64,000 nucleotides of DNA from a virus. Taxonomy: Duplodnaviria; Caudoviricetes. Location of the stretch: IMG/VR virus record IMGVR_UViG_3300024262_000013. The stretch is one strand, 5' to 3'. Position 1 is the stretch's first letter, and each line of letters starts with the position of its first letter. The notes below the pieces were generated by a model. That model was not told the origin of the DNA and searched no databases. It saw only the letters and a list, made by a program, of their open reading frames with translations. The position numbers were made by a program, and so were the translations under genes. Positions 1 to 64,000 of this stretch are shown here, one piece after another.

Positions 1-2
1 TA

Positions 3-2885
3 GGTCTTCAAGTAGTTGCGGGTGGTGGGTTAACTCAGGGTAATTTTGAGTTTTCTACATCTATTGTTGAAAAAGTTAATAGAACATTTGAAACTGGTGT
101 TTTTAGTAGTCCTATTTCATTAACAGATTTGGATGTTACGAGTATTGAAGAGTCGAAAGCGATAGCGATAAAGAATTATAGGGTTTACCCAAATTACGAC
201 ATTAGTCAAGTTACTAATTACGCTCTTTACGGTTCATTACAAAAAAGACTTTCAGCTTCAATCACAAAGATAATTAATTTCTTTCCTGCGTCGATACAAG
301 TTAATAGATTGTCACTACCAACGTATTCAAGTGCTAATACCGCTAATAATATATCGTTCGATAGTATTGAACAAGTAACAACATTTACGATGGACGTTAC
401 AAGATTCGATAACCCTTTTGATATTGACTACTCGGTGAATGCTGCACGTAATGTTTCTGTTAGAGCGTACCCAACAAGTCCTTTAAGAGATATGACCACT
501 AACTATAACAAATATGCGTTATACGTTAATGATATGGAAACAGAATATCAGTTTGTTAATTTTATAGCGTCACAAAATGTATCTGCGGGTACGGTTACTG
601 TAAGCGTATTAGGCAACCCATTTAGTGGTCTAACAGCTACTACTGATACACTAATTTTAAGACCAAATACTTTCCAAACTGAATTTGCATTTCAAGAGTA
701 TTTTGATGAGGTTGAAGATTTTCTACTTAATAGATTTAGTAATCCTCCATATACCGCAACTTTTGATTTAGTTGAGGAAAACGATAACGGTCAGTTCGTT
801 AAAAGTAAGAAAAAAGTTACATGGCCTAAATTTGGGGTATGGAATTTAGATATATTAACAGTAAGGTTTGATAACTATCTTACACAGGTTAGTCAGATTG
901 GTGAACTCATTGATAGATACAAAACAGATTTAATTGTTAGATTTTTAACTACCGGAGCATTTAAAGATTTCGATACTGGAGATAAAAAAGTAGAAAAAGT
1001 CTTACAGATTTACGGTAGAAGTTTTGATGAATCTAAAAAATTCATAGATGCGTTATCTTTTATGAATTCGGTACACTATACTCCGCAAAACGATATACCA
1101 TCTGAATTATTACAAAATTTAGCACAAACTTTAGGTTGGGACACAAATATATCACCAATTACTAATGAAGATTTTTTAACATCTATTTTTGGTACAAAAA
1201 ATAAGTCTATTTATTCTGGATTTCAAAATGACCCCACACCAAATCAGTTAAACTACCAATTCTACAGGAATTTAATATTAAATTCCGCTTACCTCTTTAA
1301 ATCTAAGGGTACCCGACATTCAATTGAGGCTATTCTGAGAATGGTGGGAGCACCTAAAGATTTGATTGAATTTAATGAGATTGTTTATGTTGCCGATGGG
1401 CCGATAAATGTTAAAAGGTTTGAGGGTGAATTCTTAAAGTTTTCTGGAGGTACTAAAGTTGACGATGTTCCCTCATTAGACCCTGCGGTTGTTTATAATA
1501 TCCAAGGGGTGACGTACACTGGATTTACAACGTCTAAATATGTCACACAAACTAACACGGTTAGAGGTGATTACCCTATGAATGAGTATGGTTACCCAAA
1601 AAGAGCAATTACAAACAACGAATACTTTTTTGAAAAAGGAGCGGGATGGTATATCGAGACTCCGGACCATAGAGCCGTAGAAAAACTTGATATTACTAAT
1701 TCAACATTTACAGGGGCGAATCCTAGTATTCAAACATCTTTAGAGACTTTCACTTATGGTCAAAAATATTTTGATAGGTTCAGGAAATTTCCATTTATGG
1801 ATGTTGGTTTTGGTTTAACTAGAACTATCGATAATAATAAGTCTTGGGATGATACGGAAACGGGTATAAGAAGAAACCGAGACGGAGCGTATAACGCGTA
1901 TTATGAGGTTTTTGATGAAAAATTAGTGCTTAACGCCAAAAATGTAGAAATATATTTAAATATGGCTCAAGGTATAACCTACGATATATGGAGAATGTCG
2001 AGAAGATATGATTATCCTTTTCCTTCTTCAGGTTTAACGTCACCTTATCCGTCACCTGGTGGTCAGGATTGGACAGTAATTAATCCACTTCCTAAAGAAA
2101 AGACATTTTTTGAGTTTGCTCAGACTTTTTATAATACATTAATTAATGTAAGAAATAGGCAGACAATTAGTGATGGTGCAGTTAATAGTTATCCGACATT
2201 ACAATCAATATATTGGAAATATTTACAATCAGACTCCGCAGTTAACATACCGTCTAATCAATATACGTATCAAAAAATGATTGATTTTACTTTAGGTATT
2301 GGGGATTATTGGACGAAACTAATTGAACAAATGATTCCGGCGTCTACGATATGGATGGGTGGTCAAAAAATGGTTAATAATGTCCTACAAAGACAAAAAC
2401 ATGTATGGAGAAGGCAAAGAGGTTGTGAGATAATACCTATCGATTGTATCCCCTGTATATATTATGGTCAATTATTTAGGGATGACTGCATTGACCAAAC
2501 ACTAACATGTGATGTTAATATCTCTTCGATGCCGACATTACTAACTAATAGTGTTAATCAATGTGTTGCGAAGTCAGGATACACAGTTAATGATTGTATT
2601 CAATCTTCATTGACGAGTACGTGGTATGTAGATGTAAGGTTAGATTCGACCATTTTAGTCCAAGAAATTTTCTATATAGGTTATGGAATGCAAGATTACC
2701 CAACATTTATTGAATGGATTAATGCATTGAATAGTAAGTTACAGTATTTATATCAAAGTGGTTTAAATTATAGTATAGATAGTAATAATATTTTAACAGT
2801 CAGTAATACTGGGTGTAATGATGATTTTACCAATAAAACTTTAACAGTTAATGTTGGAGTAAACATAGAAATTAATTGTAGTTAA
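3..2885 (+). CDS. baseplate wedge/tail structural protein (P2 gpI-like motif), 5'-truncated
   Basis: Frame is open from base 3 (GLQVVAGGG...), upstream of the TTG at 129. Contains LLQNLAQTLGW...NSAYLFKSKGTRHSIEAILRMVG, typical of gpI-like baseplate proteins. Confidence 0.55.
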   Translation, partial: GLQVVAGGGLTQGNFEFSTSIVEKVNRTFETGVFSSPISLTDLDVTSIEESKAIAIKNYRVYPNYDISQVTNYALYGSLQKRLSASITKIINFFPASIQVNRLSLPTYSSANTANNISFDSIEQVTTFTMDVTRFDNPFDIDYSVNAARNVSVRAYPTSPLRDMTTNYNKYALYVNDMETEYQFVNFIASQNVSAGTVTVSVLGNPFSGLTATTDTLILRPNTFQTEFAFQEYFDEVEDFLLNRFSNPPYTATFDLVEENDNGQFVKSKKKVTWPKFGVWNLDILTVRFDNYLTQVSQIGELIDRYKTDLIVRFLTTGAFKDFDTGDKKVEKVLQIYGRSFDESKKFIDALSFMNSVHYTPQNDIPSELLQNLAQTLGWDTNISPITNEDFLTSIFGTKNKSIYSGFQNDPTPNQLNYQFYRNLILNSAYLFKSKGTRHSIEAILRMVGAPKDLIEFNEIVYVADGPINVKRFEGEFLKFSGGTKVDDVPSLDPAVVYNIQGVTYTGFTTSKYVTQTNTVRGDYPMNEYGYPKRAITNNEYFFEKGAGWYIETPDHRAVEKLDITNSTFTGANPSIQTSLETFTYGQKYFDRFRKFPFMDVGFGLTRTIDNNKSWDDTETGIRRNRDGAYNAYYEVFDEKLVLNAKNVEIYLNMAQGITYDIWRMSRRYDYPFPSSGLTSPYPSPGGQDWTVINPLPKEKTFFEFAQTFYNTLINVRNRQTISDGAVNSYPTLQSIYWKYLQSDSAVNIPSNQYTYQKMIDFTLGIGDYWTKLIEQMIPASTIWMGGQKMVNNVLQRQKHVWRRQRGCEIIPIDCIPCIYYGQLFRDDCIDQTLTCDVNISSMPTLLTNSVNQCVAKSGYTVNDCIQSSLTSTWYVDVRLDSTILVQEIFYIGYGMQDYPTFIEWINALNSKLQYLYQSGLNYSIDSNNILTVSNTGCNDDFTNKTLTVNVGVNIEINCS

Positions 2886-5800
2886 TGGCGTTTCAGTATT
2901 TTCAATTACAACAGGCCTCATCGGTCTCTTCTCCGATAACCGGAGATACAATCACATTAAGGTGGGATGACACTATAGTTCCTGCGGGGAATACTCAGGC
3001 CAGTACTTTAAGTCTTTTAGGCTTATTTCCAAACTCAACATGGAAATTTAGGTCACGTATATGGACAGTTGTCTCTTTAGGTTCATCACCAATATCTTTT
3101 GATACCGAAATACTATCTGGCGAATTATGGGTATTAGATTTAACTGCGGGTAGGACAGTTTGGGTTGGAAACACTTTCGATATTAATACTACGTTTTTTG
3201 CTCAAAATTATATAGAAATTGAAACGGGTACAGGAACGACCGTTTACTCGCCTAGATACTATACCTCATTCTATAGTGCAAATACATTCAATAACCAATT
3301 ATTGGTAATAGGTTCAGATACTAATCGATATGACCCCATTTATTTACTTAGTTTAGAGGATTATAACCATATAACTAATCAAGGTGTTGTTAACTACGAT
3401 TTTGATACTGCAACGTCTGTTACTTCAGATATTAGTCCGGCGGTATCTACTTTAATACCATATACTGCAACATCAGCTAGAAACTATTTTAATGGGTTGT
3501 ATGATGGATGGGTTACGGCTTCTGATGATTGTTATGGTAATGTGTTTACCTCGAATACACTGGTCATTAAATATCCTGGGGATATGCATGATAGGGATGA
3601 GTCGTACTCATCGAAATGGGGTGGACCTTGTTTAAGAGTTAATAGTGCTCAATCACCGTACAGTGGTAGTGTCACAAATTATCCGGTGATTGTTGATTCG
3701 TGGTATACTGATTGTGTTGACTGTGAAACAAGTAATTCTAATTTAAACGTTTATAAGTATAGTGCGGATACTACTTGTGAAGGTAATTCAGTTAGTTTAG
3801 CTAAATTTAGTGCTGACACAATAAGTTGGGGTAGTCCCTTAGGGATACACGCAACTAGTATTCCTGTTGATGGTAACTTTGTAAAGTTACAAAAACCATC
3901 GTGTTATGGAGGTGATAGTGGTCCAATAACTCAAATTTTGGTTTCTGAGTCAACTAACGAGGAACTAACTTTAATTTTTGACACTTGCGATGACTGTACC
4001 GGTAACACTAACCCATCAGTATTACATTATTACTTTTCCGGATGTAATAATAGTGATGTTTATCGTGTTAATAGTATTGATTATGACGCGTTGTTGGTGA
4101 CACCTCCCGTTTTACTTAATCTTTACTTACTTGAAAATTTTATAACAATACCTGATGGTTGTTATAGTTATATCTCATCTGCGGTAACATATACTGACAT
4201 TACTAATATATATGCTTCAGCTACCTCTACTGATGGTATTGCGACTTGCTCAGACTCGTTATGTCTTCCAGCATCTACCCCGACACCAACGCCAACAATG
4301 ACTGTTACCCCAACACCAACAGTAACGATAACTAATACCGTTACACCTACTCTAACACCAACGATTACACCAACTTTAACAACGACACCAACCTTAACTC
4401 CTACGATAACGGCAACACCATCTCCTAGTTCAGGGAAAGCTCCAGAATTAGCCGACAAATTAAATAGTTGTGAGGTAATAAGCGAAAGTCAAAAAGTTTT
4501 TGTTTTTTACGATGCAACATCATTAGATGCGGCACAAGCTCAAGACGCTTCGGATTCTATACGTACTTGGTATAACACGAAAGTAACTAACGGAGAGTTA
4601 AGTGCGAATAATTTATATGAGGGAGTTATTGGTGAAAATTCAAACAATGGTGAGAATTGGATGTGGTGGGCATCTTATCCGTATTTAGGTTCATTAAGTG
4701 GGGGTACGGTTAATGGAACTCAAATTAATGAGTTTAGTAGTCCGGTAACTAATTCAATTTATAATAGTCAATGGTGTTGGAGTGGTAATACTAGTCTGTG
4801 TGTACCTAAACCATCAGAATTTAACGATGAATTGACGACTGGGGATATTTACCGAAGAATTAATAGGGGGTATATGTTAACAGGCTCCTATGGTATTAGC
4901 GATAGTAGAACTAATGGTGTACCATTTAGTCATAACGATTTAGACGGTTCCTCATCTACCGGTCCGGGTACGTTCTCAGGTCAAGAAAGTAATTATATAT
5001 CAATTTTTATTATAGATGAGTCCGACAGTTATGTTGGTCTTTATACTGGTGAGTACGATAAAGCCGAACATATTTATACATTACCATTTAATTTAAGGGG
5101 TACATATTGGAATAGTAATTTAATAACACAATATACGGATAGATTTCAGTATGATTATGAATCGTATTTACAAGTTTGGGATGAAATAAGACAAAGTGGT
5201 GGAACTATAAACGGTTTAGTTTATCCTGTAGTTACCTCTAATATGGGAGGCACACCGGCATTTGCTTTCCATTCAGTTGCGGCATCTCAGGGTGAAACTA
5301 TTGACGCTTCGACTTTCTTATCAACTTACGGTGATAATATATTTCAGGTTGGACCACAGATTTTAAATTTCAGTGCGTTAACCACAACTAATGTTTATTC
5401 TGGTCTTACTGGAACAACCGCGTATCAAAATCTACCCGCCCAATACAAAAATGGTTCGGGACTTAAAAACTTTGGTATATTAAGTGACCCTACAGTTAGT
5501 AATTTCACGGTGGGAGTTGTAACACCATCTTTAGATAGTTTCTTACTTAATATACAAACACCATTAAACATCATTTATGTCCCTACCGGTGGAAGAAATA
5601 CAAATGAAGTTTATAATCTATCAGGTGATTGTTATACGGTTGAAGAGGTTAATATTAATACCTCTCAACCACTTAGTAATGCCTCTAATCAAATAGGTCC
5701 CTTTACGAGTTGTAACGAATGTGAAACTACGGGATGTTTTTCAGGTGTAACTACTGGATTTTATACGTATACTGATTGTTGTGGTGTTATACAACAAGGT

Positions 5801-8800
5801 AGTCAAGTTGGATTAAATGTCTGTGTTGATACTTCAGTGAGTTACTCGGAAGTTCGAATAACTACTGATGCGTGTGTACAGGGGTGTGACGAAGGGCCAT
5901 TAGACTATACTTTTGATGTTACAGGTACATGTGTTAGTGGTAGTGGAATTATAATTATTTCACCATTATACGGCACTAAACCTTATACTATAACAAATAC
6001 GTCAACAACTTCATCATCAGGTCTTCTATTACTTCCTCAAACGGGTAACGGACCCTTTACATTTAATGGTGTAGATGAAGGTAATTATGTGTTTATATTA
6101 TCAGATAGTTCTGGTGGTTCAAATCAAGATGTCACTATAAATGTAACTGTTGCTGGATGTTTTACCGCTCAAATAATAGGTGTGTCAGGAACAACATGTG
6201 GTAACTTTAATTCCGGACAATTAACGGTTACGAGTAATTCCTTATCTTCGCCATATCAATACGATTTATATAATAGTGTAGGTATTACACAATCAAACAA
6301 TAGTTTATTACCTAGCCAAGGATTTATAGGGTTAATACCGGGTACCTATTATGCCATAGTTACTGATTTCGGAGGTGCAACGGCACAAACAAATAACGCG
6401 GTAATAGTTAATACTTCGGTAATTAGTTATAATGTTGTTGTTGTTGATGACTCACCATGTGGCGTTGGAGTTGGTAGTGCCACGGTTACTGATATTACCG
6501 GAGGTACACCACCATATACGTATTTATGGTCAAATAATCAGACAGGTGTAACCACAACAGGGTTAGGTCAAGGTAATTGGTCAGTTAATGTGACGGACTC
6601 ACTTGGATGTGTGGTTAGTGATTCATTTAACGTTGGTCTAGCTAGTCCATTAGGTGTTGTGTCAACAATTCCAACCCAAGCCGATTGTTTCATATGTGAT
6701 GGTCAAGTTAATATCACGATATCTGGAGGTAGTGCACCATATATTTTTCAAAACAGTAGTGGTCCTGTTGTAACCACTAATAATTTAAGTCAGGTATTTA
6801 CAGGTTTATGTGGAGGGTTTAATAGTACCATAATCACAGATGCTGGTGGGTGTAGTATAACATCTATTCAAAATATAACGTCAACTGCCGGATTTAACAT
6901 TGTTAGTGTTAATACCACAAACTCTGACTGTAATAATGACGGGGATATATCTATACAGATTAGCGCCCCACAAGGGATATTCACTTATAGTGTAACTGAC
7001 AGTAATGGTTCAGTACAGTCTATTAGTACGAGTTCCCAATCACACACTTTTAATAATTTACCTTCAGATACCTATACTGTTACTGTATCAACACAAAATG
7101 GTTCTTGTACTTATACTACTCAAGAAACCATAACTAATAATCCAAAATTCACTGTAGGTACTACGATAGTTAGCGGGACTTGTGGTAATAATGGTGAGAT
7201 TAATGTTACTTTAACTGCGGGTTCATTACCATTACAACTTCCATTTGATTATACATTAACTAACATAAACACAAGTGCGGTTGTTTATTCGGTAATAGAT
7301 GTTAATCTAACTACATTACAAATATCTAATTTAGTCCCATCGACATACCTTTTAGAAGTAACTGACCGTTTAAATTGTACGGTATCGGAAACCATTACTA
7401 TAGGTGCATCAACAGGTATGGATTTCTCTATCATGACAACTAACTGTGTTACGGGTAACGATGGTACTGCAACTATATCTATCTTCCAAGGGTTAGCTCC
7501 TTTTGTTATTCAGTGGGACAATGGTGAAACTACCATGTCAATTAGTGGTTTAAGTGGTGGTACATATTCTGCGACCATAATAGATGCCAATGGTTGTGTC
7601 GATACTGATTCGGTAACAATTAACTGTAACAGTCAAAATGTTGAATGTTACGAATTAAACGAGATTTGTGAGAATGACTTTATAACTACGTCAGCAGGTA
7701 TTAGGGATTTTGAAACAATGTTAAATGAAGGGTTTAATGATTTAACCTCAGGACATACTGATTGTACTTTAAATAGTGCGGTATTCTACGCGATAGTTGA
7801 TTTTTCAGGGGGAGTGATAACTCCACCAATACATATCGAATACCCATTTTATACGGGAACAACATTAAGTGAATACCCAAGTGCTCAACAATGGATGGAT
7901 GCCGTTAACACTATACTTTTACTAATACCGCAAATTGAAAGCTTTACATTAGACATTAATAATAATCAAATAACTATTATTTCTGACTGTGAAGAATTAA
8001 AGGGAGTGTACTTTAGGTTGAGTACTAAGATTATATATGACATAACGTGTATTGATATTCCGACACCAACACCAACACCAACAAATACTTTAACGCCAAC
8101 ACCTACTCCGACACAAGCAGTGGTTGTAATTGATGATGAAACCGAAATTAATATATTCTTTGATGATTCAGGTTCTATGAGTGGTACTGAAACGCCATTA
8201 AATACTATGGCGACTACTATTCTTAAAACATGTCTACTACCGTTTTACAACAATGACTCAGCACTATATGATAGTAGAGTTAGAGTTTTAGAAATGGCGG
8301 CGGACGTGGGATTATTTGAGAGAGGATATGCATGTTTAGCGACAACCGGTACAACATCATCAATTACTAAAGTTATTAACTTATCGTTCCAAGACGAGGC
8401 AAGTCCATATGGTGGGGCTGGCGGTTGGACTTTTTTAACACCGAGAACCTCTACCTTTAATACCGACATAACAACTTTAAGGTCGAACATCGATAATAAT
8501 CCAACTAATTATATTCTTGGTGAGTATTTCCAAGTTCAGACATCAACTTCCGGCATATTCGCTAATTTTAAAGAATTATTACAGTCGGTTGAAGGTGGTT
8601 TAGGTCAATATACGGTACCTTTTGGGTTATCCGATAAAACCGAAATACATAATACGTATGATGTGACACCTAGTTCCACACCACAATATTATATGGACCT
8701 AATAATTACAGCAATTAATAATTTAGGTTATAATGTACCACCATGTGGACCTTCACCAACCCCAACCCCAACTCCTACACCGACACCAGCGGCGTCAACG

Positions 8801-9130
8801 TTAACTATTCAAACTAATGCTCAAGATTGTTCATTTGGTTCGATAACTATAACTAACGGTTCGTCAACAATATTTAATTATAGTAGAGTGTCGGGTACAG
8901 GCACATATGCTAATACTCAGAATATACCCTTACAAATTGGGGATGTAATATCAATCAATGGAACTAGTCAGATACCTACAGGTAGTAGATGTATTCAATA
9001 TCCGACAACTAACTTAACTGTTACTGTTGATGGTGTTATACAAATAAATGTTGATAATGCGAGTGGAAATCACCAATTCACTGTCGCAACAACGAATCCG
9101 AATATTTTGATAGGGTATACGGTATCATAG
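2885..9130 (+). CDS. giant virion-associated adhesin-like protein (Cys-rich modules, PT linkers, SprB-like repeats, VWA-like domain)
   Basis: 2081 aa; TAATG-coupled to the upstream gene. GGTPPYTYLWSN...TVTDSLGC-type SprB repeats, FFDDSGSM MIDAS-like motif, DCxxC motifs. Confidence 0.6.
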   Translation: MAFQYFQLQQASSVSSPITGDTITLRWDDTIVPAGNTQASTLSLLGLFPNSTWKFRSRIWTVVSLGSSPISFDTEILSGELWVLDLTAGRTVWVGNTFDINTTFFAQNYIEIETGTGTTVYSPRYYTSFYSANTFNNQLLVIGSDTNRYDPIYLLSLEDYNHITNQGVVNYDFDTATSVTSDISPAVSTLIPYTATSARNYFNGLYDGWVTASDDCYGNVFTSNTLVIKYPGDMHDRDESYSSKWGGPCLRVNSAQSPYSGSVTNYPVIVDSWYTDCVDCETSNSNLNVYKYSADTTCEGNSVSLAKFSADTISWGSPLGIHATSIPVDGNFVKLQKPSCYGGDSGPITQILVSESTNEELTLIFDTCDDCTGNTNPSVLHYYFSGCNNSDVYRVNSIDYDALLVTPPVLLNLYLLENFITIPDGCYSYISSAVTYTDITNIYASATSTDGIATCSDSLCLPASTPTPTPTMTVTPTPTVTITNTVTPTLTPTITPTLTTTPTLTPTITATPSPSSGKAPELADKLNSCEVISESQKVFVFYDATSLDAAQAQDASDSIRTWYNTKVTNGELSANNLYEGVIGENSNNGENWMWWASYPYLGSLSGGTVNGTQINEFSSPVTNSIYNSQWCWSGNTSLCVPKPSEFNDELTTGDIYRRINRGYMLTGSYGISDSRTNGVPFSHNDLDGSSSTGPGTFSGQESNYISIFIIDESDSYVGLYTGEYDKAEHIYTLPFNLRGTYWNSNLITQYTDRFQYDYESYLQVWDEIRQSGGTINGLVYPVVTSNMGGTPAFAFHSVAASQGETIDASTFLSTYGDNIFQVGPQILNFSALTTTNVYSGLTGTTAYQNLPAQYKNGSGLKNFGILSDPTVSNFTVGVVTPSLDSFLLNIQTPLNIIYVPTGGRNTNEVYNLSGDCYTVEEVNINTSQPLSNASNQIGPFTSCNECETTGCFSGVTTGFYTYTDCCGVIQQGSQVGLNVCVDTSVSYSEVRITTDACVQGCDEGPLDYTFDVTGTCVSGSGIIIISPLYGTKPYTITNTSTTSSSGLLLLPQTGNGPFTFNGVDEGNYVFILSDSSGGSNQDVTINVTVAGCFTAQIIGVSGTTCGNFNSGQLTVTSNSLSSPYQYDLYNSVGITQSNNSLLPSQGFIGLIPGTYYAIVTDFGGATAQTNNAVIVNTSVISYNVVVVDDSPCGVGVGSATVTDITGGTPPYTYLWSNNQTGVTTTGLGQGNWSVNVTDSLGCVVSDSFNVGLASPLGVVSTIPTQADCFICDGQVNITISGGSAPYIFQNSSGPVVTTNNLSQVFTGLCGGFNSTIITDAGGCSITSIQNITSTAGFNIVSVNTTNSDCNNDGDISIQISAPQGIFTYSVTDSNGSVQSISTSSQSHTFNNLPSDTYTVTVSTQNGSCTYTTQETITNNPKFTVGTTIVSGTCGNNGEINVTLTAGSLPLQLPFDYTLTNINTSAVVYSVIDVNLTTLQISNLVPSTYLLEVTDRLNCTVSETITIGASTGMDFSIMTTNCVTGNDGTATISIFQGLAPFVIQWDNGETTMSISGLSGGTYSATIIDANGCVDTDSVTINCNSQNVECYELNEICENDFITTSAGIRDFETMLNEGFNDLTSGHTDCTLNSAVFYAIVDFSGGVITPPIHIEYPFYTGTTLSEYPSAQQWMDAVNTILLLIPQIESFTLDINNNQITIISDCEELKGVYFRLSTKIIYDITCIDIPTPTPTPTNTLTPTPTPTQAVVVIDDETEINIFFDDSGSMSGTETPLNTMATTILKTCLLPFYNNDSALYDSRVRVLEMAADVGLFERGYACLATTGTTSSITKVINLSFQDEASPYGGAGGWTFLTPRTSTFNTDITTLRSNIDNNPTNYILGEYFQVQTSTSGIFANFKELLQSVEGGLGQYTVPFGLSDKTEIHNTYDVTPSSTPQYYMDLIITAINNLGYNVPPCGPSPTPTPTPTPTPAASTLTIQTNAQDCSFGSITITNGSSTIFNYSRVSGTGTYANTQNIPLQIGDVISINGTSQIPTGSRCIQYPTTNLTVTVDGVIQINVDNASGNHQFTVATTNPNILIGYTVS

Positions 9131-9190
9131 AAATGGGTGTTATATATATATAATAAGTTATAACTAAAAACCAAATAAAAAAGTAAATAG

Positions 9191-9223
9191 AAGATTGTAT
9201 TTTACAATCTTGTAGTATTTATA
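9191..9223 (+). promoter_or_regulatory. putative late promoter TATTTATA with adjacent inverted repeat
   Basis: AAGATTGTA-TTT-TACAATCTT (9191-9211), then TATTTATA (9216-9223). Confidence 0.55.
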
Positions 9224-9241
9224 TAACAAACGTATTAATAA

Positions 9242-12073
9242 ATGTCTCAAGTAATAATAAGATTAACCTTAAGTTCAAATGCAGTCGGACCATTCAGTAT
9301 ATATACGGGCTCTACCGCAACTACGCCGATTAAAACGGGTGTAACTAGAGACCAAATTATTGCGGGAGTTGTTTTAGACTTACCAGGTTCAGTTGCAGGT
9401 ATTCAATACCTTATACTTGTAGTTAATAAACAAGTTGGTTGTAATAATGAAACTGTCTCTAAACAGGTAGTTGTTTACGAATCGGCAGTCACACCGACTG
9501 TTACTCCAACTCTTACTGTTACTCCAACTCTTACTCCAACAAATACAGTTACTCCAACAAACACTCCGACTCAGGCTCAGGCCACTCCAACGCCAACACA
9601 GACAGTAACGATGACTATGACAGTCACTCCAACAGTTACTACTACTCCAACAAACACTATTGATGTTACACCTACTAATACTCCAACTCAAACTGTGACG
9701 GTAACACCGACAGATACTCCAGGTGCTAGCCCAACAAGTACACCAACAAATACAGTAACTCCTACAATTACTCCTACAGTAACATTAACGTCTACACCAA
9801 CTAACACACCAACAGGAACACCATCAACTACTCCAGGTGTTACTCCAACTAACACACCAACAAATACAGTCACTAATACAGTAACTCCTACAATTACTGC
9901 AACGGTTACTAGTTCACCAACAGGTACGCCATCCGTTACTCCAACTAACACACCAACAGGAACACCAGCAACTACTCCAGGGATAACACCAACAAATACA
10001 CCAACTAATACTGTAACTCCATCAATAACTGCTGAAGTTACACCTTCAGTAACTGCAACAGTTACACCAACAGGTACACCATCTGTTACCGTTACTAACA
10101 CACCAACAAATACAGTTACACCGACAGGTACACCATCTGTTACCGTAACTAATACTCCAACAAATACTGTAACTCCAACAGGTACACCATCAGTTACGGT
10201 AACTAATACGCCAACAAATACTGTAACTCCAACAGGTACACCATCAGTTACGGTAACTAATACGCCAACAGTTACTACTACACCGACAGATACTCCAGGT
10301 GCTAGCCCAACAGTGACACCAACAAATACTGCGACACCATCCGTTACGCCAACTAACACACCAACTAACACACCAACTAACACAGTTACTCCAACAGGAA
10401 CTGCTCAAGTAACTCCTACAATTACACCTACAAATACTGTAACACCAACTCAAACTGCTGTAGTAACTCAAACTCCGACTCCAACCAATACGGTGACACC
10501 ATCTGCCACTGCTGAGGTAACACCAACACCTTCGGTAACCACTACAATCACACCTACCGCTACTGCTGAAATTACCCCAACACCTTCGGTAACGACTACA
10601 GTTACTCCAACAGGAACCGCTCAAGTTACACCAACAATAACGCCGACAAATACAGTTACTCCAACTAATACACCAACAGGTACTGCGTCAGTAACTCCGA
10701 CTAATACTCCAACAAATACTGTAACTCCAACAGATACTCCATCTGTTACTCCAACAGGTACACCATCAGTTACGGTAACTAATACGCCAACAGTTACTAC
10801 TACACCGACAGATACTCCATCCGTTACACCAACAGGTACCGCGTCAGTAACTCCAACTAACACACCAACTAATACTGTAACACCAACTAATACTCCAACT
10901 AACACAGTTACTCCAACAGGAACTGCTCAAGTAACACCAACGATAACGCCAACAAATACCGTTACCCCAACAGGTACCGCTCAAGTAACACCAACTAATA
11001 CACCAACTAATACTGTAACTCCAACAGGAACTGCTGCGGTAACATCAACTCCAAAACCAACTATTACAATTACGCCAACTAATACTGTAACTCCAACAGT
11101 TACTCCAACTAATACTCCAACAGGAACTCCGGCGGTAACATCAACTCCAGAACCAACTAATACGGTCACTCCAACTAATACTCCAACAGGTACCGCTCAA
11201 GTAACACCAACTCCAGGACCAACTAATACGGTTACTCCGACTAATACTCCAACAGGTACGGCAGCGGTAACTCCGACAATTACGCCAACTAATACTGTAA
11301 CTCCAACAGTTACACCAACTAATACACCAACAGGAACTGCGGCGGTAACATCAACACCAGAACCAACTAATACGGTTACTCCGACTAATACTCCAACTAA
11401 TACTTCAACGCCGACAAACACTCCAACCAACACCCCAACGACTACACCAACAAATACACCAACAAATACACCAACTAATACTGTAACACCAACACCAACA
11501 CCAACTCAAGGAGTAATACCTAAAGCTTTATTATTTATTATTGAAAGTACTAATAACAACGCATTTGCGACTTATATGAATAACCAAGGGTCAGGATTCT
11601 TTGGGTTTGGTTTCTCAACACCACCATCTACAGGTTCAGATATTGTAACATTTATGGATTGGCCAGGGTTCTATAACGGTACCGCACCTACTGTAATTGA
11701 GGCGGTTATACCTCAAACGTCAGGAGGGGTTGATTCCTTTGGTAATGCAATTACTCAATATAATTTTGAAACGACTGAAATACCTATAGGAACAGTTTCA
11801 GGAGCAGCTTGGTACTATTGGTTAATACCACAATCTCAGTTAGGATTAACATCTAATAGACAATTAGATATTGGTTATAATATTAATTCTGACCCTGGTG
11901 TACTCACTGCTAGGTCTCTGAGTCCATCAATATATAATTTAGCGGGTAATTATAGTGGAGTTAATTGGGCGGCCGATACTTATAGAATGTATACTTCGTA
12001 TGGTAATACCGCATTTAACATCCAGAATAATAATACTGATGATATATATTTTAAAGGTTTGACTGTCGGATAA
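9242..12073 (+). CDS. mucin-like Thr/Pro-repeat virion protein
   Basis: 943 aa; about 670 aa of (xT)n Thr/Pro repeat between two small globular domains; TATTTATA upstream. Confidence 0.75.
9488..11508 (+). repeat. Thr/Pro coding repeat tract
   Basis: ACN/CCN-dominated imperfect tandem repeats. Confidence 0.9.
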
Positions 12074-12115
12074 AAAATAAGAATTAAAAAAACAAATACT
12101 AAGGTGGTTTTAAAC

Positions 12116-12123
12116 TACTTATA
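12116..12123 (+). promoter_or_regulatory. putative late promoter TACTTATA
   Basis: Variant motif upstream of 12161, at the 3' arm of an imperfect hairpin. Confidence 0.4.
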
Positions 12124-12160
12124 GTAATAATAATAATAATAAAAATAATAAAGGTAACAA

Positions 12161-13633
12161 ATGTCGTTTATATATAGAAACCCTAGTTCCGGAGCACCAT
12201 TACCACAACCAAACGTTGTTTCCCCCGTAGAAATTATAGGGACTAACTTTAGTGTATTAGGTGCTGGAGGTTATATGGAAGTGTGGTCACTTTCTAATTT
12301 AACTTACCAAACTTTTGGGGCGAGTGGGGTTATATATAATAGTGGTAATACTATACCTATTTTTTATAGTAAATCTAACCTTGGATTTATACCTAGTAAG
12401 TTAACCATTGAAAATGATGGTATAACATCGGGTAGACGTAGATTAGGTATGCAAGTTTACGTTCATGAAACAGATACAGTTTATCAGTATATTATACCTA
12501 ATTATGAAACTTTATTTAATGCTGCGAGTGGAGCGACTGAAACCGACGCGTTCGAAGGAAGTTATACAGTATCCGATAACACAACACCAGGTTTAGCTTT
12601 AGTTAACGCATGGTTAGACTCCTCAATAGAAGGAGTTAGTGGAGTTACACGAACAAACGCCAGATGGAGAATATTTTATGGTACCGATATTACAGTAACA
12701 GGTGGTACCTATAGTAATGGTACAGCCATCTTTACTAATACTACGGGTGGGACATTCAACGTTACAGGATTCAGTACGGGTAGTTCTAGTTCTTACACGA
12801 GTTGGTTTGCTGAAGGTGATAATCAAGCTCCGGCAGTACCGATTGATGTTGTTGACGGATTTACTTTAAAGTTTGCTGGCATTATTACATCAGGAGGAGC
12901 GGGAATAGCTACCGATTCGGCGATTAGTGCTAACGAGATGACCATTGGTTTAATTAATAATGGTGGTACTCCTGATTCAACAACATTCTATAGGGGTGAT
13001 GGGCAATGGATAGTACCTACAGATATTGTGGTTAGTGGTGGTACTTACGATAATGCCTCTGGGATATTAACTTTAAATAGAAGTGATGGTGGTAGTTTAC
13101 CAATCTCAGGATTCACTACGGGAACTACAGAGGACACTTATGTGACAGGAATGTCGTATAGTCAAGTATCAAAAGAATTAACTTTAGGGTTAAATGACGG
13201 AGTGGATTTTATTGCCACAGGATTTGCCGCTGAGGTAACGGGAGGTACATATAATAGTGGTGGTACAATTACATTAAATAATAATGATGGTACCACATCT
13301 ACAATAACAGGGTTAGGAACCATAAATACTAATATTTATACGGATGACGGTACACTTCAAGGTGACCGCGTCGTAGAACAAGACACTCATCACATAACAT
13401 TTAGTGGTGGAACAGGAGTGTCAATAGGTACAGGAACAACGTCACCTGTATGCGCCTTATTAGAGTTAGCGAGTGAAAATCAGGGGTTATTAATACCTAG
13501 GATGACACAAACTCAGAGAGAAAACATACCCACACCTTTACCTGGGCTTTTACTGTATTGTACAAACACTACTGAAGGAGCTGAGGAAGGTTTATATATG
13601 TATAAATCTTTAGGATGGGTAAGTATACTATAA
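12161..13633 (+). CDS. tail fibre-like protein
   Basis: 490 aa, Gly/Thr-rich; VTGGTY repeats; C-terminal LELASENQGLLIPRMT...GWV domain common in Bacteroidota surface proteins and phage fibres. Confidence 0.55.
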   Translation: MSFIYRNPSSGAPLPQPNVVSPVEIIGTNFSVLGAGGYMEVWSLSNLTYQTFGASGVIYNSGNTIPIFYSKSNLGFIPSKLTIENDGITSGRRRLGMQVYVHETDTVYQYIIPNYETLFNAASGATETDAFEGSYTVSDNTTPGLALVNAWLDSSIEGVSGVTRTNARWRIFYGTDITVTGGTYSNGTAIFTNTTGGTFNVTGFSTGSSSSYTSWFAEGDNQAPAVPIDVVDGFTLKFAGIITSGGAGIATDSAISANEMTIGLINNGGTPDSTTFYRGDGQWIVPTDIVVSGGTYDNASGILTLNRSDGGSLPISGFTTGTTEDTYVTGMSYSQVSKELTLGLNDGVDFIATGFAAEVTGGTYNSGGTITLNNNDGTTSTITGLGTINTNIYTDDGTLQGDRVVEQDTHHITFSGGTGVSIGTGTTSPVCALLELASENQGLLIPRMTQTQRENIPTPLPGLLLYCTNTTEGAEEGLYMYKSLGWVSIL

Positions 13634-13682
13634 GCCTAACTAATACTAAGAGGATAATAACCAATTAAAAAAATATAATAAC

Positions 13683-15716
13683 ATGGCAACAAATGGTTTA
13701 AATTTACAAGCAAACGGTTTAAAACTGTCAACGGGAACAGTAGAGAGACAATTCATCACCAGCGCAGGTGATTTTGGTTTCAACACACTGACTCCGAGTA
13801 CCGACTTTCACTTTAAAGGTGTATCAGGAGGAACGACAGGGTTTAGAATCGAAAGTTTGGGGGCGTCCAGTTCAAACACTAATTTTTTAGTCTCGGACGC
13901 TAACGGTGTCCTCGAAACACGTAATGATATCGCCGTAGGTACGGTAGTAACAGGAGTAACAGAGGCATCTAACGTAGTAACAGTCGCGTATAACGATACA
14001 GGGGATACATCATTCACTATCGACGCATTAACAAACATGTCCTATGATAGTTCATGGGGACTTACAGGTTCAGGTACAGGTACTGTAAATGGAACTTTTG
14101 AGCTTCCATTCATTACTTCAGGAACATACAACGCAGGTACAATTACCTTAGCGATAAACGCAGGATTAGAATCTGACATTACAATTACAGGTCTCGATGT
14201 GGGAACTATGAGTAGTTGGAAAATAGGTTCTACTTCAGGTACAGACCAAGACGTATCAGACGGAGAGACTGTTGATATAGTAGGTGGTACTGGTATATCA
14301 GGTGTAATTGGAGGTACAAGAACAGTTACTTTAACTCTTGACGACACGTCAGTAACTACAGGTTCTTACGGAGCGGCTAATACGGTAGCAACATTTGATG
14401 TTGATGACCAAGGTAGATTAACTGCGGCGTCTGACGTATCAATTGATATTACGGCATCTCAAGTTTCTGACTTTACGGCAGCATCTGAAACAGCTATCTT
14501 TACAACGGCTAACTTTGTAGATACTACAGGAGCGTCAGGTATTAACTTCACAGTAGTTAACGGAGCATCCGTATCAGGAGTTTTAGTAAACTCATCTATT
14601 AATACTGCTGGTACTACAGGTACTGGTTCGGTAGATTTAGGTGGAACAATAACGTACAGTTCATCTGATAGTTCAGTAGTAATTGCTGATAACGGTTCAG
14701 GTACATTTGACCTTACGGTTAACGCGGCATCGGTTTCGGATTCATATGTAACAGGTGGTACAGTCTCAGGTCAAAACTTAACATTAACTGTAAGTAACGG
14801 TAAACCTAACGTAGTAGTTTCAGGATTCAGATTTAATTTATCTGCACAATCAGGAATTAGTAACATTGTTGATATGGGTAATACCATAATCTTAAATGGA
14901 GGTACAGGTATATCTTCTGTAGGTTCAGCAAGTGATACAGTAACATTCAATCTTGATAATACTACGGTAACTGCAGCTTCTTACGGAGCGGCTAATACGG
15001 TAGCAACATTTGATGTTGATGCTCAAGGTAGATTAACTGCGGCGGCTGACGTAGGAATCATAATAACGTCATCTGAAGTTTCTGACTTTACGGCAGCATC
15101 TGAAACAGCTATCTTTACAACGGCTAACTTTGTAGATTCGTCTGAACTTAATTTCACGGTAAGTGCAGGAGCATCAGTAACGGCAGCGTTAATTGATGGT
15201 TCTATTGCAAACGCAAGATTAGTGAATGATTCATTAACATTTGCGGGAACTGCAGGAACAGACTCAGAGGTGGACTTAGGTGGAACATTAACCTTCTCAT
15301 CTTCTGATGGTTCAGCGATAATTACTTCAACTGCGGGAACTGATACGATTGACATTACAATTGATGGTTCAGTAACATCTCAAAACATCTATACAGATGA
15401 TGGTACTTTGGCAGCAGATAGAACAGTTACTCAAAGTGGTAATGCATTAACCTTTACAGGTGGTGATGTTCAACTTGGTGGTGGAGTTTTCCATTATGAT
15501 AGGATTAACACTAATGTTGGTATAGGTACAAGTACACCGGTAGTATCAGCGAAATTAGAGGTATCGTCAACTACTCAAGGTTTCTTATTCCCAAGGATGA
15601 CATCAGCTCAACGTACAGGTATTGGTTCACCGGCAACGGGACTTATGGTTTACCAAACAGATGCTGAAGAAGGTGTTTATATTAATAAATCATTTGGGTG
15701 GGTACAAGTGATATAA
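13683..15716 (+). CDS. tail fibre-like protein with internal duplication
   Basis: 677 aa; SYGAANTVATFDVD.QGRLTAA module present twice; same C-terminal QGFLFPRMT...GWV domain as the previous gene. Confidence 0.6.
   Translation: MATNGLNLQANGLKLSTGTVERQFITSAGDFGFNTLTPSTDFHFKGVSGGTTGFRIESLGASSSNTNFLVSDANGVLETRNDIAVGTVVTGVTEASNVVTVAYNDTGDTSFTIDALTNMSYDSSWGLTGSGTGTVNGTFELPFITSGTYNAGTITLAINAGLESDITITGLDVGTMSSWKIGSTSGTDQDVSDGETVDIVGGTGISGVIGGTRTVTLTLDDTSVTTGSYGAANTVATFDVDDQGRLTAASDVSIDITASQVSDFTAASETAIFTTANFVDTTGASGINFTVVNGASVSGVLVNSSINTAGTTGTGSVDLGGTITYSSSDSSVVIADNGSGTFDLTVNAASVSDSYVTGGTVSGQNLTLTVSNGKPNVVVSGFRFNLSAQSGISNIVDMGNTIILNGGTGISSVGSASDTVTFNLDNTTVTAASYGAANTVATFDVDAQGRLTAAADVGIIITSSEVSDFTAASETAIFTTANFVDSSELNFTVSAGASVTAALIDGSIANARLVNDSLTFAGTAGTDSEVDLGGTLTFSSSDGSAIITSTAGTDTIDITIDGSVTSQNIYTDDGTLAADRTVTQSGNALTFTGGDVQLGGGVFHYDRINTNVGIGTSTPVVSAKLEVSSTTQGFLFPRMTSAQRTGIGSPATGLMVYQTDAEEGVYINKSFGWVQVI
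14363..15137 (+). repeat. internal duplication with 615-nt offset in a fibre gene
   Basis: Exact 44-nt block (14363-14406 = 14978-15021) and exact 62-nt block (14461-14522 = 15076-15137). Confidence 0.9.
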
Positions 15717-15729
15717 TTAAGATAGAAAA

Positions 15730-15761
15730 TTTCAATATAATTTGTATTGAAACTATTTATA
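15730..15761 (+). promoter_or_regulatory. putative late promoter with adjacent inverted repeat
   Basis: TTTCAATA-7 nt-TATTGAAA (15730-15752), then TATTTATA (15754-15761). Confidence 0.55.
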
Positions 15762-15778
15762 ATTAAACTATAATTAAC

Positions 15779-15800
15779 GGGAGAGATTAACGTCTCTCCC
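15779..15800 (+). promoter_or_regulatory. GC-rich 5' UTR hairpin
   Basis: GGGAGAGAT-TAAC-GTCTCTCCC; no U-tract follows it on either strand. Confidence 0.5.
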
Positions 15801-15824
15801 AAAGCCAAAAATAAAAAAAAACGA

Positions 15825-16910
15825 ATGGCCACTAACGGAACATATTACAGTAATTCAGGAGGATTAGACCTAACATCGGGAGGCAGTGCACGAATAAACA
15901 TTGCCACTGGAGGAGGAATAACCTTTAATGGTGGTTACACATTCCCAACTGCGGATGGAAGTGCAAATGAAGTCTTAATAACTGATGGTGGGGGTAACGT
16001 TACTTTTAGTACGTTACCAAACGCATCACTTGACAATTCATCGTTTAGTGTAACTGCGGGTATAGGTATTGATACGTCAACCGCTTCCGTATCGTTAGGG
16101 GGTAATTTATCGTTAACGATTGACCTTTCAGAACTAACGACTACCACAACTGCGGGTAATGCGGACTTCTTTACTGTTGTAAATTCAACTAATAGTCAAT
16201 ATAAAATAGCTCCAGGAAATATTAATATTTCTACATTTAATAATGATGCTGGATTTATTACATCTGCCGGTAATACCAACATATACAATACCAGTGGGTC
16301 ATTAACTGCGAATAGAGTGATTACTCAAGGTGGTAATAACTTACAGATAAGAGAAACTACAGCGACCGCATCAAATTTAAACATTTATTCAAGTAGTAAC
16401 GCAACAATTAACACGCCAAGAGTTAGGATTGAGGGGGATAGTTCATATAATACGGTTCTTGAGTTAAAAATCGATGACAAATCAGTGTCAATTGTTGAGG
16501 GGTATAACGAACTTGGGGGATTAGTTTTCTCAGTTGACGGTTCGGGTAACTTAACCGCCAATTCTAAATCTTTCTTAATTCCGCATCCTTCAAAAGAGGG
16601 GTATAGTTTAAGGTATGGTTCTTTAGAGGGTCCTGAACATGGTGTTTATGTTAGAGGTAAAGTAGATGGAACGAATACGATTGAATTACCGGAATATTGG
16701 TTAGACTTAGTAGATGAAGATACGATAACTGTTCAATTAACTCCAATAGGTTCACACCAAAACTTATATGTGAAAGATGTATTAAATAATACTATAGTTA
16801 TTGGTAACTCAAATATATTAAGTGCAAAAATTAAGTGTTTTTACTTAGTACAAGCCGAAAGAAAAGATATTGGTAAAATGGATGTAGAATATCCAAATAC
16901 GATAAAGTAA
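15825..16910 (+). CDS. tail fibre-like protein with conserved C-terminal (chaperone-like) domain
   Basis: 361 aa; C-terminal SKSFLIPHP...LRYGSLEGPEHGVYVRG...LPEYW...TVQLTPIG domain typical of freshwater phage fibres. Confidence 0.55.
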   Translation: MATNGTYYSNSGGLDLTSGGSARINIATGGGITFNGGYTFPTADGSANEVLITDGGGNVTFSTLPNASLDNSSFSVTAGIGIDTSTASVSLGGNLSLTIDLSELTTTTTAGNADFFTVVNSTNSQYKIAPGNINISTFNNDAGFITSAGNTNIYNTSGSLTANRVITQGGNNLQIRETTATASNLNIYSSSNATINTPRVRIEGDSSYNTVLELKIDDKSVSIVEGYNELGGLVFSVDGSGNLTANSKSFLIPHPSKEGYSLRYGSLEGPEHGVYVRGKVDGTNTIELPEYWLDLVDEDTITVQLTPIGSHQNLYVKDVLNNTIVIGNSNILSAKIKCFYLVQAERKDIGKMDVEYPNTIK

Positions 16911-16937
16911 TATAAAATATTAGATTAAATAGAATTT

Positions 16938-16962
16938 AAAGAGGACTTAGTCCTCTTTTTTT
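16938..16962. terminator. bidirectional intrinsic terminator
   Basis: AAAGAGGAC-TTA-GTCCTCTTTTTTT between convergent genes. Confidence 0.8.
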
Positions 16963-17114
16963 ATTTCATCATATATCTGAAATAATCTAAGACTTTCATC
17001 AAGATTATTTTCTAATATCTCCAACTCTTTAGCGTCTGTAGTTTGAGAAGATGCTTTAACATATATGTCTTCGGCTTCATTAACTATTTGTATTATGGTT
17101 TTTAAAAGTTTCAT
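16947..17114 (-). CDS. small hypothetical protein (55 aa, not in ORF track)
   Basis: MKLLKTIIQIVNEAEDIYVKASSQTTDAKELEILENNLDESLRLFQIYDEIKKED*; TATTTATA 6 nt upstream; stop lies in the bidirectional terminator. Confidence 0.65.
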   Translation of the reverse strand: MKLLKTIIQIVNEAEDIYVKASSQTTDAKELEILENNLDESLRLFQIYDEIKKED

Positions 17115-17120
17115 CTTGTT

Positions 17121-17128
17121 TATAAATA
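17121..17128 (-). promoter_or_regulatory. putative late promoter TATTTATA
   Basis: 6 nt upstream of the minus-strand ATG at 17114. Confidence 0.5.
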
Positions 17129-17221
17129 CTCAAAAAAGGTGTTTAGTTCTTTACTATTGATAAATTTATATGATTTTTTAGTATACGAATATAAATATAA
17201 ACTTTTAAAGAAAATAATAAA

Positions 17222-18490
17222 ATGGCACGTAAATCGCAAACAATTTTTGTACAAATAGCCGCCTACAGGGACCCTGAATTAGTCAAAACTATCGAAAATA
17301 TGATAGAAAATGCTAAAAGACCACAAAACCTTGTGTTAGGTATTTGTCGTCAATATCACCCTGAAGACGGGTTTGATAATTTAGATAAATATAGGGAAGA
17401 TAAACGATTCCGAATTAGCGATGTCTTGTATACCGACGCTAAGGGGGTATGTTGGGCTAGGAACCAAGTACAACAATTATATGATGGAGAAATGTATACC
17501 CTACAGATTGATTCACATATGAGATTTGCCCCTGATTGGGATGTTGAGTTAATAAAGATGATTAAGGACCTCCAAAAGAAGGGAATACCAAAACCATTGT
17601 TGACAGGATACGTTTCGTCATATGACCCTGATAATGACCCTAAAGGACGAGTACAAGAACCATGGAGAATGGTTTTTGACCGGTTTATTCCTGAAGGAGC
17701 TGTATTCTTTTTACCTGAAACAATACCAGGACATAAAGAACTTGATATCCCTGTACCATCAAGATTTTACTCAGCACATATGTGTTTTACTTTAGGTGAG
17801 TTTGCTGAAGAGGTACAACATAATCCTGAGTATTATTTTCATGGAGAAGAAATATCAATAGCGGTAAGAGCATTTACGTGGGGTTATGATTTATTTCATC
17901 CACATAAGACACTAATTTGGCATGAATATACACGTAAAGGTAGAACTAAACAATGGGACGATGACTCAACATGGGGAGACAAAAATAGTCACTCACATTT
18001 AACAAATAGAAAGTTGTTCGGTATGGATGGCGAAAAACAAGAAGGGCATGAGGGTATTTATGGTTTTGGTACTGAAAGAACATTAAGGGATTATGAGGAG
18101 TATTCAGGGCTATTATTCTCTAAAAGAGCGATACAACAACATACGATAGATAAAAATTATCCACCAAATCCAGGAATAAGTGATTTTAAAAATGAGGAAG
18201 AGTGGATAGAAAGTTTTTCATCGATATTTAAACACTGTATAGATGTTGGTTTTGATAAGGTTCCTGAGAAAGATTATGACTATTGGGTTGTGGCCTTTCA
18301 TGGTGAAAACGATAAAACTTTATTTAGAAAAGATGCCGATAAAAATGAGATTGATAGAATGATGAAGGACCCCGAAAAATACTGTAAAGTATGGAGAGAA
18401 TTCCCAACTGCAGAAAAACCTAAATATTGGGTTGTTTGGCCGTATTCTAAATCTAAAGGTTGGTGTGAGAGGATAACAGGTAATTTATAA
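17222..18490 (+). CDS. GT60/Gnt1-like (Pfam GlcNAc-type) polypeptide GlcNAc transferase
   Basis: TIFVQIAAYRDPEL, KGVCWARN, TLQIDSHMRF (DxH), FHGEE, WHEY motifs characteristic of the GT60/GT27-related fold. Confidence 0.75.
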   Translation: MARKSQTIFVQIAAYRDPELVKTIENMIENAKRPQNLVLGICRQYHPEDGFDNLDKYREDKRFRISDVLYTDAKGVCWARNQVQQLYDGEMYTLQIDSHMRFAPDWDVELIKMIKDLQKKGIPKPLLTGYVSSYDPDNDPKGRVQEPWRMVFDRFIPEGAVFFLPETIPGHKELDIPVPSRFYSAHMCFTLGEFAEEVQHNPEYYFHGEEISIAVRAFTWGYDLFHPHKTLIWHEYTRKGRTKQWDDDSTWGDKNSHSHLTNRKLFGMDGEKQEGHEGIYGFGTERTLRDYEEYSGLLFSKRAIQQHTIDKNYPPNPGISDFKNEEEWIESFSSIFKHCIDVGFDKVPEKDYDYWVVAFHGENDKTLFRKDADKNEIDRMMKDPEKYCKVWREFPTAEKPKYWVVWPYSKSKGWCERITGNL

Positions 18491-20073
18491 TGGTAGAAAA
18501 AATGGCAAATATAGCATTTTATGGTTCACATAATGCAACTGTGGCGGTAGAAAAAGAAGGTAAAATAATAACAGTAATTGAGGTAGAAAGATTCTTATCG
18601 ATGAAAAATGCGGGTTACGCTCAGTATTTGATATCGTACACTAGACCTTACTTAATGAAATATATTTTAAAATATATTGAAGACGAATATGGTATTTCAG
18701 AATATGAAAACTGTTATTATTTAAATACAGATACGATAGAAAATGGGACTAAAGTTCATTATGAGAAACTTATATCCGCAAAAAATTACCATAATTCATT
18801 ACATCACTTAAGTCATGCTGCTTGTGCATTATATCAAACTGATTATCAAGAAGCTTTAATAATTTCATTTGATGGCGGTGGTAATGATGGATTCTTCAAT
18901 ATATATTTAGCTAAAGATAGAGATAATATTCAATTATTAGAGAAGTATAATTTAGATTTAGGTTTTCCTTATATGTCTTTTGGGGACTATTTAAGTGATA
19001 TTCGTAAAGAACCGGCACTTAATATAGGTAATTTAGTTTATTCAGGTAAAATAATGGGTTTATGTTCTTATGGTAACGTTAATAAAGAATGGTTACCTTA
19101 TTTTGAGAATTATTATCGAAGAAAACCTGATGGGTTAAACTACAAAGAGTATTTAAATGATTTAAGTAATGAAACAGGTTTAATCTTTGATATTAATAAT
19201 AGACTTACAGGTCAAACCGCTTGGGATTTAAGTGCTACTTCTCAAGAGGCATTTGAAAATGTTTTTATGGAAATGGCTCAACCATTTTTAGATAAGTACC
19301 CTAATATTCCATTGATAACTGTTGGTGGATGTGCGTTAAACATTTTATTAAATACCAAATTACAAAAAATGTTAGATAGACCTGTTTTTGTACCACCAAA
19401 TCCTAACGATTGTGGTATCGCATCCGGTATGATATTAAATCACATCAAACCTAAAACCGCGATTGATTTAACTTATGCCGGTACAGAAGTGTTAGATAAA
19501 CATACTTTAATGTCACACGTTGAAGAAAGAAGAGCTAAGGAGTTAGATATTAACATATTATCTAAAGACTTGTCAGAAGGTAAAATTGTTGGAGTCGTAA
19601 GAGGAACGTCAGAACATGGACCTAGAGCGTTAGGTAATAGAAGTATTATTTGTAACCCCGCTTATCCTGATATGAAAGACACATTAAACGCTAAAGTTAA
19701 AAATCGTGAGTGGTATAGACCTTTCGCTCCCGTATGTAGATTAGAGGACGTTGAAAAATACTTTAATTTTTCAGGTGAAAGTAAATGGATGAGTTTTTGT
19801 CCGACAGTTAGAGAAGAATGGAGAGAAAAATTAACATCAATAACACACGTTGATGGTACGGCTAGAGTTCAAACAGTTACTTATGAACAAAACCCTTGGT
19901 TATATAATTTAATTGGGGAGTTTGAAAAATTATCAGGTATTGGGGTTTTATTGAATACGTCATTCAACGTTAACGGTAAACCAATCTTGAGTAGATATGC
20001 AGATGCGTTAACTGTATACGATAAAACTAAACTAGATTGTTTAGTACTCTCAGATTATTATTTTAAAAAATGA
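18490..20073 (+). CDS. O-carbamoyltransferase (NodU/CmcH/TobZ family)
   Basis: HHLSHAA, YSGKIMGL, GGCALN, DCG, GPRALGNRSI, RPFAP, HVDGTARVQTV, LNTSFN motifs. Confidence 0.92.
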   Translation: MVEKMANIAFYGSHNATVAVEKEGKIITVIEVERFLSMKNAGYAQYLISYTRPYLMKYILKYIEDEYGISEYENCYYLNTDTIENGTKVHYEKLISAKNYHNSLHHLSHAACALYQTDYQEALIISFDGGGNDGFFNIYLAKDRDNIQLLEKYNLDLGFPYMSFGDYLSDIRKEPALNIGNLVYSGKIMGLCSYGNVNKEWLPYFENYYRRKPDGLNYKEYLNDLSNETGLIFDINNRLTGQTAWDLSATSQEAFENVFMEMAQPFLDKYPNIPLITVGGCALNILLNTKLQKMLDRPVFVPPNPNDCGIASGMILNHIKPKTAIDLTYAGTEVLDKHTLMSHVEERRAKELDINILSKDLSEGKIVGVVRGTSEHGPRALGNRSIICNPAYPDMKDTLNAKVKNREWYRPFAPVCRLEDVEKYFNFSGESKWMSFCPTVREEWREKLTSITHVDGTARVQTVTYEQNPWLYNLIGEFEKLSGIGVLLNTSFNVNGKPILSRYADALTVYDKTKLDCLVLSDYYFKK

Positions 20074-20957
20074 AAACAAAAATAGTTACATTCGTATATT
20101 TTGGCATAAATGACTTTCCTTTTTATGGTCACGAACCACAGGCTAGGTGGGATAGATATAAAAATTCACTTTTACAATTATCAGAAATGGGTTTACCTAT
20201 AGTTTGTTATTGTGGTAGTAACGTTTACCCTGAATTAAAAAAATTACTTGAAACCAATGAGGTAAAAAATATAGATTTAAGAATTAGGGAATTAGAAGAT
20301 TTTCGTCATAGTAAAAGTATGATTAAGATTAAAGAAAAAAACCCTGAAAAATTTAACTTTTACTTAGAAGTCGGATGGGCTAAAATTGCCTTAATGGAAG
20401 AGGAAATGGAAGATGATTTAGATTATTTATATTGGGTCGATATTGGTTTATCTCATGTTGGGTTATTTCCTTTTAGATTTAATAGTAATGGTGATAAGAT
20501 TACAGGTACGTCAACAAATAAATATAGATACACTTTCGATAAAATTTTTAATACAGATACTTTTAAAAAAATTAATAATTGGGTAGGTGATAAATTAATT
20601 AATTTAACGAACACTCAATTTTTTCATAATGCAACTACACTTAATAATACTTTAGATAAAAAACACAAATATAAGTCTTTAACCGTTGGTGGAATTATTG
20701 GGGGACATGTTAGTAAACTTCCTAACTTTTTTAAATCATTTGAAGAATACTCTCAAGTATGTTTAGAAAAAGAGTATTTACTAAATCATGAAGCGATGAT
20801 GTCTACAATCTCTTACGATAGACCTGAGGATTATGAAACATTTATATTTGGAACATGGTATCACGAGGATACACCAATGAAACATGTTACAACAGAATTT
20901 TTAAACAGTAAAAAGAGTTTTTATAAATTCTTTGAGGAAATAGAAAATAAAAAATGA
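20070..20957 (+). CDS. HtrL/YibB (WlaTC)-like glycosyltransferase
   Basis: TKIVTF, LYWVDIGLSH, VGGIIGG motifs; paralogous to the central domain of 21507..23891. Confidence 0.6.
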   Translation: MKTKIVTFVYFGINDFPFYGHEPQARWDRYKNSLLQLSEMGLPIVCYCGSNVYPELKKLLETNEVKNIDLRIRELEDFRHSKSMIKIKEKNPEKFNFYLEVGWAKIALMEEEMEDDLDYLYWVDIGLSHVGLFPFRFNSNGDKITGTSTNKYRYTFDKIFNTDTFKKINNWVGDKLINLTNTQFFHNATTLNNTLDKKHKYKSLTVGGIIGGHVSKLPNFFKSFEEYSQVCLEKEYLLNHEAMMSTISYDRPEDYETFIFGTWYHEDTPMKHVTTEFLNSKKSFYKFFEEIENKK

Positions 20958-20979
20958 AAGAATTAGAAAATAAAAAAAA

Positions 20980-21507
20980 ATGAAAGATTTAAATCAAATT
21001 TTCCCACAATTAAAAGACCTCGACACCAACTTAAATAATTTAGACGGTTGGGCACTATCTATAGAGTGTTTTTATTGGATATATAATAATATTGAAAAAG
21101 GTTCAAACATTATTGAGATAGGTAGTGGTCCTGGAACGATGGAGTTATCTAAACACTTCAACACATATAGTTTAGAACATCAAGAGAGATTTACAAAATT
21201 AGCACCTAAAGCTAATTATATACTAACAGAATTAGTAGATGGTTGGTACGAACCTGAAATAGTTTTTAATTCTTTACCTGAAGAATATTCTCTTATTATT
21301 GTTGATGGTCCACCTAACTTAGGTCAAGAAAAAACTAGAAATAATATTAAAAAGTATTGGGATAGGTTCGATACTTCAGTACCTATAATTATGGATGATA
21401 CACATAGACAAGATGAATATGAATTTGCTATTGAAACTGCAAAAGAATTAAATAAAGAGTGGACTCAATACGAAGGGTGGCAAAAAAACTTTATAGTGTT
21501 GACATAA
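20980..21507 (+). CDS. class I SAM-dependent methyltransferase
   Basis: IIEIGSGPGT motif I, LIIVDGPP, IIMDD. Confidence 0.7.
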   Translation: MKDLNQIFPQLKDLDTNLNNLDGWALSIECFYWIYNNIEKGSNIIEIGSGPGTMELSKHFNTYSLEHQERFTKLAPKANYILTELVDGWYEPEIVFNSLPEEYSLIIVDGPPNLGQEKTRNNIKKYWDRFDTSVPIIMDDTHRQDEYEFAIETAKELNKEWTQYEGWQKNFIVLT

Positions 21508-23891
21508 TGATAGAATTAAAAAAAACAGATTATTTTAATGATGCTCTACATCATTTGGGTAAAAAGGGTGAGAAATTATTCACACTTAATATCGGTGCGA
21601 TGGATGGGATTACTTTTGATGAGATGTCAGGGTATATAAAAATGTATAACTTTAAAGGGTTATATGTTGAACCTATTCCTGTTTATTATGACTTATTAAA
21701 AGAAAATTATAATGATGATGGTAATTTATTTGAAAATAGTGCAATTTCAGATTATGATGGAGAAATAACAATGTTAACCATTGATAAATCAGTTATTGAC
21801 CAAGGATTAGTTCATCCAGCATTTTTAGGGATGAGTGCGGTATACCCACCAAAGAATGGACTAGGTAGTGAAGGTGACCGTGAAGTGGTTGAAAAATACG
21901 GAAAAAAAATTACAGTACCATGTATTACCTTCAATCATCTATTAACTAAACATAATATAGATAGTTTTGATGTTGTTAAAATTGATGCCGAAGGACATGA
22001 TTATAATATTTTTAAACAAATTGATTTAAAAAAATATAGACCTAGAATTGTAAGAGCGGAATGGTCAAGTATTGAGGATTTTGAGAAAACATCTTTGATA
22101 GAACAATTAAATAGTGCGAATTACATATATGGTATCGAAGCAGATGATATTGTTGGTATTACTAAAGAGTTATATGATGAGATTTACAATAAAAAAGAAG
22201 AAATAATGGTAGATATGAAAAGTAATGGGGTTACTATAGTCACAGGTTTATGGGATATAAAAAGAGATGGACTTACAGAAGGATGGTCACGTAGTTATGA
22301 GCATTATTTAGAGAAGTTTTCACAATTATTAGAGACACCTAATAATATGATTATTTTTGGAGATAAAAAATTAGAAGAATTTGTCTTTAAAATTAGACAA
22401 CATGAGAATACTCAATTTATTGTTAGAGACCAAAGTTGGTTTAAAGGAGAATTTTATGAACCAATTCAAAAAATAAGAACTAATAAAGAATGGTATAATC
22501 AAACAGGATGGTTAGGGGAATCAACCCAAGCTAAATTAGATTTATATAATCCATTAGTGATGTCTAAACCATATCTTTTACATGACGCAAAAATTATGGA
22601 TAAATTTAAATCCACTCATTTATTTTGGTTAGATGCCGGTATCACCAATACTGTACATAACGGATATTTTGTTAAGGATTTATTTTTAGGTAAGATGGAA
22701 AAAACTGACAAAATGACGTTCATTGCCTTTCCATATGAGACTAATAGTGAAATTCATGGGTTCGAATATAATAAATTAAATGAATTGGCCGGTGGTAAAG
22801 TAAATAAAGTATGTAGAGGGGGGTTTTTTGGGGGACCAGTTGAAGATATATCTGATTTTAATACGGAATACTATAATTTAATGAAAAGTACTCTAAAAGA
22901 CGGATATATGGGTACAGAAGAGTCTCTATTTTCGATTCTTTTATATCGTTACCCCGAAAATTACCAATACTATCTTATAGAGGGAAATGGGTTGATTAAT
23001 AAATTTTTTGAAGATGTTAAAAATGATAATCATGTAGTATTAAGTGAGTCAAAAACTATATCATTAAAAAATGATTTAGATATTAATAATACTGCACTCT
23101 ATGTGATAACATTTAATAGTCCTAATCAGGTTAAAACATTAATAAAATCAATGAAAGAATATGATGAAGATTTTGTTACTAAACCAAAATGGATTTTATT
23201 AGATAATTCAACAGATTTAAGTACCACACCAGAATATGAGAGATTATGTGAAGAGTATGGGATTACTCATATTAAAAAAGATAATTTAGGTATCTGCGGT
23301 GGTAGACAATGGGTTGCTGAACACGCCGAAGAGAATGGGTACGACTACTATTTCTTTTTTGAAGACGATATGTTTTTTTATCCTAAGAAAGGTGAGGTCG
23401 GTAAAAACGGTTTTAATAGGTTTGTTAGTGGGTTATATAGGAAATCCTTACAAATATCTAAAAAAAATAATTTTGACTTTTTAAAATTATCATTTAGTGA
23501 ATTTTACGGAGATAATAGAGTTCAATGGGCTTGGTACAATGTACCTCAAGAATTTAGAGAAATTCATTGGCCCGAAAAACCAACATTACCTGTCCAAGGT
23601 TTAGACCCTAATGCTCCTAAAACTAAGATAACTAAAATAGATACATTTAACGGTGTACCGTATGCTCACGGGGAAATTTACTATTGTAATTGGCCTCAAG
23701 TGGTATCTAAATATGGTAATAGAAAAATGTTTTTAACTGAAAAATGGTCTAGACCATTTGAACAAACATGGATGTCATATATATTTCAAGAAACTGTAAA
23801 AGGTAATATTAATCCAGGAATTTTACTACTTACTCCAACTGAACATGACCGATTTGACCATTATGATGGTAAATTAAGAAAAGAGTCATAA
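21507..23891 (+). CDS. FkbM methyltransferase - HtrL-type GT - GT-A-like three-domain fusion
   Basis: Start reassigned to ATG 21507 (TAATG coupling). IGAMDG, VEP, KIDAEGHD (FkbM); VTGLWD, FWLDAG, GGFFGG (HtrL); ILLDNS, GICGGR, FFEDD (GT-A). Confidence 0.7.
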   Translation: MIELKKTDYFNDALHHLGKKGEKLFTLNIGAMDGITFDEMSGYIKMYNFKGLYVEPIPVYYDLLKENYNDDGNLFENSAISDYDGEITMLTIDKSVIDQGLVHPAFLGMSAVYPPKNGLGSEGDREVVEKYGKKITVPCITFNHLLTKHNIDSFDVVKIDAEGHDYNIFKQIDLKKYRPRIVRAEWSSIEDFEKTSLIEQLNSANYIYGIEADDIVGITKELYDEIYNKKEEIMVDMKSNGVTIVTGLWDIKRDGLTEGWSRSYEHYLEKFSQLLETPNNMIIFGDKKLEEFVFKIRQHENTQFIVRDQSWFKGEFYEPIQKIRTNKEWYNQTGWLGESTQAKLDLYNPLVMSKPYLLHDAKIMDKFKSTHLFWLDAGITNTVHNGYFVKDLFLGKMEKTDKMTFIAFPYETNSEIHGFEYNKLNELAGGKVNKVCRGGFFGGPVEDISDFNTEYYNLMKSTLKDGYMGTEESLFSILLYRYPENYQYYLIEGNGLINKFFEDVKNDNHVVLSESKTISLKNDLDINNTALYVITFNSPNQVKTLIKSMKEYDEDFVTKPKWILLDNSTDLSTTPEYERLCEEYGITHIKKDNLGICGGRQWVAEHAEENGYDYYFFFEDDMFFYPKKGEVGKNGFNRFVSGLYRKSLQISKKNNFDFLKLSFSEFYGDNRVQWAWYNVPQEFREIHWPEKPTLPVQGLDPNAPKTKITKIDTFNGVPYAHGEIYYCNWPQVVSKYGNRKMFLTEKWSRPFEQTWMSYIFQETVKGNINPGILLLTPTEHDRFDHYDGKLRKES

Positions 23892-23904
23892 TAAAATGTT
23901 ACAA

Positions 23905-23927
23905 AATCGCTTATGCGATTATTTATA
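23905..23927 (+). promoter_or_regulatory. putative late promoter with adjacent inverted repeat
   Basis: AATCGC-TTAT-GCGATT running into TATTTATA (23920-23927). Confidence 0.55.
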
Positions 23928-23945
23928 TAGAAAGTATTTAAGTAT

Positions 23946-26900
23946 ATGGTTGGATATAAGGTAGGTCAAAAAGTTTTATTGCTTGACGGGTCTTTTTTGA
24001 ATATTGAAAATGTTCAAGAAGGTATGTTATTGCAAACTATTGCTTTGCCCAATGATGATATAACTAAAGATGGTTTACAATGGTCCACTAAAGAAATAAA
24101 GGAGTTACGATATGTTTCTTCTGAAGTTAACAAAGTTTCCAAACAAAATAATGAATTTATTAGTATTAATGAATTATCATTAAATGATAAGGAAATATTG
24201 GTATATGATACCGTAGATTCGAAGTTCGAGTTTAAAAATGTTAAAGACTTATCCTTAGGTGATGATTATAAGTTAGTAAGAATTGATGGAGATAGTATAC
24301 TATTGGAAAATATTTATAGTTATGAAAAATCTAATAACGAAGAAGATTTAATATCTATAAGTTTAAATGGTCCTTTTCATTATCTTTTAGATGGGTACAT
24401 AGTACATAATGATGTTCCAAACATTTGTGTTCGTAATTGTTCTAATAATGCGATAGCATGTATTGGTAATACCTCGACACCACCTTTAGTGGCGGGTAGT
24501 ACTGGGTTTATAGATAATTTTGGTAATTGTTGGTTAGCGATTAGTGACTGCAATAGTTGTACCCCTACCGTATCATTTACAGGTACAATACAGTCGGTAT
24601 GGAATGGTAGCTCATGTCTTGATTGTCCTAGTAGTGATGTAACACCAACCCCAACACCAACCCCAACAATTACACCTACAATAAATAATGGTCAATTTCA
24701 GTCTTGTTGTCCTCCTTTTGGCTCTACTAATCTTTCATATACAAATGGGTCTATAAATGATATATTTATTTATAATGGTGGTTGTTATAAACTCATAAAT
24801 TCTTTGGGTTTCGGTGGTCCAATGGCTACATTGTCCACAGAATTTGCCGATTGTGAAAAGTGTGTTTTGGAAAATCCTTGTTCTGAACCAACTCCGACTC
24901 CAACCAATACTCCTACTCAAACTCCGACTCCAACCAATACTCCTACTCAAACACCTACAAATACCCCGACTATAACTCCTACGGAAACAGTAAGTTATCG
25001 TGAATTACGAATTAGAGATTGTTGTACTGATACTTTAGAACTATCTATTATGGTTCCTGACGCTTTAATTAATAATTTTATTACCACTGGTGCTGCATTC
25101 ATTTTTAATGATTGTTGTTATTATGCGTTTGCTACAGGTGGAAGTGGTAGTGATGGTGTTAGAAACACATCCGATTCAACTGATTGTAATAAATGTCAGA
25201 CGACGCATCCATGTGCCGAATGGTTAATAGATGCTATTGATTGTTGTGATGAATCGATAACGTTATCAGAAAAATTCATAGTGGCTTGTTCCGACCCACT
25301 AATAAAACCTAGTGTATTATACGGCGATGTTTTTACTTATAATGGTACGTGTTGGGATATTGTAAGTGAAACCCAAACAACAGGAGCAACAATAACGTTA
25401 GATATTAGTGACTTTTATAATGACTGTCCTTCTTGTGTGACTTGTCCAACAAACACACCTACCAATACTCCAACAAACACACCGAAACCAACAGTAACTC
25501 CATCTGTAACTACTACTCCATCTGTAACTACAACTCCAACAGATACTCCAGCTGTAACTAAAACTCCAGCTGTAACTACAACACCAACAGGTACTCCAGC
25601 TGTAACTAAAACGCCATCAGTAACAGTAACTCCAGCTGTAACTACAACACCAACAGGTACTCCAGCTGTAACTAAAACGCCATCAGTAACAGTAACTCCA
25701 GCTGTAACTACAACTCCAACAGATACTCCATCTGTAACAGTAACTCCATCTGTAACTGTAACTCCATCTGTAACTACAACTCCAACAGATACTCCATCAG
25801 TAACAGTAACTCCAGCTGTAACTACAACTCCAACAGATACTCCATCAGTAACAGGTACTCCAGCTGTAACTACAACGCCATCTGTAACTGTAACACCAGA
25901 TGTAACTACAACTCCAACCAATACACCTACTCAAACGCCAACAGGAACTGCTCAAATAACTTTGACTCCAACTAACACCCCTACTCAAACGCCAACTAAT
26001 ACACCAACAGGTACTCCTTTATCTACTCCTGGTGTAACACCTACTAATACTCCGACAGGAACTGCTCAAATAACTTTGACTCCAACCAATACACCTACTC
26101 AAACGCCTACTAATACTCCAACTAATACTCCAACTGAAACGCCGACTAATACACCTACCGAAACAGCTAACGTAACTGCTACACCTACTGAAACACCTAC
26201 AAATACCCCAACTAATACTCCGACCAATACAGTAACTCCAACAGGTACTCCTCAAGTAACTCCAACGAATACCGTTACCCCAACAGGTACGGCAGCGGTA
26301 ACTCCAACTAATACTCCGACCAATACAGTAACTCCAACAGGTACTCCATCAGTTACACCTACAAATACCCCAACAAATACTGTAACTCCAACAGGAACTG
26401 CACAAGTTACTCCGACAATTACACCAACAAATACGGTTACTCCAACTAATACGGTTACTCAAACTGTTACGCCAACTAATACGCCAACTCAGACTGTTAC
26501 GGTGACTCCAACGGATACTCCAGGTGCGAGTCCAACATCGACACCTACTAATACGGTAACCCCTACAGTTACACCAACAAATACACCAACAACTACTGTA
26601 ACTCCTTCAATAACTGCTGAAGTTACACCAACAGGTACTCCTTCAGTAACAGTAACGCCAGATGTAACTGTAACTCCATCAGTAACAGTAACTCCATCAG
26701 TTACACCTACAAATACACCAACTGAAACTGCTAACGTAACTCAAACTCCTACTGAAACTCCAACTAATACTCCAACAGGTACTCCTGGTGTAACACAAAC
26801 TCCTACTGAAACACCAACTGAAACACCAACCAATACGCCTACTAATACACCAACAGGTACTCCTGGTGTAACACAAACTAATACACCTACCGAAACTGCT

Positions 26901-29660
26901 AACGTAACTCAAACTCCTACTCAAACGCCTACTGAAACACCAACTAATACTCCAACGGGAACTGCTCAAGTAACTCAAACACCTACTGAAACTCCGACAA
27001 ATACCCCGACAGGAACTGCTCAAGTAACTTTGACCCCTACCGCTACTTTGACATCTACACCAACAAATACCCCAACTAACACTGTTACACCAACAGGAAC
27101 ACCATCAGTTACACAAACTAATACACCAACTCTTACTGTTACACCAACAGGTACCGCTCAAGTTACTCCAACGAATACCCCAACAAACACAATTACTCCC
27201 TCAATTACAAGTAGTGTTACACCAACTATTACTCCAACTAATACAGTAACACCAACGATAACACCAACAGTTAGTGTCACTGTCACGCCAACAGGTACAC
27301 CGGGAGCAAGTCCAACATCCACTCCAACTAACACTCCAACTAATACTGTAACACCAACTATAACCCCTACCAATACTGTAACACCAACTAATACTCCAAC
27401 ATTAACCCCAACATCTTCGACTGCTGGGTGTTCGGCAATTATAACCACAGGTACTACTGTGACCTCTACACCAACACCAACACCAACACCAACACCAACA
27501 CCTCAAGGGGGTACATCTGTCGGTGGTGAGGTGACTTTCGTAATTGACCAAGGATATTTTGACTGTGGTGAAGTAGCAAGATTAACTAATTGTGTAAACC
27601 TTAGTAATGTAATACAAGAATTTTACGTTACGTCCCCAATAACTTATAGTGGAGGTACCGTAACATCGGGTACAACATTTAATGGTACTATAGATGGTAT
27701 AGAATATTGCTTAACGTTTGTTGAGGAAATTGATGGTTCTTCAACACATATTTTAACATCTGTTAATAGTGTAGATGCCGATTGTGCCGATTGTATTACA
27801 CCTAGCCCAACACCAACAGTTGAATATTTTAGTCTATTTGAAAGATGTAATGGTGTACCATGTACAGAAACTGGTATTAACTTTGGTGAACAAACCGACC
27901 CTAATACGATTATCTCTAATTGGGTTAGATTCTCATCATTCGCAGGTGTTAATTATCCTGGAACAACTATTAAATCAGGATTACAAACAAATGGTAGTAT
28001 AATTACTAATGACCCTTCAAAATATTTCTATACAGGTACAACTAACCTTGATTACTTAGGTGTTTTATCTTCTGTAATGACAGAAGGTGAAAACGTTGGA
28101 CCATCAGGTTTACAACAAAATAATACTGATAGTGGTAAATTCTACTATAATAACTTTATTAATAAATTTGTAGTTTGGTTTAATGTCAAGGGACAAACAA
28201 ATGGTTGGAAATGGGCAACATGGGACCCAACAGAAAATACCGGTTTACAATACGGTAACCCGACAGCCACAAGATTTTTAACTACAAGTACTAATTGGTC
28301 GACAGCATCTTTAACTATTTCAAATCTAACCGTTAGTGGGGCATCTAATACAGTTGTTACTGCAATTAATAAGATTACTGATGCTGGTGGTGTTACGGAT
28401 ATGATTCAGTGTTCGCAGAATAGTGGGTTATATAATGGTTTTTACTCTACTTGTGGATATGAGGAATATACACATGAGGTTACTATGGGTAGTACCGCGA
28501 CTGATAATGATACTATAGGTCTTGTCTTAGCAGCATTTAAAGATAATGATGGTATATATGGTCCATCAGGTCAAACACAAACGTTACAATTAACTATTAA
28601 CGGGGATAATAATAACTCTAGAATAATTTTCAATCAAAATAATAATACTCAATCGTTTACTGATGGTGCCGGTAATTTCAATACTTTAGTATGGCAAGGT
28701 ACTTCACCATATGGTTCGGGTAATTATAACGGTAAAGGTCAAATTAGATTTAAAGTTGTAAAAACAGGTACAACAATAAGTGTTTATAATACAAGTAAAA
28801 TGGGTACAGGTAATGGTCAATTACCTATAGGTTCAACTAACCCATATACACTATTAGTTTCTATAGATTTAACTGATGATGCTACATGGACAAACAAACC
28901 TTCATATGCAGTTGGAACTGAGTTATTAAGGTTTACGGGTGGTACTCAATTTGGGTACTTAACCGCATCACAAAGACAAACACAATTCTACGATATTGTA
29001 TTCTCAGGTTCACAACAGACAAATGATGATTCATTATATGCTGTAGGTCTTACAACCCCTGGAGCTAATAACGTATCAACCTTTAACGAAGTGGGTGGTT
29101 GTTGGGATTATGTAGGTGAAGTAACGGGATATACGGGTCCAACATATTCATTAACTATAGACAATGTATACGTTAATTGTACTCAATGTCCTACAGATGA
29201 TACACCTTTACCATCTAGTACACCATTAAGTAGTAGTGTACCAACATCAACACCGACACCTACTCCAACACAAACACCTATAATACTACCGACCCCAACA
29301 CCAACTCCGACGCCACAACCATCGGGTCCTCATCAAATATGGGTATCAGGACCAGTAGGTCCTAGTAGTTGTAGTACTTTCTGTTCAATAAACTATAATG
29401 TAAGTTTAGAATTAACTTGTGATGGGATAGACGCAACCCAACCAACACATATATTTGGTATTCAAAATGGTATTGAAGGTGGTCACTACGCTTATTATTG
29501 GATTGGTGCATCTAATACTGGTACCGGAAATACAGGAGTATTTAGAATTGCTCAATGTAGTACTGAAAATGACCCATCAAGTCCAAATTATGGGTTATTC
29601 GGTAAATGTGATGGTGATTTATTTGAATGTGGTGCAGGGTCACAATGTGTACCAATTTAA
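23946..29660 (+). CDS. giant virion protein: N-terminal Hint domain, Cys-rich modules, mucin-like Thr/Pro stalk, possible lectin-like C-terminal region
   Basis: 1904 aa; [20 protein letters not shown]...[10 protein letters not shown] Hint; DCC/DCxxC repeats; about 690 aa of (xT)n. Confidence 0.7.
25444..27500 (+). repeat. Thr/Pro coding repeat tract
   Basis: Sub-blocks of [16 protein letters not shown] and TPTNTVTP units. Confidence 0.9.
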
Positions 29661-29700
29661 ATGATATGAATAAAAAAAATAAAATTGAAAGAGAGATTAA

Positions 29701-29708
29701 TACTTATA
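29701..29708 (+). promoter_or_regulatory. putative late promoter TACTTATA
   Basis: Intergenic, upstream of 29768. Confidence 0.4.
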
Positions 29709-29767
29709 GTAACATAACATATTCACTTAATAACGTGAGTGATTATAATAATAGGATAGACAAATAA

Positions 29768-31063
29768 ATGACTACAGTATCAGTAAATACGGCAACAGGA
29801 ACATCACCCTTTCAAATATGGGTGGCAAATGGTTGTGGAGTTAATGCTCAACAAACTTATATTAGTCAAATTATTAGTGCGGATATCCCATATACATTTA
29901 ACTTACCATCTCAGTATGAAAATTCTCCATTCTGTGTTAAAGTAATTGATTCGGATAATTGCGAAGTTTGTGATTGTTTTGGTTTTGGTCCGACGCCAAC
30001 ACCTTCAGTAACCGCAACGGTAACTCCTACGGTAACTGTTACTCCAACACTGACTCCGACACCTACCGTTTCTGCACCATGTCCAACTCCGACATATTAC
30101 TATGGTTCATTTACAGGTAACGGATTTACCTCATCCGCAACATATACCTTATCTCCAACATTACACAATGGAAGAGCTCAGTGGGTCTCACCAAGTAACG
30201 GAACAATACAGTGGGTTGGGAATAGATGGGAAGTGTCATTTTATAATTTAGCTGGTGTTTTATATTATAACCTAAATATGACTATAGATTCACCTGATAC
30301 TATAAATTGGGTATTACAGGGATGTGCCGCGGATTTCCAATGTGCGGTTTCATTCACAATTGGAGGATGTGGTTTACCGACCCCAACACCTACTACTACT
30401 CCAACAATGACTCCAACCCCTACCGTCACATCAAGTCCGGGAGCTAGTCAAACACCAACACCTACGAATACGCCAACCAATACGCCAACCAACACTCCGA
30501 CTCAAACACCAACTAACACACCTACCAATACTCCAACAAATACTCCAACAAATACTCCAACACCAACTAATACCCCAACGACTACTCCAACGACTACCCC
30601 AACGACTACTCCAACGACTACTCCAACTAATACGACTACTAACACACCGACTCCAACAGTTACTCCTTCATCGACAAGAGGCGTGATTTATAACTTCTAT
30701 TATACGATGGCATTAGGTAGTAGTGGTATGAGTAATGGTAAAATAATGTTTAGTCCGAATGGTTCAATCAGTAGCTCAACGTTATCGATAACGGGGGCGA
30801 CAGATATTTTAGTTGCGAGAGAAGAAAATGGTTCTATCGATAGAACTGATGAACTAACAGGTGTAACTACAGGTAGTGAATTTTTAATTACATCCATAGA
30901 TAATCCTTTTGAAAATGTTGTATTAACAGTTGATGAGCCCGACCCACTATTCAGCGTAGCCCAAAGTTTTGTTAGGTTTCCTATATTAACTTTAGAAAGT
31001 TACACAAATGAGCCACCTTTTAGTGCTGGTGAATCATTAGAATTAACAATAACCTTACAATGA
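29768..31063 (+). CDS. Thr/Pro-repeat virion protein
   Basis: 431 aa; N-terminal domain resembles that of 9242 (GTSPFQIW vs VGPFSIY); two PT tracts. Confidence 0.65.
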   Translation: MTTVSVNTATGTSPFQIWVANGCGVNAQQTYISQIISADIPYTFNLPSQYENSPFCVKVIDSDNCEVCDCFGFGPTPTPSVTATVTPTVTVTPTLTPTPTVSAPCPTPTYYYGSFTGNGFTSSATYTLSPTLHNGRAQWVSPSNGTIQWVGNRWEVSFYNLAGVLYYNLNMTIDSPDTINWVLQGCAADFQCAVSFTIGGCGLPTPTPTTTPTMTPTPTVTSSPGASQTPTPTNTPTNTPTNTPTQTPTNTPTNTPTNTPTNTPTPTNTPTTTPTTTPTTTPTTTPTNTTTNTPTPTVTPSSTRGVIYNFYYTMALGSSGMSNGKIMFSPNGSISSSTLSITGATDILVAREENGSIDRTDELTGVTTGSEFLITSIDNPFENVVLTVDEPDPLFSVAQSFVRFPILTLESYTNEPPFSAGESLELTITLQ

Positions 31064-31085
31064 TTAGTAATTTAAAAAATAAATA

Positions 31086-32723
31086 ATGGCGGCACTATCA
31101 GGAAATCAATGTACAATAATAACCATAATACCGATGGAGGTAGAATGTAACGTCACTAATGCTTCAACACCTACATCATCTGATGGTATTGCTCAAGTTC
31201 AGGTATTTGGTGGTACCCCACCTTATTCGATTACATGGACTAACGGTATTACTTCGCAACAGGGAGATACATTGAGTAATTTATTACCTGGTACTTACTC
31301 CGCAACTGTCGTTGACTATTTTGGGGATTATAGTATCACTACCGAATGTGTGGTTGGAAGTGCAAGTGGAGTAATATATCAATTTGATTCGTGTGTTGGA
31401 TTTGCAGCTCAAACGATATATGTTTCAGGTAGTACATATGCGCCACCATTCCCTAATGTTAAACCTATCATTAAATTTAATGAAATTGTAGATTGTTGGG
31501 AATTTATCGGACCAATTAGTAGTCTTGGTTTAACGTATTCAGCACTTACAGTTTCTAATTCATACGGTAATTGTAGTAGTTGTAATCCACCAACCCCAAC
31601 ACCGTTACCGCAAGACACACTATGTTTAACCGGTATAAATACTAACCCCGCATTATCTCAACAATATGAATTCACTGCAAATGGTACGGACAGTAATGGT
31701 AACTATCAATGGGTTGATAGTGCTAATGGTCTTACAATGTCATATAATATTAGTAGTGGGAGATGGGAAGTATTAACATGGACATCTATTGGTGGTAATA
31801 TAGGTAATATGGTTCTAACTCAGAGCCCACCGACATCCCAACCTTTAGGTACGTGGACCAATAATGGTGGTAACCCTAAATTCACATGGAATGTTGCGGT
31901 TGGACCTTGTACTGGTCCCCCACTTTCTTTAACTACGTCAGTAAGTAACCCTAATTGTGAAGGTTCTAATGGTAGTATCCTAATGACCGCATCCCAAGGA
32001 GTACCACCATACACATATAGTATACAAGGTGTAACACCAACTCAATCCTCAGGACAGTTTACAGGTATTGTACCAGGTTCTTACGTTGGTTTAGTGACTG
32101 ATAGTGATACCCCACCAAATACTACGACAGATACCATTATAATTAATAATGGGTTACCATCGATAACACATACTTTATTTGTGACTAAATCTAATGAGGT
32201 AATATCTAATCAAGCGAGTAACCTACAAGTGGTGACATATGATTATTCAGTTACTGTTAGTCCGGCATTACCTAATAATGTTTCATTAACATTTGATTTG
32301 AATTTTACACATATAGAAACAAGAACAAACTCAACATCTCAAGGACAAATAACGTTCTTCGATTTAATAACAGGTAATTTAAATGGGTCCCCATTAACAT
32401 TTACATCAACATCACCTACAACATTAAATGGTAATCCATCACCAAATTGTCCATCACCTAATACTGTACTAATAGATACGTTTACTACAACAACGGCAAT
32501 ATCACTCACTAACACAACAACCTTAACGGGTACTGTTACTTCAAGTACAGATTTAAACTTCTTACCGGCTGGTAGTTGTGCATGTCCAATCGAAGCGACA
32601 AATAAAATTAATGTTCAAGCGAATAATATAGTTATTTCTGGAGGAAATTGTAATTCTGTAGTTAATAATTCGAACACAGAGAGTGGAGAATCCTTTCAAT
32701 CGGGATGTTATCCTCTTTTGTAG
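31086..32723 (+). CDS. SprB-like repeat virion protein
   Basis: GGTPPYSITW...LLPGTYSATVVD and QGVPPYTYSI...GIVPGSY repeats; NCSSC motif. Confidence 0.55.
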   Translation: MAALSGNQCTIITIIPMEVECNVTNASTPTSSDGIAQVQVFGGTPPYSITWTNGITSQQGDTLSNLLPGTYSATVVDYFGDYSITTECVVGSASGVIYQFDSCVGFAAQTIYVSGSTYAPPFPNVKPIIKFNEIVDCWEFIGPISSLGLTYSALTVSNSYGNCSSCNPPTPTPLPQDTLCLTGINTNPALSQQYEFTANGTDSNGNYQWVDSANGLTMSYNISSGRWEVLTWTSIGGNIGNMVLTQSPPTSQPLGTWTNNGGNPKFTWNVAVGPCTGPPLSLTTSVSNPNCEGSNGSILMTASQGVPPYTYSIQGVTPTQSSGQFTGIVPGSYVGLVTDSDTPPNTTTDTIIINNGLPSITHTLFVTKSNEVISNQASNLQVVTYDYSVTVSPALPNNVSLTFDLNFTHIETRTNSTSQGQITFFDLITGNLNGSPLTFTSTSPTTLNGNPSPNCPSPNTVLIDTFTTTTAISLTNTTTLTGTVTSSTDLNFLPAGSCACPIEATNKINVQANNIVISGGNCNSVVNNSNTESGESFQSGCYPLL

Positions 32724-32756
32724 TATAAAAAATTAAAAAAAATTAGAGAATAAAAC

Positions 32757-32764
32757 TATTTATA
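32757..32764 (+). promoter_or_regulatory. putative late promoter TATTTATA
   Basis: 4 nt upstream of ATG 32769. Confidence 0.5.
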
Positions 32765-32768
32765 AAAC

Positions 32769-35018
32769 ATGGGATATATAATTAAAGATACCGCGGCATT
32801 AATTAACAGTAAGTTAACTGACGCGGGAAGGAAAAGAATTTCAGAAGGAGCATTCAATGTCTCTTATTTTCAAGTAGGTGATAGTGAAGTATGTTATGAC
32901 TGTATACCAAACGCTAATCTATCTTCAGGTAAAGTGTTAGATGCTGAGTACAATGCTCAGAACTTATCCCCATTACCTGAAAAAAATAAAGCGAATGTTA
33001 AGTATCCATTATTAGTATCGACACAATCAACTAACACATACGGAATCCCAATTCCTGAACCACAAATAGATAATATCTATAATACCGCAGCCACATTAGG
33101 TTTTTTTACTGGTCAAACCTCTTACACTTTTAGTGATGTTAAAGATAATAGTTTTACTGCGTTTACTTCAAGTGCATATACTATTACACCTAACTATGTC
33201 TTACCTATGAGTACTTTAATTTCAGGTAATACCGTTAGTTTAAACGCATCTATTATCGACGCAACGGTTAGTGGTACGGTAAAGGCCAATCATATTATGA
33301 CAGTTTTTTTCTCAGATACTTCTAACACTCAACCTATTATTAATAATTACCCTATTCTAACATATCGAGTTGTTGGCATTACAGGTGTTACCTCAGGAAA
33401 CACAGGACCTATAAGTGTTAAGGTGGATAGAGATTTTCCTGACTTACAATCTTTGGGATACACCGGAAACGCTAGAGTTATCTTTTATCCTTCAGGTATG
33501 ACAGAAATTTATGATACTTATACTCCTGAATTTTATTGGAATCAAGATGCAATTAACTTTGAAAGTAATTGTGACATTTCTAATTATTTTGTTAAGGTAT
33601 GGAACATGAATATCCCATGGACTGAAAACCCAGCGGGTTTATTTACGAATGTAAAACAAGGGTACGACCAATTCGGGTCCACAGGATATACAGGTACAAA
33701 AGAATATTTAGGTTATAATTCAAATACGGGACAAACAGACACGGACTCAACATATTATTACAATTCTTTTTCAGAAAAAATTAACTTATCTCCATCTGAC
33801 CAAAAATCAATTGCTATTGTTCATTATACTAACCAATCTATTGATAATTTTTATGGTGAGAAATTTGCACTAACTACGACAGATACGGTATATCCACTTT
33901 CAGGTCAAACAGGTCCAGGACGTAGATTTAGAGTTAATATACCAACACTTATGTGGCATAAATCATCAGGTGGTACTATGGGACAAACATTTTATGTTGA
34001 CCCTGAAGGATTTGATAGTAAAAATTTATTTACACCTTTTTATATAGAGTCTAATGTTAATGTGGATATGAATAATCCAGGTATTAGATATTATCAATTA
34101 TGGGACGACAACGCGAATAGTAATGGTTTCCCTAATAGGGTTGGTAAAGTTTGGCCTGACTTAAAGATGATAACTTTTGATGATGATGAAATTATTGCGT
34201 CATTAAGTTATAAATCAAATAGAAACTGGACTCTTCCAGCTCCTAAATTAGGGTTAATTGTTCCGAATACGTTTAATGGTACATCGGGTAGTGATATTGG
34301 ATTATTATCGGGTACGACAGAATGCTTATGGTTAACATATAGATTTAATCATTCAGCATTTACAGAATCATTACATTGTAACTACTATACTCAAGTATGT
34401 GGTACCGACCCGGATTGTCCGCCAGACACAGCAGATGTCACTATTAGATTTGGTAACGAATTTCCATTTTTAGTTAGTGATAGTTCACAATCAGGGTTTT
34501 CAGCAAATGATATTGTAATACTAGCACAAAAAGTTGTTTCTGGTGAGAAGCCTGACCCGACAGAGTGGTATGAATTAAATCTAACTAGTCAATTAAGTGC
34601 AACATCCGTTAACGGTAACATAACTGTTTCAGGATTAACTGGAAGCACATTAGTTTTAAACAAAACTATGTATGATACCGCGGTCAGTAATGGTGATTTA
34701 TATAACTTATCAAATTACATTGATTTACCCGATAATAATCAAGCAGAACCTACACTTACTTTTGGTGATGAATATTATTTTTATGGTAACATAGCGTCAG
34801 ATATACAAGCAACCATATATGTGATGAACTACAAATGTAATTTAGGTCCGACACAATTTCTAACATCTCAAAACCCAACATGGTCATCTGCAGATTCAGC
34901 TTACATTACGGAAGTTGGTCTTTACGATTCTAAGAAAGAACTTATGATTATATCTAAGATACAGTCTCCCGAAAAGAGACAAGGTGTACAACAGTACACT
35001 ATAAAATTAGATTTTTAA
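32769..35018 (+). CDS. baseplate/tail-collar structural protein
   Basis: N-terminal KLTDAGRKRISEG...FQVGDSE and C-terminal YITEVGLYD...L motifs resemble the tail-collar fibre N-domain; TATTTATA upstream. Confidence 0.5.
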   Translation: MGYIIKDTAALINSKLTDAGRKRISEGAFNVSYFQVGDSEVCYDCIPNANLSSGKVLDAEYNAQNLSPLPEKNKANVKYPLLVSTQSTNTYGIPIPEPQIDNIYNTAATLGFFTGQTSYTFSDVKDNSFTAFTSSAYTITPNYVLPMSTLISGNTVSLNASIIDATVSGTVKANHIMTVFFSDTSNTQPIINNYPILTYRVVGITGVTSGNTGPISVKVDRDFPDLQSLGYTGNARVIFYPSGMTEIYDTYTPEFYWNQDAINFESNCDISNYFVKVWNMNIPWTENPAGLFTNVKQGYDQFGSTGYTGTKEYLGYNSNTGQTDTDSTYYYNSFSEKINLSPSDQKSIAIVHYTNQSIDNFYGEKFALTTTDTVYPLSGQTGPGRRFRVNIPTLMWHKSSGGTMGQTFYVDPEGFDSKNLFTPFYIESNVNVDMNNPGIRYYQLWDDNANSNGFPNRVGKVWPDLKMITFDDDEIIASLSYKSNRNWTLPAPKLGLIVPNTFNGTSGSDIGLLSGTTECLWLTYRFNHSAFTESLHCNYYTQVCGTDPDCPPDTADVTIRFGNEFPFLVSDSSQSGFSANDIVILAQKVVSGEKPDPTEWYELNLTSQLSATSVNGNITVSGLTGSTLVLNKTMYDTAVSNGDLYNLSNYIDLPDNNQAEPTLTFGDEYYFYGNIASDIQATIYVMNYKCNLGPTQFLTSQNPTWSSADSAYITEVGLYDSKKELMIISKIQSPEKRQGVQQYTIKLDF

Positions 35019-35027
35019 TATAATTAC

Positions 35028-35630
35028 ATGTCAAAACAAGAATTAAATAATACCCCTAAAGTTTTAGGGTTAGATATATCTACGAAAACTATTGGGTGGG
35101 CACTATTCGATGATAACAGTCAGAAACTTTTAGAATTAACACATTTCTCACCAGTTATTAAACCTAAACCAGAAGAAAAGATAGAAGAATTACTTCTTAA
35201 AGTAGACGGGTTTAAAGAAAAAATAGAGGGATATAAAAATTTAAATATTGTAAGAGTAATTATCGAAGAACCACTACTTAATTCTAATAACATATGGACT
35301 GTAGGTATATTATTACGTTACAACTCTATGATTTCAAGAGTTATTTATGAAGTGTTAGGTTTAGTTCCTTGTTATATTTCCACATACAATTCTCGTAAAT
35401 TTGCATGGCCAGAATTGGTAAATGATAATGGTAAGGGAAAAAGAGTACTTTTTGGTGGGTTACCTAAAACTATTGACAAAAAGGAAATTGTTTGGAAAAA
35501 AGTGGCTGACTCTGAACCACAAATAGTTTGGTTATATACTAGAAACAATACATTAAAGAAGGAGTGTTTTGACCAAGCAGACGCATATACCTGTGTTCAA
35601 GGATATATGAAACAACAAGGTATTTGGTAA
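35028..35630 (+). CDS. RuvC-like Holliday junction resolvase
   Basis: VLGLDISTKTIGWA, VIIEE, FDQADA acidic motifs. Confidence 0.75.
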   Translation: MSKQELNNTPKVLGLDISTKTIGWALFDDNSQKLLELTHFSPVIKPKPEEKIEELLLKVDGFKEKIEGYKNLNIVRVIIEEPLLNSNNIWTVGILLRYNSMISRVIYEVLGLVPCYISTYNSRKFAWPELVNDNGKGKRVLFGGLPKTIDKKEIVWKKVADSEPQIVWLYTRNNTLKKECFDQADAYTCVQGYMKQQGIW

Positions 35631-35662
35631 TTGACTATATAATTATTTTATTCTATATTTAG
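35631..35662 (+). promoter_or_regulatory. possible Bacteroidota-type promoter variant
   Basis: TTG-20 nt-TATATTTAG upstream of the primase. Confidence 0.35.
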
Positions 35663-35668
35663 TCCTAT

Positions 35669-36598
35669 ATGGACAATCAAGACGAATTATTGGTAGTTGA
35701 CCTATTGGTCAATATTTTTGGTAACTCACATTTACATAATGAAATGAGAGCACAAATTTCTTTTGACTGCCCTGTTTGTTCTCACGATATTAAAGGTTCC
35801 GATAAGGGTGACGGTAAAGGTAATTTAGAGATAAATTATTCTCAGCACGTTTATAAATGTTGGGCTTGTTCGGAAACACATGGAACTCATGGTCATTTAG
35901 GTAGACTAATTGATAAGTACGGGTCCAAAAAAGACAAACAATTTTACACTTTAGTTAGGCCGGATGAATTCGTTAAAGACCAAAGAAAATACAAAGCACT
36001 TAGACTACCAAAAGAATACCAAAGATTTTCAGAGGTCAGCCCAATATATCCACCAAGAGCACAAGCGTATAACTATTTAAAGAGAAGAGGTATTACTGAC
36101 GATATTATTAAAAAATATGACATTGGTTTTACTAATAGTGGAGACTATGCTGGCAGAATTATAATACCATCTTTTGATGACGGTGGGTTATTAAATTATT
36201 TTGTTGCTCGTAGTTGGAATAAATACTCTAAATTAAAATATAAAAATCCTGAAGCCCCGAAAGAACTATTAATATTTAATGAGAGTAGGATTGATTGGAA
36301 TGAAGATATATGGATAGTTGAGGGTGTGTTTGATAGTTTTTTCGTTCCAAACTCAATACCTTTGCTTGGTAAATTCTTGTCTGAAAAATTATGGGAGACT
36401 TTATATGATAAATCAAAGGGTAGAATAAAAATTTGTTTAGACGCTGACGCTTGGGAAGACGCTAAAGGTCTTTATTATAAATTAAGTGGTGGTAAACTAT
36501 ATGGTAAGATAGATATAATCAGATTACCCGATAATAAAGATTTAGGAGATTTAAGGGGTGTAATACCTGAAGGAAGTTATATAAAATTAGAAAAATGA
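35669..36598 (+). CDS. DNA primase (Zn finger + TOPRIM)
   Basis: CPVC...CWAC Zn finger; YLKRRGI; RIIIP; IVEGVFD; CLDADA. Confidence 0.88.
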   Translation: MDNQDELLVVDLLVNIFGNSHLHNEMRAQISFDCPVCSHDIKGSDKGDGKGNLEINYSQHVYKCWACSETHGTHGHLGRLIDKYGSKKDKQFYTLVRPDEFVKDQRKYKALRLPKEYQRFSEVSPIYPPRAQAYNYLKRRGITDDIIKKYDIGFTNSGDYAGRIIIPSFDDGGLLNYFVARSWNKYSKLKYKNPEAPKELLIFNESRIDWNEDIWIVEGVFDSFFVPNSIPLLGKFLSEKLWETLYDKSKGRIKICLDADAWEDAKGLYYKLSGGKLYGKIDIIRLPDNKDLGDLRGVIPEGSYIKLEK

Positions 36599-37455
36599 TA
36601 GAAAATTTAAAAAAAGTCTCACAAGAAATTAGAGACATTATAGATAACAAACAAAAGGAATTCCAATTGTCTTTTACAGAGGAGGAACATATCTACTTTA
36701 TGAAAGATAAAGACGGTATTGTAAGAAACAATTTCCCATCTGTTTCTAAATTACTTAAAAATTTTTATGAACCATTTCCAGCCGAAGATATTGCCTATAA
36801 AAAGTCTAAAGGTGATAGAGTCGAAATGGAACGTTTATTAGATGAATGGTCAGCGGCAGGTTCTTATGCTACTAATATGGGTTCTCGGGCTCACTTTATA
36901 TTAGAGAAAAAAACTATTGATATGTATGGTGGGTATAAAGAAGTTCGTAAACCATTATTTGAGTGTGATATTGAACAAGAATTAAGAAGTAATTCTATGA
37001 TTAATGCTGGTGAAAAATTCCTTAAACTAATGGAAGAAAGAGGAGCGTATCTTTTAGATACGGAGATGGTATTAGGTCATCCAGAGTTAGGTTATACAGG
37101 TCAACCCGATAAAGTTTGGTTAATTATGAATAAAGATAAAACAGGTTTTGGTTTAGTTATAACAGATTGGAAAACTAATAAAGAAAAAAACTTTAAAAAA
37201 TCTTATTGGACTAAACAAATGAAATCCCCATTTCAAGACTTACCTGACAATGCGTTAGGACACTATCAGTTACAATTACCATTTTATGGTAGGCTTATAT
37301 TGAAAATGTTAGAAGGTACAAAATATGAAAACATTTCACTTTTGGGTTGTGTTATTGTATTATTAAAGGGAGACAGTGAGTTTCAGGAGTTTAAAATACC
37401 CTCAAACATAATTAATAAAGTAATGAATATAAAATTATCCGATTATGGAATATAA
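36595..37455 (+). CDS. PD-(D/E)XK exonuclease
   Basis: GYTGQPD...ITDWKT...HYQLQL..Y motifs. Confidence 0.8.
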   Translation: MIENLKKVSQEIRDIIDNKQKEFQLSFTEEEHIYFMKDKDGIVRNNFPSVSKLLKNFYEPFPAEDIAYKKSKGDRVEMERLLDEWSAAGSYATNMGSRAHFILEKKTIDMYGGYKEVRKPLFECDIEQELRSNSMINAGEKFLKLMEERGAYLLDTEMVLGHPELGYTGQPDKVWLIMNKDKTGFGLVITDWKTNKEKNFKKSYWTKQMKSPFQDLPDNALGHYQLQLPFYGRLILKMLEGTKYENISLLGCVIVLLKGDSEFQEFKIPSNIINKVMNIKLSDYGI

Positions 37456-38056
37456 AAAGATATTTCCCGATATGTTTGACGATACAGATATCGATGTATG
37501 GAAAAATAGAAATATTAGAAAAGAGTTTTTATCTTACGAGTGGGATATGATGGTTCAAGAGGTAGCTCCTGACGTATTTGAATTCCCATTTTTAAATACT
37601 AACTTTTGTGATAATTTAGTTTCAATATTAAAAACAGTTAATTGGGACCAAGTTAATAGATGGGGTACGCCAGTTTATTCAACTAATCTTAAGACATTTA
37701 ATTTAGAAAAAGTTATGACTCATTTAGTTCATGATTATATCTTTAGTATTGTACAAAAAGAGTGGCACTTAGAAGGTAAAAAATGGAAATTATTACAGCC
37801 CGATAATAATATACTAAAGTTAGAGAAAGGTCAAGATATTAGAATGCATCATGACTATGTACATATTTCACTTTATTGTAAGTTAGATAATGATAGTGAT
37901 GGTGGGGAATTAGTATTTAGTAAATATGGTAAAACTATAACACCTAAACAAGGTTACGTTTATATGTATCCTGGACAGATAACTCATAGATATGGAATGA
38001 AAAGAGTTTCTAATGGGGATAGGTATTTTTTAATGACATATTGTACAAGTGATTAG
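37445..38056 (+). CDS. 2OG-Fe(II) oxygenase, PLOD/lysyl hydroxylase-like, degenerate
   Basis: PDVFEFPFLNTNFCD, MHHD, DGGELVF, YPGQITHRYG...GDRY; the distal His position is Tyr. Confidence 0.7.
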   Translation: MEYKKIFPDMFDDTDIDVWKNRNIRKEFLSYEWDMMVQEVAPDVFEFPFLNTNFCDNLVSILKTVNWDQVNRWGTPVYSTNLKTFNLEKVMTHLVHDYIFSIVQKEWHLEGKKWKLLQPDNNILKLEKGQDIRMHHDYVHISLYCKLDNDSDGGELVFSKYGKTITPKQGYVYMYPGQITHRYGMKRVSNGDRYFLMTYCTSD

Positions 38057-38210
38057 AGTGTCGAATAGTTTTTTAATAATCCTTGGGGTTATATTTTTTC
38101 TAATTGGTAGGGAAACAGGTGGGTTATTTCCATCATTTATGTTTGGACTATGTTTTGGAATTATATATCTAAACTATAAAAGAGATAAAAAAGAAAATAA
38201 TGAAAAATAA
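38049..38210 (+). CDS. small 2-TM membrane protein (53 aa, not in ORF track)
   Basis: GTG start; MIRVSNSFLIILGVIFFLIGRETGGLFPSFMFGLCFGIIYLNYKRDKKENNEK*; fills the gap and overlaps both neighbours. Confidence 0.55.
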   Translation: MIRVSNSFLIILGVIFFLIGRETGGLFPSFMFGLCFGIIYLNYKRDKKENNEK

Positions 38211-38835
38211 ACATAATAATTATATTCACCCAGAATTATATACGTATTTTGATAATCCTGAGGAATGGGAACGAAGGTTTTTAAAACCTGAATTAATATC
38301 TAATAATTGGGAATTATATGCTCACGAGGAATTAGTAAACGTTTACACTATACCGGCATTTACAGATGAGTTCTGTGATTTTATTATTGAAGAGTCAGAA
38401 GCGTGTAACTGTTGGACTGTAGATAGACACGAAAGCTATCCAACGACCGATATGGTTTTAGGCACTATCGGTTTAGGTGAAACATATGAACAAATTCTTA
38501 AAAAATATGTGTGGCCATTAAGTTATAAAATGTTTCAATTAGAAGAAAGTTCATGGTTAGATATGAATAGTGAGAATTTTATTGCTCGATATCATCCCTA
38601 CGCTCAGTATCACTTATCGTTACATCATGACGCGAGTCAAATAACTACTGTTGTAACATTAAATGAGGATTTTGAAGGGGGTGGTACATTTTTCCCTAAT
38701 CAAAACTCTAAATTAAAAGGAAAGAAAGGTGATATATCTATACATCCTGGTCAAATTACACACTGGCATGGTGGGTTACCTGTTGAATCGGGACAACGAT
38801 ATATTATTGTTTCATTTTGTACATTAAAAAAATAA
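38200..38835 (+). CDS. 2OG-Fe(II) oxygenase, PLOD/lysyl hydroxylase-like
   Basis: FTDEFCD, YPTTD, LHHDAS, FEGGGTFF, HPGQITHWHGGLPVESGQRYIIVSF; intact HxD...H...R. Confidence 0.85.
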   Translation: MKNKHNNYIHPELYTYFDNPEEWERRFLKPELISNNWELYAHEELVNVYTIPAFTDEFCDFIIEESEACNCWTVDRHESYPTTDMVLGTIGLGETYEQILKKYVWPLSYKMFQLEESSWLDMNSENFIARYHPYAQYHLSLHHDASQITTVVTLNEDFEGGGTFFPNQNSKLKGKKGDISIHPGQITHWHGGLPVESGQRYIIVSFCTLKK

Positions 38836-38838
38836 ATT

Positions 38839-39066
38839 ATGGATATAGGAAATAATAATCAAATGAGGGTAAATCCTATAGATTTACCAAATGTTAAATG
38901 TGAAAAATGTGAAAATATTTTCTACAATAAGGTGACAATAATAAAAAAAGTTAGTAAGTTACTAACAGGTGCGGTAACTGATGAGTTAATACCGATGGAA
39001 ACATATAGATGTACCGAATGTTCGCACATAAATAAAGATTTTAATATTTTAGGAAATGAAGAGTAG
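38839..39066 (+). CDS. small Zn-ribbon protein
   Basis: CEKC...CTEC. Confidence 0.65.
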   Translation: MDIGNNNQMRVNPIDLPNVKCEKCENIFYNKVTIIKKVSKLLTGAVTDELIPMETYRCTECSHINKDFNILGNEE

Positions 39067-39292
39067 AGATTTTGTAATATGGGTTGATGGGTTTATTGAA
39101 GGTAAAATTAATTTAGGTGTTGATGAAATTAGACACATTAAAAATAAGATAACTGAAGTTGATTTAAACGAAGAAAAACCAATAATTATTAGACGGGATA
39201 GTTCACCAACTATGCCGATAACAATAAAGGAACCAAATACGGATGATTTTGGTCAAGATTTCCCTGGTAGACCACCTAACGTATATATGTAA
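39056..39292 (+). CDS. hypothetical protein
   Basis: 78 aa, overlapping operon context. Confidence 0.6.
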   Translation: MKSRDFVIWVDGFIEGKINLGVDEIRHIKNKITEVDLNEEKPIIIRRDSSPTMPITIKEPNTDDFGQDFPGRPPNVYM

Positions 39293-39417
39293 TGGATAAT
39301 AAAGAAGAGTTTCACTTTTGGGAAGAGATGTGGAATGAAAGTGAAAAAATTAATAAAAATGAGAAAAATACTACAAAAAATAGCTTGGAAGACAAATCGA
39401 TGGACGACAAAGATTAG
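39292..39417 (+). CDS. possible small protein (41 aa)
   Basis: TAATG-coupled; MDNKEEFHFWEEMWNESEKINKNEKNTTKNSLEDKSMDDKD*; overlaps the next gene by 59 nt. Confidence 0.35.
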   Translation: MDNKEEFHFWEEMWNESEKINKNEKNTTKNSLEDKSMDDKD

Positions 39418-39697
39418 TTTATTTAATCTCTATTTAGGTGGGGACATTCATAAGTTTGGGTTTCAAATTCTTAATATCGATAAAGGATTCAGATGGAATG
39501 GTTCATTATTTGAGATTACATGGAATTTTCCTACAGTAACACATGCTGGTGAGTTAACGATTGATATTTTATTTTTATTTGAAAAATGGGATAATTGGTG
39601 TATTGATATGGACGATAGAGTTCTGTGGGGTAGCGGACTTAGTTTATGGGAAAAAATAAACAGGTTTATTCATTCTAAATTCAAAAGTATAAGATGA
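39359..39697 (+). CDS. hypothetical protein
   Basis: ORF track starts at 39335; the in-frame ATG at 39359 has the more A-rich leader. Confidence 0.6.
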   Translation: MRKILQKIAWKTNRWTTKISLFNLYLGGDIHKFGFQILNIDKGFRWNGSLFEITWNFPTVTHAGELTIDILFLFEKWDNWCIDMDDRVLWGSGLSLWEKINRFIHSKFKSIR

Positions 39698-40569
39698 AAT
39701 TATCAGATAACGTAGGTGTAACACCATTACTCAAAATATCGGACAAAATATACGCTAAGGTCGAATTACTAAATCCGACTGGTTCTATTAAAGATAGGCC
39801 AGCATCTTACATTATTAATACCGCTGAGAAACAAGGTATTTTAAAGTCAGGGGATACCATATGTGAGGCCACTTCTGGAAATATGGGAGTTAGTTTTGCG
39901 TGGTTAGCTGCGGAAAGAGGTTATAAGTGTGTTATAATCATGCCGAATAATATGTCGATGGAACGTAAGAAAACTCTTGAACTTTATGGTGCGGAACTTA
40001 TTGAAGTTGATGCTGGCGCGTTCGATGACGCAATATCACTTAGAGATAAAATGTGTGAAGATAATGGTTGGTTCAATTGTAATCAATTTAATAACCCTTT
40101 AAATATTGAATCACATAGGGAAGGTACTGCGGTGGAAATATTACACCAATGTAAGAATATTTGTATTGAGCCGAGTGCATTAATAAGTGGTACTGGTACT
40201 GGAGGTACTATAATGGGTGTTGGTCCACTGTTAAAGACGTATTATCCTAATATGGATATAGTTGCTGTAGAACCTGAAGAGTCACCTGTTATGAGTGGAG
40301 GTGAACCAGGATTACATGGTATACAAGGAATAGGTGATGGTTCAAAATTTTTAGTTGATTTGACTGTTGTCGATAAAATAATTACTATTAGTACTGAGGA
40401 CGCAAAATTAAGAGCTCGTAAATTAGCTAAAGAACATGGTATGTTTGTTGGTATTTCAGCGGGGTCTAATATATTAGCTGCTGAAAGATATGTTGAAAAA
40501 TATAATCCTAATGGTCCTGTAATAACCTTCCTTTGTGATAGGGGAGATAGATATTTTAGTTGTTTATGA
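39694..40569 (+). CDS. cysK: cysteine synthase family PLP enzyme
   Basis: VGVTPL, NPTGSIKDR (PLP Lys), EATSGNMG, GTGTGGT, IQGIG, VGISAG. Confidence 0.88.
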   Translation: MKLSDNVGVTPLLKISDKIYAKVELLNPTGSIKDRPASYIINTAEKQGILKSGDTICEATSGNMGVSFAWLAAERGYKCVIIMPNNMSMERKKTLELYGAELIEVDAGAFDDAISLRDKMCEDNGWFNCNQFNNPLNIESHREGTAVEILHQCKNICIEPSALISGTGTGGTIMGVGPLLKTYYPNMDIVAVEPEESPVMSGGEPGLHGIQGIGDGSKFLVDLTVVDKIITISTEDAKLRARKLAKEHGMFVGISAGSNILAAERYVEKYNPNGPVITFLCDRGDRYFSCL

Positions 40570-41348
40570 TAAAAAAGATAGTACATTTTTCAGACCTACA
40601 TTTAAGGTTATTTAAGGACCACGATTTATATAGACGTATTATAATTGATATGTTAAATAAATTTAAAGATATTAAACCTGACCGTATTGTTTTTACGGGG
40701 GATTTAGTTCATAGTAAAAATCAAATGACTCCTGAACTTATTGAGATTGTTGCTTGGATACTCACGGAGTGTAGTAAGATAGCTAAGATAGTAATCATAC
40801 CTGGTAATCATGACTTTTTAAATAATAATCTTAATAGGTTAGATGCGTTAACACCAATTATCGATTCACTTAAGAACCCTGAAATTATTTACTATCGAGA
40901 TAGAGGTATTTATGAGGATAATAATATAAGTTGGTGCGTATATTCACAGTTCCAAGGTAATATACCACCTGAAATATCTACAGCCAAGGGTTATAAAGTA
41001 GGGTTATTTCATGACCCAATACAGGGATTAGTTACGGATACTGGATATGGTTTTGGTGACCACGCCTATGATATTGAAAAATTTAAAGGTTTAGATATAT
41101 TATTATGTGGTGATATACATAAAAGACAAGTTATTGATATACCTAATAAGAAAAGGGCATATATGGTTGGTTCAACAATTCAACAAAATTTTGGAGAAAG
41201 TATAAGTAAACATGGTTTTGGTACCTATGACTTAGAAAGTGATAAATACGAATTTATTGACTTAGTAAATCCTAGACCTTTTTTATCTTTTAAAATAACC
41301 GACATTCAAGACTTAGAACATGGCAAAGAAGAACTCACCAATTATTAA
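40566..41348 (+). CDS. SbcD/Mre11 (gp47-like) metallophosphoesterase
   Basis: SDLH, TGDLVH, PGNHD, FHD, GDIHKRQ, VGS; ATGA-coupled to the upstream gene. Confidence 0.85.
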   Translation: MIKKIVHFSDLHLRLFKDHDLYRRIIIDMLNKFKDIKPDRIVFTGDLVHSKNQMTPELIEIVAWILTECSKIAKIVIIPGNHDFLNNNLNRLDALTPIIDSLKNPEIIYYRDRGIYEDNNISWCVYSQFQGNIPPEISTAKGYKVGLFHDPIQGLVTDTGYGFGDHAYDIEKFKGLDILLCGDIHKRQVIDIPNKKRAYMVGSTIQQNFGESISKHGFGTYDLESDKYEFIDLVNPRPFLSFKITDIQDLEHGKEELTNY

Positions 41349-42132
41349 TTTAACCATTAAAGAACTTAAAGACATAAAGTCTTTTTGTGATTTAAACGAA
41401 CTTGATTTTGACGAGTTTATAAGTTCGTGTTTTAATAAAGGTTATCAAATTGAAAAATATGGTTTACTAACTACTGAAGATGGTCGACAAGTAATTGTTG
41501 AAGAAAAAGTAGTGGTGAAAGAAGTTCGTGTTGAGATTCCTGTTGAGGTTGAAATAATAATTGAAAAAGAAATAATCATAGAAGTTCCCGTTGAAGTAGA
41601 AAAAATTGTAGAAGTTGAGAAGATAGTAGAAGTTGAGAAGATAGTAGAAGTTGAGAAGATAGTAGAAGTAGAGAGAATAGTTGAAAAAATGGTTGAGGTT
41701 GAAAAGCCTATTAAAGTTTTTATAGAAAAATTAATTGACGTTACAGATGATGAACAGATAAATGAACTTACTAAAAAAATTGAAGAATTAGAAGAGTCTT
41801 TAGATATGGTACTAACGGACACCGAAATTGAGATAAGTGAACTGTCTAAAAAAATACAACAGTTGGAGAGTATACCCCCTGAGGTAATAGAAAAACCTGT
41901 TGAAGTTATAAGGGAAGTGATTGTCGAAGTTACTAAAGAGATAAAGGTCGACAATAAAGATAAGATGAAGTTACTTCAAGAGACAATATCAAGTATGAAA
42001 GATGAAATAAGAAAAAAAGATGAAAAGATTTTACAAATAGAAAAAAATGTTGTAGAATTAGAGAATATAAGAGGACCCATTAAAGGTAAATTTATGGGTT
42101 CTACAAATTTAAACGATAAATTATATAAATAA
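41320..42132 (+). CDS. V/E/K-rich repeat protein (alveolin-like VEKIVE repeats) with coiled coil
   Basis: EVPVEVEKIVEVEKIVEVEKIVEVEKIVEVER. Confidence 0.65.
   Translation: MAKKNSPIINLTIKELKDIKSFCDLNELDFDEFISSCFNKGYQIEKYGLLTTEDGRQVIVEEKVVVKEVRVEIPVEVEIIIEKEIIIEVPVEVEKIVEVEKIVEVEKIVEVEKIVEVERIVEKMVEVEKPIKVFIEKLIDVTDDEQINELTKKIEELEESLDMVLTDTEIEISELSKKIQQLESIPPEVIEKPVEVIREVIVEVTKEIKVDNKDKMKLLQETISSMKDEIRKKDEKILQIEKNVVELENIRGPIKGKFMGSTNLNDKLYK
41608..41661 (+). repeat. 3 x 18-nt exact tandem repeat (VEVEKI)
   Basis: GTAGAAGTTGAGAAGATA x3, with degenerate flanking copies. Confidence 0.9.
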
Positions 42133-42473
42133 TGGAATTAGTAATTTGGTTAGTAGCCGCATATGGGATGAGTCAGATATTAGTGTACGGCTCAATTTTT
42201 AATGGTTTTAGAGATAGTATACACAGATGGGGTGAAAATAAATTATCACCTTTTAACTTTTTAGGTTCATTTTTATCAGGGTTAATTTCTTGCATGATGT
42301 GTACATCGACATGGGTTGGATTTGTGATGAGTGCGATTTGGTCACCATTTGTTAGTGTTTTAGAAACTAATATAGTTATTGGTGTTTTCTTTGATGGTAT
42401 GTTAGCATCTGGTGGTGTATGGATTATAAACACAATAGTTGATTGGTTTGAAGAGACTAAAAGTAATGGATGA
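42132..42473 (+). CDS. membrane protein, DUF1360-like
   Basis: Hydrophobic segments with LISCMMCTSTW motif. Confidence 0.55.
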   Translation: MELVIWLVAAYGMSQILVYGSIFNGFRDSIHRWGENKLSPFNFLGSFLSGLISCMMCTSTWVGFVMSAIWSPFVSVLETNIVIGVFFDGMLASGGVWIINTIVDWFEETKSNG

Positions 42474-42687
42474 AGAAATAAAAGAAGTTAAGTATTACTT
42501 AATACCGGGTGATTGGAGATTAGTTTTTAAAATAATCGCAATGATAGTTAGTTGGTACTTCAATAAATCATTATTTTGGTTAGTGATTCACTACCTATTT
42601 GGGTGGATATACTTAGTGTATATACTATTAACAGGTGAGTTTTCTAATGGGGGATTTACTGATATGGTTAATCATTACATCAATTAG
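42466..42687 (+). CDS. small membrane protein
   Basis: ATG 42466 preferred; SWYFNKSLFWLVIHYLFGWIYLVY. Confidence 0.6.
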   Translation: MDEEIKEVKYYLIPGDWRLVFKIIAMIVSWYFNKSLFWLVIHYLFGWIYLVYILLTGEFSNGGFTDMVNHYIN

Positions 42688-43109
42688 AACCATCTATTTT
42701 TCTTAAAGTAATAAAACATACCTACTATTGTAAAAATAGTTAAACCTAAAAAAACCCAAAATCCGTGGTCACCGGTTAGTAAAGGAACATCATCAAAGTT
42801 CATTCCCCACATACCGGTATAGAAAGATAAGGGTAGAAAAATAGTTGACCATATGGTTAGTAAATTTAATTTACGATTCATTTTTTCGGTTTGGTCCTTA
42901 TCAAAAGCAGTATCTAGGTTATCCATTAAAGATAAAAGAATATCAATTTTAGTGTCTTTAGGGTTCTCTAATTTATACAGTAACATTTCTTTTTTCACTT
43001 GATAAAGGTCCATTTCATCAAAATTAGGGTGATTATTCTCAAGACCTTTTTCAAGTTCAGTAACTTTCTGATTAAAAAATTCTATTTTTTCCATATATCC
43101 ATTATCCAT
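42684..43109 (-). CDS. truncated CorA-family protein (stalk + 2 TM, GMN motif)
   Basis: MNRKLNLLTIWSTIFLPLSFYTGMWGMNFDDVP; only 141 aa. Confidence 0.75.
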   Translation of the reverse strand: MDNGYMEKIEFFNQKVTELEKGLENNHPNFDEMDLYQVKKEMLLYKLENPKDTKIDILLSLMDNLDTAFDKDQTEKMNRKLNLLTIWSTIFLPLSFYTGMWGMNFDDVPLLTGDHGFWVFLGLTIFTIVGMFYYFKKNRWF

Positions 43110-43288
43110 AATAAACTTTCCATTCCATACATTATCCCAATAAACATTAATCCATAATGTGTATAACCATTGTTGACTCCTCCACTAAAATCTTGTATAA
43201 TTGATGGTATAGTAGAGACAATAATTGAGACCGAGAATAAAAGTTTAACAACTTTATGGGAAAGTATTTTTGTTAGTTGTTCTCTCAT
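43082..43288 (-). CDS. small 2-TM membrane protein (68 aa)
   Basis: ATG 43288 lies 3 nt after TATTTATT; MREQLTKILSHKVVKLLFSVSIIVST... Confidence 0.6.
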   Translation of the reverse strand: MREQLTKILSHKVVKLLFSVSIIVSTIPSIIQDFSGGVNNGYTHYGLMFIGIMYGMESLLWIMDIWKK

Positions 43289-43315
43289 ATTAATAAATAT
43301 ATAAAAATTAAAATT

Positions 43316-43528
43316 ATGCCAAAAAGTAAAACAAGAGGTGGTGCAACCGCTCACCGTAAAAGAGTCCAACAACGAAATCAAAAGATTCAAGGACTACAAA
43401 AAAGAATGCAGGAGGAGTATAACGCTGAAATGACTAAGAGATTAGATGAGTATAAAAAATCGTTATCCGCAGACACTAAAAATGATGAGGTAGTTGCGGG
43501 TGAGCAACCACTTAATCTTAAAATGTAG
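43316..43528 (+). CDS. small basic helical protein
   Basis: MPKSKTRGGATAHRKRVQQRNQK; ATG 43316 with A-rich leader. Confidence 0.6.
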   Translation: MPKSKTRGGATAHRKRVQQRNQKIQGLQKRMQEEYNAEMTKRLDEYKKSLSADTKNDEVVAGEQPLNLKM

Positions 43529-43536
43529 TATTAGTG

Positions 43537-45912
43537 ATGGATTTATTTAATCCACCAAAAGAATTAAATTATAGTTATATGAACCATAAACTAAATGTAG
43601 ATACTTTAGAAAATCCTTACATACAAGTTGTTTGGGAGGACACTCCGGATAATTTTACTCAAGAAAGATTAAAGAGAGTTAGGTCTTATTTTGAAAAAAA
43701 ATATAAATCTAAAAATGTTAATGTCATAACGAAAGTTAAGGCCGATGATATGGATATGCAATCTGTTGACGTATCTATGAATATTTTAGACGACAACTTT
43801 CAAAAAGAATTAATAAAGAAATATCTCATCTCTAATGGTTACGAAAAGACTTTAGATGAGATATTAAGTATTGATGGATTAGTAGAGGATAAAATAGCTT
43901 CAGAAAAATCAGATATAACCCCATTCAAAAAATGGTATATAAAGAATATTGAGTTCTCTAATTTCTTATCTTTTGGTGATAATCAAGTATTGGATTTTGA
44001 AAAAGTATCGGGTATAACTGCGGTAGAATCTAATCCACCTAATTTTGGGGGTAAAACAGTACTAACGGTAGACCTTCTATTGTTCTTGTTCTTTAACACC
44101 ACTACTAAAACCAATAAGGCGGAGGAAATATTTAACAGATTCAGAAATAAAGATAAAGTTGTAGTTAAAGGAGAAATTCAAATTGATGGCGAGGATTATA
44201 TAATTGTACGCGAAGTAAATCGTAAATTAAAAAGAAATAAAATAGAATATACTGTTAGTACTAGTTTAGAGTTTTTTAAGAAATTATCAGATGGTAGTCT
44301 TCAAAATTTTACTGGTGAACAGAGAAGAGAAACTGAAGAGTTTATTAAAAAATCCATAGGCACTATGGATGACTTCTTAATGACAATATTAACAACATCA
44401 ACTAATTTAGAAGAATTAATCGACTGTAAACCAACAGCAAGGGGTCAGGTATTATCAAGATTTTTAGGTTTAGATTCACTTAAACTAAAAGAAGATGTTG
44501 CAAAGGAAATAACGTCAAACTATAGTAAAGGAATGATTTCAAACATATATAATGTTGAATCTCTAAAAGAGGAGATTGATATTGCTAAAATGGATATAGC
44601 TCAAGAAAATATAAATATTCAAACATATGTTGATGAACTTAATAATGTTAATGGTAGAATTGAGAAAGGTCACGGATATCGAGATGATTTGATTAAGAAA
44701 AAACATACAGGGTTAGATAATGAATTACTAAGAATTAATCCTGAATTAATGGAGAATGAAATTAAGGAATATGGTTCACGAATAGGGACAACCCTTAAAG
44801 AACTCACAACTATTAATGTGATTGAACCATCAAAATATTACCATGAAGATGAGCATGATGATGTAAAGGAGTTACTATCTGAAGAAAAAATTAAAATGGG
44901 TACTATGTCGTCTAAGAGAGACGATATTACTGAAGAACTAAAAACTTTTGAGGGAGGTTTGGAATGTCAGTATTGTGGGATAGTGTTAGCTCAATCTACT
45001 TATACCGAAAATAAGAAAAAGGAATTAAAAACTTTAATAAGTGATGTTGTGGAGATGTTAGCTACTGTTGATTTGTTAACAGGAAAAGAAAAATCATTCG
45101 TTGAACTTAAAAAAGACTTTGACCAATATGAAAGAAATAAGTTAATTAAGGAAAAATTTGAAATTCAACTAGAGACCCTAGAGTTGAAAAAGAATGGGTT
45201 AGAAGATAGACTTAGACGTTTCAAAGAGGTACAGATTAAATTAGAAGATAATAAAAAAATAGACGAAACTATTCTTAAAGCTGATATGAGGTTAGATGTT
45301 TTAACTGTGGAAAGAGATGGTGTAAACACTAAAATTAGTGATTCTAAAAATAACATTAAAAATAGGGATTCTAAAATTGTTGAGAATAATGAATTTATTG
45401 TTAGAATTAAAACTGAAGAAAAAAAATTAAGACTATATAAAATATACTTAGAACTATTTGGTAAAAAGGGTATTACTAAGATGATTATGAGAAGTATGAT
45501 GCCAGTTATTAACTCTGAATTACAAAGACTTTTAGTTGATTCGGCAGAGTTTAAATTAGAGGTTAGGGTTTCAGAAAAAGATGAGGTAGAATTTTGGATG
45601 GTTGATAATAATACCGGTATTGAAAAATTAATGAGTTCAGGTTCAGGATATGAGAGGTCTATAGCGTCATTGGCGTTAAGAGCGGTATTAAGTAAAGTTT
45701 GTTCATTACCTAAGCCAAACATAGTTGTATTTGATGAAGTATTTGGTAAAATTTCTAATGAAAATTTAGAGATGGTATCTCAATTTTTCCAAAAAATTAA
45801 AGAATACTTTGAAAAAATATTCGTAATAACTCATAATCCTTTAGTGAGTCAATGGGCAGATACTGTAGTGAAAATAAATAAAGAAAATAATATTTCAAAA
45901 GTAGAGCAATGA
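43537..45912 (+). CDS. SbcC/Rad50 (gp46-like) ABC ATPase with N-terminal extension
   Basis: IEFSNFLSFG, atypical Walker A NPPNFGGKT, CQYC Zn hook, SGYE signature, VVFDEVFG, ITH. Confidence 0.88.
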   Translation: MDLFNPPKELNYSYMNHKLNVDTLENPYIQVVWEDTPDNFTQERLKRVRSYFEKKYKSKNVNVITKVKADDMDMQSVDVSMNILDDNFQKELIKKYLISNGYEKTLDEILSIDGLVEDKIASEKSDITPFKKWYIKNIEFSNFLSFGDNQVLDFEKVSGITAVESNPPNFGGKTVLTVDLLLFLFFNTTTKTNKAEEIFNRFRNKDKVVVKGEIQIDGEDYIIVREVNRKLKRNKIEYTVSTSLEFFKKLSDGSLQNFTGEQRRETEEFIKKSIGTMDDFLMTILTTSTNLEELIDCKPTARGQVLSRFLGLDSLKLKEDVAKEITSNYSKGMISNIYNVESLKEEIDIAKMDIAQENINIQTYVDELNNVNGRIEKGHGYRDDLIKKKHTGLDNELLRINPELMENEIKEYGSRIGTTLKELTTINVIEPSKYYHEDEHDDVKELLSEEKIKMGTMSSKRDDITEELKTFEGGLECQYCGIVLAQSTYTENKKKELKTLISDVVEMLATVDLLTGKEKSFVELKKDFDQYERNKLIKEKFEIQLETLELKKNGLEDRLRRFKEVQIKLEDNKKIDETILKADMRLDVLTVERDGVNTKISDSKNNIKNRDSKIVENNEFIVRIKTEEKKLRLYKIYLELFGKKGITKMIMRSMMPVINSELQRLLVDSAEFKLEVRVSEKDEVEFWMVDNNTGIEKLMSSGSGYERSIASLALRAVLSKVCSLPKPNIVVFDEVFGKISNENLEMVSQFFQKIKEYFEKIFVITHNPLVSQWADTVVKINKENNISKVEQ

Positions 45913-46814
45913 TAAAAATAATAGTTACAGGTGGAATGGGGTTCATCGGGTCTCATTTCGTTAATAAATTAAAAGAAAGTGTAATTGATTGTGAGATTAC
46001 TGTCATAGATAAATTAACATACGCGGCAAACCCTAATAATCTTAATACTCAAGTTAAGTTCATTAAAGAGGATATATGTAGTTTAACGGAATTACCCGAT
46101 TGTGATTATATTATTCATTTTGCGGCTGAATCCCATGTAGATAATTCCATTGAAGACGGTAGACCATTTGTGAGAACAAATGTTGAGGGGACCTTTAATA
46201 TGGTTGAGTTAGCTTTAAAAATTAAGGGGTTAAAAAAGTTTATACATATATCTACAGATGAGGTATATGGTGACATGAAAGATTACGGTTTGGATGTAAC
46301 TGCAGATGAAGATTTTTCATTAGTTGGGTCATCTTATTATTCCGCAACTAAGGCTTCTTCAGATTTAATAGTTCAATCTGCGGGTAGAACATTTGGTTTA
46401 CCTTATATCATTACTAGAACTTGTAATAATTTTGGTGAGAATCAACATTCTGAAAAGATGGTACCTAAAATCATCAAGATGATTAAAAATGATGAACCTA
46501 TTCCGGTATACGGTGATGGTGAACAGATAAGGGAATGGATACATGCTGACGATAATGCTCAATCAATAATTAATATAATGTTATCGGACGAAGTTAATCA
46601 AGTTTTTAATATTGGTAGTGGTTATCGTATCACTAATAATCAATTAATTAAAATTGTCTCAGAGATAGCAGGAAAAGATGTTAAATTTGAATATGTTAAA
46701 GATAGGTTAGGTCATGATAGAAAATATGCATTAAACATATCTAAGTATAATGAAAAATTCGGTAATTTAATATATATTGACCTTAAAGAATGGTTAACAA
46801 AAATTATAGGTTAA
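45909..46814 (+). CDS. rmlB: dTDP-glucose 4,6-dehydratase
   Basis: GGMGFIGSHF, HFAAESHVDNSI, STDEVYG, YSATK, REWIH, DRLGHDRKY. Confidence 0.85.
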   Translation: MIKIIVTGGMGFIGSHFVNKLKESVIDCEITVIDKLTYAANPNNLNTQVKFIKEDICSLTELPDCDYIIHFAAESHVDNSIEDGRPFVRTNVEGTFNMVELALKIKGLKKFIHISTDEVYGDMKDYGLDVTADEDFSLVGSSYYSATKASSDLIVQSAGRTFGLPYIITRTCNNFGENQHSEKMVPKIIKMIKNDEPIPVYGDGEQIREWIHADDNAQSIINIMLSDEVNQVFNIGSGYRITNNQLIKIVSEIAGKDVKFEYVKDRLGHDRKYALNISKYNEKFGNLIYIDLKEWLTKIIG

Positions 46815-46815
46815 G

Positions 46816-47268
46816 ATGGAATGGGATAGGTATTTTTTAAATATTGCTGAACAGGTAAAAGAAAAGAGTAAGGACCAACGAACACACATAGGTGCGGTTA
46901 TAGTTGGTAAAGACAATGAAATTGTTTCAACAGGGTATAACTCATTTCCCCGTGGTATCGATGATGATGTAGATGAACGTCAAGTTAGACCTGAAAAGTA
47001 TTATTGGTTTGAGCATGCGGAAAGAAATGCGATATATAACGCGGCACGTATAGGGGTTAGTTTAAGAGACACTACGATGTACTTGACCTGTGGTATACCT
47101 TGTAGTGATTGTGCTCGTGGAATCATATCGTCAGGGGTTATACGTATCTATTGTAAGGATAAAGATACTACCCGAAATCGACAACATTGGGACGAACATG
47201 CTCTTCGAAGTAAACAAATGTTTGAAGAGAGCGGTGTTGAGGTTATTTTTTATGACGGAAACTTGTGA
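46816..47268 (+). CDS. dCMP deaminase
   Basis: STGYN, HAERNAI, PCSDC. Confidence 0.88.
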   Translation: MEWDRYFLNIAEQVKEKSKDQRTHIGAVIVGKDNEIVSTGYNSFPRGIDDDVDERQVRPEKYYWFEHAERNAIYNAARIGVSLRDTTMYLTCGIPCSDCARGIISSGVIRIYCKDKDTTRNRQHWDEHALRSKQMFEESGVEVIFYDGNL

Positions 47269-47293
47269 GATTCATTTTTTTATTGTAGTTTTG
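47263..47293 (+). promoter_or_regulatory. Bacteroidota-type promoter
   Basis: TTG-20 nt-TAGTTTTG upstream of 47317. Confidence 0.55.
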
Positions 47294-47316
47294 TTATATA
47301 AATAAAAATAAAAGTT

Positions 47317-47547
47317 ATGTTAGATTTAAATAAAGAAATGGCTTGGGTTACATTCATGAACAATGGGTGGCAAACAAAATGGTTTCCAGTGTTATGTCCA
47401 ATCACGGGAGAACAACAAGAGTTTGATGGTGAGTTAACAATGAATCATTGTAGGTCTCAATTCAACAATAAAGATAATTGGGTTAGTTTTGGAATCGCTC
47501 CAACTTCCCAAATGATTATAGAGAATTCAGTTAGAGATAATTTATAA
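47317..47547 (+). CDS. hypothetical protein
   Basis: 76 aa downstream of a Bacteroidota-type promoter; its 3' end is part of the 42-bp repeat. Confidence 0.65.
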   Translation: MLDLNKEMAWVTFMNNGWQTKWFPVLCPITGEQQEFDGELTMNHCRSQFNNKDNWVSFGIAPTSQMIIENSVRDNL

Positions 47548-47562
47548 GAAATGGAAAAGAAA
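47521..47562 (+). repeat. 42-bp direct repeat, copy 1
   Basis: GAGAATTCAGTTAGAGATAATTTATAAGAAATGGAAAAGAAA. Confidence 0.9.
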
Positions 47563-47952
47563 CAGATTAAACAATCGAAAATACCTCAAAACAGAGTTTC
47601 AGAAACCCCAGAACAATGGGTAATCATCAGAATACCAACTGAAGATAATATTGATGTTCCATACTACAAAGTATTTGCGGGGTGGAGAGGTGGATATCTT
47701 GATGGTGATAGATGGAGACTTAATAGTGGTATTACTAGAGTAGAAGAAGATGATGATTATTATTATTTCTATGGTTATAGTGGAAGTTGTTATAAATGTC
47801 ATAAGAATGCCTATGGGTTAAAGAATGAGCGGTATTATTTTAGTTTATATGTTCAGGGTGTATTAGCGGATATAATAGGTAAGGATAATCTTAGTGATAT
47901 AAATTTAGAGGTAATGTCGGAAGATACAAATTGGAACGAATTAACAAAATGA
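47551..47952 (+). CDS. conserved phage hypothetical protein
   Basis: YYKVFAGWRGGYLDGDRWRLNSGIT...SGSCYKC. Confidence 0.7.
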   Translation: MEKKQIKQSKIPQNRVSETPEQWVIIRIPTEDNIDVPYYKVFAGWRGGYLDGDRWRLNSGITRVEEDDDYYYFYGYSGSCYKCHKNAYGLKNERYYFSLYVQGVLADIIGKDNLSDINLEVMSEDTNWNELTK

Positions 47953-48221
47953 AAATAGAATTATTTAATCACCAAATGGAAGAACAAGGAATTTTATTAG
48001 AAGAAGCATCGTTTAAGTTTTCACAAGATGCTAATTGTTTATCAAACGAAGATGAATATGAATCTTTAGAAATAGAAGTACAAAGTTCACTAGGCATAGA
48101 TAGAGATGAAGATTATTTCTTTGTATTAAAGACAGAAAAATGGTCAGTAAATGGAGTAGAAGAATTAGAAAAAATATTTAATAGAATTAGAAAGGTAGTA
48201 ATTAATCATGGGAAAAAGTAA
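47949..48221 (+). CDS. hypothetical protein
   Basis: ATGA-coupled start at 47949; acidic. Confidence 0.6.
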   Translation: MKIELFNHQMEEQGILLEEASFKFSQDANCLSNEDEYESLEIEVQSSLGIDRDEDYFFVLKTEKWSVNGVEELEKIFNRIRKVVINHGKK

Positions 48222-48852
48222 ATTTGAATTTAAAGATAATAGAACCTTTAGTGAAAAGGTTATGTCATTCGCAAAAATGTTGTTATATAGTGTATTGTTC
48301 TGGAAGGGTCGTTCTAAAGGAATGATTTACACAATGAATATCGGATTCAAAGATGTTTGGGAGGTTTTCTTTCCAAAGGACTTCGGCCAAAAATACAGAT
48401 ACTTAGGAACAAGCGTTTGGCGAGAAGAGAGTAGATATTATAAAGCCTTATTTCCATTAGTTCTTGCATTAGATTATGAAGCAAAACCTAAATGGTGTCC
48501 AAGATGGTTCTTAAGATTTTTGCACCTTTTCGGTTCAGATAACTCAGTAGTTAGGGTCAGAAATCGTAGACTACATAACCTAGAAAAGAAATTAACTAAG
48601 GGTATTATGTTTGTTGATTGGAAAACCAAATGGTCTGATTATGATTTAAGAATCAGTATTTATGGACCAGAACACTTACAAGAATTAGCAGATGGAATTG
48701 AAAATAGATTTTATAGTAGAGGTAGACAAACTGAATTGGTTGAACAAATCAAAGCAATAAATCCAGAAGCAAATCCAATATGGGGTAGTATTTCTAGACT
48801 GGAAAAAGAATTAGAGGAATTAGAAAATAAACAATTAGAAGATGGAAACTAA
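48208..48852 (+). CDS. hypothetical protein
   Basis: 214 aa ORF in an overlapping run. Confidence 0.65.
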   Translation: MGKSKFEFKDNRTFSEKVMSFAKMLLYSVLFWKGRSKGMIYTMNIGFKDVWEVFFPKDFGQKYRYLGTSVWREESRYYKALFPLVLALDYEAKPKWCPRWFLRFLHLFGSDNSVVRVRNRRLHNLEKKLTKGIMFVDWKTKWSDYDLRISIYGPEHLQELADGIENRFYSRGRQTELVEQIKAINPEANPIWGSISRLEKELEELENKQLEDGN

Positions 48853-49141
48853 AAAAAGATTAAGTAGAGAAGAAAAACGTGAACAAGCAGTAGTTGATTT
48901 AATCAATCAAATGTTTATTATTGCTGGGCATGATGTTACCTACGATGATGTTTTAGGTGTAGAGGATTGGTTTCAAAAATACACAATGACTGTTGAACAA
49001 GGTGATGAATTTAAAAAATGGGGTAAAAAATACCTCATGAAAAACTTAAACAGCTATGCTAAACAAGCAGAACGTGAAATGCAATGGTTTAGCCTTCAAT
49101 GGGGTTTAAAAATAAAGGATTATGACAGAACAACAAATTAA
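48842..49141 (+). CDS. hypothetical protein
   Basis: 99 aa ORF in an overlapping run. Confidence 0.65.
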   Translation: METKKRLSREEKREQAVVDLINQMFIIAGHDVTYDDVLGVEDWFQKYTMTVEQGDEFKKWGKKYLMKNLNSYAKQAEREMQWFSLQWGLKIKDYDRTTN

Positions 49142-49202
49142 AGATTTAGGATTTGAAATACAACATGAAACATCTGAGAATTCAGTTAGAGATAATTTAT
49201 AA
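49122..49202 (+). pseudogene. 26-codon chimeric gene remnant
   Basis: MTEQQIKDLGFEIQHETSENSVRDNL*; the last 8 codons are identical to the end of 47317..47547. Confidence 0.45.
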
Positions 49203-49217
49203 GAAATGGAAAAGAAA
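49176..49217 (+). repeat. 42-bp direct repeat, copy 2
   Basis: Identical to 47521-47562. Confidence 0.9.
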
Positions 49218-49670
49218 ACAGTAATATTTGATTTAGATGGAACATTAGCTCTTATTGATGATAGGAGAAAGGTATCCACTAAAGATAATGGTAAAATTGA
49301 TTGGGATATTTTTTTTAATCCTGATAACGTTACCATGGACCAACCTAATGATGTTGTTATTAATATAGCTCAAACCTTAAAAGATTGTGGACATAGAATC
49401 GTAATTTTATCTGGAAGAAGTAAAGGAACTAAAGAGGCTACTCGTGATTGGTTAAAATTACATAACGTACCTTTTGATGTGTTAAAATTGAGACCAACAT
49501 CTAACGAGTTTAAGTTTATGCCTGACGATGAATTAAAGAAAAGGTGGTTAGACCAATTATTTACGAATACCGATGACGTACATTGTGTGTTTGACGATAG
49601 AGACAAGGTAGTAAAGATGTGGAGAGATAATGGATTAACTTGTTTTCAAGTGGCTCCAGGTAATTTTTAA
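49206..49670 (+). CDS. HAD-family phosphatase (PseT/PNKP 3'-phosphatase-like)
   Basis: IFDLDGTLA, ILSGR, FDDR..VVKMWR..GLTCFQV. Confidence 0.82.
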   Translation: MEKKTVIFDLDGTLALIDDRRKVSTKDNGKIDWDIFFNPDNVTMDQPNDVVINIAQTLKDCGHRIVILSGRSKGTKEATRDWLKLHNVPFDVLKLRPTSNEFKFMPDDELKKRWLDQLFTNTDDVHCVFDDRDKVVKMWRDNGLTCFQVAPGNF

Positions 49671-49686
49671 ACTTAAAATAAAAAAA

Positions 49687-50223
49687 ATGATAAAAGAATT
49701 AACGTATAAGAAAAGAGGGGTAGATGAGTATTACCCACCACTCAAATATTATAAGATGAAAGATGGTACACATGTTGCCATATATCAAGGATTCAGAGGT
49801 AGTAACCCTGATTTAGATTTCATTGTCAAATATCGAGAGCCGGAAAAAAGATTAAGAACTCCAAGTCATACCCATTGGATTGTTGATTTACTTGTTAAAT
49901 GTGAGTACAATAAAGGGTTAGTTAGGGGGTTCGTTTATAATATGTTAGATAAGTATGACCAAATGGAACCATTCAGGACTGTCGATGAAAGGGATAATTA
50001 TGAGTTAACGGTAAAAGACGGGTTAGACAATGTTTATGATGAACTTAATGGTCACGGTTATTATCGAATGGATACGTTAACCGCGTTTATTGAACTATTT
50101 ATTAGATGTGAAAAACAAAGTGAAGGTGCATTCATGTTTAAAGCCTTATTACAGTTAATTTTAGATTACTGTGATGGAATAAAAGATTTTTACCAAATAG
50201 TTGGTTATTCAAAAAGAGTGTAG
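49687..50223 (+). CDS. hypothetical protein
   Basis: 178 aa; RTPSHTHWIVDL motif, family not recognised. Confidence 0.65.
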   Translation: MIKELTYKKRGVDEYYPPLKYYKMKDGTHVAIYQGFRGSNPDLDFIVKYREPEKRLRTPSHTHWIVDLLVKCEYNKGLVRGFVYNMLDKYDQMEPFRTVDERDNYELTVKDGLDNVYDELNGHGYYRMDTLTAFIELFIRCEKQSEGAFMFKALLQLILDYCDGIKDFYQIVGYSKRV

Positions 50224-50224
50224 T

Positions 50225-51091
50225 ATGGATATATTAGTTACTGGAGGAGCTGGTTTTGTTGGTTCTAATTTAATAAAAAGTTTAGTTAAGAAATATCCTA
50301 ACTCGAATATAGTATCTGTCGATAATTACTTTACCGGCAAAAAAGATAACCATATTGACTCCCCAAATGTAACCTATTTAGATATATCGGTTAATGAGTA
50401 CCTTGATAGTGGTGGGGGAGTAATACCTGAGATAGTCTACCATTTTGGGGAATATTCAAGAATAGTTAAATCATTTGACGATATTGATTACCTTATTGAG
50501 ACTAATTTGTATTCAACATCTAAATTAATTGAAAAATGTAAACAATGGGGTAGTAAGATAATCTACTCAGCCTCATCATCAAAGTTTGGTAATGAAGGTA
50601 AAGATGAAAATTTGTCACCATATGCTTGGGTTAAAGCTAAAATGGTTGAATTAATTAAAAACTATGGCATTTGGTATGGTCTAAATTATGAGATAGTTTA
50701 CTTCTATAATGTTTATGGTTATGGACAAATTGAATATGGCGATTACGCCACAGTTATTGGTATTTTTGAGAGACAATATCGAAATGGTGAAGAATTAACT
50801 GTAGTTTCACCCGGAACTCAAGAACGCGATTTCACACATATTGAAGATATAGTTGAAGGAACAATTCTTATCACATATCAGAATTTAAATCATGAGTGGT
50901 ACCTTAGGTCAGGTCAACCTAAAACTATTATTGAGGTTGCTAATTTATTTGGTGAGTGGACTATGGTTGACAAGAGAAGGGGTGAGAGACAAACCGCTGA
51001 CATCGTTAAGAATGATACTCAACAATTATTAGGGTGGACACCAAAAAATAGTGTTGAGGATTATATTTTAACAATAAAAAATACTTTATAG
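50225..51091 (+). CDS. NAD-dependent sugar epimerase/dehydratase (extended SDR)
   Basis: ILVTGGAGFVGSNL, YSASSS, YAWVK, FYNVYG, RDFTHIED; ATG 50225. Confidence 0.85.
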   Translation: MDILVTGGAGFVGSNLIKSLVKKYPNSNIVSVDNYFTGKKDNHIDSPNVTYLDISVNEYLDSGGGVIPEIVYHFGEYSRIVKSFDDIDYLIETNLYSTSKLIEKCKQWGSKIIYSASSSKFGNEGKDENLSPYAWVKAKMVELIKNYGIWYGLNYEIVYFYNVYGYGQIEYGDYATVIGIFERQYRNGEELTVVSPGTQERDFTHIEDIVEGTILITYQNLNHEWYLRSGQPKTIIEVANLFGEWTMVDKRRGERQTADIVKNDTQQLLGWTPKNSVEDYILTIKNTL

Positions 51092-51092
51092 T

Positions 51093-51123
51093 TTTGTAAC
51101 TTAATTTTTATTCCTTATCTTTG
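51093..51123 (+). promoter_or_regulatory. Bacteroidota-type primary-sigma promoter
   Basis: TTTG-19 nt-TATCTTTG, matching the -33/-7 consensus. Confidence 0.75.
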
Positions 51124-51142
51124 TAAAACAAACGAGGGAATA

Positions 51143-51694
51143 ATGACAAAAAAATGCGACATAATTGAAACCACAACTATCGAGACTCGATGGGGTGAGA
51201 CTGTTACTCGTAAAAAAATTAAAGATGAGTTTTTTAAAGATTCAAATGTCATTGCTGAAGAACAGAGTACTATAGCTAAAAAAGAAAAAAATGATTGTGT
51301 TGTTAGAGCTATGATGATGTCTTTAGATTTACCTTATGATAAGGCACACAAATTTGTAAAAGATAAACTTAATCGGGTTAATGGTTATGGTACGTATACT
51401 TGTAGGTATATGTCTAATATTATTAATCGTCAGAAAAATGGTAGAAAATTCAAGTTAATGGGGTATCACCCTTCAAGAGCGTATGGTGATAGAAAAAAAC
51501 TCATTAATCCTAAATATAAAAAAGAAACAGGATACACAGTTAAATCCTTTATGGAACAATACCCTAAAGGTAATTATTTTATCATAGTCAAGGGACACGC
51601 ATTAGCGTTGGTTGACGGAATCCTTTACGGTAATCCAGATGAGCAATATAATGGGTTTCGTAGACAAATACATTACGTTATTAGTTGTCAATAA
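51143..51694 (+). CDS. hypothetical protein with possible papain-like C-H-D triad
   Basis: NDCVVRA...GHALALVDG; follows a Bacteroidota-type promoter. Confidence 0.5.
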   Translation: MTKKCDIIETTTIETRWGETVTRKKIKDEFFKDSNVIAEEQSTIAKKEKNDCVVRAMMMSLDLPYDKAHKFVKDKLNRVNGYGTYTCRYMSNIINRQKNGRKFKLMGYHPSRAYGDRKKLINPKYKKETGYTVKSFMEQYPKGNYFIIVKGHALALVDGILYGNPDEQYNGFRRQIHYVISCQ

Positions 51695-51729
51695 ATTTGT
51701 ACCTTATAGTAAAATACTATCTTAAATAT

Positions 51730-51760
51730 TTTGGATAAGTCAAATAATGCCGTATATTTG
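51730..51760 (+). promoter_or_regulatory. Bacteroidota-type primary-sigma promoter
   Basis: TTTG-19 nt-TATATTTG. Confidence 0.75.
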
Positions 51761-51799
51761 TAGAACAATAAGGGTTTAACAATATAAAAAAGGAAAGAT

Positions 51800-52264
51800 A
51801 TGTATATTAAAGAGTATGACAACGTAATGGGTAAAGGATTTTCAGTAGAGCAATTAGTTAATGGTAAAATGTGTAAATTCATGGTAAGTGATAACGGTTT
51901 TGATTCTGAAACTGAATATGAGTACAGAGCGATTACTAAGTGTGTTGCGGGGTTTTTAACAATTTCAGAGAATAAAGGTAAACTTTCACAGATTGCTACT
52001 CAATGGAAAAAGAATTCACTACACACACTTGAAGTTAAAAATCAATACGGTAACTACCAAATAGTATTGGCTATGAAAGGTGGTAAATTCTATATAATGG
52101 ATAAAGTTATCGTTGAGACTTTGACTGTTGGTGATATACACTCAACTTTCCCTAAAATGGCTGACCATAATCACTGGAAAGTTATCGGTTCTAAAACATG
52201 GGCTGACCCAGCTTACGGAGAGTTAAAGGATTCTTTTAAAAACTTAACTTTTGAAATGGTTTAA
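51800..52264 (+). CDS. hypothetical protein
   Basis: 154 aa between a Bacteroidota-type promoter and a terminator. Confidence 0.7.
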   Translation: MYIKEYDNVMGKGFSVEQLVNGKMCKFMVSDNGFDSETEYEYRAITKCVAGFLTISENKGKLSQIATQWKKNSLHTLEVKNQYGNYQIVLAMKGGKFYIMDKVIVETLTVGDIHSTFPKMADHNHWKVIGSKTWADPAYGELKDSFKNLTFEMV

Positions 52265-52269
52265 CCCAT

Positions 52270-52298
52270 AAAAAAAACCCACCGATTGGTGGGTTTTT
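52270..52298. terminator. bidirectional intrinsic terminator
   Basis: A8-CCCACC-GATT-GGTGGG-T5 between convergent genes. Confidence 0.85.
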
Positions 52299-52317
52299 AA
52301 TTTATATTTATATAGGT

Positions 52318-53163
52318 TTAGAAGTCCATGTTGTCGTATGGGTCTAACAAACTTCTTTGTTTAAATCCAACACCACCAACATAGGTTTCTTGATTTTTAA
52401 TTTGGCCTCTGTAAAACTCTAACATTTTTTTAGCGACTGCTCTATCATATTCCTTATCATCCGTCTCAGGAACCATATCATCAACATAGATAGAGCCTCT
52501 AAACCTTCTTAATGGTCCTTTATGGTCGTAAATATCATTAATGTCTGAATAGTCCATATTGAAGTCAAAATCATCTACAGGATATTTAATAAACTCTTCA
52601 TCTTCATCTTCATCTTCATCATCAATCTGTTCACTCACTAAATTGTCTGACATAAAAAAATCAACAAATGGTTGACGTTCATCATCCATCTTACTTATGT
52701 AGTCTTCAGTCTCTCTATATGGTTGAAGTAATTCAGGGTTTTCACAATGAAAATCAACATGAGCGGCATAATCTTCCATAGTTACTATACCATCACTATC
52801 TAAATCAAAGTGTGTGTATAGTTCATTAGGACTTATTATTCCATCATTATTTTCATCCACCGAATCCTCATTAATTGATTCAGTTTCATCATCAATAACA
52901 ATATCGGTCATATACTCCAACATTTTAGGACCATAGATATCTAATAGTCTATTAATAACAATTTTCGGGTTTTTTCTCATGTACCTTACGATATCCGCAG
53001 GTACTTCACCACTATATTTACCAAACACATTTTCTAGTTCAGCCTCTCGTGGAGTCTTATTTATTTTAGGTTCGACACTAAAATCTTGTTCAATAAGTTT
53101 TTTTTCTACGGCTTTTTGTATTATCTTTGTAAGCTCAGTTTCAGAAACGACAAGTTTTTTCAT
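52318..53163 (-). CDS. acidic putative head-interior protein with EF-hand-like loops
   Basis: MKKLVVSETELTKII N-terminus; DENNDGIISPNE and DLDSDGIVTMED; tandem TATTTATA upstream. Confidence 0.65.
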   Translation of the reverse strand: MKKLVVSETELTKIIQKAVEKKLIEQDFSVEPKINKTPREAELENVFGKYSGEVPADIVRYMRKNPKIVINRLLDIYGPKMLEYMTDIVIDDETESINEDSVDENNDGIISPNELYTHFDLDSDGIVTMEDYAAHVDFHCENPELLQPYRETEDYISKMDDERQPFVDFFMSDNLVSEQIDDEDEDEDEEFIKYPVDDFDFNMDYSDINDIYDHKGPLRRFRGSIYVDDMVPETDDKEYDRAVAKKMLEFYRGQIKNQETYVGGVGFKQRSLLDPYDNMDF

Positions 53164-53180
53164 AATAATTTGTTTTTTCT

Positions 53181-53194
53181 TATAAATATAAATA
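53181..53194 (-). promoter_or_regulatory. putative late promoter, two overlapping TATTTATA
   Basis: Upstream of the minus-strand ATG at 53163. Confidence 0.5.
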
Positions 53195-53214
53195 GAATTA
53201 AAAAAAAGTCTAAT

Positions 53215-53811
53215 ATGAAAGAAAAGTCTAAATCTTATTTGTTGTTTATTTTCGCCGAGTTCGAAGAGGGGTCAACAATACTAAAAGATATCCCACTACA
53301 ATTAACTCCAATAAGTTCATCAAAATACCTTAAATATAACTACACCGATACTAATGTGGTGTGTAATTTTGAGTCAACACAACCGTTTAACGACTTAAGA
53401 GAGTTTATTGACAGTACTATCGGATTAATTGTTGACCAGTGGTATTTATTAGAGCATCCTGATAATATGGCTGTACATATTGATGATTCTTTAAAGTTAA
53501 ATTTATTTGATTTAGAGTCAGAAAATAAAATCTATGAAAAATTGTTTAATAAACAAGATGATGATGAGATGTTGAAAATTATGGACTATTTTTTAGTTCA
53601 CACTATGAAAAATTTAGATAAAGATGGTCTAAATCCCATTTATTTTGAGGATGAAGATGATGATTCTTTAATAAAACAACTTAAATTAAAAAAAAGCAGT
53701 ACCTTTGTAAGACCAACGTTAAACCAATTACTTGAAAAAGTTAAAGAAAACGGTGTAGAGAAATTAACTAAATATGAAAAACAAATATTAGACGAATATG
53801 CGAGAAATTAA
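53215..53811 (+). CDS. hypothetical protein with C-terminal DUF6576-like helix
   Basis: ATG 53215 preferred; LNQLLEKVKENGVEKLTKYEKQIL. Confidence 0.55.
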   Translation: MKEKSKSYLLFIFAEFEEGSTILKDIPLQLTPISSSKYLKYNYTDTNVVCNFESTQPFNDLREFIDSTIGLIVDQWYLLEHPDNMAVHIDDSLKLNLFDLESENKIYEKLFNKQDDDEMLKIMDYFLVHTMKNLDKDGLNPIYFEDEDDDSLIKQLKLKKSSTFVRPTLNQLLEKVKENGVEKLTKYEKQILDEYARN

Positions 53812-54607
53812 ACAAAACAACAGTATGTATACATTAAATCAAGATGATATTCAGATGTATCTAAAGGACCTTAGAAAGATTGACGTTATGACTCCTGACA
53901 GGGAAAGAGAATTATCTAACATTATGTGTTCTGATGATTGTACCGAGGAACAAACAAAAAAAATACATAAAGAACTTTTAGAGGGTAATCTTAGATTTGT
54001 TATTACAGTAGCAAAACAATATCAAAATCAAGGGTTAGATATGGCTGATTTAATTGCTGAAGGAAACTTAGGGTTGATGAAAGCAATAAAAAACTTCGAT
54101 TGGACTAAAAAACTTAGATTTATCTCTTACGCCGTTTGGTGGGTTAAACAATCAATACTACAATCCCTCAACGAAAACTCAAGAACTATTCGATTACCAG
54201 TTAATGTTGTGCAAGACTTACATAAAGCTAAGAAATTGGCTCAGAAAACTAATACAGAGTTGGATTCAAAATTTACTAGTTTACCAAAAACAACTTCGGT
54301 TGACAACTATATTAATGACGAGGGAGACACTCTAATCGATTTAATTGAGAATAAGGACTCCGTACAACCCGATGAAGGGTTTAATAGTGCAGATGAGCTT
54401 AAAAATAGGTTGTTGGGTATAATGTCAGTTCTTGATGACCGTGAAAGGAATATAGTTGAAGAATATTACGGTTTGACAGGAACACCAAGAACTCTTGAAG
54501 ATATTGGAGGAGATTTTAGTTTAACCAAAGAAAGGGTAAGACAAATAAAAGAAAAGGCATTACGTAAATTACGTAACGAAAGCTCTACTTTATTTGACTA
54601 TTTATAG
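53798..54607 (+). CDS. RNA polymerase sigma factor, sigma70/RpoD family (Bacteroidota-type, no region 1.1)
   Basis: NLRFVITVAKQYQNQG, DLIAEGNLGL, RFISYAVWW, RTIRLP, LTKERVRQIKEKALRKL. Confidence 0.92.
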   Translation: MREIKQNNSMYTLNQDDIQMYLKDLRKIDVMTPDRERELSNIMCSDDCTEEQTKKIHKELLEGNLRFVITVAKQYQNQGLDMADLIAEGNLGLMKAIKNFDWTKKLRFISYAVWWVKQSILQSLNENSRTIRLPVNVVQDLHKAKKLAQKTNTELDSKFTSLPKTTSVDNYINDEGDTLIDLIENKDSVQPDEGFNSADELKNRLLGIMSVLDDRERNIVEEYYGLTGTPRTLEDIGGDFSLTKERVRQIKEKALRKLRNESSTLFDYL

Positions 54608-54612
54608 GATAT

Positions 54613-54630
54613 TTAACTATTTATAGTTAA
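54613..54630 (+). promoter_or_regulatory. putative late promoter embedded in a palindrome
   Basis: TTAACTAT-TT-ATAGTTAA containing TATTTATA (54618-54625). Confidence 0.5.
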
Positions 54631-54643
54631 CAAAAATAACTTT

Positions 54644-55831
54644 ATGGGTATTTTAAAAGAAATTAAAAAACATATTTTCCCGACCATAGTCGCACTATCA
54701 GCGTTATCTGTGAGTATCTCTGCGGCTTTTTATTCGGTCTCAGGACTTAGTAAACTATTTGCTGGTGCAACATACGAGGTCATAGTAATGGCTTCATCAT
54801 TAGAGGTGGCTAAGTTAGTTATTGCTTCGTTACTATATCAATATTGGAATAAGATTAATAGATTATTAAGGGTATACTTAACTTTAGCTACAATAATTTT
54901 AGTTCTTATTACATCCGCGGGAATATACGGGTTCTTATCCGCAGCATATCAGGAGACGGCCACGAAATCAGGTATAGTCGATAAAAAAGTTGAGGTAATG
55001 GAACTTAGAAAAAATAGGTTCACTGAAAATAGAGATTATTTAATCACCGAAAAAGAAGTGTTAGATAATAGTATTTCATCTCTTAGAAATGGTCTATCTA
55101 ACAATGTTATACAATATAAAGATAAAGAGTCAGGTGAAATAATAACGACCACCTCATCAAGTACTCGAAAGGCGTTACAAAAAGAATTAAATAGTGCGGT
55201 ATCACAAAGAGAAAAACTGTCGGTAAAGTTAGAAACCGCGACAGACTCAATTAATAGTATTGATATTAAGATTTTAAATACTGAAAGCACTGCTGAAATA
55301 TCAAGTGAGTTAGGTCCATTAAAATATTTAAGTGAATTAACAGATAAACCGATGAATAAGATAATTAATATATTACTATTAGTTATTATATTCGTATTTG
55401 ACCCGTTAGCGATTTCTTTAGTTATTGCTGCTAACTTTGCCTTCAACCAAATAAAAAATAAGGATGAAGAGAAAGAAAAGGATATTACAAGAACATCACT
55501 TGACATATCTAAAGAGGCGGGTAAAATCGAAAAAGAGTTAGTTAGTAAGGAACCTAAACCCTTAGAAGTTTCGGATGAGTTATTAAATAAACTACAGACT
55601 CAATTGGATAAAATAGGTGAGGAATCCTCTAAAAAACAAAAAATAGTTACACCAACTGATGATTTATTAAAAAATATTGATAAACTATCAGAAGTGATTG
55701 ATTTAGAAAGTGACGTAGAAAAACAATCAGAGAATAAAGAACATAATAAAGTCACTCCACAACAAAATAAACGTGTTCTAACATATAGAAGGAGAGATGG
55801 AGGTAGAAATACAGAAACAGATAGGGCTTAA
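54644..55831 (+). CDS. multi-TM coiled-coil membrane protein
   Basis: Three N-terminal hydrophobic helices, coiled coil, fourth TM (FDPLAISL); TATTTATA upstream. Confidence 0.65.
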   Translation: MGILKEIKKHIFPTIVALSALSVSISAAFYSVSGLSKLFAGATYEVIVMASSLEVAKLVIASLLYQYWNKINRLLRVYLTLATIILVLITSAGIYGFLSAAYQETATKSGIVDKKVEVMELRKNRFTENRDYLITEKEVLDNSISSLRNGLSNNVIQYKDKESGEIITTTSSSTRKALQKELNSAVSQREKLSVKLETATDSINSIDIKILNTESTAEISSELGPLKYLSELTDKPMNKIINILLLVIIFVFDPLAISLVIAANFAFNQIKNKDEEKEKDITRTSLDISKEAGKIEKELVSKEPKPLEVSDELLNKLQTQLDKIGEESSKKQKIVTPTDDLLKNIDKLSEVIDLESDVEKQSENKEHNKVTPQQNKRVLTYRRRDGGRNTETDRA

Positions 55832-56402
55832 ACCTATAGGTAATTATAAAAGAAAAAAACAGATACTGTTAACTAATACAGGTCGTCACCAAAAAGACTA
55901 TATCAACGGTCTTAGATATCGAATGGGTGGTAAATATGATAAGTTACCTCATTATGTGATTTCAAGAGAGGGTGTTATACACCAAATTATACCCCCAGAA
56001 ACATATAGTAATTATATGGATATTAAAACATATAATAAATCTACAATAGTAATTTCATTAGAAAATTTGGGTTGGTTACGTAAAAACCCACTAGTCGGGG
56101 GATATATTAACTGGATTGGTAATATTTATAAAGATAGAATATATGAGAGGAAGTGGAGAGGTTACTTTTTTTGGCAACCATACACTGAAAAACAGATAGA
56201 GAGTTTATCCAAATTGATTAATAAACTATGTGTTGACTTTAGTATACCTACGACCTTTATTGGTCATAATGTTAAAGTGGATAAAATTGAAAAGTTTCAT
56301 GGAATTGCGTCATATAGTAATTACAATAAAGACAGAACCGATTTAAACCCATCTTTTAATTTTGAAGAATTTATAAAAATAGTAGAAAATGAACACATAT
56401 GA
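55797..56402 (+). CDS. Amidase_2-like (N-acetylmuramoyl-L-alanine amidase fold), first Zn His apparently missing
   Basis: LPHYVISREG.IHQI, ISLEN, YTEKQIESL..LI..L, IGHN, TDLNPSF; LLTNT where IxHH/CT is expected. Confidence 0.7.
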   Translation: MEVEIQKQIGLKPIGNYKRKKQILLTNTGRHQKDYINGLRYRMGGKYDKLPHYVISREGVIHQIIPPETYSNYMDIKTYNKSTIVISLENLGWLRKNPLVGGYINWIGNIYKDRIYERKWRGYFFWQPYTEKQIESLSKLINKLCVDFSIPTTFIGHNVKVDKIEKFHGIASYSNYNKDRTDLNPSFNFEEFIKIVENEHI

Positions 56403-56970
56403 TGAATTAAAAACCCTATTAGAGGCATCTAGAACGATGTTAGGTAAGAATAATCTTAGTGAGTCAAGAGACGTATTAAGAAAGAGTGGTATAATCAAGG
56501 AACAGGAAGAGGAAGATGGGCCAACAAATATTGATGTTGATTCTGAGCAAGAAATAGAAATTGAAACTACGCCGGATGAAGACAAACAAAAACCATATAG
56601 AGTTTCTGGTGGTCTAATTACTTTACATGGTAAAACAAAACAAGAGTTAGAGTTAACTACAGATGAGAAGACATCATTTCAAGAAACTATGGATGAGTTT
56701 GTTAATGAAGTTTCAGATTTATCAGATTTTGGAACATTAAATCTATATCCTAATAATGTTGATTGGTCAGGTAAAGTTATTGACTATGATGTTGAATTTT
56801 ATTTCTCGATAGGTGAAAATAATGGAGTTTATATTAATGGTGATATGATTAAGTTAGACGATGGTTTAGTTGAATTAATAAATAAATTAACATCTTTTTA
56901 CGATAAGTTTAAAGCTAGATGGGCTAAAGTTTTATCACAAAGAAAGAAAACTAAAAATATTGAAGGGTAA
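56389..56970 (+). CDS. hypothetical acidic protein
   Basis: 193 aa, overlaps the amidase-like gene. Confidence 0.65.
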   Translation: MNTYDELKTLLEASRTMLGKNNLSESRDVLRKSGIIKEQEEEDGPTNIDVDSEQEIEIETTPDEDKQKPYRVSGGLITLHGKTKQELELTTDEKTSFQETMDEFVNEVSDLSDFGTLNLYPNNVDWSGKVIDYDVEFYFSIGENNGVYINGDMIKLDDGLVELINKLTSFYDKFKARWAKVLSQRKKTKNIEG

Positions 56971-57863
56971 TGGTATTTGCAACTATTTTAAGTGGTATTA
57001 ACGGAGTTATTGGATTTATTAAAAATAATCCTAAATTTTTCTTAGGGGTTATTTTTGCGTTAATGGTAATTTTATTATTTAAACAATGTGATAAGGTTAA
57101 AAACTTAAAATATGAAATAAAAGTTAAAGAAGTTGAGTACGATAACGAAAAAAATAGATTCTTTAACAATATTCAAACTTTAAAAGACTCAGTAGAATTT
57201 GTTGAGGGAGATAACATTTATATTAAGTCATTATTAAGAGTTAAAGAAGATGAGTTATCGGTAATGGATAACCAGTTAGAAAGTGCTAGAATCAATATAA
57301 AAGTATTAGCTAATAAGTTAGATGGTGAATCTGAAGTAAAAAATATTTATATTACTGAAATTAGTTCTGAGTTAACAACTAATGATGTTATGACTAATAT
57401 TAAAAAAGATAGTTTAGGTAACTTATCTTTAGGTATAAGAGATACGAATCAGATTTATAGTATTGAAACCGAAAGTTGGTTTAAACTAACCCCATATAAC
57501 GATTCATTAAGGATTGAGTTAGTTGATAAGTTTGGATTAGATAAATCCTCACAATTAAAACACAAATTAAATTTTTCTTTAACATTATCTCAAATCGAAA
57601 TGAGTGATGGGTTAACGAGAGTAATCGTTCAACCAACAGATAAGTACGGACAAATAATTCCACCAAACATATTACAAATACCATTTGTTAATGGTGTGGA
57701 GTTTATGGATGTAAAGCCAAATATAATCCCACCACCACCACCGATTAAAAAAAGACGAGGTTTTGGGATGTTAATAGGTCCCTCATATGGGTTATATAAT
57801 ATAAACGGTACATTCCAACCAACATGGGGAATAGGTATAAGTGTTGGTTATAAGATTTTTTAA
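56970..57863 (+). CDS. membrane-anchored coiled-coil protein, spanin candidate
   Basis: N-terminal TM ending LFKQC, coiled coil, C-terminal beta-hairpin GMLIGPSYG...GIGISVGYKIF. Confidence 0.5.
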   Translation: MVFATILSGINGVIGFIKNNPKFFLGVIFALMVILLFKQCDKVKNLKYEIKVKEVEYDNEKNRFFNNIQTLKDSVEFVEGDNIYIKSLLRVKEDELSVMDNQLESARINIKVLANKLDGESEVKNIYITEISSELTTNDVMTNIKKDSLGNLSLGIRDTNQIYSIETESWFKLTPYNDSLRIELVDKFGLDKSSQLKHKLNFSLTLSQIEMSDGLTRVIVQPTDKYGQIIPPNILQIPFVNGVEFMDVKPNIIPPPPPIKKRRGFGMLIGPSYGLYNINGTFQPTWGIGISVGYKIF

Positions 57864-57874
57864 TATTTATTAAT

Positions 57875-58123
57875 ATGGCATTAACACACGCAGACAAAAA
57901 CGACATTGAAGTGATGATTAGGAAAGAGATAAAAGACTTTCTTGGTTCTACCACTATAAATCAATTTGAGAAAAAAATTGTAGATAAGATACAAGATGAA
58001 ATACGTAGGGGAAAAATTACTAAAGATGTTAGTGAAATCGTAGCTAAGGTCATGAAGGAATTTTATAAGATTATGTGGACAAGAAGAAGTTTTTGGGAGC
58101 CGACTTTAAAAAACGTTAAATAA
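57875..58123 (+). CDS. hypothetical protein
   Basis: 82 aa; TATTTATT 3 nt upstream. Confidence 0.7.
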   Translation: MALTHADKNDIEVMIRKEIKDFLGSTTINQFEKKIVDKIQDEIRRGKITKDVSEIVAKVMKEFYKIMWTRRSFWEPTLKNVK

Positions 58124-59028
58124 TGGAAAATGTATCAAATCAAATAAAAAAAGCTATCGGTAAGGAAATGAATTCTGCGATGGCTAATAATTTTACTAAA
58201 CATGGTGATAGTGATAGTGTTAGTAAGTTCATGACCAGTAGTAATAATCTTAAGAAAGAAGTTCAAGAAGACGGAGAAAAAGGATGGTCACCCCAAGTCG
58301 GTAAAACTGAAGGATTAAGTTCTAAAACATTAACTAAGATATTAACCAAAATCGCTAAAGATTTAGACGATGAAGTAGAAGTCTCAAAGGAAGAAACTAA
58401 AGAGGCTACAGGAGCATCATCTGCTGGTGCATATGTTGGTCCTTTATTTGGTAAGATTAAGAAAAGAAAAATAAAAGAGGATAAGATTAAAGGTGGTTTA
58501 GCGGATAACATGACTTTAGATGACTTAGCAAAACATCATGAAGTAGAGATTGATGAAATTATTAACGCTATGGAAAAAGGTGTTAATACTGAATTTGAAC
58601 ACACTACAGAAATGATGGTAGCGTTTGAAATTGCTATGGACCACATATATGAGGACTTAAACTACTATAATAAGTTAGAAAAGATTGAATCTAAAGAAGC
58701 CACAACTTCTTCATCTGCCGGAGCGTACGATGTACCATTCGGTGCACCAAAAAGAGACCCATTAAAACTTGATACCCCAAAAAATGTATACTCAAAATTA
58801 AGGTCAGTAACAGATAAGAACTTTCCAAAATTAGGTGGACCAGGTAGTAAATACGTTAAAATTAAAGACAAATGTAAAAAGTTCCCTTACTGTAATCAAG
58901 GGGATATAAACGCTTTGGAATTCTTTGAAAATAATATTGTAAAAGAAGCCATAAAACAAGTATCACGAAAATATAAGTTAGACAGTTCCTTTATTAAGGG
59001 TGTTATAATGGAAAAGTTAAATAAATAA
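58123..59028 (+). CDS. putative head-interior protein with DUF5661-like domain
   Basis: KGVNTEFEHT...AFEIAMDHIYEDLNYYNKL; two KEAT.SSAGAY motifs. Confidence 0.6.
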   Translation: MENVSNQIKKAIGKEMNSAMANNFTKHGDSDSVSKFMTSSNNLKKEVQEDGEKGWSPQVGKTEGLSSKTLTKILTKIAKDLDDEVEVSKEETKEATGASSAGAYVGPLFGKIKKRKIKEDKIKGGLADNMTLDDLAKHHEVEIDEIINAMEKGVNTEFEHTTEMMVAFEIAMDHIYEDLNYYNKLEKIESKEATTSSSAGAYDVPFGAPKRDPLKLDTPKNVYSKLRSVTDKNFPKLGGPGSKYVKIKDKCKKFPYCNQGDINALEFFENNIVKEAIKQVSRKYKLDSSFIKGVIMEKLNK

Positions 59029-59043
59029 TTGATACTTACTATA

Positions 59044-59051
59044 TATTTATA
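59044..59051 (+). promoter_or_regulatory. putative late promoter TATTTATA
   Basis: 14 nt upstream of ATG 59066. Confidence 0.5.
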
Positions 59052-59065
59052 ATAAAAATACAGAC

Positions 59066-60199
59066 ATGAAAGATATTGAAAATATGATTGAAAACTTAGT
59101 AGAGAGAGTTCTACATGAGGAAGTCAACAAAAAAGTTAAAACTATAACTGAAACCGTTTCAGGTGAAATTGATGAAATGGAAGAGTATTATGAGGTAGCC
59201 AAAAATCGTAAAAACGACAGAGTGGTTAAAAAAGAAGAATCTAATGAGGATATGGGTAAAGCACCGGAAATAGGACCTGAAGACGATAGAGTTATTGGTA
59301 CGAAAGATGTGAGTGAAGAAACCTGTGGGGAATGTGGTAAAGAAATGTGTGAATGTGGTACTATGGAAGAAGAAGTTAAACCTGATTTCTTAGATTTAGA
59401 TGGTGATGGTAATAAAAAAGAATCCATGAAAAGTGCCGCTAAATCAAAGAAAAAGAAAGAATCTAAAGAACAAACTACGTCAGGTTCATCAGGAGGATTC
59501 AGCGCACCTTTAGGTTGGAATGAAAATACTAAGAAAAAACGTACATTAAAACTTAGTGAAGATGAGATGATTGAATTAATTGAGAGAATTGTGAAAGAGC
59601 AAAAAATCTCAGGTGTTTTAGGACAAAATAATGCGATGAAGACATCTAAAAAAGATAATGAGGACTATATAAAATTGGTAACTAAAAAAATGAAAGCGTA
59701 TCTGAAAGACGCAGATGAAGGGGAATATGTTGCTGACCCTGAGAAATTCCCAACAGGTAACGGTGATAGAAAAGATGATAAGATGATGTATACCGCATCT
59801 GACGGTGTTGAAGAGTATATTGACCAAATCGCACGTTCAGGTGGTATGGAAAACTTAGACTACGACCAAATTAAACCAGATGAGGAATGGTTAGACATGA
59901 ATATTTTAGGTTCTTCAGAAACAGGTAATAACCCCGAATGGGCTAATGCGGTTAAGACCGATACCGGTGAGAAAGTTAAAGACAGAATGGATAAAAACAT
60001 TTTATCTAAACTTAAAAAACAATCCTATAATAAAGCACCTCAACCAGTGACTGACTATTCAGGAAAGAAAAGACACACTGATTCAATGGCAGGTATTGAA
60101 GTCTCAGAATCAGTTAACACTATTAAGGATAAAGTAAGAGTAAATGAGGACATTGATAAGATGAAAAAATTATTTTCACACAATTATAAAACTCAATAA
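59066..60199 (+). CDS. putative prohead core/scaffold-like protein
   Basis: Highly E/K-rich; KPDFLDLDGDGNKKESMK motif; LKLSEDEMIELIERIVKEQ; TATTTATA upstream. Confidence 0.55.
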   Translation: MKDIENMIENLVERVLHEEVNKKVKTITETVSGEIDEMEEYYEVAKNRKNDRVVKKEESNEDMGKAPEIGPEDDRVIGTKDVSEETCGECGKEMCECGTMEEEVKPDFLDLDGDGNKKESMKSAAKSKKKKESKEQTTSGSSGGFSAPLGWNENTKKKRTLKLSEDEMIELIERIVKEQKISGVLGQNNAMKTSKKDNEDYIKLVTKKMKAYLKDADEGEYVADPEKFPTGNGDRKDDKMMYTASDGVEEYIDQIARSGGMENLDYDQIKPDEEWLDMNILGSSETGNNPEWANAVKTDTGEKVKDRMDKNILSKLKKQSYNKAPQPVTDYSGKKRHTDSMAGIEVSESVNTIKDKVRVNEDIDKMKKLFSHNYKTQ

Positions 60200-60247
60200 C
60201 AAACAATAAAGCGTTTATATTTTTTTGGTCCATTCTATATTTTCATT

Positions 60248-60733
60248 ATGAAGAGATATAGAATGGACCAATTTTTTAAATGGTTATCTACACCTATGGA
60301 TAAGGAAGATATAGATACGTGGAATCGAGCAAATAATATTCAACCCGAATATTGTGATTTATTTGAGGATTTTAGTTTCTCATTATATTACTTAGTGAGT
60401 AGTACTTATTTAGGTTTCAGTCATGGTGATAATAACGTAACTAAGATAGGTGTTGGTGATGATGATAAAACCGAACACTTTAAATGGTGTATTAATAAAA
60501 TTGTCACTGATTTTAAAAAAGAAAACATTATTTTTAAATTTAGTGATGACGATTACGACTATTTTGAGTCATTCTATATGGAAGTATATTATGAACAGAG
60601 AGATGAGTTAGTTAGGGGCTCATTAGAGAGCTTCTTACGGGAGTTATTCAATAGAAAGAGAGTTATTACCAAACCAGATATTGAGATGTTTACAGGTCTT
60701 TATAAGTCACTTGAACGTTCAATCAAATTATAA
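60248..60733 (+). CDS. hypothetical protein
   Basis: 161 aa ORF. Confidence 0.7.
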   Translation: MKRYRMDQFFKWLSTPMDKEDIDTWNRANNIQPEYCDLFEDFSFSLYYLVSSTYLGFSHGDNNVTKIGVGDDDKTEHFKWCINKIVTDFKKENIIFKFSDDDYDYFESFYMEVYYEQRDELVRGSLESFLRELFNRKRVITKPDIEMFTGLYKSLERSIKL

Positions 60734-60812
60734 TTTTTCCCTTTTCTATTTACTATGAGCAATATAAAATTAAGTTTTTTAAAAACATAAACTATAATAA
60801 GAATTTGAAAAA

Positions 60813-60983
60813 ATGAAAACATTAGAAACAATCAAAGTATTGGTAGAAGAACTTTCTGTTGACACAACAAAGTTTTACGCTGGTAACAAATCTGCTGGAG
60901 TAAGAGCAAGAAAAGGAGCACAACAGTTAAAGTCTTTACTGCAAGATTTAAGAATAGAAATCTTGGAAGAAAAAAATAAGTAA
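60813..60983 (+). CDS. histone H1-like Hc1 family protein (56 aa, not in ORF track)
   Basis: MKTLETIKVLVEELSVDTTKFYAGNKSAGVRARKGAQQLKSLLQDLRIEILEEKNK*; GNKSAGVRARK hallmark. Confidence 0.85.
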   Translation: MKTLETIKVLVEELSVDTTKFYAGNKSAGVRARKGAQQLKSLLQDLRIEILEEKNK

Positions 60984-60990
60984 TAAGACG

Positions 60991-61185
60991 ATGGAAACAA
61001 TAATGACATATTTCGCGACATTTATTGCGGTATTTACATCATTATCAATCATAAGAGTTAGTGTAAACTTTATTAAAGCCCTATTATCCAATCCACCCAA
61101 AAAGTTTGAGATTGGTGTAGGCGCTTTAATTTATTACGGACTTTCTCTATCTTATTTAATAACATTAATAATCGCAAACATATGA
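60991..61185 (+). CDS. small membrane protein
   Basis: Two hydrophobic helices around LSNPPKK. Confidence 0.6.
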   Translation: METIMTYFATFIAVFTSLSIIRVSVNFIKALLSNPPKKFEIGVGALIYYGLSLSYLITLIIANI

Positions 61186-61655
61186 GTACATATTATAATT
61201 TTTTAAGTAAAGTTCATAATTATTTAAAAATGGTTAGAGTATTAAATACTCACGTTAGTTACGACTTATTATTTTCAAATAAATGGGTTCTTCCCCGTAA
61301 TATGGGTAAGGGTATTGAAGTGGTAAAAAACGGCAGTGAGGGTGATAAGATATCCTTATCATTTGTATGTTTAATTAATGAGACCTCAGTCAATCAAATT
61401 GAGGGAGTGATTGATAACATAGTTAAATCTAATTTAGAGAGAGAAGAAAAGGACAAATTATTCAGAAATAAAGTTCATGAGTTAAAAGGGATATTTGAGA
61501 AAGAAACTTTAGAAGACTTAAAAAATCTTAAATTCGATGTTGATGAACTAAATAGTATTATAAATTCAAATGGAAAAGAAAGTGACCAATCAGGGGTTGG
61601 AGAAGGAGTTAAATCTACTGAGACTGGACAAGAAGAAGTCGGAAAGACAAGTTGA
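61182..61655 (+). CDS. hypothetical protein
   Basis: 157 aa, ATGA-coupled. Confidence 0.65.
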   Translation: MSTYYNFLSKVHNYLKMVRVLNTHVSYDLLFSNKWVLPRNMGKGIEVVKNGSEGDKISLSFVCLINETSVNQIEGVIDNIVKSNLEREEKDKLFRNKVHELKGIFEKETLEDLKNLKFDVDELNSIINSNGKESDQSGVGEGVKSTETGQEEVGKTS

Positions 61656-61782
61656 AACATTTAAAAATTCTTTTATTAGAGATATTAAATCTTTTGAAAA
61701 GAAAAGTGTGTCAAATACTATATTTACAGAAAAAACCTACACATTATGGGAGAGGATAAAGAAAGTTTTAGGGACGAACTAA
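61570..61782 (+). CDS. hypothetical protein
   Basis: 70 aa; overlaps both neighbours; ends TLWERIKKVLG. Confidence 0.45.
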   Translation: MEKKVTNQGLEKELNLLRLDKKKSERQVETFKNSFIRDIKSFEKKSVSNTIFTEKTYTLWERIKKVLGTN

Positions 61783-61973
61783 CTATTTTAGCAAAAATAT
61801 CTAATGATATTGATTCGTCAATACTATCTAAGGGTGATGTTAAGATTATAGTCGAGTTAAAGCAAAAAGAGTATAATGATATTATTGGGAACTTTGCGGA
61901 CATTTATAAAAGTAGTGAAGAATTTCTAATTGAAATATCCGGAGTTAAATTTACTTTCGTTTTGAAAAAGTAG
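61746..61973 (+). CDS. hypothetical protein
   Basis: 75 aa. Confidence 0.55.
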   Translation: MGEDKESFRDELTILAKISNDIDSSILSKGDVKIIVELKQKEYNDIIGNFADIYKSSEEFLIEISGVKFTFVLKK

Positions 61974-62595
61974 TTGTTTGACGATATAATTTTTGTTTAT
62001 TAAATCCATTTTCCACTAATAAATTATACATCCATTTTCTATGTGTTGTTGAAATATCTTTAACAAATATAGCATCATTTCTACCATTTTCTCTAAAGTT
62101 ACTCTCCATAGTCTCAAGCAATCTATGTGAGTCATCAATATTCTTTAAACTAAAAACATAAAATTTATCATTATTCTGTATAATTAATTTATTATGGAGT
62201 GTTGATATGCTTTTCATTTCTTTTTTAACACAATATTTACTCACCAAGTCATCAAAATTAATACGGTCATTTGTTGACCAATCAAAAATTTTCTCTTCAA
62301 TACTATAAGACTCTACTCGTTTTATTACGTAGTCAGTTTCTGAAGAAATAAATACTTTTTCATTTCGACCTAATTCATCTTCTTGGAATAGAGGTATCTG
62401 ATAGGATTCTTGGTTACTTAATAATGCTATTTCATAAATAGATTTTTCAGCATTCTCATATTGTACTTCAAAAGGGTTATCGTTTTTTTTAATTAACGAG
62501 TTAAATTTATTAATTGCGCGTTTCTCTGACTGATAACCTTTGATTATCTTTTTCTTTTTCTTATTCTTAAACAATACAATTATATAATTCTCCAT
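61951..62595 (-). CDS. hypothetical protein
   Basis: 214 aa; start codon interlocked with the dnaJ start (CATG). Confidence 0.7.
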
Positions 62596-63544
62596 GAATG
62601 ACTACTATCAAATTTTAAACATTAAAAAGGACGCATCTCAAGACGAGATTAAAAAAGCGTACAGAAAACTAAGTAAACAATATCACCCAGATGTAAACCC
62701 TCAAGGGGAAGATAAATTTAAATCCATCGCTGAAGCGTACGATACGTTAGGTAATGAGGAGAAACGAAAACAGTATGATAATCCAAACCCATTTGGCGGA
62801 AATCCTTTTGATATGTTTAACCATATGGCTAATAATCATAGGGGACAGAGAAGACCTAAAATTAAAGATAAGGTAATGAAGGTTACTTTATCCCCTGAAG
62901 AATCTTTTAAGGGTCTTGACAAAGAACTTACCTATAAATCTAAAGTTTCATGTGAAATGTGTACAGGAACTGGTGGGGATAAGAAAGGGTGTACATCATG
63001 TGCAGGAAGAGGAGTACATAGACAAAAAATGGGTACAGGATTTTTTACTCAAGTTGTTGAATCACAATGTCCAACTTGTCGAGGTACCGGACAAATAGTT
63101 ATTAACCCATGTGTAAACTGTCAGGGAGAGGGAGCCATCGATAAATTTAAAAATATCAAGGTTAATATACCTAAAGGTGTAGATAACGGTGATTTCTTAC
63201 GTGTTAATGGTAAGGGGGACTTTATTAATGGTATACAAGGAGATTTATTAGTCCAAATTAACTTAATCAAGAGTAAGTATGAGAAAGTGGGTAAAGATTT
63301 AGTTTATCAATTATTTTTATCTCCTGTAGAAATGATAACTAATAAAACTTTTGTTGTTCCACACCCTGAAGGTGAATTACAAATAAATTTACCATCAAAC
63401 TTAAGTACTGAAAAACCATTAAGGTTAAAATCTAAAGGATTTGTTACTCAAAATGGTATTGGAGACTTTTATGTTAAAGTGGGTGTAATTAATAAAGAAG
63501 TGACTGAAGAGGATAAATCTAAGTTAGAAAAATTTCTAAAATAA
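62594..63544 (+). CDS. dnaJ: DnaJ chaperone (J domain, short G/F region, 4 CxxCxGxG, C-terminal domain)
   Basis: [51 protein letters not shown]. Confidence 0.92.
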
Positions 63545-63712
63545 ATTTACTAATAATTTAACTAGTTCAATGGTACCATATATACTTGTACCTAACATAT
63601 AGATAGAAAACCCTACTATAAATTTTTGACCCACATTAAGTCCATTAGTACATGACTTACAGTCCTTTTTTTCACTTATTTCGGTTGAGTTAACTTGATA
63701 TTCTTTTGACAT
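63536..63712 (-). CDS. small CxxC + TM protein (58 aa, not in ORF track)
   Basis: [58 protein letters not shown]. Confidence 0.6.
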
Positions 63713-63794
63713 AATATTATTTTAGATACTTTAATTTAGTTTAAATAAATACCAATGTAAATCATAAAATAAGTAAGAATTGATATTATTAGTA

Positions 63795-63802
63795 TATTTA
63801 TA
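63795..63802 (+). promoter_or_regulatory. putative late promoter TATTTATA
   Basis: 14 nt upstream of ATG 63817. Confidence 0.5.
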
Positions 63803-63816
63803 ATAAAAAAATTATC

Positions 63817-64000
63817 ATGGAAAAAGTTTTACATTTTATTAAAAAAGTATATGGTACTATCAAATCATGGATAGTATTAAACGGTATTGAAGGTATTGTA
63901 GGATTAATTGCGGGTTTATTATTATGGTTATTTGGTTTTAAAATTTATGCGGGTTTTGCTTTTGGTGTGTTCGCAACTGTAAATTGGAATTTATTTAAAA
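63817..64000 (+). CDS. membrane protein, 3'-truncated
   Basis: MEKVLHFIKKVYGTIKSWIVLNGIEGIVGLIAGLLLWLFGF...; TATTTATA 14 nt upstream; open to the window end. Confidence 0.6.
   Translation, partial: MEKVLHFIKKVYGTIKSWIVLNGIEGIVGLIAGLLLWLFGFKIYAGFAFGVFATVNWNLFK

Follow-up and report, generated by a model that had tools for sequence, protein, structure and literature searches.

A phage GT60-like glycosyltransferase cassette associated with Thr/Pro-stalk genes: a candidate cytoplasmic mucin-type O-glycosylation system

A 64,000-nt stretch of DNA from an uncultured jumbo phage (the window) carries a run of glycan-modifying genes between genes for large proteins with stalks rich in Thr and Pro (PT proteins). 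What do these enzymes act on, and are the neighbouring stalks their acceptors? The features of the locus are collected in Table 1, and genes and their products are referred to by first nucleotide. All ORFs named in the original prediction for this locus were present where it had placed them, on the + strand.

Table 1. Features of the window relevant to the proposed glycosylation system.
Feature	Coordinates (nt)	Strand	Basis
Giant 2081-aa protein, SprB-type repeats and two short Thr/Pro tracts	2885..9130	+	PF13573 SprB, 48.6 bits
943-aa Thr/Pro-stalk protein, candidate acceptor	9242..12073	+	Tract anatomy, c6 C-terminal domain
Three tandem paralogous genes	12161-13633, 13683-15716, 15825-16910	+	Cluster c8, phrog_17490
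Terminator-like hairpin and T-run	16940..16963	+	Read directly from sequence
GT60-like polypeptide HexNAc-transferase, proposed initiator	17222..18490	+	Pfam match, fold, motif
NodU/CmcH-family O-carbamoyltransferase, proposed glycan cap	18490..20073	+	PF16861 and PF02543
GT-A fold glycosyltransferase, HtrL-like at a distance, proposed extender	20070..20957	+	Fold, BLASTP
Small 175-aa protein, possible class I SAM methyltransferase	20980..21507	+	Language-model neighbours only
FkbM-HtrL-GT-A three-domain fusion	21459..23891	+	PF05050, PF09612, sub-threshold GT-A/TAGT-like
1904-aa Thr/Pro-stalk giant, candidate acceptor	23946..29660	+	Tract anatomy, weak similarity
431-aa protein with Thr/Pro tracts, candidate acceptor	29768..31063	+	Tract anatomy
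Two prolyl-hydroxylase-type 2OG-Fe(II) oxygenases	37445-38056, 38200-38835	+	PF13640/OGFOD2-like
dTDP-glucose-4,6-dehydratase-like SDR	45909..46814	+	Family scan
SDR-family NDP-sugar epimerase/dehydratase	50201..51091	+	Family scan

The five genes from 17222 to 21459 had been described as a coupled operon, and this was borne out by start/stop overlaps or short gaps throughout. The start of 18490 shares one base with the stop of 17222, 20070 overlaps the preceding gene by 4 nt, 20980 follows a gap of 22 nt, and 21459 starts with GTG and overlaps the gene before it by 49 nt. The hairpin and T-run divide the upstream structural genes from the operon, which forms its own transcription unit and has a promoter-like motif unlike that of the PT genes. 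No membrane segments were found in the cassette enzymes or the PT proteins, and family scans of the window ORFs yielded no priming transferase, flippase or polymerase; a lipid-linked route was therefore not apparent.

By family membership and fold, 17222 is a true PF11397/GT60 enzyme. Indeed, the HMM search matched it to PF11397 ('GlcNAc') at 216.5 bits, against a Pfam cut-off of 21, confirming the label it had been given. The protein has a GT-A catalytic domain (aa 1-~310) and a beta-rich C-terminal domain (aa ~325-422), and its DxH motif (D97/H99) is invariant across 29 homologues. The best Swiss-Prot fold match of its AF2 model (pLDDT 93.5) was the Dictyostelium Skp1-hydroxyproline GlcNAc-transferase (E 7e-25, 27% identity, TM 0.63), and polypeptide GalNAc-transferases made up the rest of the top Swiss-Prot matches and all of the top 30 from the PDB. 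The relationship to the ppGalNAc-Ts claimed for GT60 was thus recovered in the fold (nearest Gnt1, then the ppGalNAc-Ts), sequence identity to GT27 being only 10-16%.

Gnt1 of Dictyostelium and Toxoplasma, the top fold match, is likewise a soluble cytoplasmic GT-A enzyme of PF11397 with a DxH motif, and it starts a multi-step protein glycan, as is proposed for 17222. In contrast to 17222, it has no extra beta-rich C-terminal domain; it modifies a single hydroxyproline on one protein and requires a prolyl hydroxylase, whereas the phage presents hundreds of Thr/Pro repeats as candidate acceptors and no hydroxylase is conserved with its cassette. Mucin-type O-glycosylation is initiated by the Golgi GT60 enzymes of Trypanosoma cruzi and Dictyostelium, which are UDP-GlcNAc:polypeptide alpha-GlcNAc-transferases, and by the animal GT27 ppGalNAc-transferases, which are Thr/Ser polypeptide transferases acting on Thr/Pro-rich, mucin-like repeats. 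The two-domain layout of 17222, catalytic plus C-terminal beta, is reminiscent of GT27; unlike these eukaryotic, membrane-anchored enzymes, it is soluble, phage-encoded and predicted to work in the bacterial cytoplasm. We propose that 17222 may be a soluble starter of mucin-type glycosylation on the Thr/Pro tracts.

The carbamoyltransferase label of 18490 held on both of its profiles, as did the FkbM-HtrL-GT fusion claimed for 21459, in which FkbM spans aa 45-223, HtrL_YibB aa 258-509, and a sub-threshold GT-A/TAGT-like third domain was matched over aa ~578-641. Two further labels stood in part. The product of 20070, called an HtrL-type glycosyltransferase, has a confident GT-A fold (pLDDT 89) and resembles the HtrL domain of 21459 (BLASTP E 5e-5), but a Pfam search gave no match. 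The methyltransferase label of 20980 proved weaker than claimed: profile searches found no family, and language-model neighbours bearing Methyltransf_24 tentatively suggest that it is possibly a class I SAM methyltransferase. In a set of 81 phage-type loci, made up of the window and 80 loci from IMG/VR, a 20070-type gene was a core partner in 69, and the HtrL+GT-A core accompanied GT60 in 76, as it did in many bacterial loci.

The Thr/Pro stalks reported in 9242 and 23946, and the shorter tracts in 2885 and 29768, were all found. The two long stalks (about 685 and 704 residues; 43% Thr, 19% Pro) occupy aa 80-764 of 9242 (nt 9479-11533, about 287 Thr), between an 80-aa N-terminal domain and a C-terminal globular domain, and aa 494-1197 of 23946 (nt 25425-27536, about 295 Thr), between Cys-rich N-terminal modules and globular C-terminal domains. 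The tracts of 29768 lie at aa 70-113 and aa 195-307 (nt 30350-30688), and those of 2885 at nt 4256-4447 and 8024-8113. Tract composition is 41-48% Thr and 18-23% Pro, and the tract DNA is made of degenerate tandem units of 18 to 54 nt. The three c8 paralogues contain no Thr/Pro tracts and have modules resembling 'head decoration' and 'tail fiber' proteins of phages.

The placement of the cassette inside a tail/baseplate module found little support. The ORFs of 1-35 kb gave zero matches to named tail or baseplate families, and such resemblance as there was, to 'virion structural/tail fiber' or 'head decoration' proteins, was weak. One C-terminal domain of 23946 has a weak likeness to virion structural/tail fibre proteins of Pseudomonas jumbo phages, and the C-terminal domain of 9242 is 43% identical (E 5e-28) to a C-terminal domain family (c6) that stands upstream of the glycosyltransferase in 38 related loci. 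Judged from sequence, 2885 is probably an adhesin-like or surface structural protein, and a position of the PT proteins on the virion is weakly supported.

Are GT60 and Thr/Pro genes associated beyond this phage? In the synteny comparison, a Thr/Pro tract was present in the gene directly upstream of GT60 in 40 of the 59 related phage loci with at least 3 kb of upstream sequence, and a Thr/Pro ORF lay in the flanks of 74 of the 81 phage-type loci. The order PT proteins, GT60, variable island, HtrL+GT-A was conserved. The island occurred as 23 distinct gene sets drawn from GT25, GT10, GT11, PLOD-GT-like, GT2 and FkbM genes, a pattern of oligosaccharide tailoring. This synteny is partly inherited, because the loci are relatives; six fully flanked phage loci had no tract within 10 kb, and 70 kb or more separate the cassette from the PT clusters in G003, a complete relative. 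Co-occurrence gave the same association: seven GT60-positive phage records held 12-97 TPTxTPT sites (reversed-pattern control, 0-1), and the GT60-negative jumbo phages Atu_ph07, SCTP-2 and RaK2, three controls only, held 0.

The Xanthomonas jumbo phage XacN1 carries a homologous cassette (ORF334-ORF330) with gene order kept (identities: GT60 47%, carbamoyltransferase 46%, HtrL+GT-A 40%; plus an HtrL-like gene) in different genomic surroundings, with replication genes (DNA polymerase, RNase H) on one side and a baseplate-wedge/giant-protein block on the other. It has many Thr/Pro-tract genes, of which the nearest long one, ORF350, is about 12 kb from the cassette. At least two Schiff-stained glycoproteins were reported in XacN1 virions, their bands not assigned to proteins, and the authors drew no link from ORF334 to Thr/Pro tracts (PMC5852040).

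Among bacteria, Thr/Pro tracts were found at 16 of 64 GT60 loci and at none of 40 control regions (Fisher p = 1.8e-4), about three quarters of the GT60 loci having no tract within 10 kb. Across four separate lineages of bacteria (genomes of 3.8-6.8 Mb) the sole or main TPTxTPT cluster was at most 2.6 kb from GT60. All 5 sites of the 4.5 Mb Jiulongibacter genome fall in one gene, 188 bp from a GT60 cassette whose GT60-carbamoyltransferase-FkbM/HtrL trio is 53-72% identical to the phage counterparts, and a second PF11397 gene lies inside the operon of that PT gene. In Verrucomicrobia, Gemmatimonadaceae and Congregibacter the sites are likewise beside GT60, and on Bacteroidota chromosomes a near-identical cassette adjoins an exported-looking PT protein.

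Since GT60 and Thr/Pro stalks co-occur in phages and in bacteria, the likeliest reading is that the phage adds sugars to its own fibres. The probability that the cassette is a cytoplasmic mucin-type O-glycosylation system for the phage's own Thr/Pro proteins is put at about 0.6. Acceptor, donor and order of steps are as we infer them: 17222 would put the first sugar, probably a HexNAc donated by a UDP-sugar, on Thr (or Ser) side chains in the tracts of 9242, 23946 and 29768 and the short tracts of 2885; the 20070 enzyme would lengthen the glycan together with both transferase domains of 21459; and carbamoyl and methyl caps would be added by 18490 and the FkbM domain, perhaps joined by 20980, all in the host cytoplasm ahead of assembly or lysis. 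The NDP-sugar enzymes predicted further on were confirmed, and 45909 and 50201 may each supply a donor, a putative link to the cassette. The modified proteins would be virion appendages, to which the sugar coat could confer extension or protease resistance. The central prediction, that the phage glycosylates its own mucin-like fibres, thus stood in part: it passed the computational tests named with it, but these gave no support to the tail/baseplate role of the Thr/Pro proteins, to GlcNAc as the sugar or to the suggested physical role (stiffness, reach, protease resistance or camouflage). Against this reading, the operon is a transcription unit separate from the PT genes, the extender families GT25, GT10/11 and HtrL are typical of LPS/LOS synthesis, and unglycosylated Thr/Pro linkers also exist.

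The best placed of the alternatives, although itself unlikely, is a variant in which 37445 and 38200 would hydroxylate tract Pro and GT60 would then glycosylate the hydroxyproline; the Skp1 pathway and plant Hyp-rich glycoproteins are precedents. The top fold match of 17222 acts on Skp1 hydroxyproline, the two oxygenase genes lie 14 kb downstream of the cassette, and two PF13640 genes also occur in the relative G002. However, the oxygenases are outside the operon and are not conserved with the cassette: G003 (100% complete), G004 and XacN1 have GT60 and PT tracts without PF13640, and no homologues were found at 73 bacterial GT60 loci or the XacN1 locus. Tract Thr also exceeds Pro more than twofold. 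The two enzymes may be optional accessories for such a route.

It is also improbable that the target during infection is the host's LPS, its capsule or one of its Thr/Pro surface proteins, remodelled by the cassette for example for superinfection block or receptor masking, the PT adjacency being incidental. GT25, GT10, GT11 and HtrL-type enzymes would suit this role, as would an operon with its own promoter-like motif, and since the Bacteroidota cassette adjoins an exported-looking PT protein, the phage copy could target a host protein; sugar clusters of jumbo phages have been interpreted as surface-polysaccharide modifiers (PMC7824862). Yet the initiator's family is known for polypeptide acceptors only, and the fold agrees; in the family scans of the window ORFs, lipid-carrier priming enzymes, flippases and membrane proteins were all absent. 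Next to the cassette the phage genome itself offers candidate acceptor residues by the thousand, PT load follows GT60 across phage genomes, and XacN1 virions stain for glycoprotein.

Lower still stands coincidence, in which the tracts would be plain, unglycosylated flexible linkers, and the cassette would produce a small glycoconjugate or a free oligosaccharide or would modify another protein. Linkers of Thr and Pro are widespread, 75% of the bacterial GT60 loci have no tract within 10 kb, cassette and PT clusters are apart in G003, and cyanophage carbamoyltransferase clusters have been interpreted as secondary-metabolite systems (PMC7824862). The enrichment over matched controls, the TPTxTPT clusters next to GT60 in four bacterial lineages and the contrast between GT60-negative and GT60-positive jumbo phages argue against it. 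A glycosylated and carbamoylated DNA base protecting against restriction is very improbable: the similarity of the last 21459 domain and its relatives to a TET-associated glycosyltransferase and a T4-type HMC glucosyltransferase PHROG is sub-threshold (TAGT scores of 18 and 22.4 bits, cut-off 27.5), and although the XacN1 cassette is near DNA polymerase and RNase H and a dCMP deaminase gene is present in the window, no hydroxymethylase or TET/JBP genes were found among the window ORFs scanned, the GT60 fold is that of polypeptide transferases rather than DNA glycosyltransferases, and the PT proteins beside bacterial chromosomal copies would go unexplained.

Glycosylation of the phage's own stalks would have several parallels. 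Gram-positive serine-rich-repeat adhesins are modified by GtfA/GtfB and variable extenders, and the Bacillus anthracis exosporium carries BclA, a collagen-like GPT-repeat glycoprotein. These resemble the proposed system in that long Ser/Thr fibre repeats are O-glycosylated in the cytoplasm, HexNAc first, with strain-variable extension and caps; they differ in being bacterial, in repeat chemistry and in that the GT4 enzymes GtfA/B are unrelated to GT60. Bacterial glycanases, such as those of Cellulomonas, have 'PT-box' linkers of Thr and Pro whose O-glycosylation shields them against proteolysis, but these span 20-40 residues in secreted enzymes and are modified at export, whereas the phage stalks span about 700 residues in unexported proteins. 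Mycobacteriophages also encode glycosyltransferases beside structural genes and decorate virion proteins, with glycans, in the account of Freeman et al. 2023 given in PMC12619734, at the C-termini of capsid/tail-tube subunits; here the candidate acceptors are mucin-like giant stalks, and the proposed initiator belongs to GT60, a family of eukaryote type.

The arrangement of the window is best read, at a probability of roughly 0.6, as a cytoplasmic mucin-type O-glycosylation system directed at the phage's own Thr/Pro proteins (PT proteins). The GT60 enzyme encoded by 17222 would begin the glycan on these proteins in the cytoplasm, GT-A and HtrL-type enzymes would lengthen it, and carbamoyl and methyl groups would cap it. 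The DNA is AT-rich (GC ~32%), with nearly all genes between 1 and ~35 kb on the + strand.

Features of the window bearing on the candidate glycosylation system and neighboring genes; genes are named by their start positions.
Feature	Position	Strand	Assignment and evidence
2885 product	2885-9130		2081 aa; shorter Thr/Pro tract
9242 product	9242		stalk aa 80-764
Three tandem paralogues	12161-16910		490, 677 and 361 aa
Terminator-like hairpin	16940-16963		precedes operon
50-codon ORF	16964-17113	-	alone between hairpin and operon, neighbors on + strand (by eye)
Glycosylation operon	17222-23891	+	five coupled ORFs
17222 product	17222		GT60-like; PF11397 'GlcNAc' 216.5 bits (cut-off 21), E 9e-64; phrog_24687
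18490 product	18490		NodU/CmcH O-carbamoyltransferase family; PF02543 71.7 bits (N-terminal) and PF16861 211.6 bits (C-terminal), both above cut-off
21459 product	21459		FkbM methyltransferase, HtrL/YibB domain and further GT-A-like stretch
23946 product	23946		stalk aa 494-1197
29768 product	29768		shorter Thr/Pro tract
Oxygenase genes	37445-38835		two genes
Sigma-70-family factor	53798-54607		regions 2 and 4 both match

Profile and fold agreed on the GT60 label that the original prediction had given to the 17222 product. The PF11397 match covered profile positions 95-349 together with an N-terminal stretch. The AF2 model (pLDDT 93.5) matched best Gnt1, the Dictyostelium transferase that adds GlcNAc to Skp1 hydroxyproline (E 7e-25), followed in Swiss-Prot models and the PDB by polypeptide GalNAc-transferases only; these GT27 initiators of mucin-type glycans formed the top 30 PDB fold matches (E about 1e-10 to 1e-9). 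A sequence search of the transferase against PDB chains gave no match. Across 29 phage and bacterial homologues, D97 and H99 of the GT60 DxH motif were invariant and S98 was at least 90% conserved. The catalytic domain is followed by a beta-rich C-terminal domain of ~100 residues (aa ~325-422, pLDDT ~90) that is present in the phage, Bacteroidota, Gemmatimonadota and Verrucomicrobia homologues; the Burkholderiaceae homologues lack it, their matches running from residue 1 to about 314-346. By analogy with the lectin domain of GT27 enzymes, this extra domain might bind the repeat acceptor. The predicted complex of the enzyme with a 46-residue stalk fragment scored 0.00, with a partner pLDDT of 26, an outcome that speaks neither for nor against binding.

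The Gnt1 fold match and the two oxygenase genes of the window would also suit a variant in which proline is hydroxylated before the GT60 step. This route is possible for this phage, but PF13640 oxygenases were absent from the relatives G003 and G004, from the Xanthomonas jumbo phage XacN1 and from the bacterial loci searched. Co-occurrence of a P4H with the transferase, as in a Skp1-type pathway, was not found, the P4H-type genes of the window lying 14 kb from the cassette. Because the oxygenases are not conserved, hydroxyproline as the general acceptor was downgraded and is considered rather unlikely.

The remaining operon products were consistent with tailoring of a glycan, to differing degrees. 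Both family domains of the 18490 product exceeded their cut-offs, as expected of the predicted carbamoyltransferase, and it matched phrog_1601 at E 1e-120; it scored 163 bits against the NodU NCBIfam equivalog (cut-off 1000), which rules out a NodU orthologue and leaves a member of the family. The predicted FkbM-HtrL-GT fusion of 21459 was recovered, with FkbM at aa 43-223 (PF05050, 68.2 vs 22.7 bits; TIGR01444, 47.2 vs 37.7 bits) and HtrL/YibB (PF09612, 60.1 bits, cut-off 24.1) above threshold and the further GT-A-like stretch below it; the product also fell under the YibB equivalog cut-off (71.9 vs 264.9). The 20070 product, labeled an HtrL-type glycosyltransferase, kept the second half of its label: its model, folded with 34 homologues, was a confident GT-A (pLDDT 89) whose closest solved structures are retaining sugar-to-sugar transferases (XXYLT1, blood-group GTA/GTB and LARGE1), but the family scan returned no match, PF09612 included, and the link to HtrL was a weak BLASTP similarity to the HtrL domain of 21459 (E 5e-5). 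The small 20980 product, predicted to be a methyltransferase, resembled one only weakly. None of the five operon enzymes contained hydrophobic segments of membrane-spanning length, and at the DNA level the operon matched none of the isolated phages searched.

The presumptive acceptors were located where predicted, as long Thr/Pro stalks in the 9242 and 23946 products and shorter tracts in those of 2885 and 29768. Thr makes up 41-48% of the tracts and Pro 18-23%, and each long stalk contains ~290 Thr. At the DNA level the tracts consist of degenerate tandem units, most with a period that is a multiple of 18 nt, commonly 54 nt. The stalk genes were accepted as real because the globular domains flanking the stalks are conserved in relatives. 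No signal peptide-like or membrane segments were found in the PT proteins.

Indications that the PT proteins may be virion parts are thin. One domain of the 23946 product resembled 'virion structural/tail fiber' proteins of Pseudomonas jumbo phages (30% identity, E 5e-5), and the three tandem paralogues contain modules resembling 'head decoration' and 'tail fiber' proteins. In the window no named tail/baseplate family was recognized. When the four PT proteins were scanned outside their repeats with Pfam and PHROG, SprB adhesin repeats in the 2885 product, a further slight pointer to a virion role, were all that emerged. Neither the first ORF nor the C-terminal domain of the 9242 product had a phage match by tblastn; the PT proteins were for this reason not assigned to tail or baseplate. 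The modules of the paralogues are cyanophage-like, and the closest relatives (L005, L006, L046 and L067) carry an expanded set of 3-5 members of this family. By eye, the 2885 product contains two DxSxS-type stretches with no family match, the form of which suggests vWA/MIDAS-like domains.

Each long stalk gene has the motif TATTTATA exactly 26 nt before its ATG (at 9216 and 23920), as does 54644; in front of the operon, at 17190, stands TATAAATA instead, at a distance of 32 nt. With 17 occurrences on the + strand and 8 on the - strand, TATTTATA was close to a rough chance estimate of ~11 per strand for AT-rich DNA. With the operon motif also differing, a shared late promoter was discarded as evidence of co-regulation.

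The co-occurrence and synteny of GT60 and PT-repeat genes anticipated by the original prediction were borne out in related phages. Searches of IMG/VR yielded 313 relatives (matches), of which 80 loci were examined. With XacN1 included, 74 of 81 loci had a Thr/Pro ORF in the flanks, and in 40 of the 59 loci with enough upstream sequence the immediate upstream neighbor of GT60 carried a Thr/Pro tract. The conserved order was Thr/Pro-stalk proteins, GT60, a variable island and an HtrL+GT-A protein, and the upstream stalk proteins included a family with the same C-terminal domain as the 9242 product. Repeat load, counted at codon level as TPTxTPT sites, was 12-97 with GT60 and 0 without, the latter for only three phages picked from those named in the XacN1 paper; the reversed pattern gave 0-1 sites. 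In the complete 200-kb genome G003, 70 kb or more separate the cassette and the Thr/Pro clusters, yet the repeats are present.

TPTxTPT sites in phage genomes with and without GT60 (G001-G004, relatives of this phage); absence denotes no PF11397 match.
Genome	GT60	TPTxTPT sites
G001	present	97
G002	present	71
G003	present	32
G004	present	12
XacN1	present	51
Xoo-sp13	present	51
RAS14	present	22
Atu_ph07	absent	0
SCTP-2	absent	0
RaK2	absent	0

The island comprised 23 distinct gene sets drawn from GT25, GT10 and GT11 fucosyltransferase-like, PLOD-GT-like, GT2, GT4-like, FkbM and other methyltransferase genes, which is the way glycan-tailoring loci vary. The carbamoyltransferase gene was present at six loci. 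In three MAG contigs (L084, L086 and L088), remnants of this gene of 14-57 residues (57-77% identical) lie between the GT60 and HtrL genes; judging from these remnants, the capping gene was evidently lost by deletion in those lineages.

Enzymes of this kind could instead remodel host glycans or host proteins, and the LPS-type extending enzymes would fit such a role. That reading is unlikely: it leaves unexplained why the initiator is of polypeptide type, why no membrane or lipid-carrier components turned up among the scanned ORFs of the window, and why Thr/Pro load tracks GT60.

The cassette of XacN1 (ORF334-ORF330) is homologous and has the same gene order; this phage has many Thr/Pro-tract genes, one of which, ORF350, adjoins a 'structural protein' gene. 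XacN1 virions are reported to contain at least two Schiff-stained glycoprotein bands, not assigned to proteins, and the authors suggested the phage's own transferases as their makers (PMC5852040). Four core glycosyltransferase groups, with no role given, were described in the freshwater 'moraphage' jumbo phages with predicted Flavobacteriia hosts (PMC12619734), a lineage that may be this phage group. In the literature searched, neither phage GT60/PF11397 enzymes nor a link between them and Thr/Pro repeats was described, and nothing relevant was found on carbamoyltransferases with hypermodification or on jumbo-phage Thr/Pro repeats. Virion glycosylation is known in mycobacteriophages and giant viruses; to our knowledge, protein glycosylation of phage particles is documented in few phages. 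Mucin-type initiation by GT60/GT27 enzymes is regarded as a eukaryotic trait.

A bacterial scan, with one genome per species, returned 73 GT60 loci. The closest matches (66-74% identity) were low-GC MAG contigs mostly labeled Saprospiraceae or Bacteroidia, which are probably phage contigs and give a hint of a Bacteroidota host. The distant chromosomal homologues adjoin Thr/Pro-repeat proteins in several unrelated settings.

Thr/Pro-repeat neighbors of distant bacterial GT60 genes.
Taxon	Neighbor of GT60 gene
Jiulongibacter, Arcticibacterium, a verrucomicrobium	Tat-signal-like small PT protein
Gemmatimonadaceae (L097, L103)	protein with PqqD-like domain, TM and Thr/Pro tail, directly upstream
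Luminiphilus, Congregibacter	PT protein with C-terminal anchor
Rhodocyclaceae, Azonexus, Magnetococcales	giant adhesin with retention module
Burkholderiaceae	VgrG with (PT)n tail

Genome-wide, all five TPTxTPT sites of Jiulongibacter (4.5 Mb) fall in a gene 188 bp from the GT60 gene, and the sole multi-site cluster of a Gemmatimonadaceae genome (3.8 Mb) is in the gene directly upstream of GT60. In the verrucomicrobial (6.8 Mb) and Congregibacter (4.2 Mb) genomes, the largest of 2-3 clusters lies 2.2-2.5 kb from it. At three loci (L150, L155 and L147) the giant retention-module adhesins bear (TPEPTTTPAPTA)n and are directly downstream of the GT60 gene; at L116-L119, T6SS VgrG spikes with C-terminal (PT)n tails lie 1-4 kb from it.

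The Jiulongibacter island contains the phage trio of GT60, carbamoyltransferase (72% identity) and FkbM-HtrL-GT (63%), with UDP-sugar enzymes and a second PF11397 gene in the operon of the PT gene. Its surroundings do not look phage-derived: GMC oxidoreductase genes border one end, HNH-nuclease and McrBC-like genes the opposite end. In this island, on contig5 of J. sediminis (L100, 4946-15148), UDP-glucose dehydrogenase, SDR epimerase and short PF11397 genes accompany the genome's only TPTxTPT-repeat gene, after which comes the divergent trio, 53-72% identical to that of the phage; this likeness suggests that Bacteroidota and their phages have recently exchanged DNA, and the island provides a cultured test system.

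With loci taken irrespective of outcome, an S/T/P-rich tract of at least 80 residues was present at 16 of 64 distant loci (1,020 kb) and in none of 40 control regions (800 kb; Fisher p = 1.8e-4), the controls coming from eight of the same genomes, with related genomes not fully independent and cases spanning several phyla. These control statistics, together with fold and context, make a coincidental association of GT60 with Thr/Pro genes quite improbable. They also led to rejection of DNA modification as the main reading, a very remote prospect whose TAGT-like matches (PF20691, TET-associated glycosyltransferase) in the GT-A-like stretch of 21459 and relatives scored 18.0 and 22.4 bits, below the cut-off of 27.5.

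Beyond glycosylation of this phage's own PT proteins, a wider reading is offered tentatively, as somewhat doubtful: that jumbo phages of aquatic Bacteroidota and Xanthomonadaceae, and many bacteria, perform true mucin-type O-glycosylation. A prokaryotic GT60/GT27 branch would coat Thr/Pro stalks hundreds of residues long to give bottle-brush virion fibers, the island, with its many gene sets among the 80 relatives, would be a hypervariable 'glycan serotype' locus, the viral counterpart of O-antigen diversity, and the branch would possibly be the evolutionary source of eukaryotic mucin-type initiation. If so, widespread uncultured jumbo phages and several bacterial phyla would produce cytoplasmic mucin-like glycoproteins with a eukaryote-type initiator, and variable glycan coats on virions would affect host recognition, protease resistance, particle stickiness and antibody recognition. 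This would also give a predicted function to the GT60 branch of prokaryotes, to the HtrL+GT-A protein that partners it and to many orphan Thr/Pro 'linker' proteins. The glycosylation idea is directly testable, since XacN1, Xoo-sp13, RAS14 and J. sediminis are in culture.

Elsewhere in the window, the phage-encoded sigma-70-family factor has near it genes for Mre11-like (40560) and SbcC-like (43534) proteins, a PLP-dependent enzyme (39694), a PNKP-type phosphatase (49206) and a dCMP deaminase (46816).

Follow-up and report, generated by a model that had tools for sequence, protein, structure and literature searches.

Which molecule does a bacteriophage enzyme of glycosyltransferase family GT60 act on, and what is the phage likely to gain from it? 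The question is raised by a 422-aa ORF that runs from ATG to stop at 17222..18490 on the + strand of a 64,000-nt stretch of DNA from a large uncultured phage (IMGVR_UViG_3300024262_000013), referred to here as the window. The original prediction read this ORF as a GT60/Gnt1-like polypeptide GlcNAc-transferase with an added C-terminal domain, and the four motifs that it relied on are all present in the translation: AAYRDPEL at residues 13-20, GVCWAR at 75-80, QIDSHMRF at 95-102 and FHGEE at 206-210. The motif set did not arise by chance, since the ORF matches the Pfam family PF11397 ('GlcNAc') at E 9.3e-64, with 216.5 bits against a cut-off of 21, and the profile is matched as far as position 349 of 352. 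Judged by its sequence, the ORF is a clear GT60/PF11397 member, and the predicted family is borne out. PF11397 is the sole Pfam family detected in the protein at E<=0.01, which gives no GT27 membership by sequence, and no PDB chain, GT27 included, was matched by phmmer using either the single sequence or a profile of 45 sequences. A match to PHROG 24687 spans residues 6-419, including the tail, and more than 7,300 metagenomic homologues share the same length of ~420 aa. The protein has neither a signal peptide nor a membrane segment, and its first beta-strand begins at residue 8. The description of the family as characterised mainly in protists holds for its biochemistry but not for its sequence distribution, as the enzyme with its tail is widespread in phages and in the chromosomes of many bacterial phyla. 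A megablast search of the 11-kb neighbourhood against phage records gave no match.

The GT-A catalytic domain was delimited to approximately residues 6-305 (17237..18136, + strand) from alignment invariants and fold matches. In an alignment of 45 diverse full-length relatives, the invariant columns include D97-x-H99 (in QIDSH), E209/E210 (in HGEE) and H234 (in WHEY); by analogy with GT27, we take D97, H99 and H234 to be metal ligands. The AF2 model of the full-length protein has a pLDDT of 95.5 and a pTM of 0.90. Its top structural match is mGalNAc-T1 (Z 21.1 over 281 residues, 3.9 A), TgGalNAc-T3 is matched at Z 19.9, and Foldseek matched GalNAc-T2/T4 at E ~3e-10. Other GT-A families score Z 17.1 or lower, led by K4CP (17.1) and heparosan synthase (16.7), and TarP comes in the middle of the list at Z 15.9, lower than the polypeptide transferases. 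The predicted catalytic fold is thus nearest to the animal and Toxoplasma polypeptide GalNAc-transferases. A structural comparison had been named as the check on the original prediction, and its outcome favours that prediction, as the best matches are not enzymes acting on DNA or small molecules. GalNAc-T1/T2/T4 and TgGalNAc-T3 represent the nearest solved catalytic fold, share the layout of a catalytic domain followed by a C-terminal accessory domain, and belong to a family with mucin-type acceptors. Identity to GT27 structures in the structural alignments is nevertheless only 11-16%, and the phage enzyme differs in having no membrane anchor.

The tail lies outside the described family domain, as the PF11397 match stops at residue 298. 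Its last ~95 residues hold six Trp (YWVVAF, KVWREF, YWVVWPYS, GW), or ~6% compared to the usual ~1.3%. From alignments and an AF2 model of the domain on its own, we place a Trp-rich beta-sandwich at approximately residues 334-422 (18221..18487, + strand); the isolated model comprises ~90 residues in a two-sheet sandwich with a pLDDT of 95. The domain is conserved in phage and bacterial relatives, and DYDFW, R369 and W414 (in GW) are conserved in two alignments. It had been suggested that this tail binds peptide or glycan by analogy with the lectin domain of ppGalNAc-Ts. We see that an extra, separately folding and conserved domain is indeed present, but that the likeness to a lectin domain most likely fails at the level of the fold. 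FN3/Ig-type beta-sandwiches head its fold matches (Z 7.6, 79 residues, 2.8 A), no beta-trefoil appears among the best 50 structural matches listed, all of which have Z <8, and a Pfam scan of the protein gave no ricin match. The fold class is tentative, because the FN3-type similarity is weak and Foldseek gave nothing at E<=1e-3 for the isolated domain. The accessory domain of GT27 is a ricin-type trefoil of ~130 residues, compared to the ~90-residue sandwich here. The FN3-like sandwich would be an accessory domain specific to this subfamily, and would most likely hold or position a repetitive or partly glycosylated acceptor near the active site.

The GT60 gene heads a tightly packed cassette of five genes, the boundaries of which overlap or nearly abut. 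Its stop codon is overlapped by the start of a NodU/CmcH-type O-carbamoyltransferase gene (18490..20073, + strand), identified by the Pfam domains Carbam_trans_N and _C; an NCBIfam NodU-like match of 163 bits lies under the equivalog cut-off. Both this enzyme and the GT60 fall in the PHROG category 'moron, auxiliary metabolic gene and host takeover'. The carbamoyltransferase stop is in turn overlapped by the start of a gene for a 295-aa HtrL/YibB-like putative glycosyltransferase (20070..20957, + strand). This protein resembles the HtrL domain of an 810-aa protein encoded further downstream (local BLASTP, E 5e-5), and its Atlas neighbours are PF09612 carriers, Nucleocytoviricota clusters among them. 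A small ORF of 175 aa follows (20980..21507, + strand); it has no significant match in Pfam, PHROG or NCBIfam, and one Atlas neighbour cluster with Methyltransf_24 in 17% of its members offers a lead, and only that, to a possible small methyltransferase. The last gene (21459..23891, + strand) encodes the 810-aa protein, in which Pfam and NCBIfam matches delineate an FkbM methyltransferase at residues 45-223, HtrL_YibB at 258-509, and a further GT-A-like domain at ~600-810. A homologue of this fusion protein adjoins GT60 on the same strand in 78 of 83 loci, and a homologue of the 295-aa protein lies downstream of GT60 in 52 of the 83. The carbamoyltransferase is an optional member, adjoining GT60 in only 8 of these loci, XacN1 and Xoo-sp13 among them. 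GT60 and HtrL_YibB are fused in the bacterial loci L146 and L151. A consensus scan found terminator-like hairpins on the + strand at 16938..16958, with a T-run, upstream of the cassette and just after the preceding fibre-like gene, and at 23905..23920, immediately after the last cassette gene; their regional count is not above that of shuffled sequence, so that placement alone is suggestive. A promoter scan of the region returned chance-level results.

Fibre-like ORFs and repeat proteins enclose the cassette, and two very large proteins that consist mostly of TPTxT repeats flank it. Upstream is a 943-aa candidate acceptor (9242..12073, + strand), in which ~660 residues of TPTxT and (xT)n repeats separate short N-terminal from globular C-terminal modules; 695 of its residues fall within S/T/P-rich windows in a composition scan. 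Downstream, beginning 55 nt past the cassette, is the gene for a 1904-aa candidate acceptor (23946..29660, + strand), whose translation alternates long Thr-Pro tracts with Cys-rich and globular modules, and which has a weak match to a PHROG 'tail fiber protein' at residues 1482-1577 (E 3.7e-6). The composition scan provides a further candidate of 431 aa with ~196 S/T/P-rich residues (29768..31063, + strand), and phrog_15511 is common to all three proteins. In the window, ~5 kb separates the GT60 gene from the nearest repeat genes, one of which abuts the cassette. The size of the repeat proteins, their fibre-like neighbours and the one weak tail-fibre match suggest a location in the virion. These giant proteins around the enzyme are the strongest clue to its substrate, and they were absent from the original reading of the locus. 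As a true GT60 relative heads a sugar operon set between giant Thr-Pro proteins, the phage most likely sugar-coats its own fibre-like proteins. We consider it likely that the enzyme and its cassette glycosylate the Thr residues of these repeat fibre-like or decoration proteins, starting from a HexNAc that is then extended and capped.

Enzyme and repeats also occur together elsewhere. We scored an ORF as Thr-Pro when it contained T>=30% and P>=20%, supplemented by DNA pattern counts over whole genomes; an initial criterion of S/T/P-rich ORFs was dropped because high-GC bacterial DNA gave too much noise. In 66 of 80 related viral loci, the GT60 gene has a Thr-Pro ORF within 3 kb, mostly directly upstream and on the same strand, although these counts are not independent, as many of the loci come from one broad phage lineage. 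The approach was also reversed, and among 73 viral contigs picked solely for the pattern TPTxTPTxTPTxTPT, PF11397 is encoded by 21, rising to 12 of 18 for contigs of at least 100 kb; a pattern-based scan found only ~313 GT60 contigs in 2.9 million. Each of six GT60-bearing phage records tested has 12-97 matches to TPTxTPT, compared to none in phiKZ, T4, phage G and 201phi2-1, large phages that lack GT60 (1.26 Mb together). A Thr-Pro neighbour was found at 15 of 64 loci whose GT60 has the C-terminal domain and at 0 of 14 without it (one-sided hypergeometric p ~0.04, hand-computed); a link between the domain and such neighbours did not survive a phylogenetically paired test, in which 5-6 independent pairs were too few.

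Proteins that are not glycosylated can have Thr-Pro linkers too, and the repeat proteins might merely be neighbours in a structural module while the enzyme glycosylates something else, such as host takeover targets or non-repeat phage proteins. The viral loci are related, so their synteny may be inherited, and the two kinds of gene do come apart: the repeat genes are far from GT60 in the complete relative G003, and GT60 does not adjoin them in the XacN1 group. However, on a tree of 135 catalytic domains the presence of an adjoining Thr-Pro ORF switches at least 14 times, showing that the pairing is not one inherited block. All GT60 phage genomes tested carry many Thr-Pro tracts whereas the four large phages without the enzyme carry none, and the reverse association is joined by similar associations across bacterial phyla, by genomes whose repeats lie at GT60 alone and by PqqD fusions. 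We therefore give very little credence to a coincidental neighbourhood.

In bacteria of several phyla, small proteins that combine twin-arginine-type signals with pure (TPTx)n tracts are encoded beside GT60, at loci where an HtrL-like gene may be present or absent. One bacterial genome of 4.4 Mb has a sole match to TPTxTPTxTPT, which is the neighbour of GT60, and in another of 4.5 Mb there are two, each located within 3 kb of GT60. PqqD, a peptide-recognition domain, recurs at such loci. In L135 the GT60 carries a fused PqqD/RRE domain (25.1 bits), with L128 just under the cut-off at 21.8, and in L096 and L099 PqqD is fused to a Thr-Pro tract immediately upstream of GT60. The genomic coupling to Thr-Pro proteins and PqqD domains would fit a polypeptide acceptor. 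A broader proposal, to which we give somewhat better than even chances, is that GT60-plus-sandwich enzymes constitute a widespread, undescribed mucin-type O-glycosylation in prokaryotes and phages. In large phages of water and soil it would create glycan brushes, methylated and sometimes carbamoylated, on the Thr-Pro tracts of giant fibre or decoration proteins, and in many bacterial phyla it would modify small Thr-Pro proteins in the cytoplasm ahead of twin-arginine export, with a fused PqqD/RRE domain sometimes recognising the substrate.

The same bacterial loci bear on the idea that the cassette makes or modifies a glycan not carried by protein, be it host LPS, capsule or another envelope polysaccharide (to exclude superinfection or mask receptors), or a glycan that is free or lipid-linked. 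LPS and O-antigen loci typically contain members of the HtrL/YibB and FkbM families, the PHROG filing of GT60 and the carbamoyltransferase would fit such a role, and enzymes of polysaccharide synthesis (K4CP, Z 17.1; heparosan synthase, Z 16.7) supply the next-best folds. They are nonetheless clearly outranked by protein-modifying enzymes. In addition, the window ORF list and family scans place no flippase, polymerase, undecaprenyl-phosphate transferase or membrane-anchored partner around the cassette, GT60 lacks a membrane segment, and a non-protein product leaves the cross-phylum adjacency to Thr-Pro proteins and PqqD domains unexplained. We regard this explanation as unlikely.

A carbamoyltransferase beside glycosyltransferases also recalls the hypermodification of phage DNA, where 5-hydroxymethyl-pyrimidines that are glycosylated, carbamoylated or both evade restriction, as in T-even phages and those with TET-associated glycosyltransferases or 5-carbamoyloxymethylcytosine. 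Precedent exists in a phage NodU-type carbamoyltransferase shown to act on 5hmC (PMC8670742), which belongs to the same NodU/CmcH/TobZ superfamily as the cassette enzyme. The window encodes a dCMP deaminase, a gene of the ThyA family occurs in G001, a near-identical record, the cassette adjoins DNA polymerase and RNase H in XacN1, and the third domain of the 810-aa protein shows a weak, sub-threshold match to TET-associated glycosyltransferases (18 bits, cut-off 27.5). But the G001 ThyA homologue, encoded 85 kb from the cassette, has canonical PPCH and LPFN(I)SSY motifs, with Asn at the position that discriminates between dUMP and dCMP (rule from PMC8670742), and the family was not found in the GT60 phage genomes G002 (98% complete) and G003 (100% complete). 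Given a canonical thymidylate synthase and its absence from complete relatives, DNA modification is a highly improbable function. The 5hmC enzyme co-occurs with a dCMP hydroxymethylase, unlike the cassette enzyme, whose partners are glycosyltransferases; in that study, the carbamoyltransferases with flanking glycosyltransferases were those on unmodified contigs (PMC8670742). Phage GT-A enzymes acting on DNA are JGT/TarP-like, with R...DDD...EDY/F motifs (10.1101/2023.12.21.572611), whereas the present GT60 has a DSH motif (QIDSH) and polypeptide transferases as its best fold match. Tet_JBP had no match in five related records, a weak negative as the control was silent too. DNA modification also offers no account of the bacterial coupling with Thr-Pro proteins and PqqD domains.

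A protein acceptor could still be modified at Pro. Gnt1, a characterised GT60 member, acts on Hyp (references in PMC8724618), and Pro is as regular as Thr within the repeats. In such a Gnt1-like route, a phage prolyl 4-hydroxylase would hydroxylate the Pro of the Thr-Pro tracts and GT60 would then glycosylate hydroxyproline rather than Thr. The window does encode two P4H-type 2OG-Fe(II) oxygenases (37445-38056 and 38200-38835; PF13640 at 29.4 bits, OGFOD2-like). These genes are, however, 20 kb away within a block for nucleic-acid metabolism. Of 5 large GT60 phage records only 2 contain PF13640, which was not found in a 100%-complete one, and homologues of both oxygenases occur in 1 of ~160 GT60 loci; the pairing with GT60 is therefore not conserved, and the hydroxyproline route is very unlikely here. 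A prolyl-hydroxylase partnership like that of Skp1 was dropped as a general rule for this reason.

Modification of Thr also agrees with precedent in the family. Characterised GT60 enzymes transfer alpha-GlcNAc to Thr of Thr-rich mucins, require Mn2+ and accept the peptide KPPTTTTTTTTKPP (PMC3769586; PMC8724618). T. cruzi TcOGNT-2, the Dictyostelium Golgi pp-alphaGlcNAcT and the Skp1-Hyp transferase Gnt1 share a Pfam family and a DxH-type metal motif with the phage enzyme, and Gnt1 is likewise soluble and cytoplasmic. Thr-rich, Pro-containing repeats are the expected acceptors here as in protists (PMC3769586). The present enzyme differs in its source, as phages and bacteria encode it, in heading an operon with carbamoyl- and methyl-transferases, and in the FN3-like C-terminal sandwich, as GT60 is described as having no targeting domain (PMC8724618). 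The phage protein would most likely be a soluble, cytoplasmic, metal-dependent GT-A enzyme that transfers HexNAc from a UDP-sugar to Thr hydroxyls during infection. Donor sugar, acceptor residue and linkage are proposed by analogy, donor and acceptor by family precedent only, giving alpha-GlcNAc from UDP-GlcNAc as the probable sugar. The acceptors would be the Thr-Pro tracts of the giant fibre-like or decoration proteins, modified before or during virion assembly.

To our knowledge, phage virion glycosylation has so far been documented only in mycobacteriophages, where we are aware of no GT60 enzyme. In those phages, glycosyltransferases that the phage itself encodes act in the cytoplasm on its structural proteins, and the capsid and tail-tube subunits bear their glycans on C-terminal extensions (Freeman et al. 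2023, as cited in PMC12619734). The acceptors proposed here differ in being long internal Thr-Pro tracts of giant accessory proteins. Chloroviruses and mimiviruses, giant viruses of eukaryotic hosts, use their own glycosyltransferases, methyltransferases and sugar-nucleotide enzymes to build capped glycans on virion proteins, with other acceptor types and other initiating enzymes. As far as we know, mucin-type O-glycosylation initiated by GT60 or GT27 is treated as a eukaryotic trait, and a non-exhaustive search of the literature on PF11397/GT60 in phages or bacteria and on mucin-like phage fibres found no description of the present system. Thousands of environmental phage and bacterial sequences tie a eukaryote-type initiating enzyme to probable substrates. 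If the broader proposal is correct, a mucin-initiating family that has been biochemically characterised only in protists has large bacterial and viral branches. If our reading holds, the Thr-Pro 'linkers' that abound in large aquatic phages acquire a purpose. It would also provide a candidate explanation of how phage appendages resist proteases, stay stiff or adhere, suggest that bacterial glycoproteins are modified in the cytoplasm and then exported by Tat, and offer small soluble enzymes that possibly glycosylate simple repeat tags. The proposal is directly testable, since the carriers XacN1 and Xoo-sp13, both Xanthomonas phages, are in culture.

Finally, the remaining cassette genes can be assigned plausible roles downstream of initiation. 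The HtrL-like glycosyltransferases and the extra GT-A domain would extend the first sugar, the FkbM methyltransferase would cap the chain by O-methylation and the NodU-type enzyme by O-carbamoylation, and the expected product would be a mucin-like extended stalk that resists proteases. Phage-encoded sugar-nucleotide enzymes may feed the chain. A dTDP-glucose 4,6-dehydratase-like SDR enzyme (45909..46814, + strand; Pfam Epimerase/GDP_Man_Dehyd), which matches NCBIfam TIGR01181 at 299 bits, under the equivalog cut-off, may supply a 6-deoxy sugar with which the chain is extended. Pfam and NCBIfam matches indicate a second NAD-dependent sugar epimerase/reductase-like enzyme at 50201..51091 on the + strand.

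The 422-codon ATG-to-stop ORF at window 17222–18490 (+) encodes an enzyme that belongs to GT60 by profile, fold and motifs, and that lies outside GT27. All motifs quoted in the original prediction are present in its translation, as is the Trp-rich tail, with six Trp among the last ~95 residues, and the family assignment is borne out by PF11397 (‘GlcNAc’; E 9.3e-64; score 216.5 bits, cut-off 21). Across an alignment of 45 full-length relatives, with identity down to 36%, D97 and H99 (QIDSH), E209/E210 (HGEE) and H234 are invariant. An AlphaFold2 model from this alignment reached pLDDT 95.5 and pTM 0.90; its first strand begins at residue 8, with no hydrophobic leader, which predicts a soluble cytoplasmic protein. 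Sequence searches matched no PDB chain. Foldseek with the model returned human GalNAc-T2/T4, mouse T1, Drosophila PGANT9 and Toxoplasma T3 at E ~3e-10, and an independent structure search gave mGalNAc-T1 (Z 21.1, 281 residues, 3.9 Å) and TgGalNAc-T3 (Z 19.9), with polysaccharide and teichoic-acid GT-A enzymes next at Z 17.1 or below. The best matches are polypeptide GalNAc-transferases, the reverse of the small-molecule or DNA glycosyltransferase match that the original prediction had named as counting against it. The enzyme probably functions like a mucin-type initiating transferase. We also see multiple GT60 units within single proteins: a gammaproteobacterial MAG carries a tandem double GT60 in one ORF (L104:8001–10703), and representatives P0124–P0126, of 1,600–2,460 residues, hold up to four GT60 stretches.

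The PF11397 match stops at residue 298, and PHROG 24687 spans residues 6–419, so the tail is part of an existing phage protein family. When residues 310–422 were folded alone, using a 42-sequence alignment drawn from phage and bacterial loci, the model (pLDDT 95) showed seven strands and two short helices; DYDFW, R369 and W414 are conserved. Foldseek with the isolated domain found nothing at E≤1e-3. In a wide structure search the best match was an NCAM FN3 domain (Z 7.6, 79 residues, 2.8 Å), followed by tenascin and fibronectin FN3 and then other Ig-like sandwiches, with no β-trefoil among the matches listed; Z values below 8 indicate fold class only. The confident fold and the conservation argue that the modelled domain is real, and the FN3-like matches, with trefoils absent from those listed, argue at the level of fold class that it is probably not a GT27-style ricin-type lectin. 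The tail had been proposed as a lectin-like domain analogous to that of ppGalNAc-Ts; the domain itself stands, but at fold level the analogy probably does not. GT60 has been described in the literature without such a targeting domain (PMC8724618). Searching 1.84 billion representatives gave 4,485 matches at E≤1e-3. Because ~60 of the best 150 (hand count) run through the tail, and the others end near residue 305–345, some inside multi-GT proteins of 1,000–2,400 residues, the tail marks out a subfamily. We infer, rather than observe, a function for it.

The GT60 gene opens a cassette of five closely packed genes. A NodU/CmcH-type carbamoyltransferase (18490–20073; NCBIfam NodU-like match) overlaps the GT60 stop with its start, and a 295-aa HtrL-like protein (20070–20957) overlaps the carbamoyltransferase stop in the same way. 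A 175-aa ORF follows, and the last gene (21459–23891) encodes an 810-aa fusion of an FkbM methyltransferase, HtrL_YibB and a further GT-A-like domain. Terminator-like hairpins lie directly upstream and downstream of the cassette, a suggestive placement, although the regional hairpin number is not above chance. The Xanthomonas jumbo phages XacN1 and Xoo-sp13 share the order GT60, carbamoyltransferase, HtrL-like gene and 810-aa homologue, at 46% identity. Of 83 loci with GT60, 78 also have the 810-aa homologue, 52 the HtrL-like gene and only 8 the carbamoyltransferase; bacterial GT60 is sometimes fused with an HtrL domain (loci L146 and L151). A rival reading, that the cassette acts in DNA modification, draws on a phage carbamoyltransferase that acts on 5hmC, but that enzyme accompanies a ThyA-like hydroxymethylase (PMC8670742), whereas the ThyA homologue of the related viral contig G001 is canonical (PPCH, LPFN) and the complete relatives lack the ThyA family; DNA GT-A enzymes, moreover, are JGT/TarP-like with a DDD motif. 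Assembly of an envelope glycan is a weakened alternative, as no membrane partner shows up around the cassette and the protein and peptide associations speak against it. Directly upstream of the cassette is a fibre-like 361-aa protein (15825–16910), whose C-terminal 120 residues strongly match two unknown-function PHROGs (E 1.7e-40 and 3.6e-37) and look like a conserved fibre-end module.

Characterised GT60 enzymes add α-GlcNAc to Thr of Thr-rich mucins, and KPPTTTTTTTTKPP is accepted (PMC3769586). The probable substrate of the phage GT60 enzyme is the pair of Thr-Pro giants flanking the cassette, which carry TPTxT-type repeats. One is a 943-aa protein (9242–12073) with ~660 residues of repeats; the other, of 1904 aa, begins 55 nt past the cassette (N-terminal part, 23946–24413), has Cys-rich and globular modules interspersed with long Thr-Pro tracts, and weakly matches a tail-fibre PHROG. 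Strongly negative GC skew at 10–12 kb and 26–28 kb points to these two ORFs. A Skp1-like hydroxyproline route for GT60 is suggested by two adjoining P4H-type 2OG-Fe(II) oxygenases (37445–38056 and 38200–38835; OGFOD2-like; PF13640 29.4 bits), but these are not conserved with GT60. In XacN1 the tracts fall in six paralogous fibre-like proteins (ORF232–237) and the giant ORF384. The former (L168, 124048–133104) share an N-terminal module and an 80–100-residue Thr-Pro linker before divergent C-terminal modules; the latter (L169, 272200–280671), annotated as a phosphodiesterase, exceeds 2,800 aa and has at least seven Thr-Pro linkers.

The pairing of GT60 with Thr-Pro acceptors was assessed in both directions. 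A Thr-Pro ORF (T≥30% and P≥20% over 40 residues) lies within 3 kb of GT60 in 66 of 80 viral loci, many of which are kin, mostly directly upstream on the same strand; the figure for species-genome loci is 20/80. Conversely, PF11397 is encoded by 21 of 73 searchable viral contigs chosen solely by a TPTxTPTxTPTxTPT DNA pattern, and by 12 of the 18 that reach 100 kb or more, in both cases among the matches listed; the GT60 background by pattern-based scan is at least ~313 contigs in 2.9 million, a lower bound. The GT60 phages XacN1, Xoo-sp13 and the four related records G001–G004 hold 12–97 TPTxTPT matches each (reversed-pattern controls, 0–1); in a small control set of four phages (phiKZ, T4, phage G and 201phi2-1) there are none across 1.26 Mb. 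Adjacency to a Thr-Pro ORF switches state at least 14 times when mapped on a tree of 135 catalytic domains. Same-strand Thr-Pro neighbours occur at 15/64 loci with the C-terminal domain versus 0/14 without it, the latter being mostly Burkholderiaceae; a phylogenetically paired test had too few pairs. A literature search turned up no paper that describes GT60 of phages or bacteria with Thr-Pro substrates.

Bacterial Thr-Pro neighbours are small proteins in which a twin-arginine-type signal (RRxLLQALG, RRQFVKYL) precedes a pure (TPTx)n tract; they come from Acidobacteriota, a Deltaproteobacteria MAG, Halieaceae, Acidimicrobiia, Alphaproteobacteria and Gemmatimonadota (L118:4555–5469, L120:4934–5458, L140:4748–5473, L158:4807–5469, L128:9491–10252, L145:9509–10144). 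Their sequences suggest glycosylation in the cytoplasm and then Tat export. Two Halieaceae copies end with a hydrophobic helix and basic tail. Whole-genome counts show that TPTxTPTxTPT tracts are rare in bacterial genomes: the GT60 neighbour is the sole match in a 4.4-Mb genome and one of two loci in a 4.2-Mb genome, and in a 4.5-Mb genome both matches are no more than 3 kb from GT60; a fourth genome, rich in such tracts, is uninformative on pairing. Some GT60 ORFs carry an extra C-terminal PqqD/RRE domain (L135:8001–9527; L145:8001–9578; just below threshold, L128:8001–9620), and at L096:7143–7937 and L099:7227–7967 it is the Thr-Pro tract immediately upstream of GT60 that carries a fused PqqD domain. 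Such fusions would represent RiPP-like logic for a glycosyltransferase.

The window is AT-rich (GC 28–42%), has nearly all its genes on one strand and yielded no tRNA genes; it encodes a primase, SbcC-like nuclease, exonuclease, RuvC-like resolvase, dCMP deaminase and a sigma-70 family factor with regions 2 and 4 (53798–54607). The nearest record found, G001, is a 99.7-kb viral contig with a 98% identical GT60 and an estimated completeness of 34%, so the whole genome would measure about 300 kb. A Bacteroidota host is a reasonable guess, no more, because the closest species-genome matches (71–74% identity) sit on short contigs of Saprospiraceae/Bacteroidia-binned MAGs (GC 0.34). A recent paper describes large Bacteroidota phages from aquatic habitats whose core genes include several glycosyltransferases (PMC12619734). 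Two phage proteins, of 2081 aa (2885–9130) and 545 aa (31086–32723), contain SprB repeats (PF13573), a repeat type characteristic of gliding adhesins in Bacteroidota. Auxiliary metabolic genes include a CysK-like cysteine synthase (39694–40569; TIGR01136, 297 bits) and two sugar enzymes outside the cassette, a dTDP-glucose 4,6-dehydratase-like protein (45909–46814) and a second sugar SDR (50201–51091).
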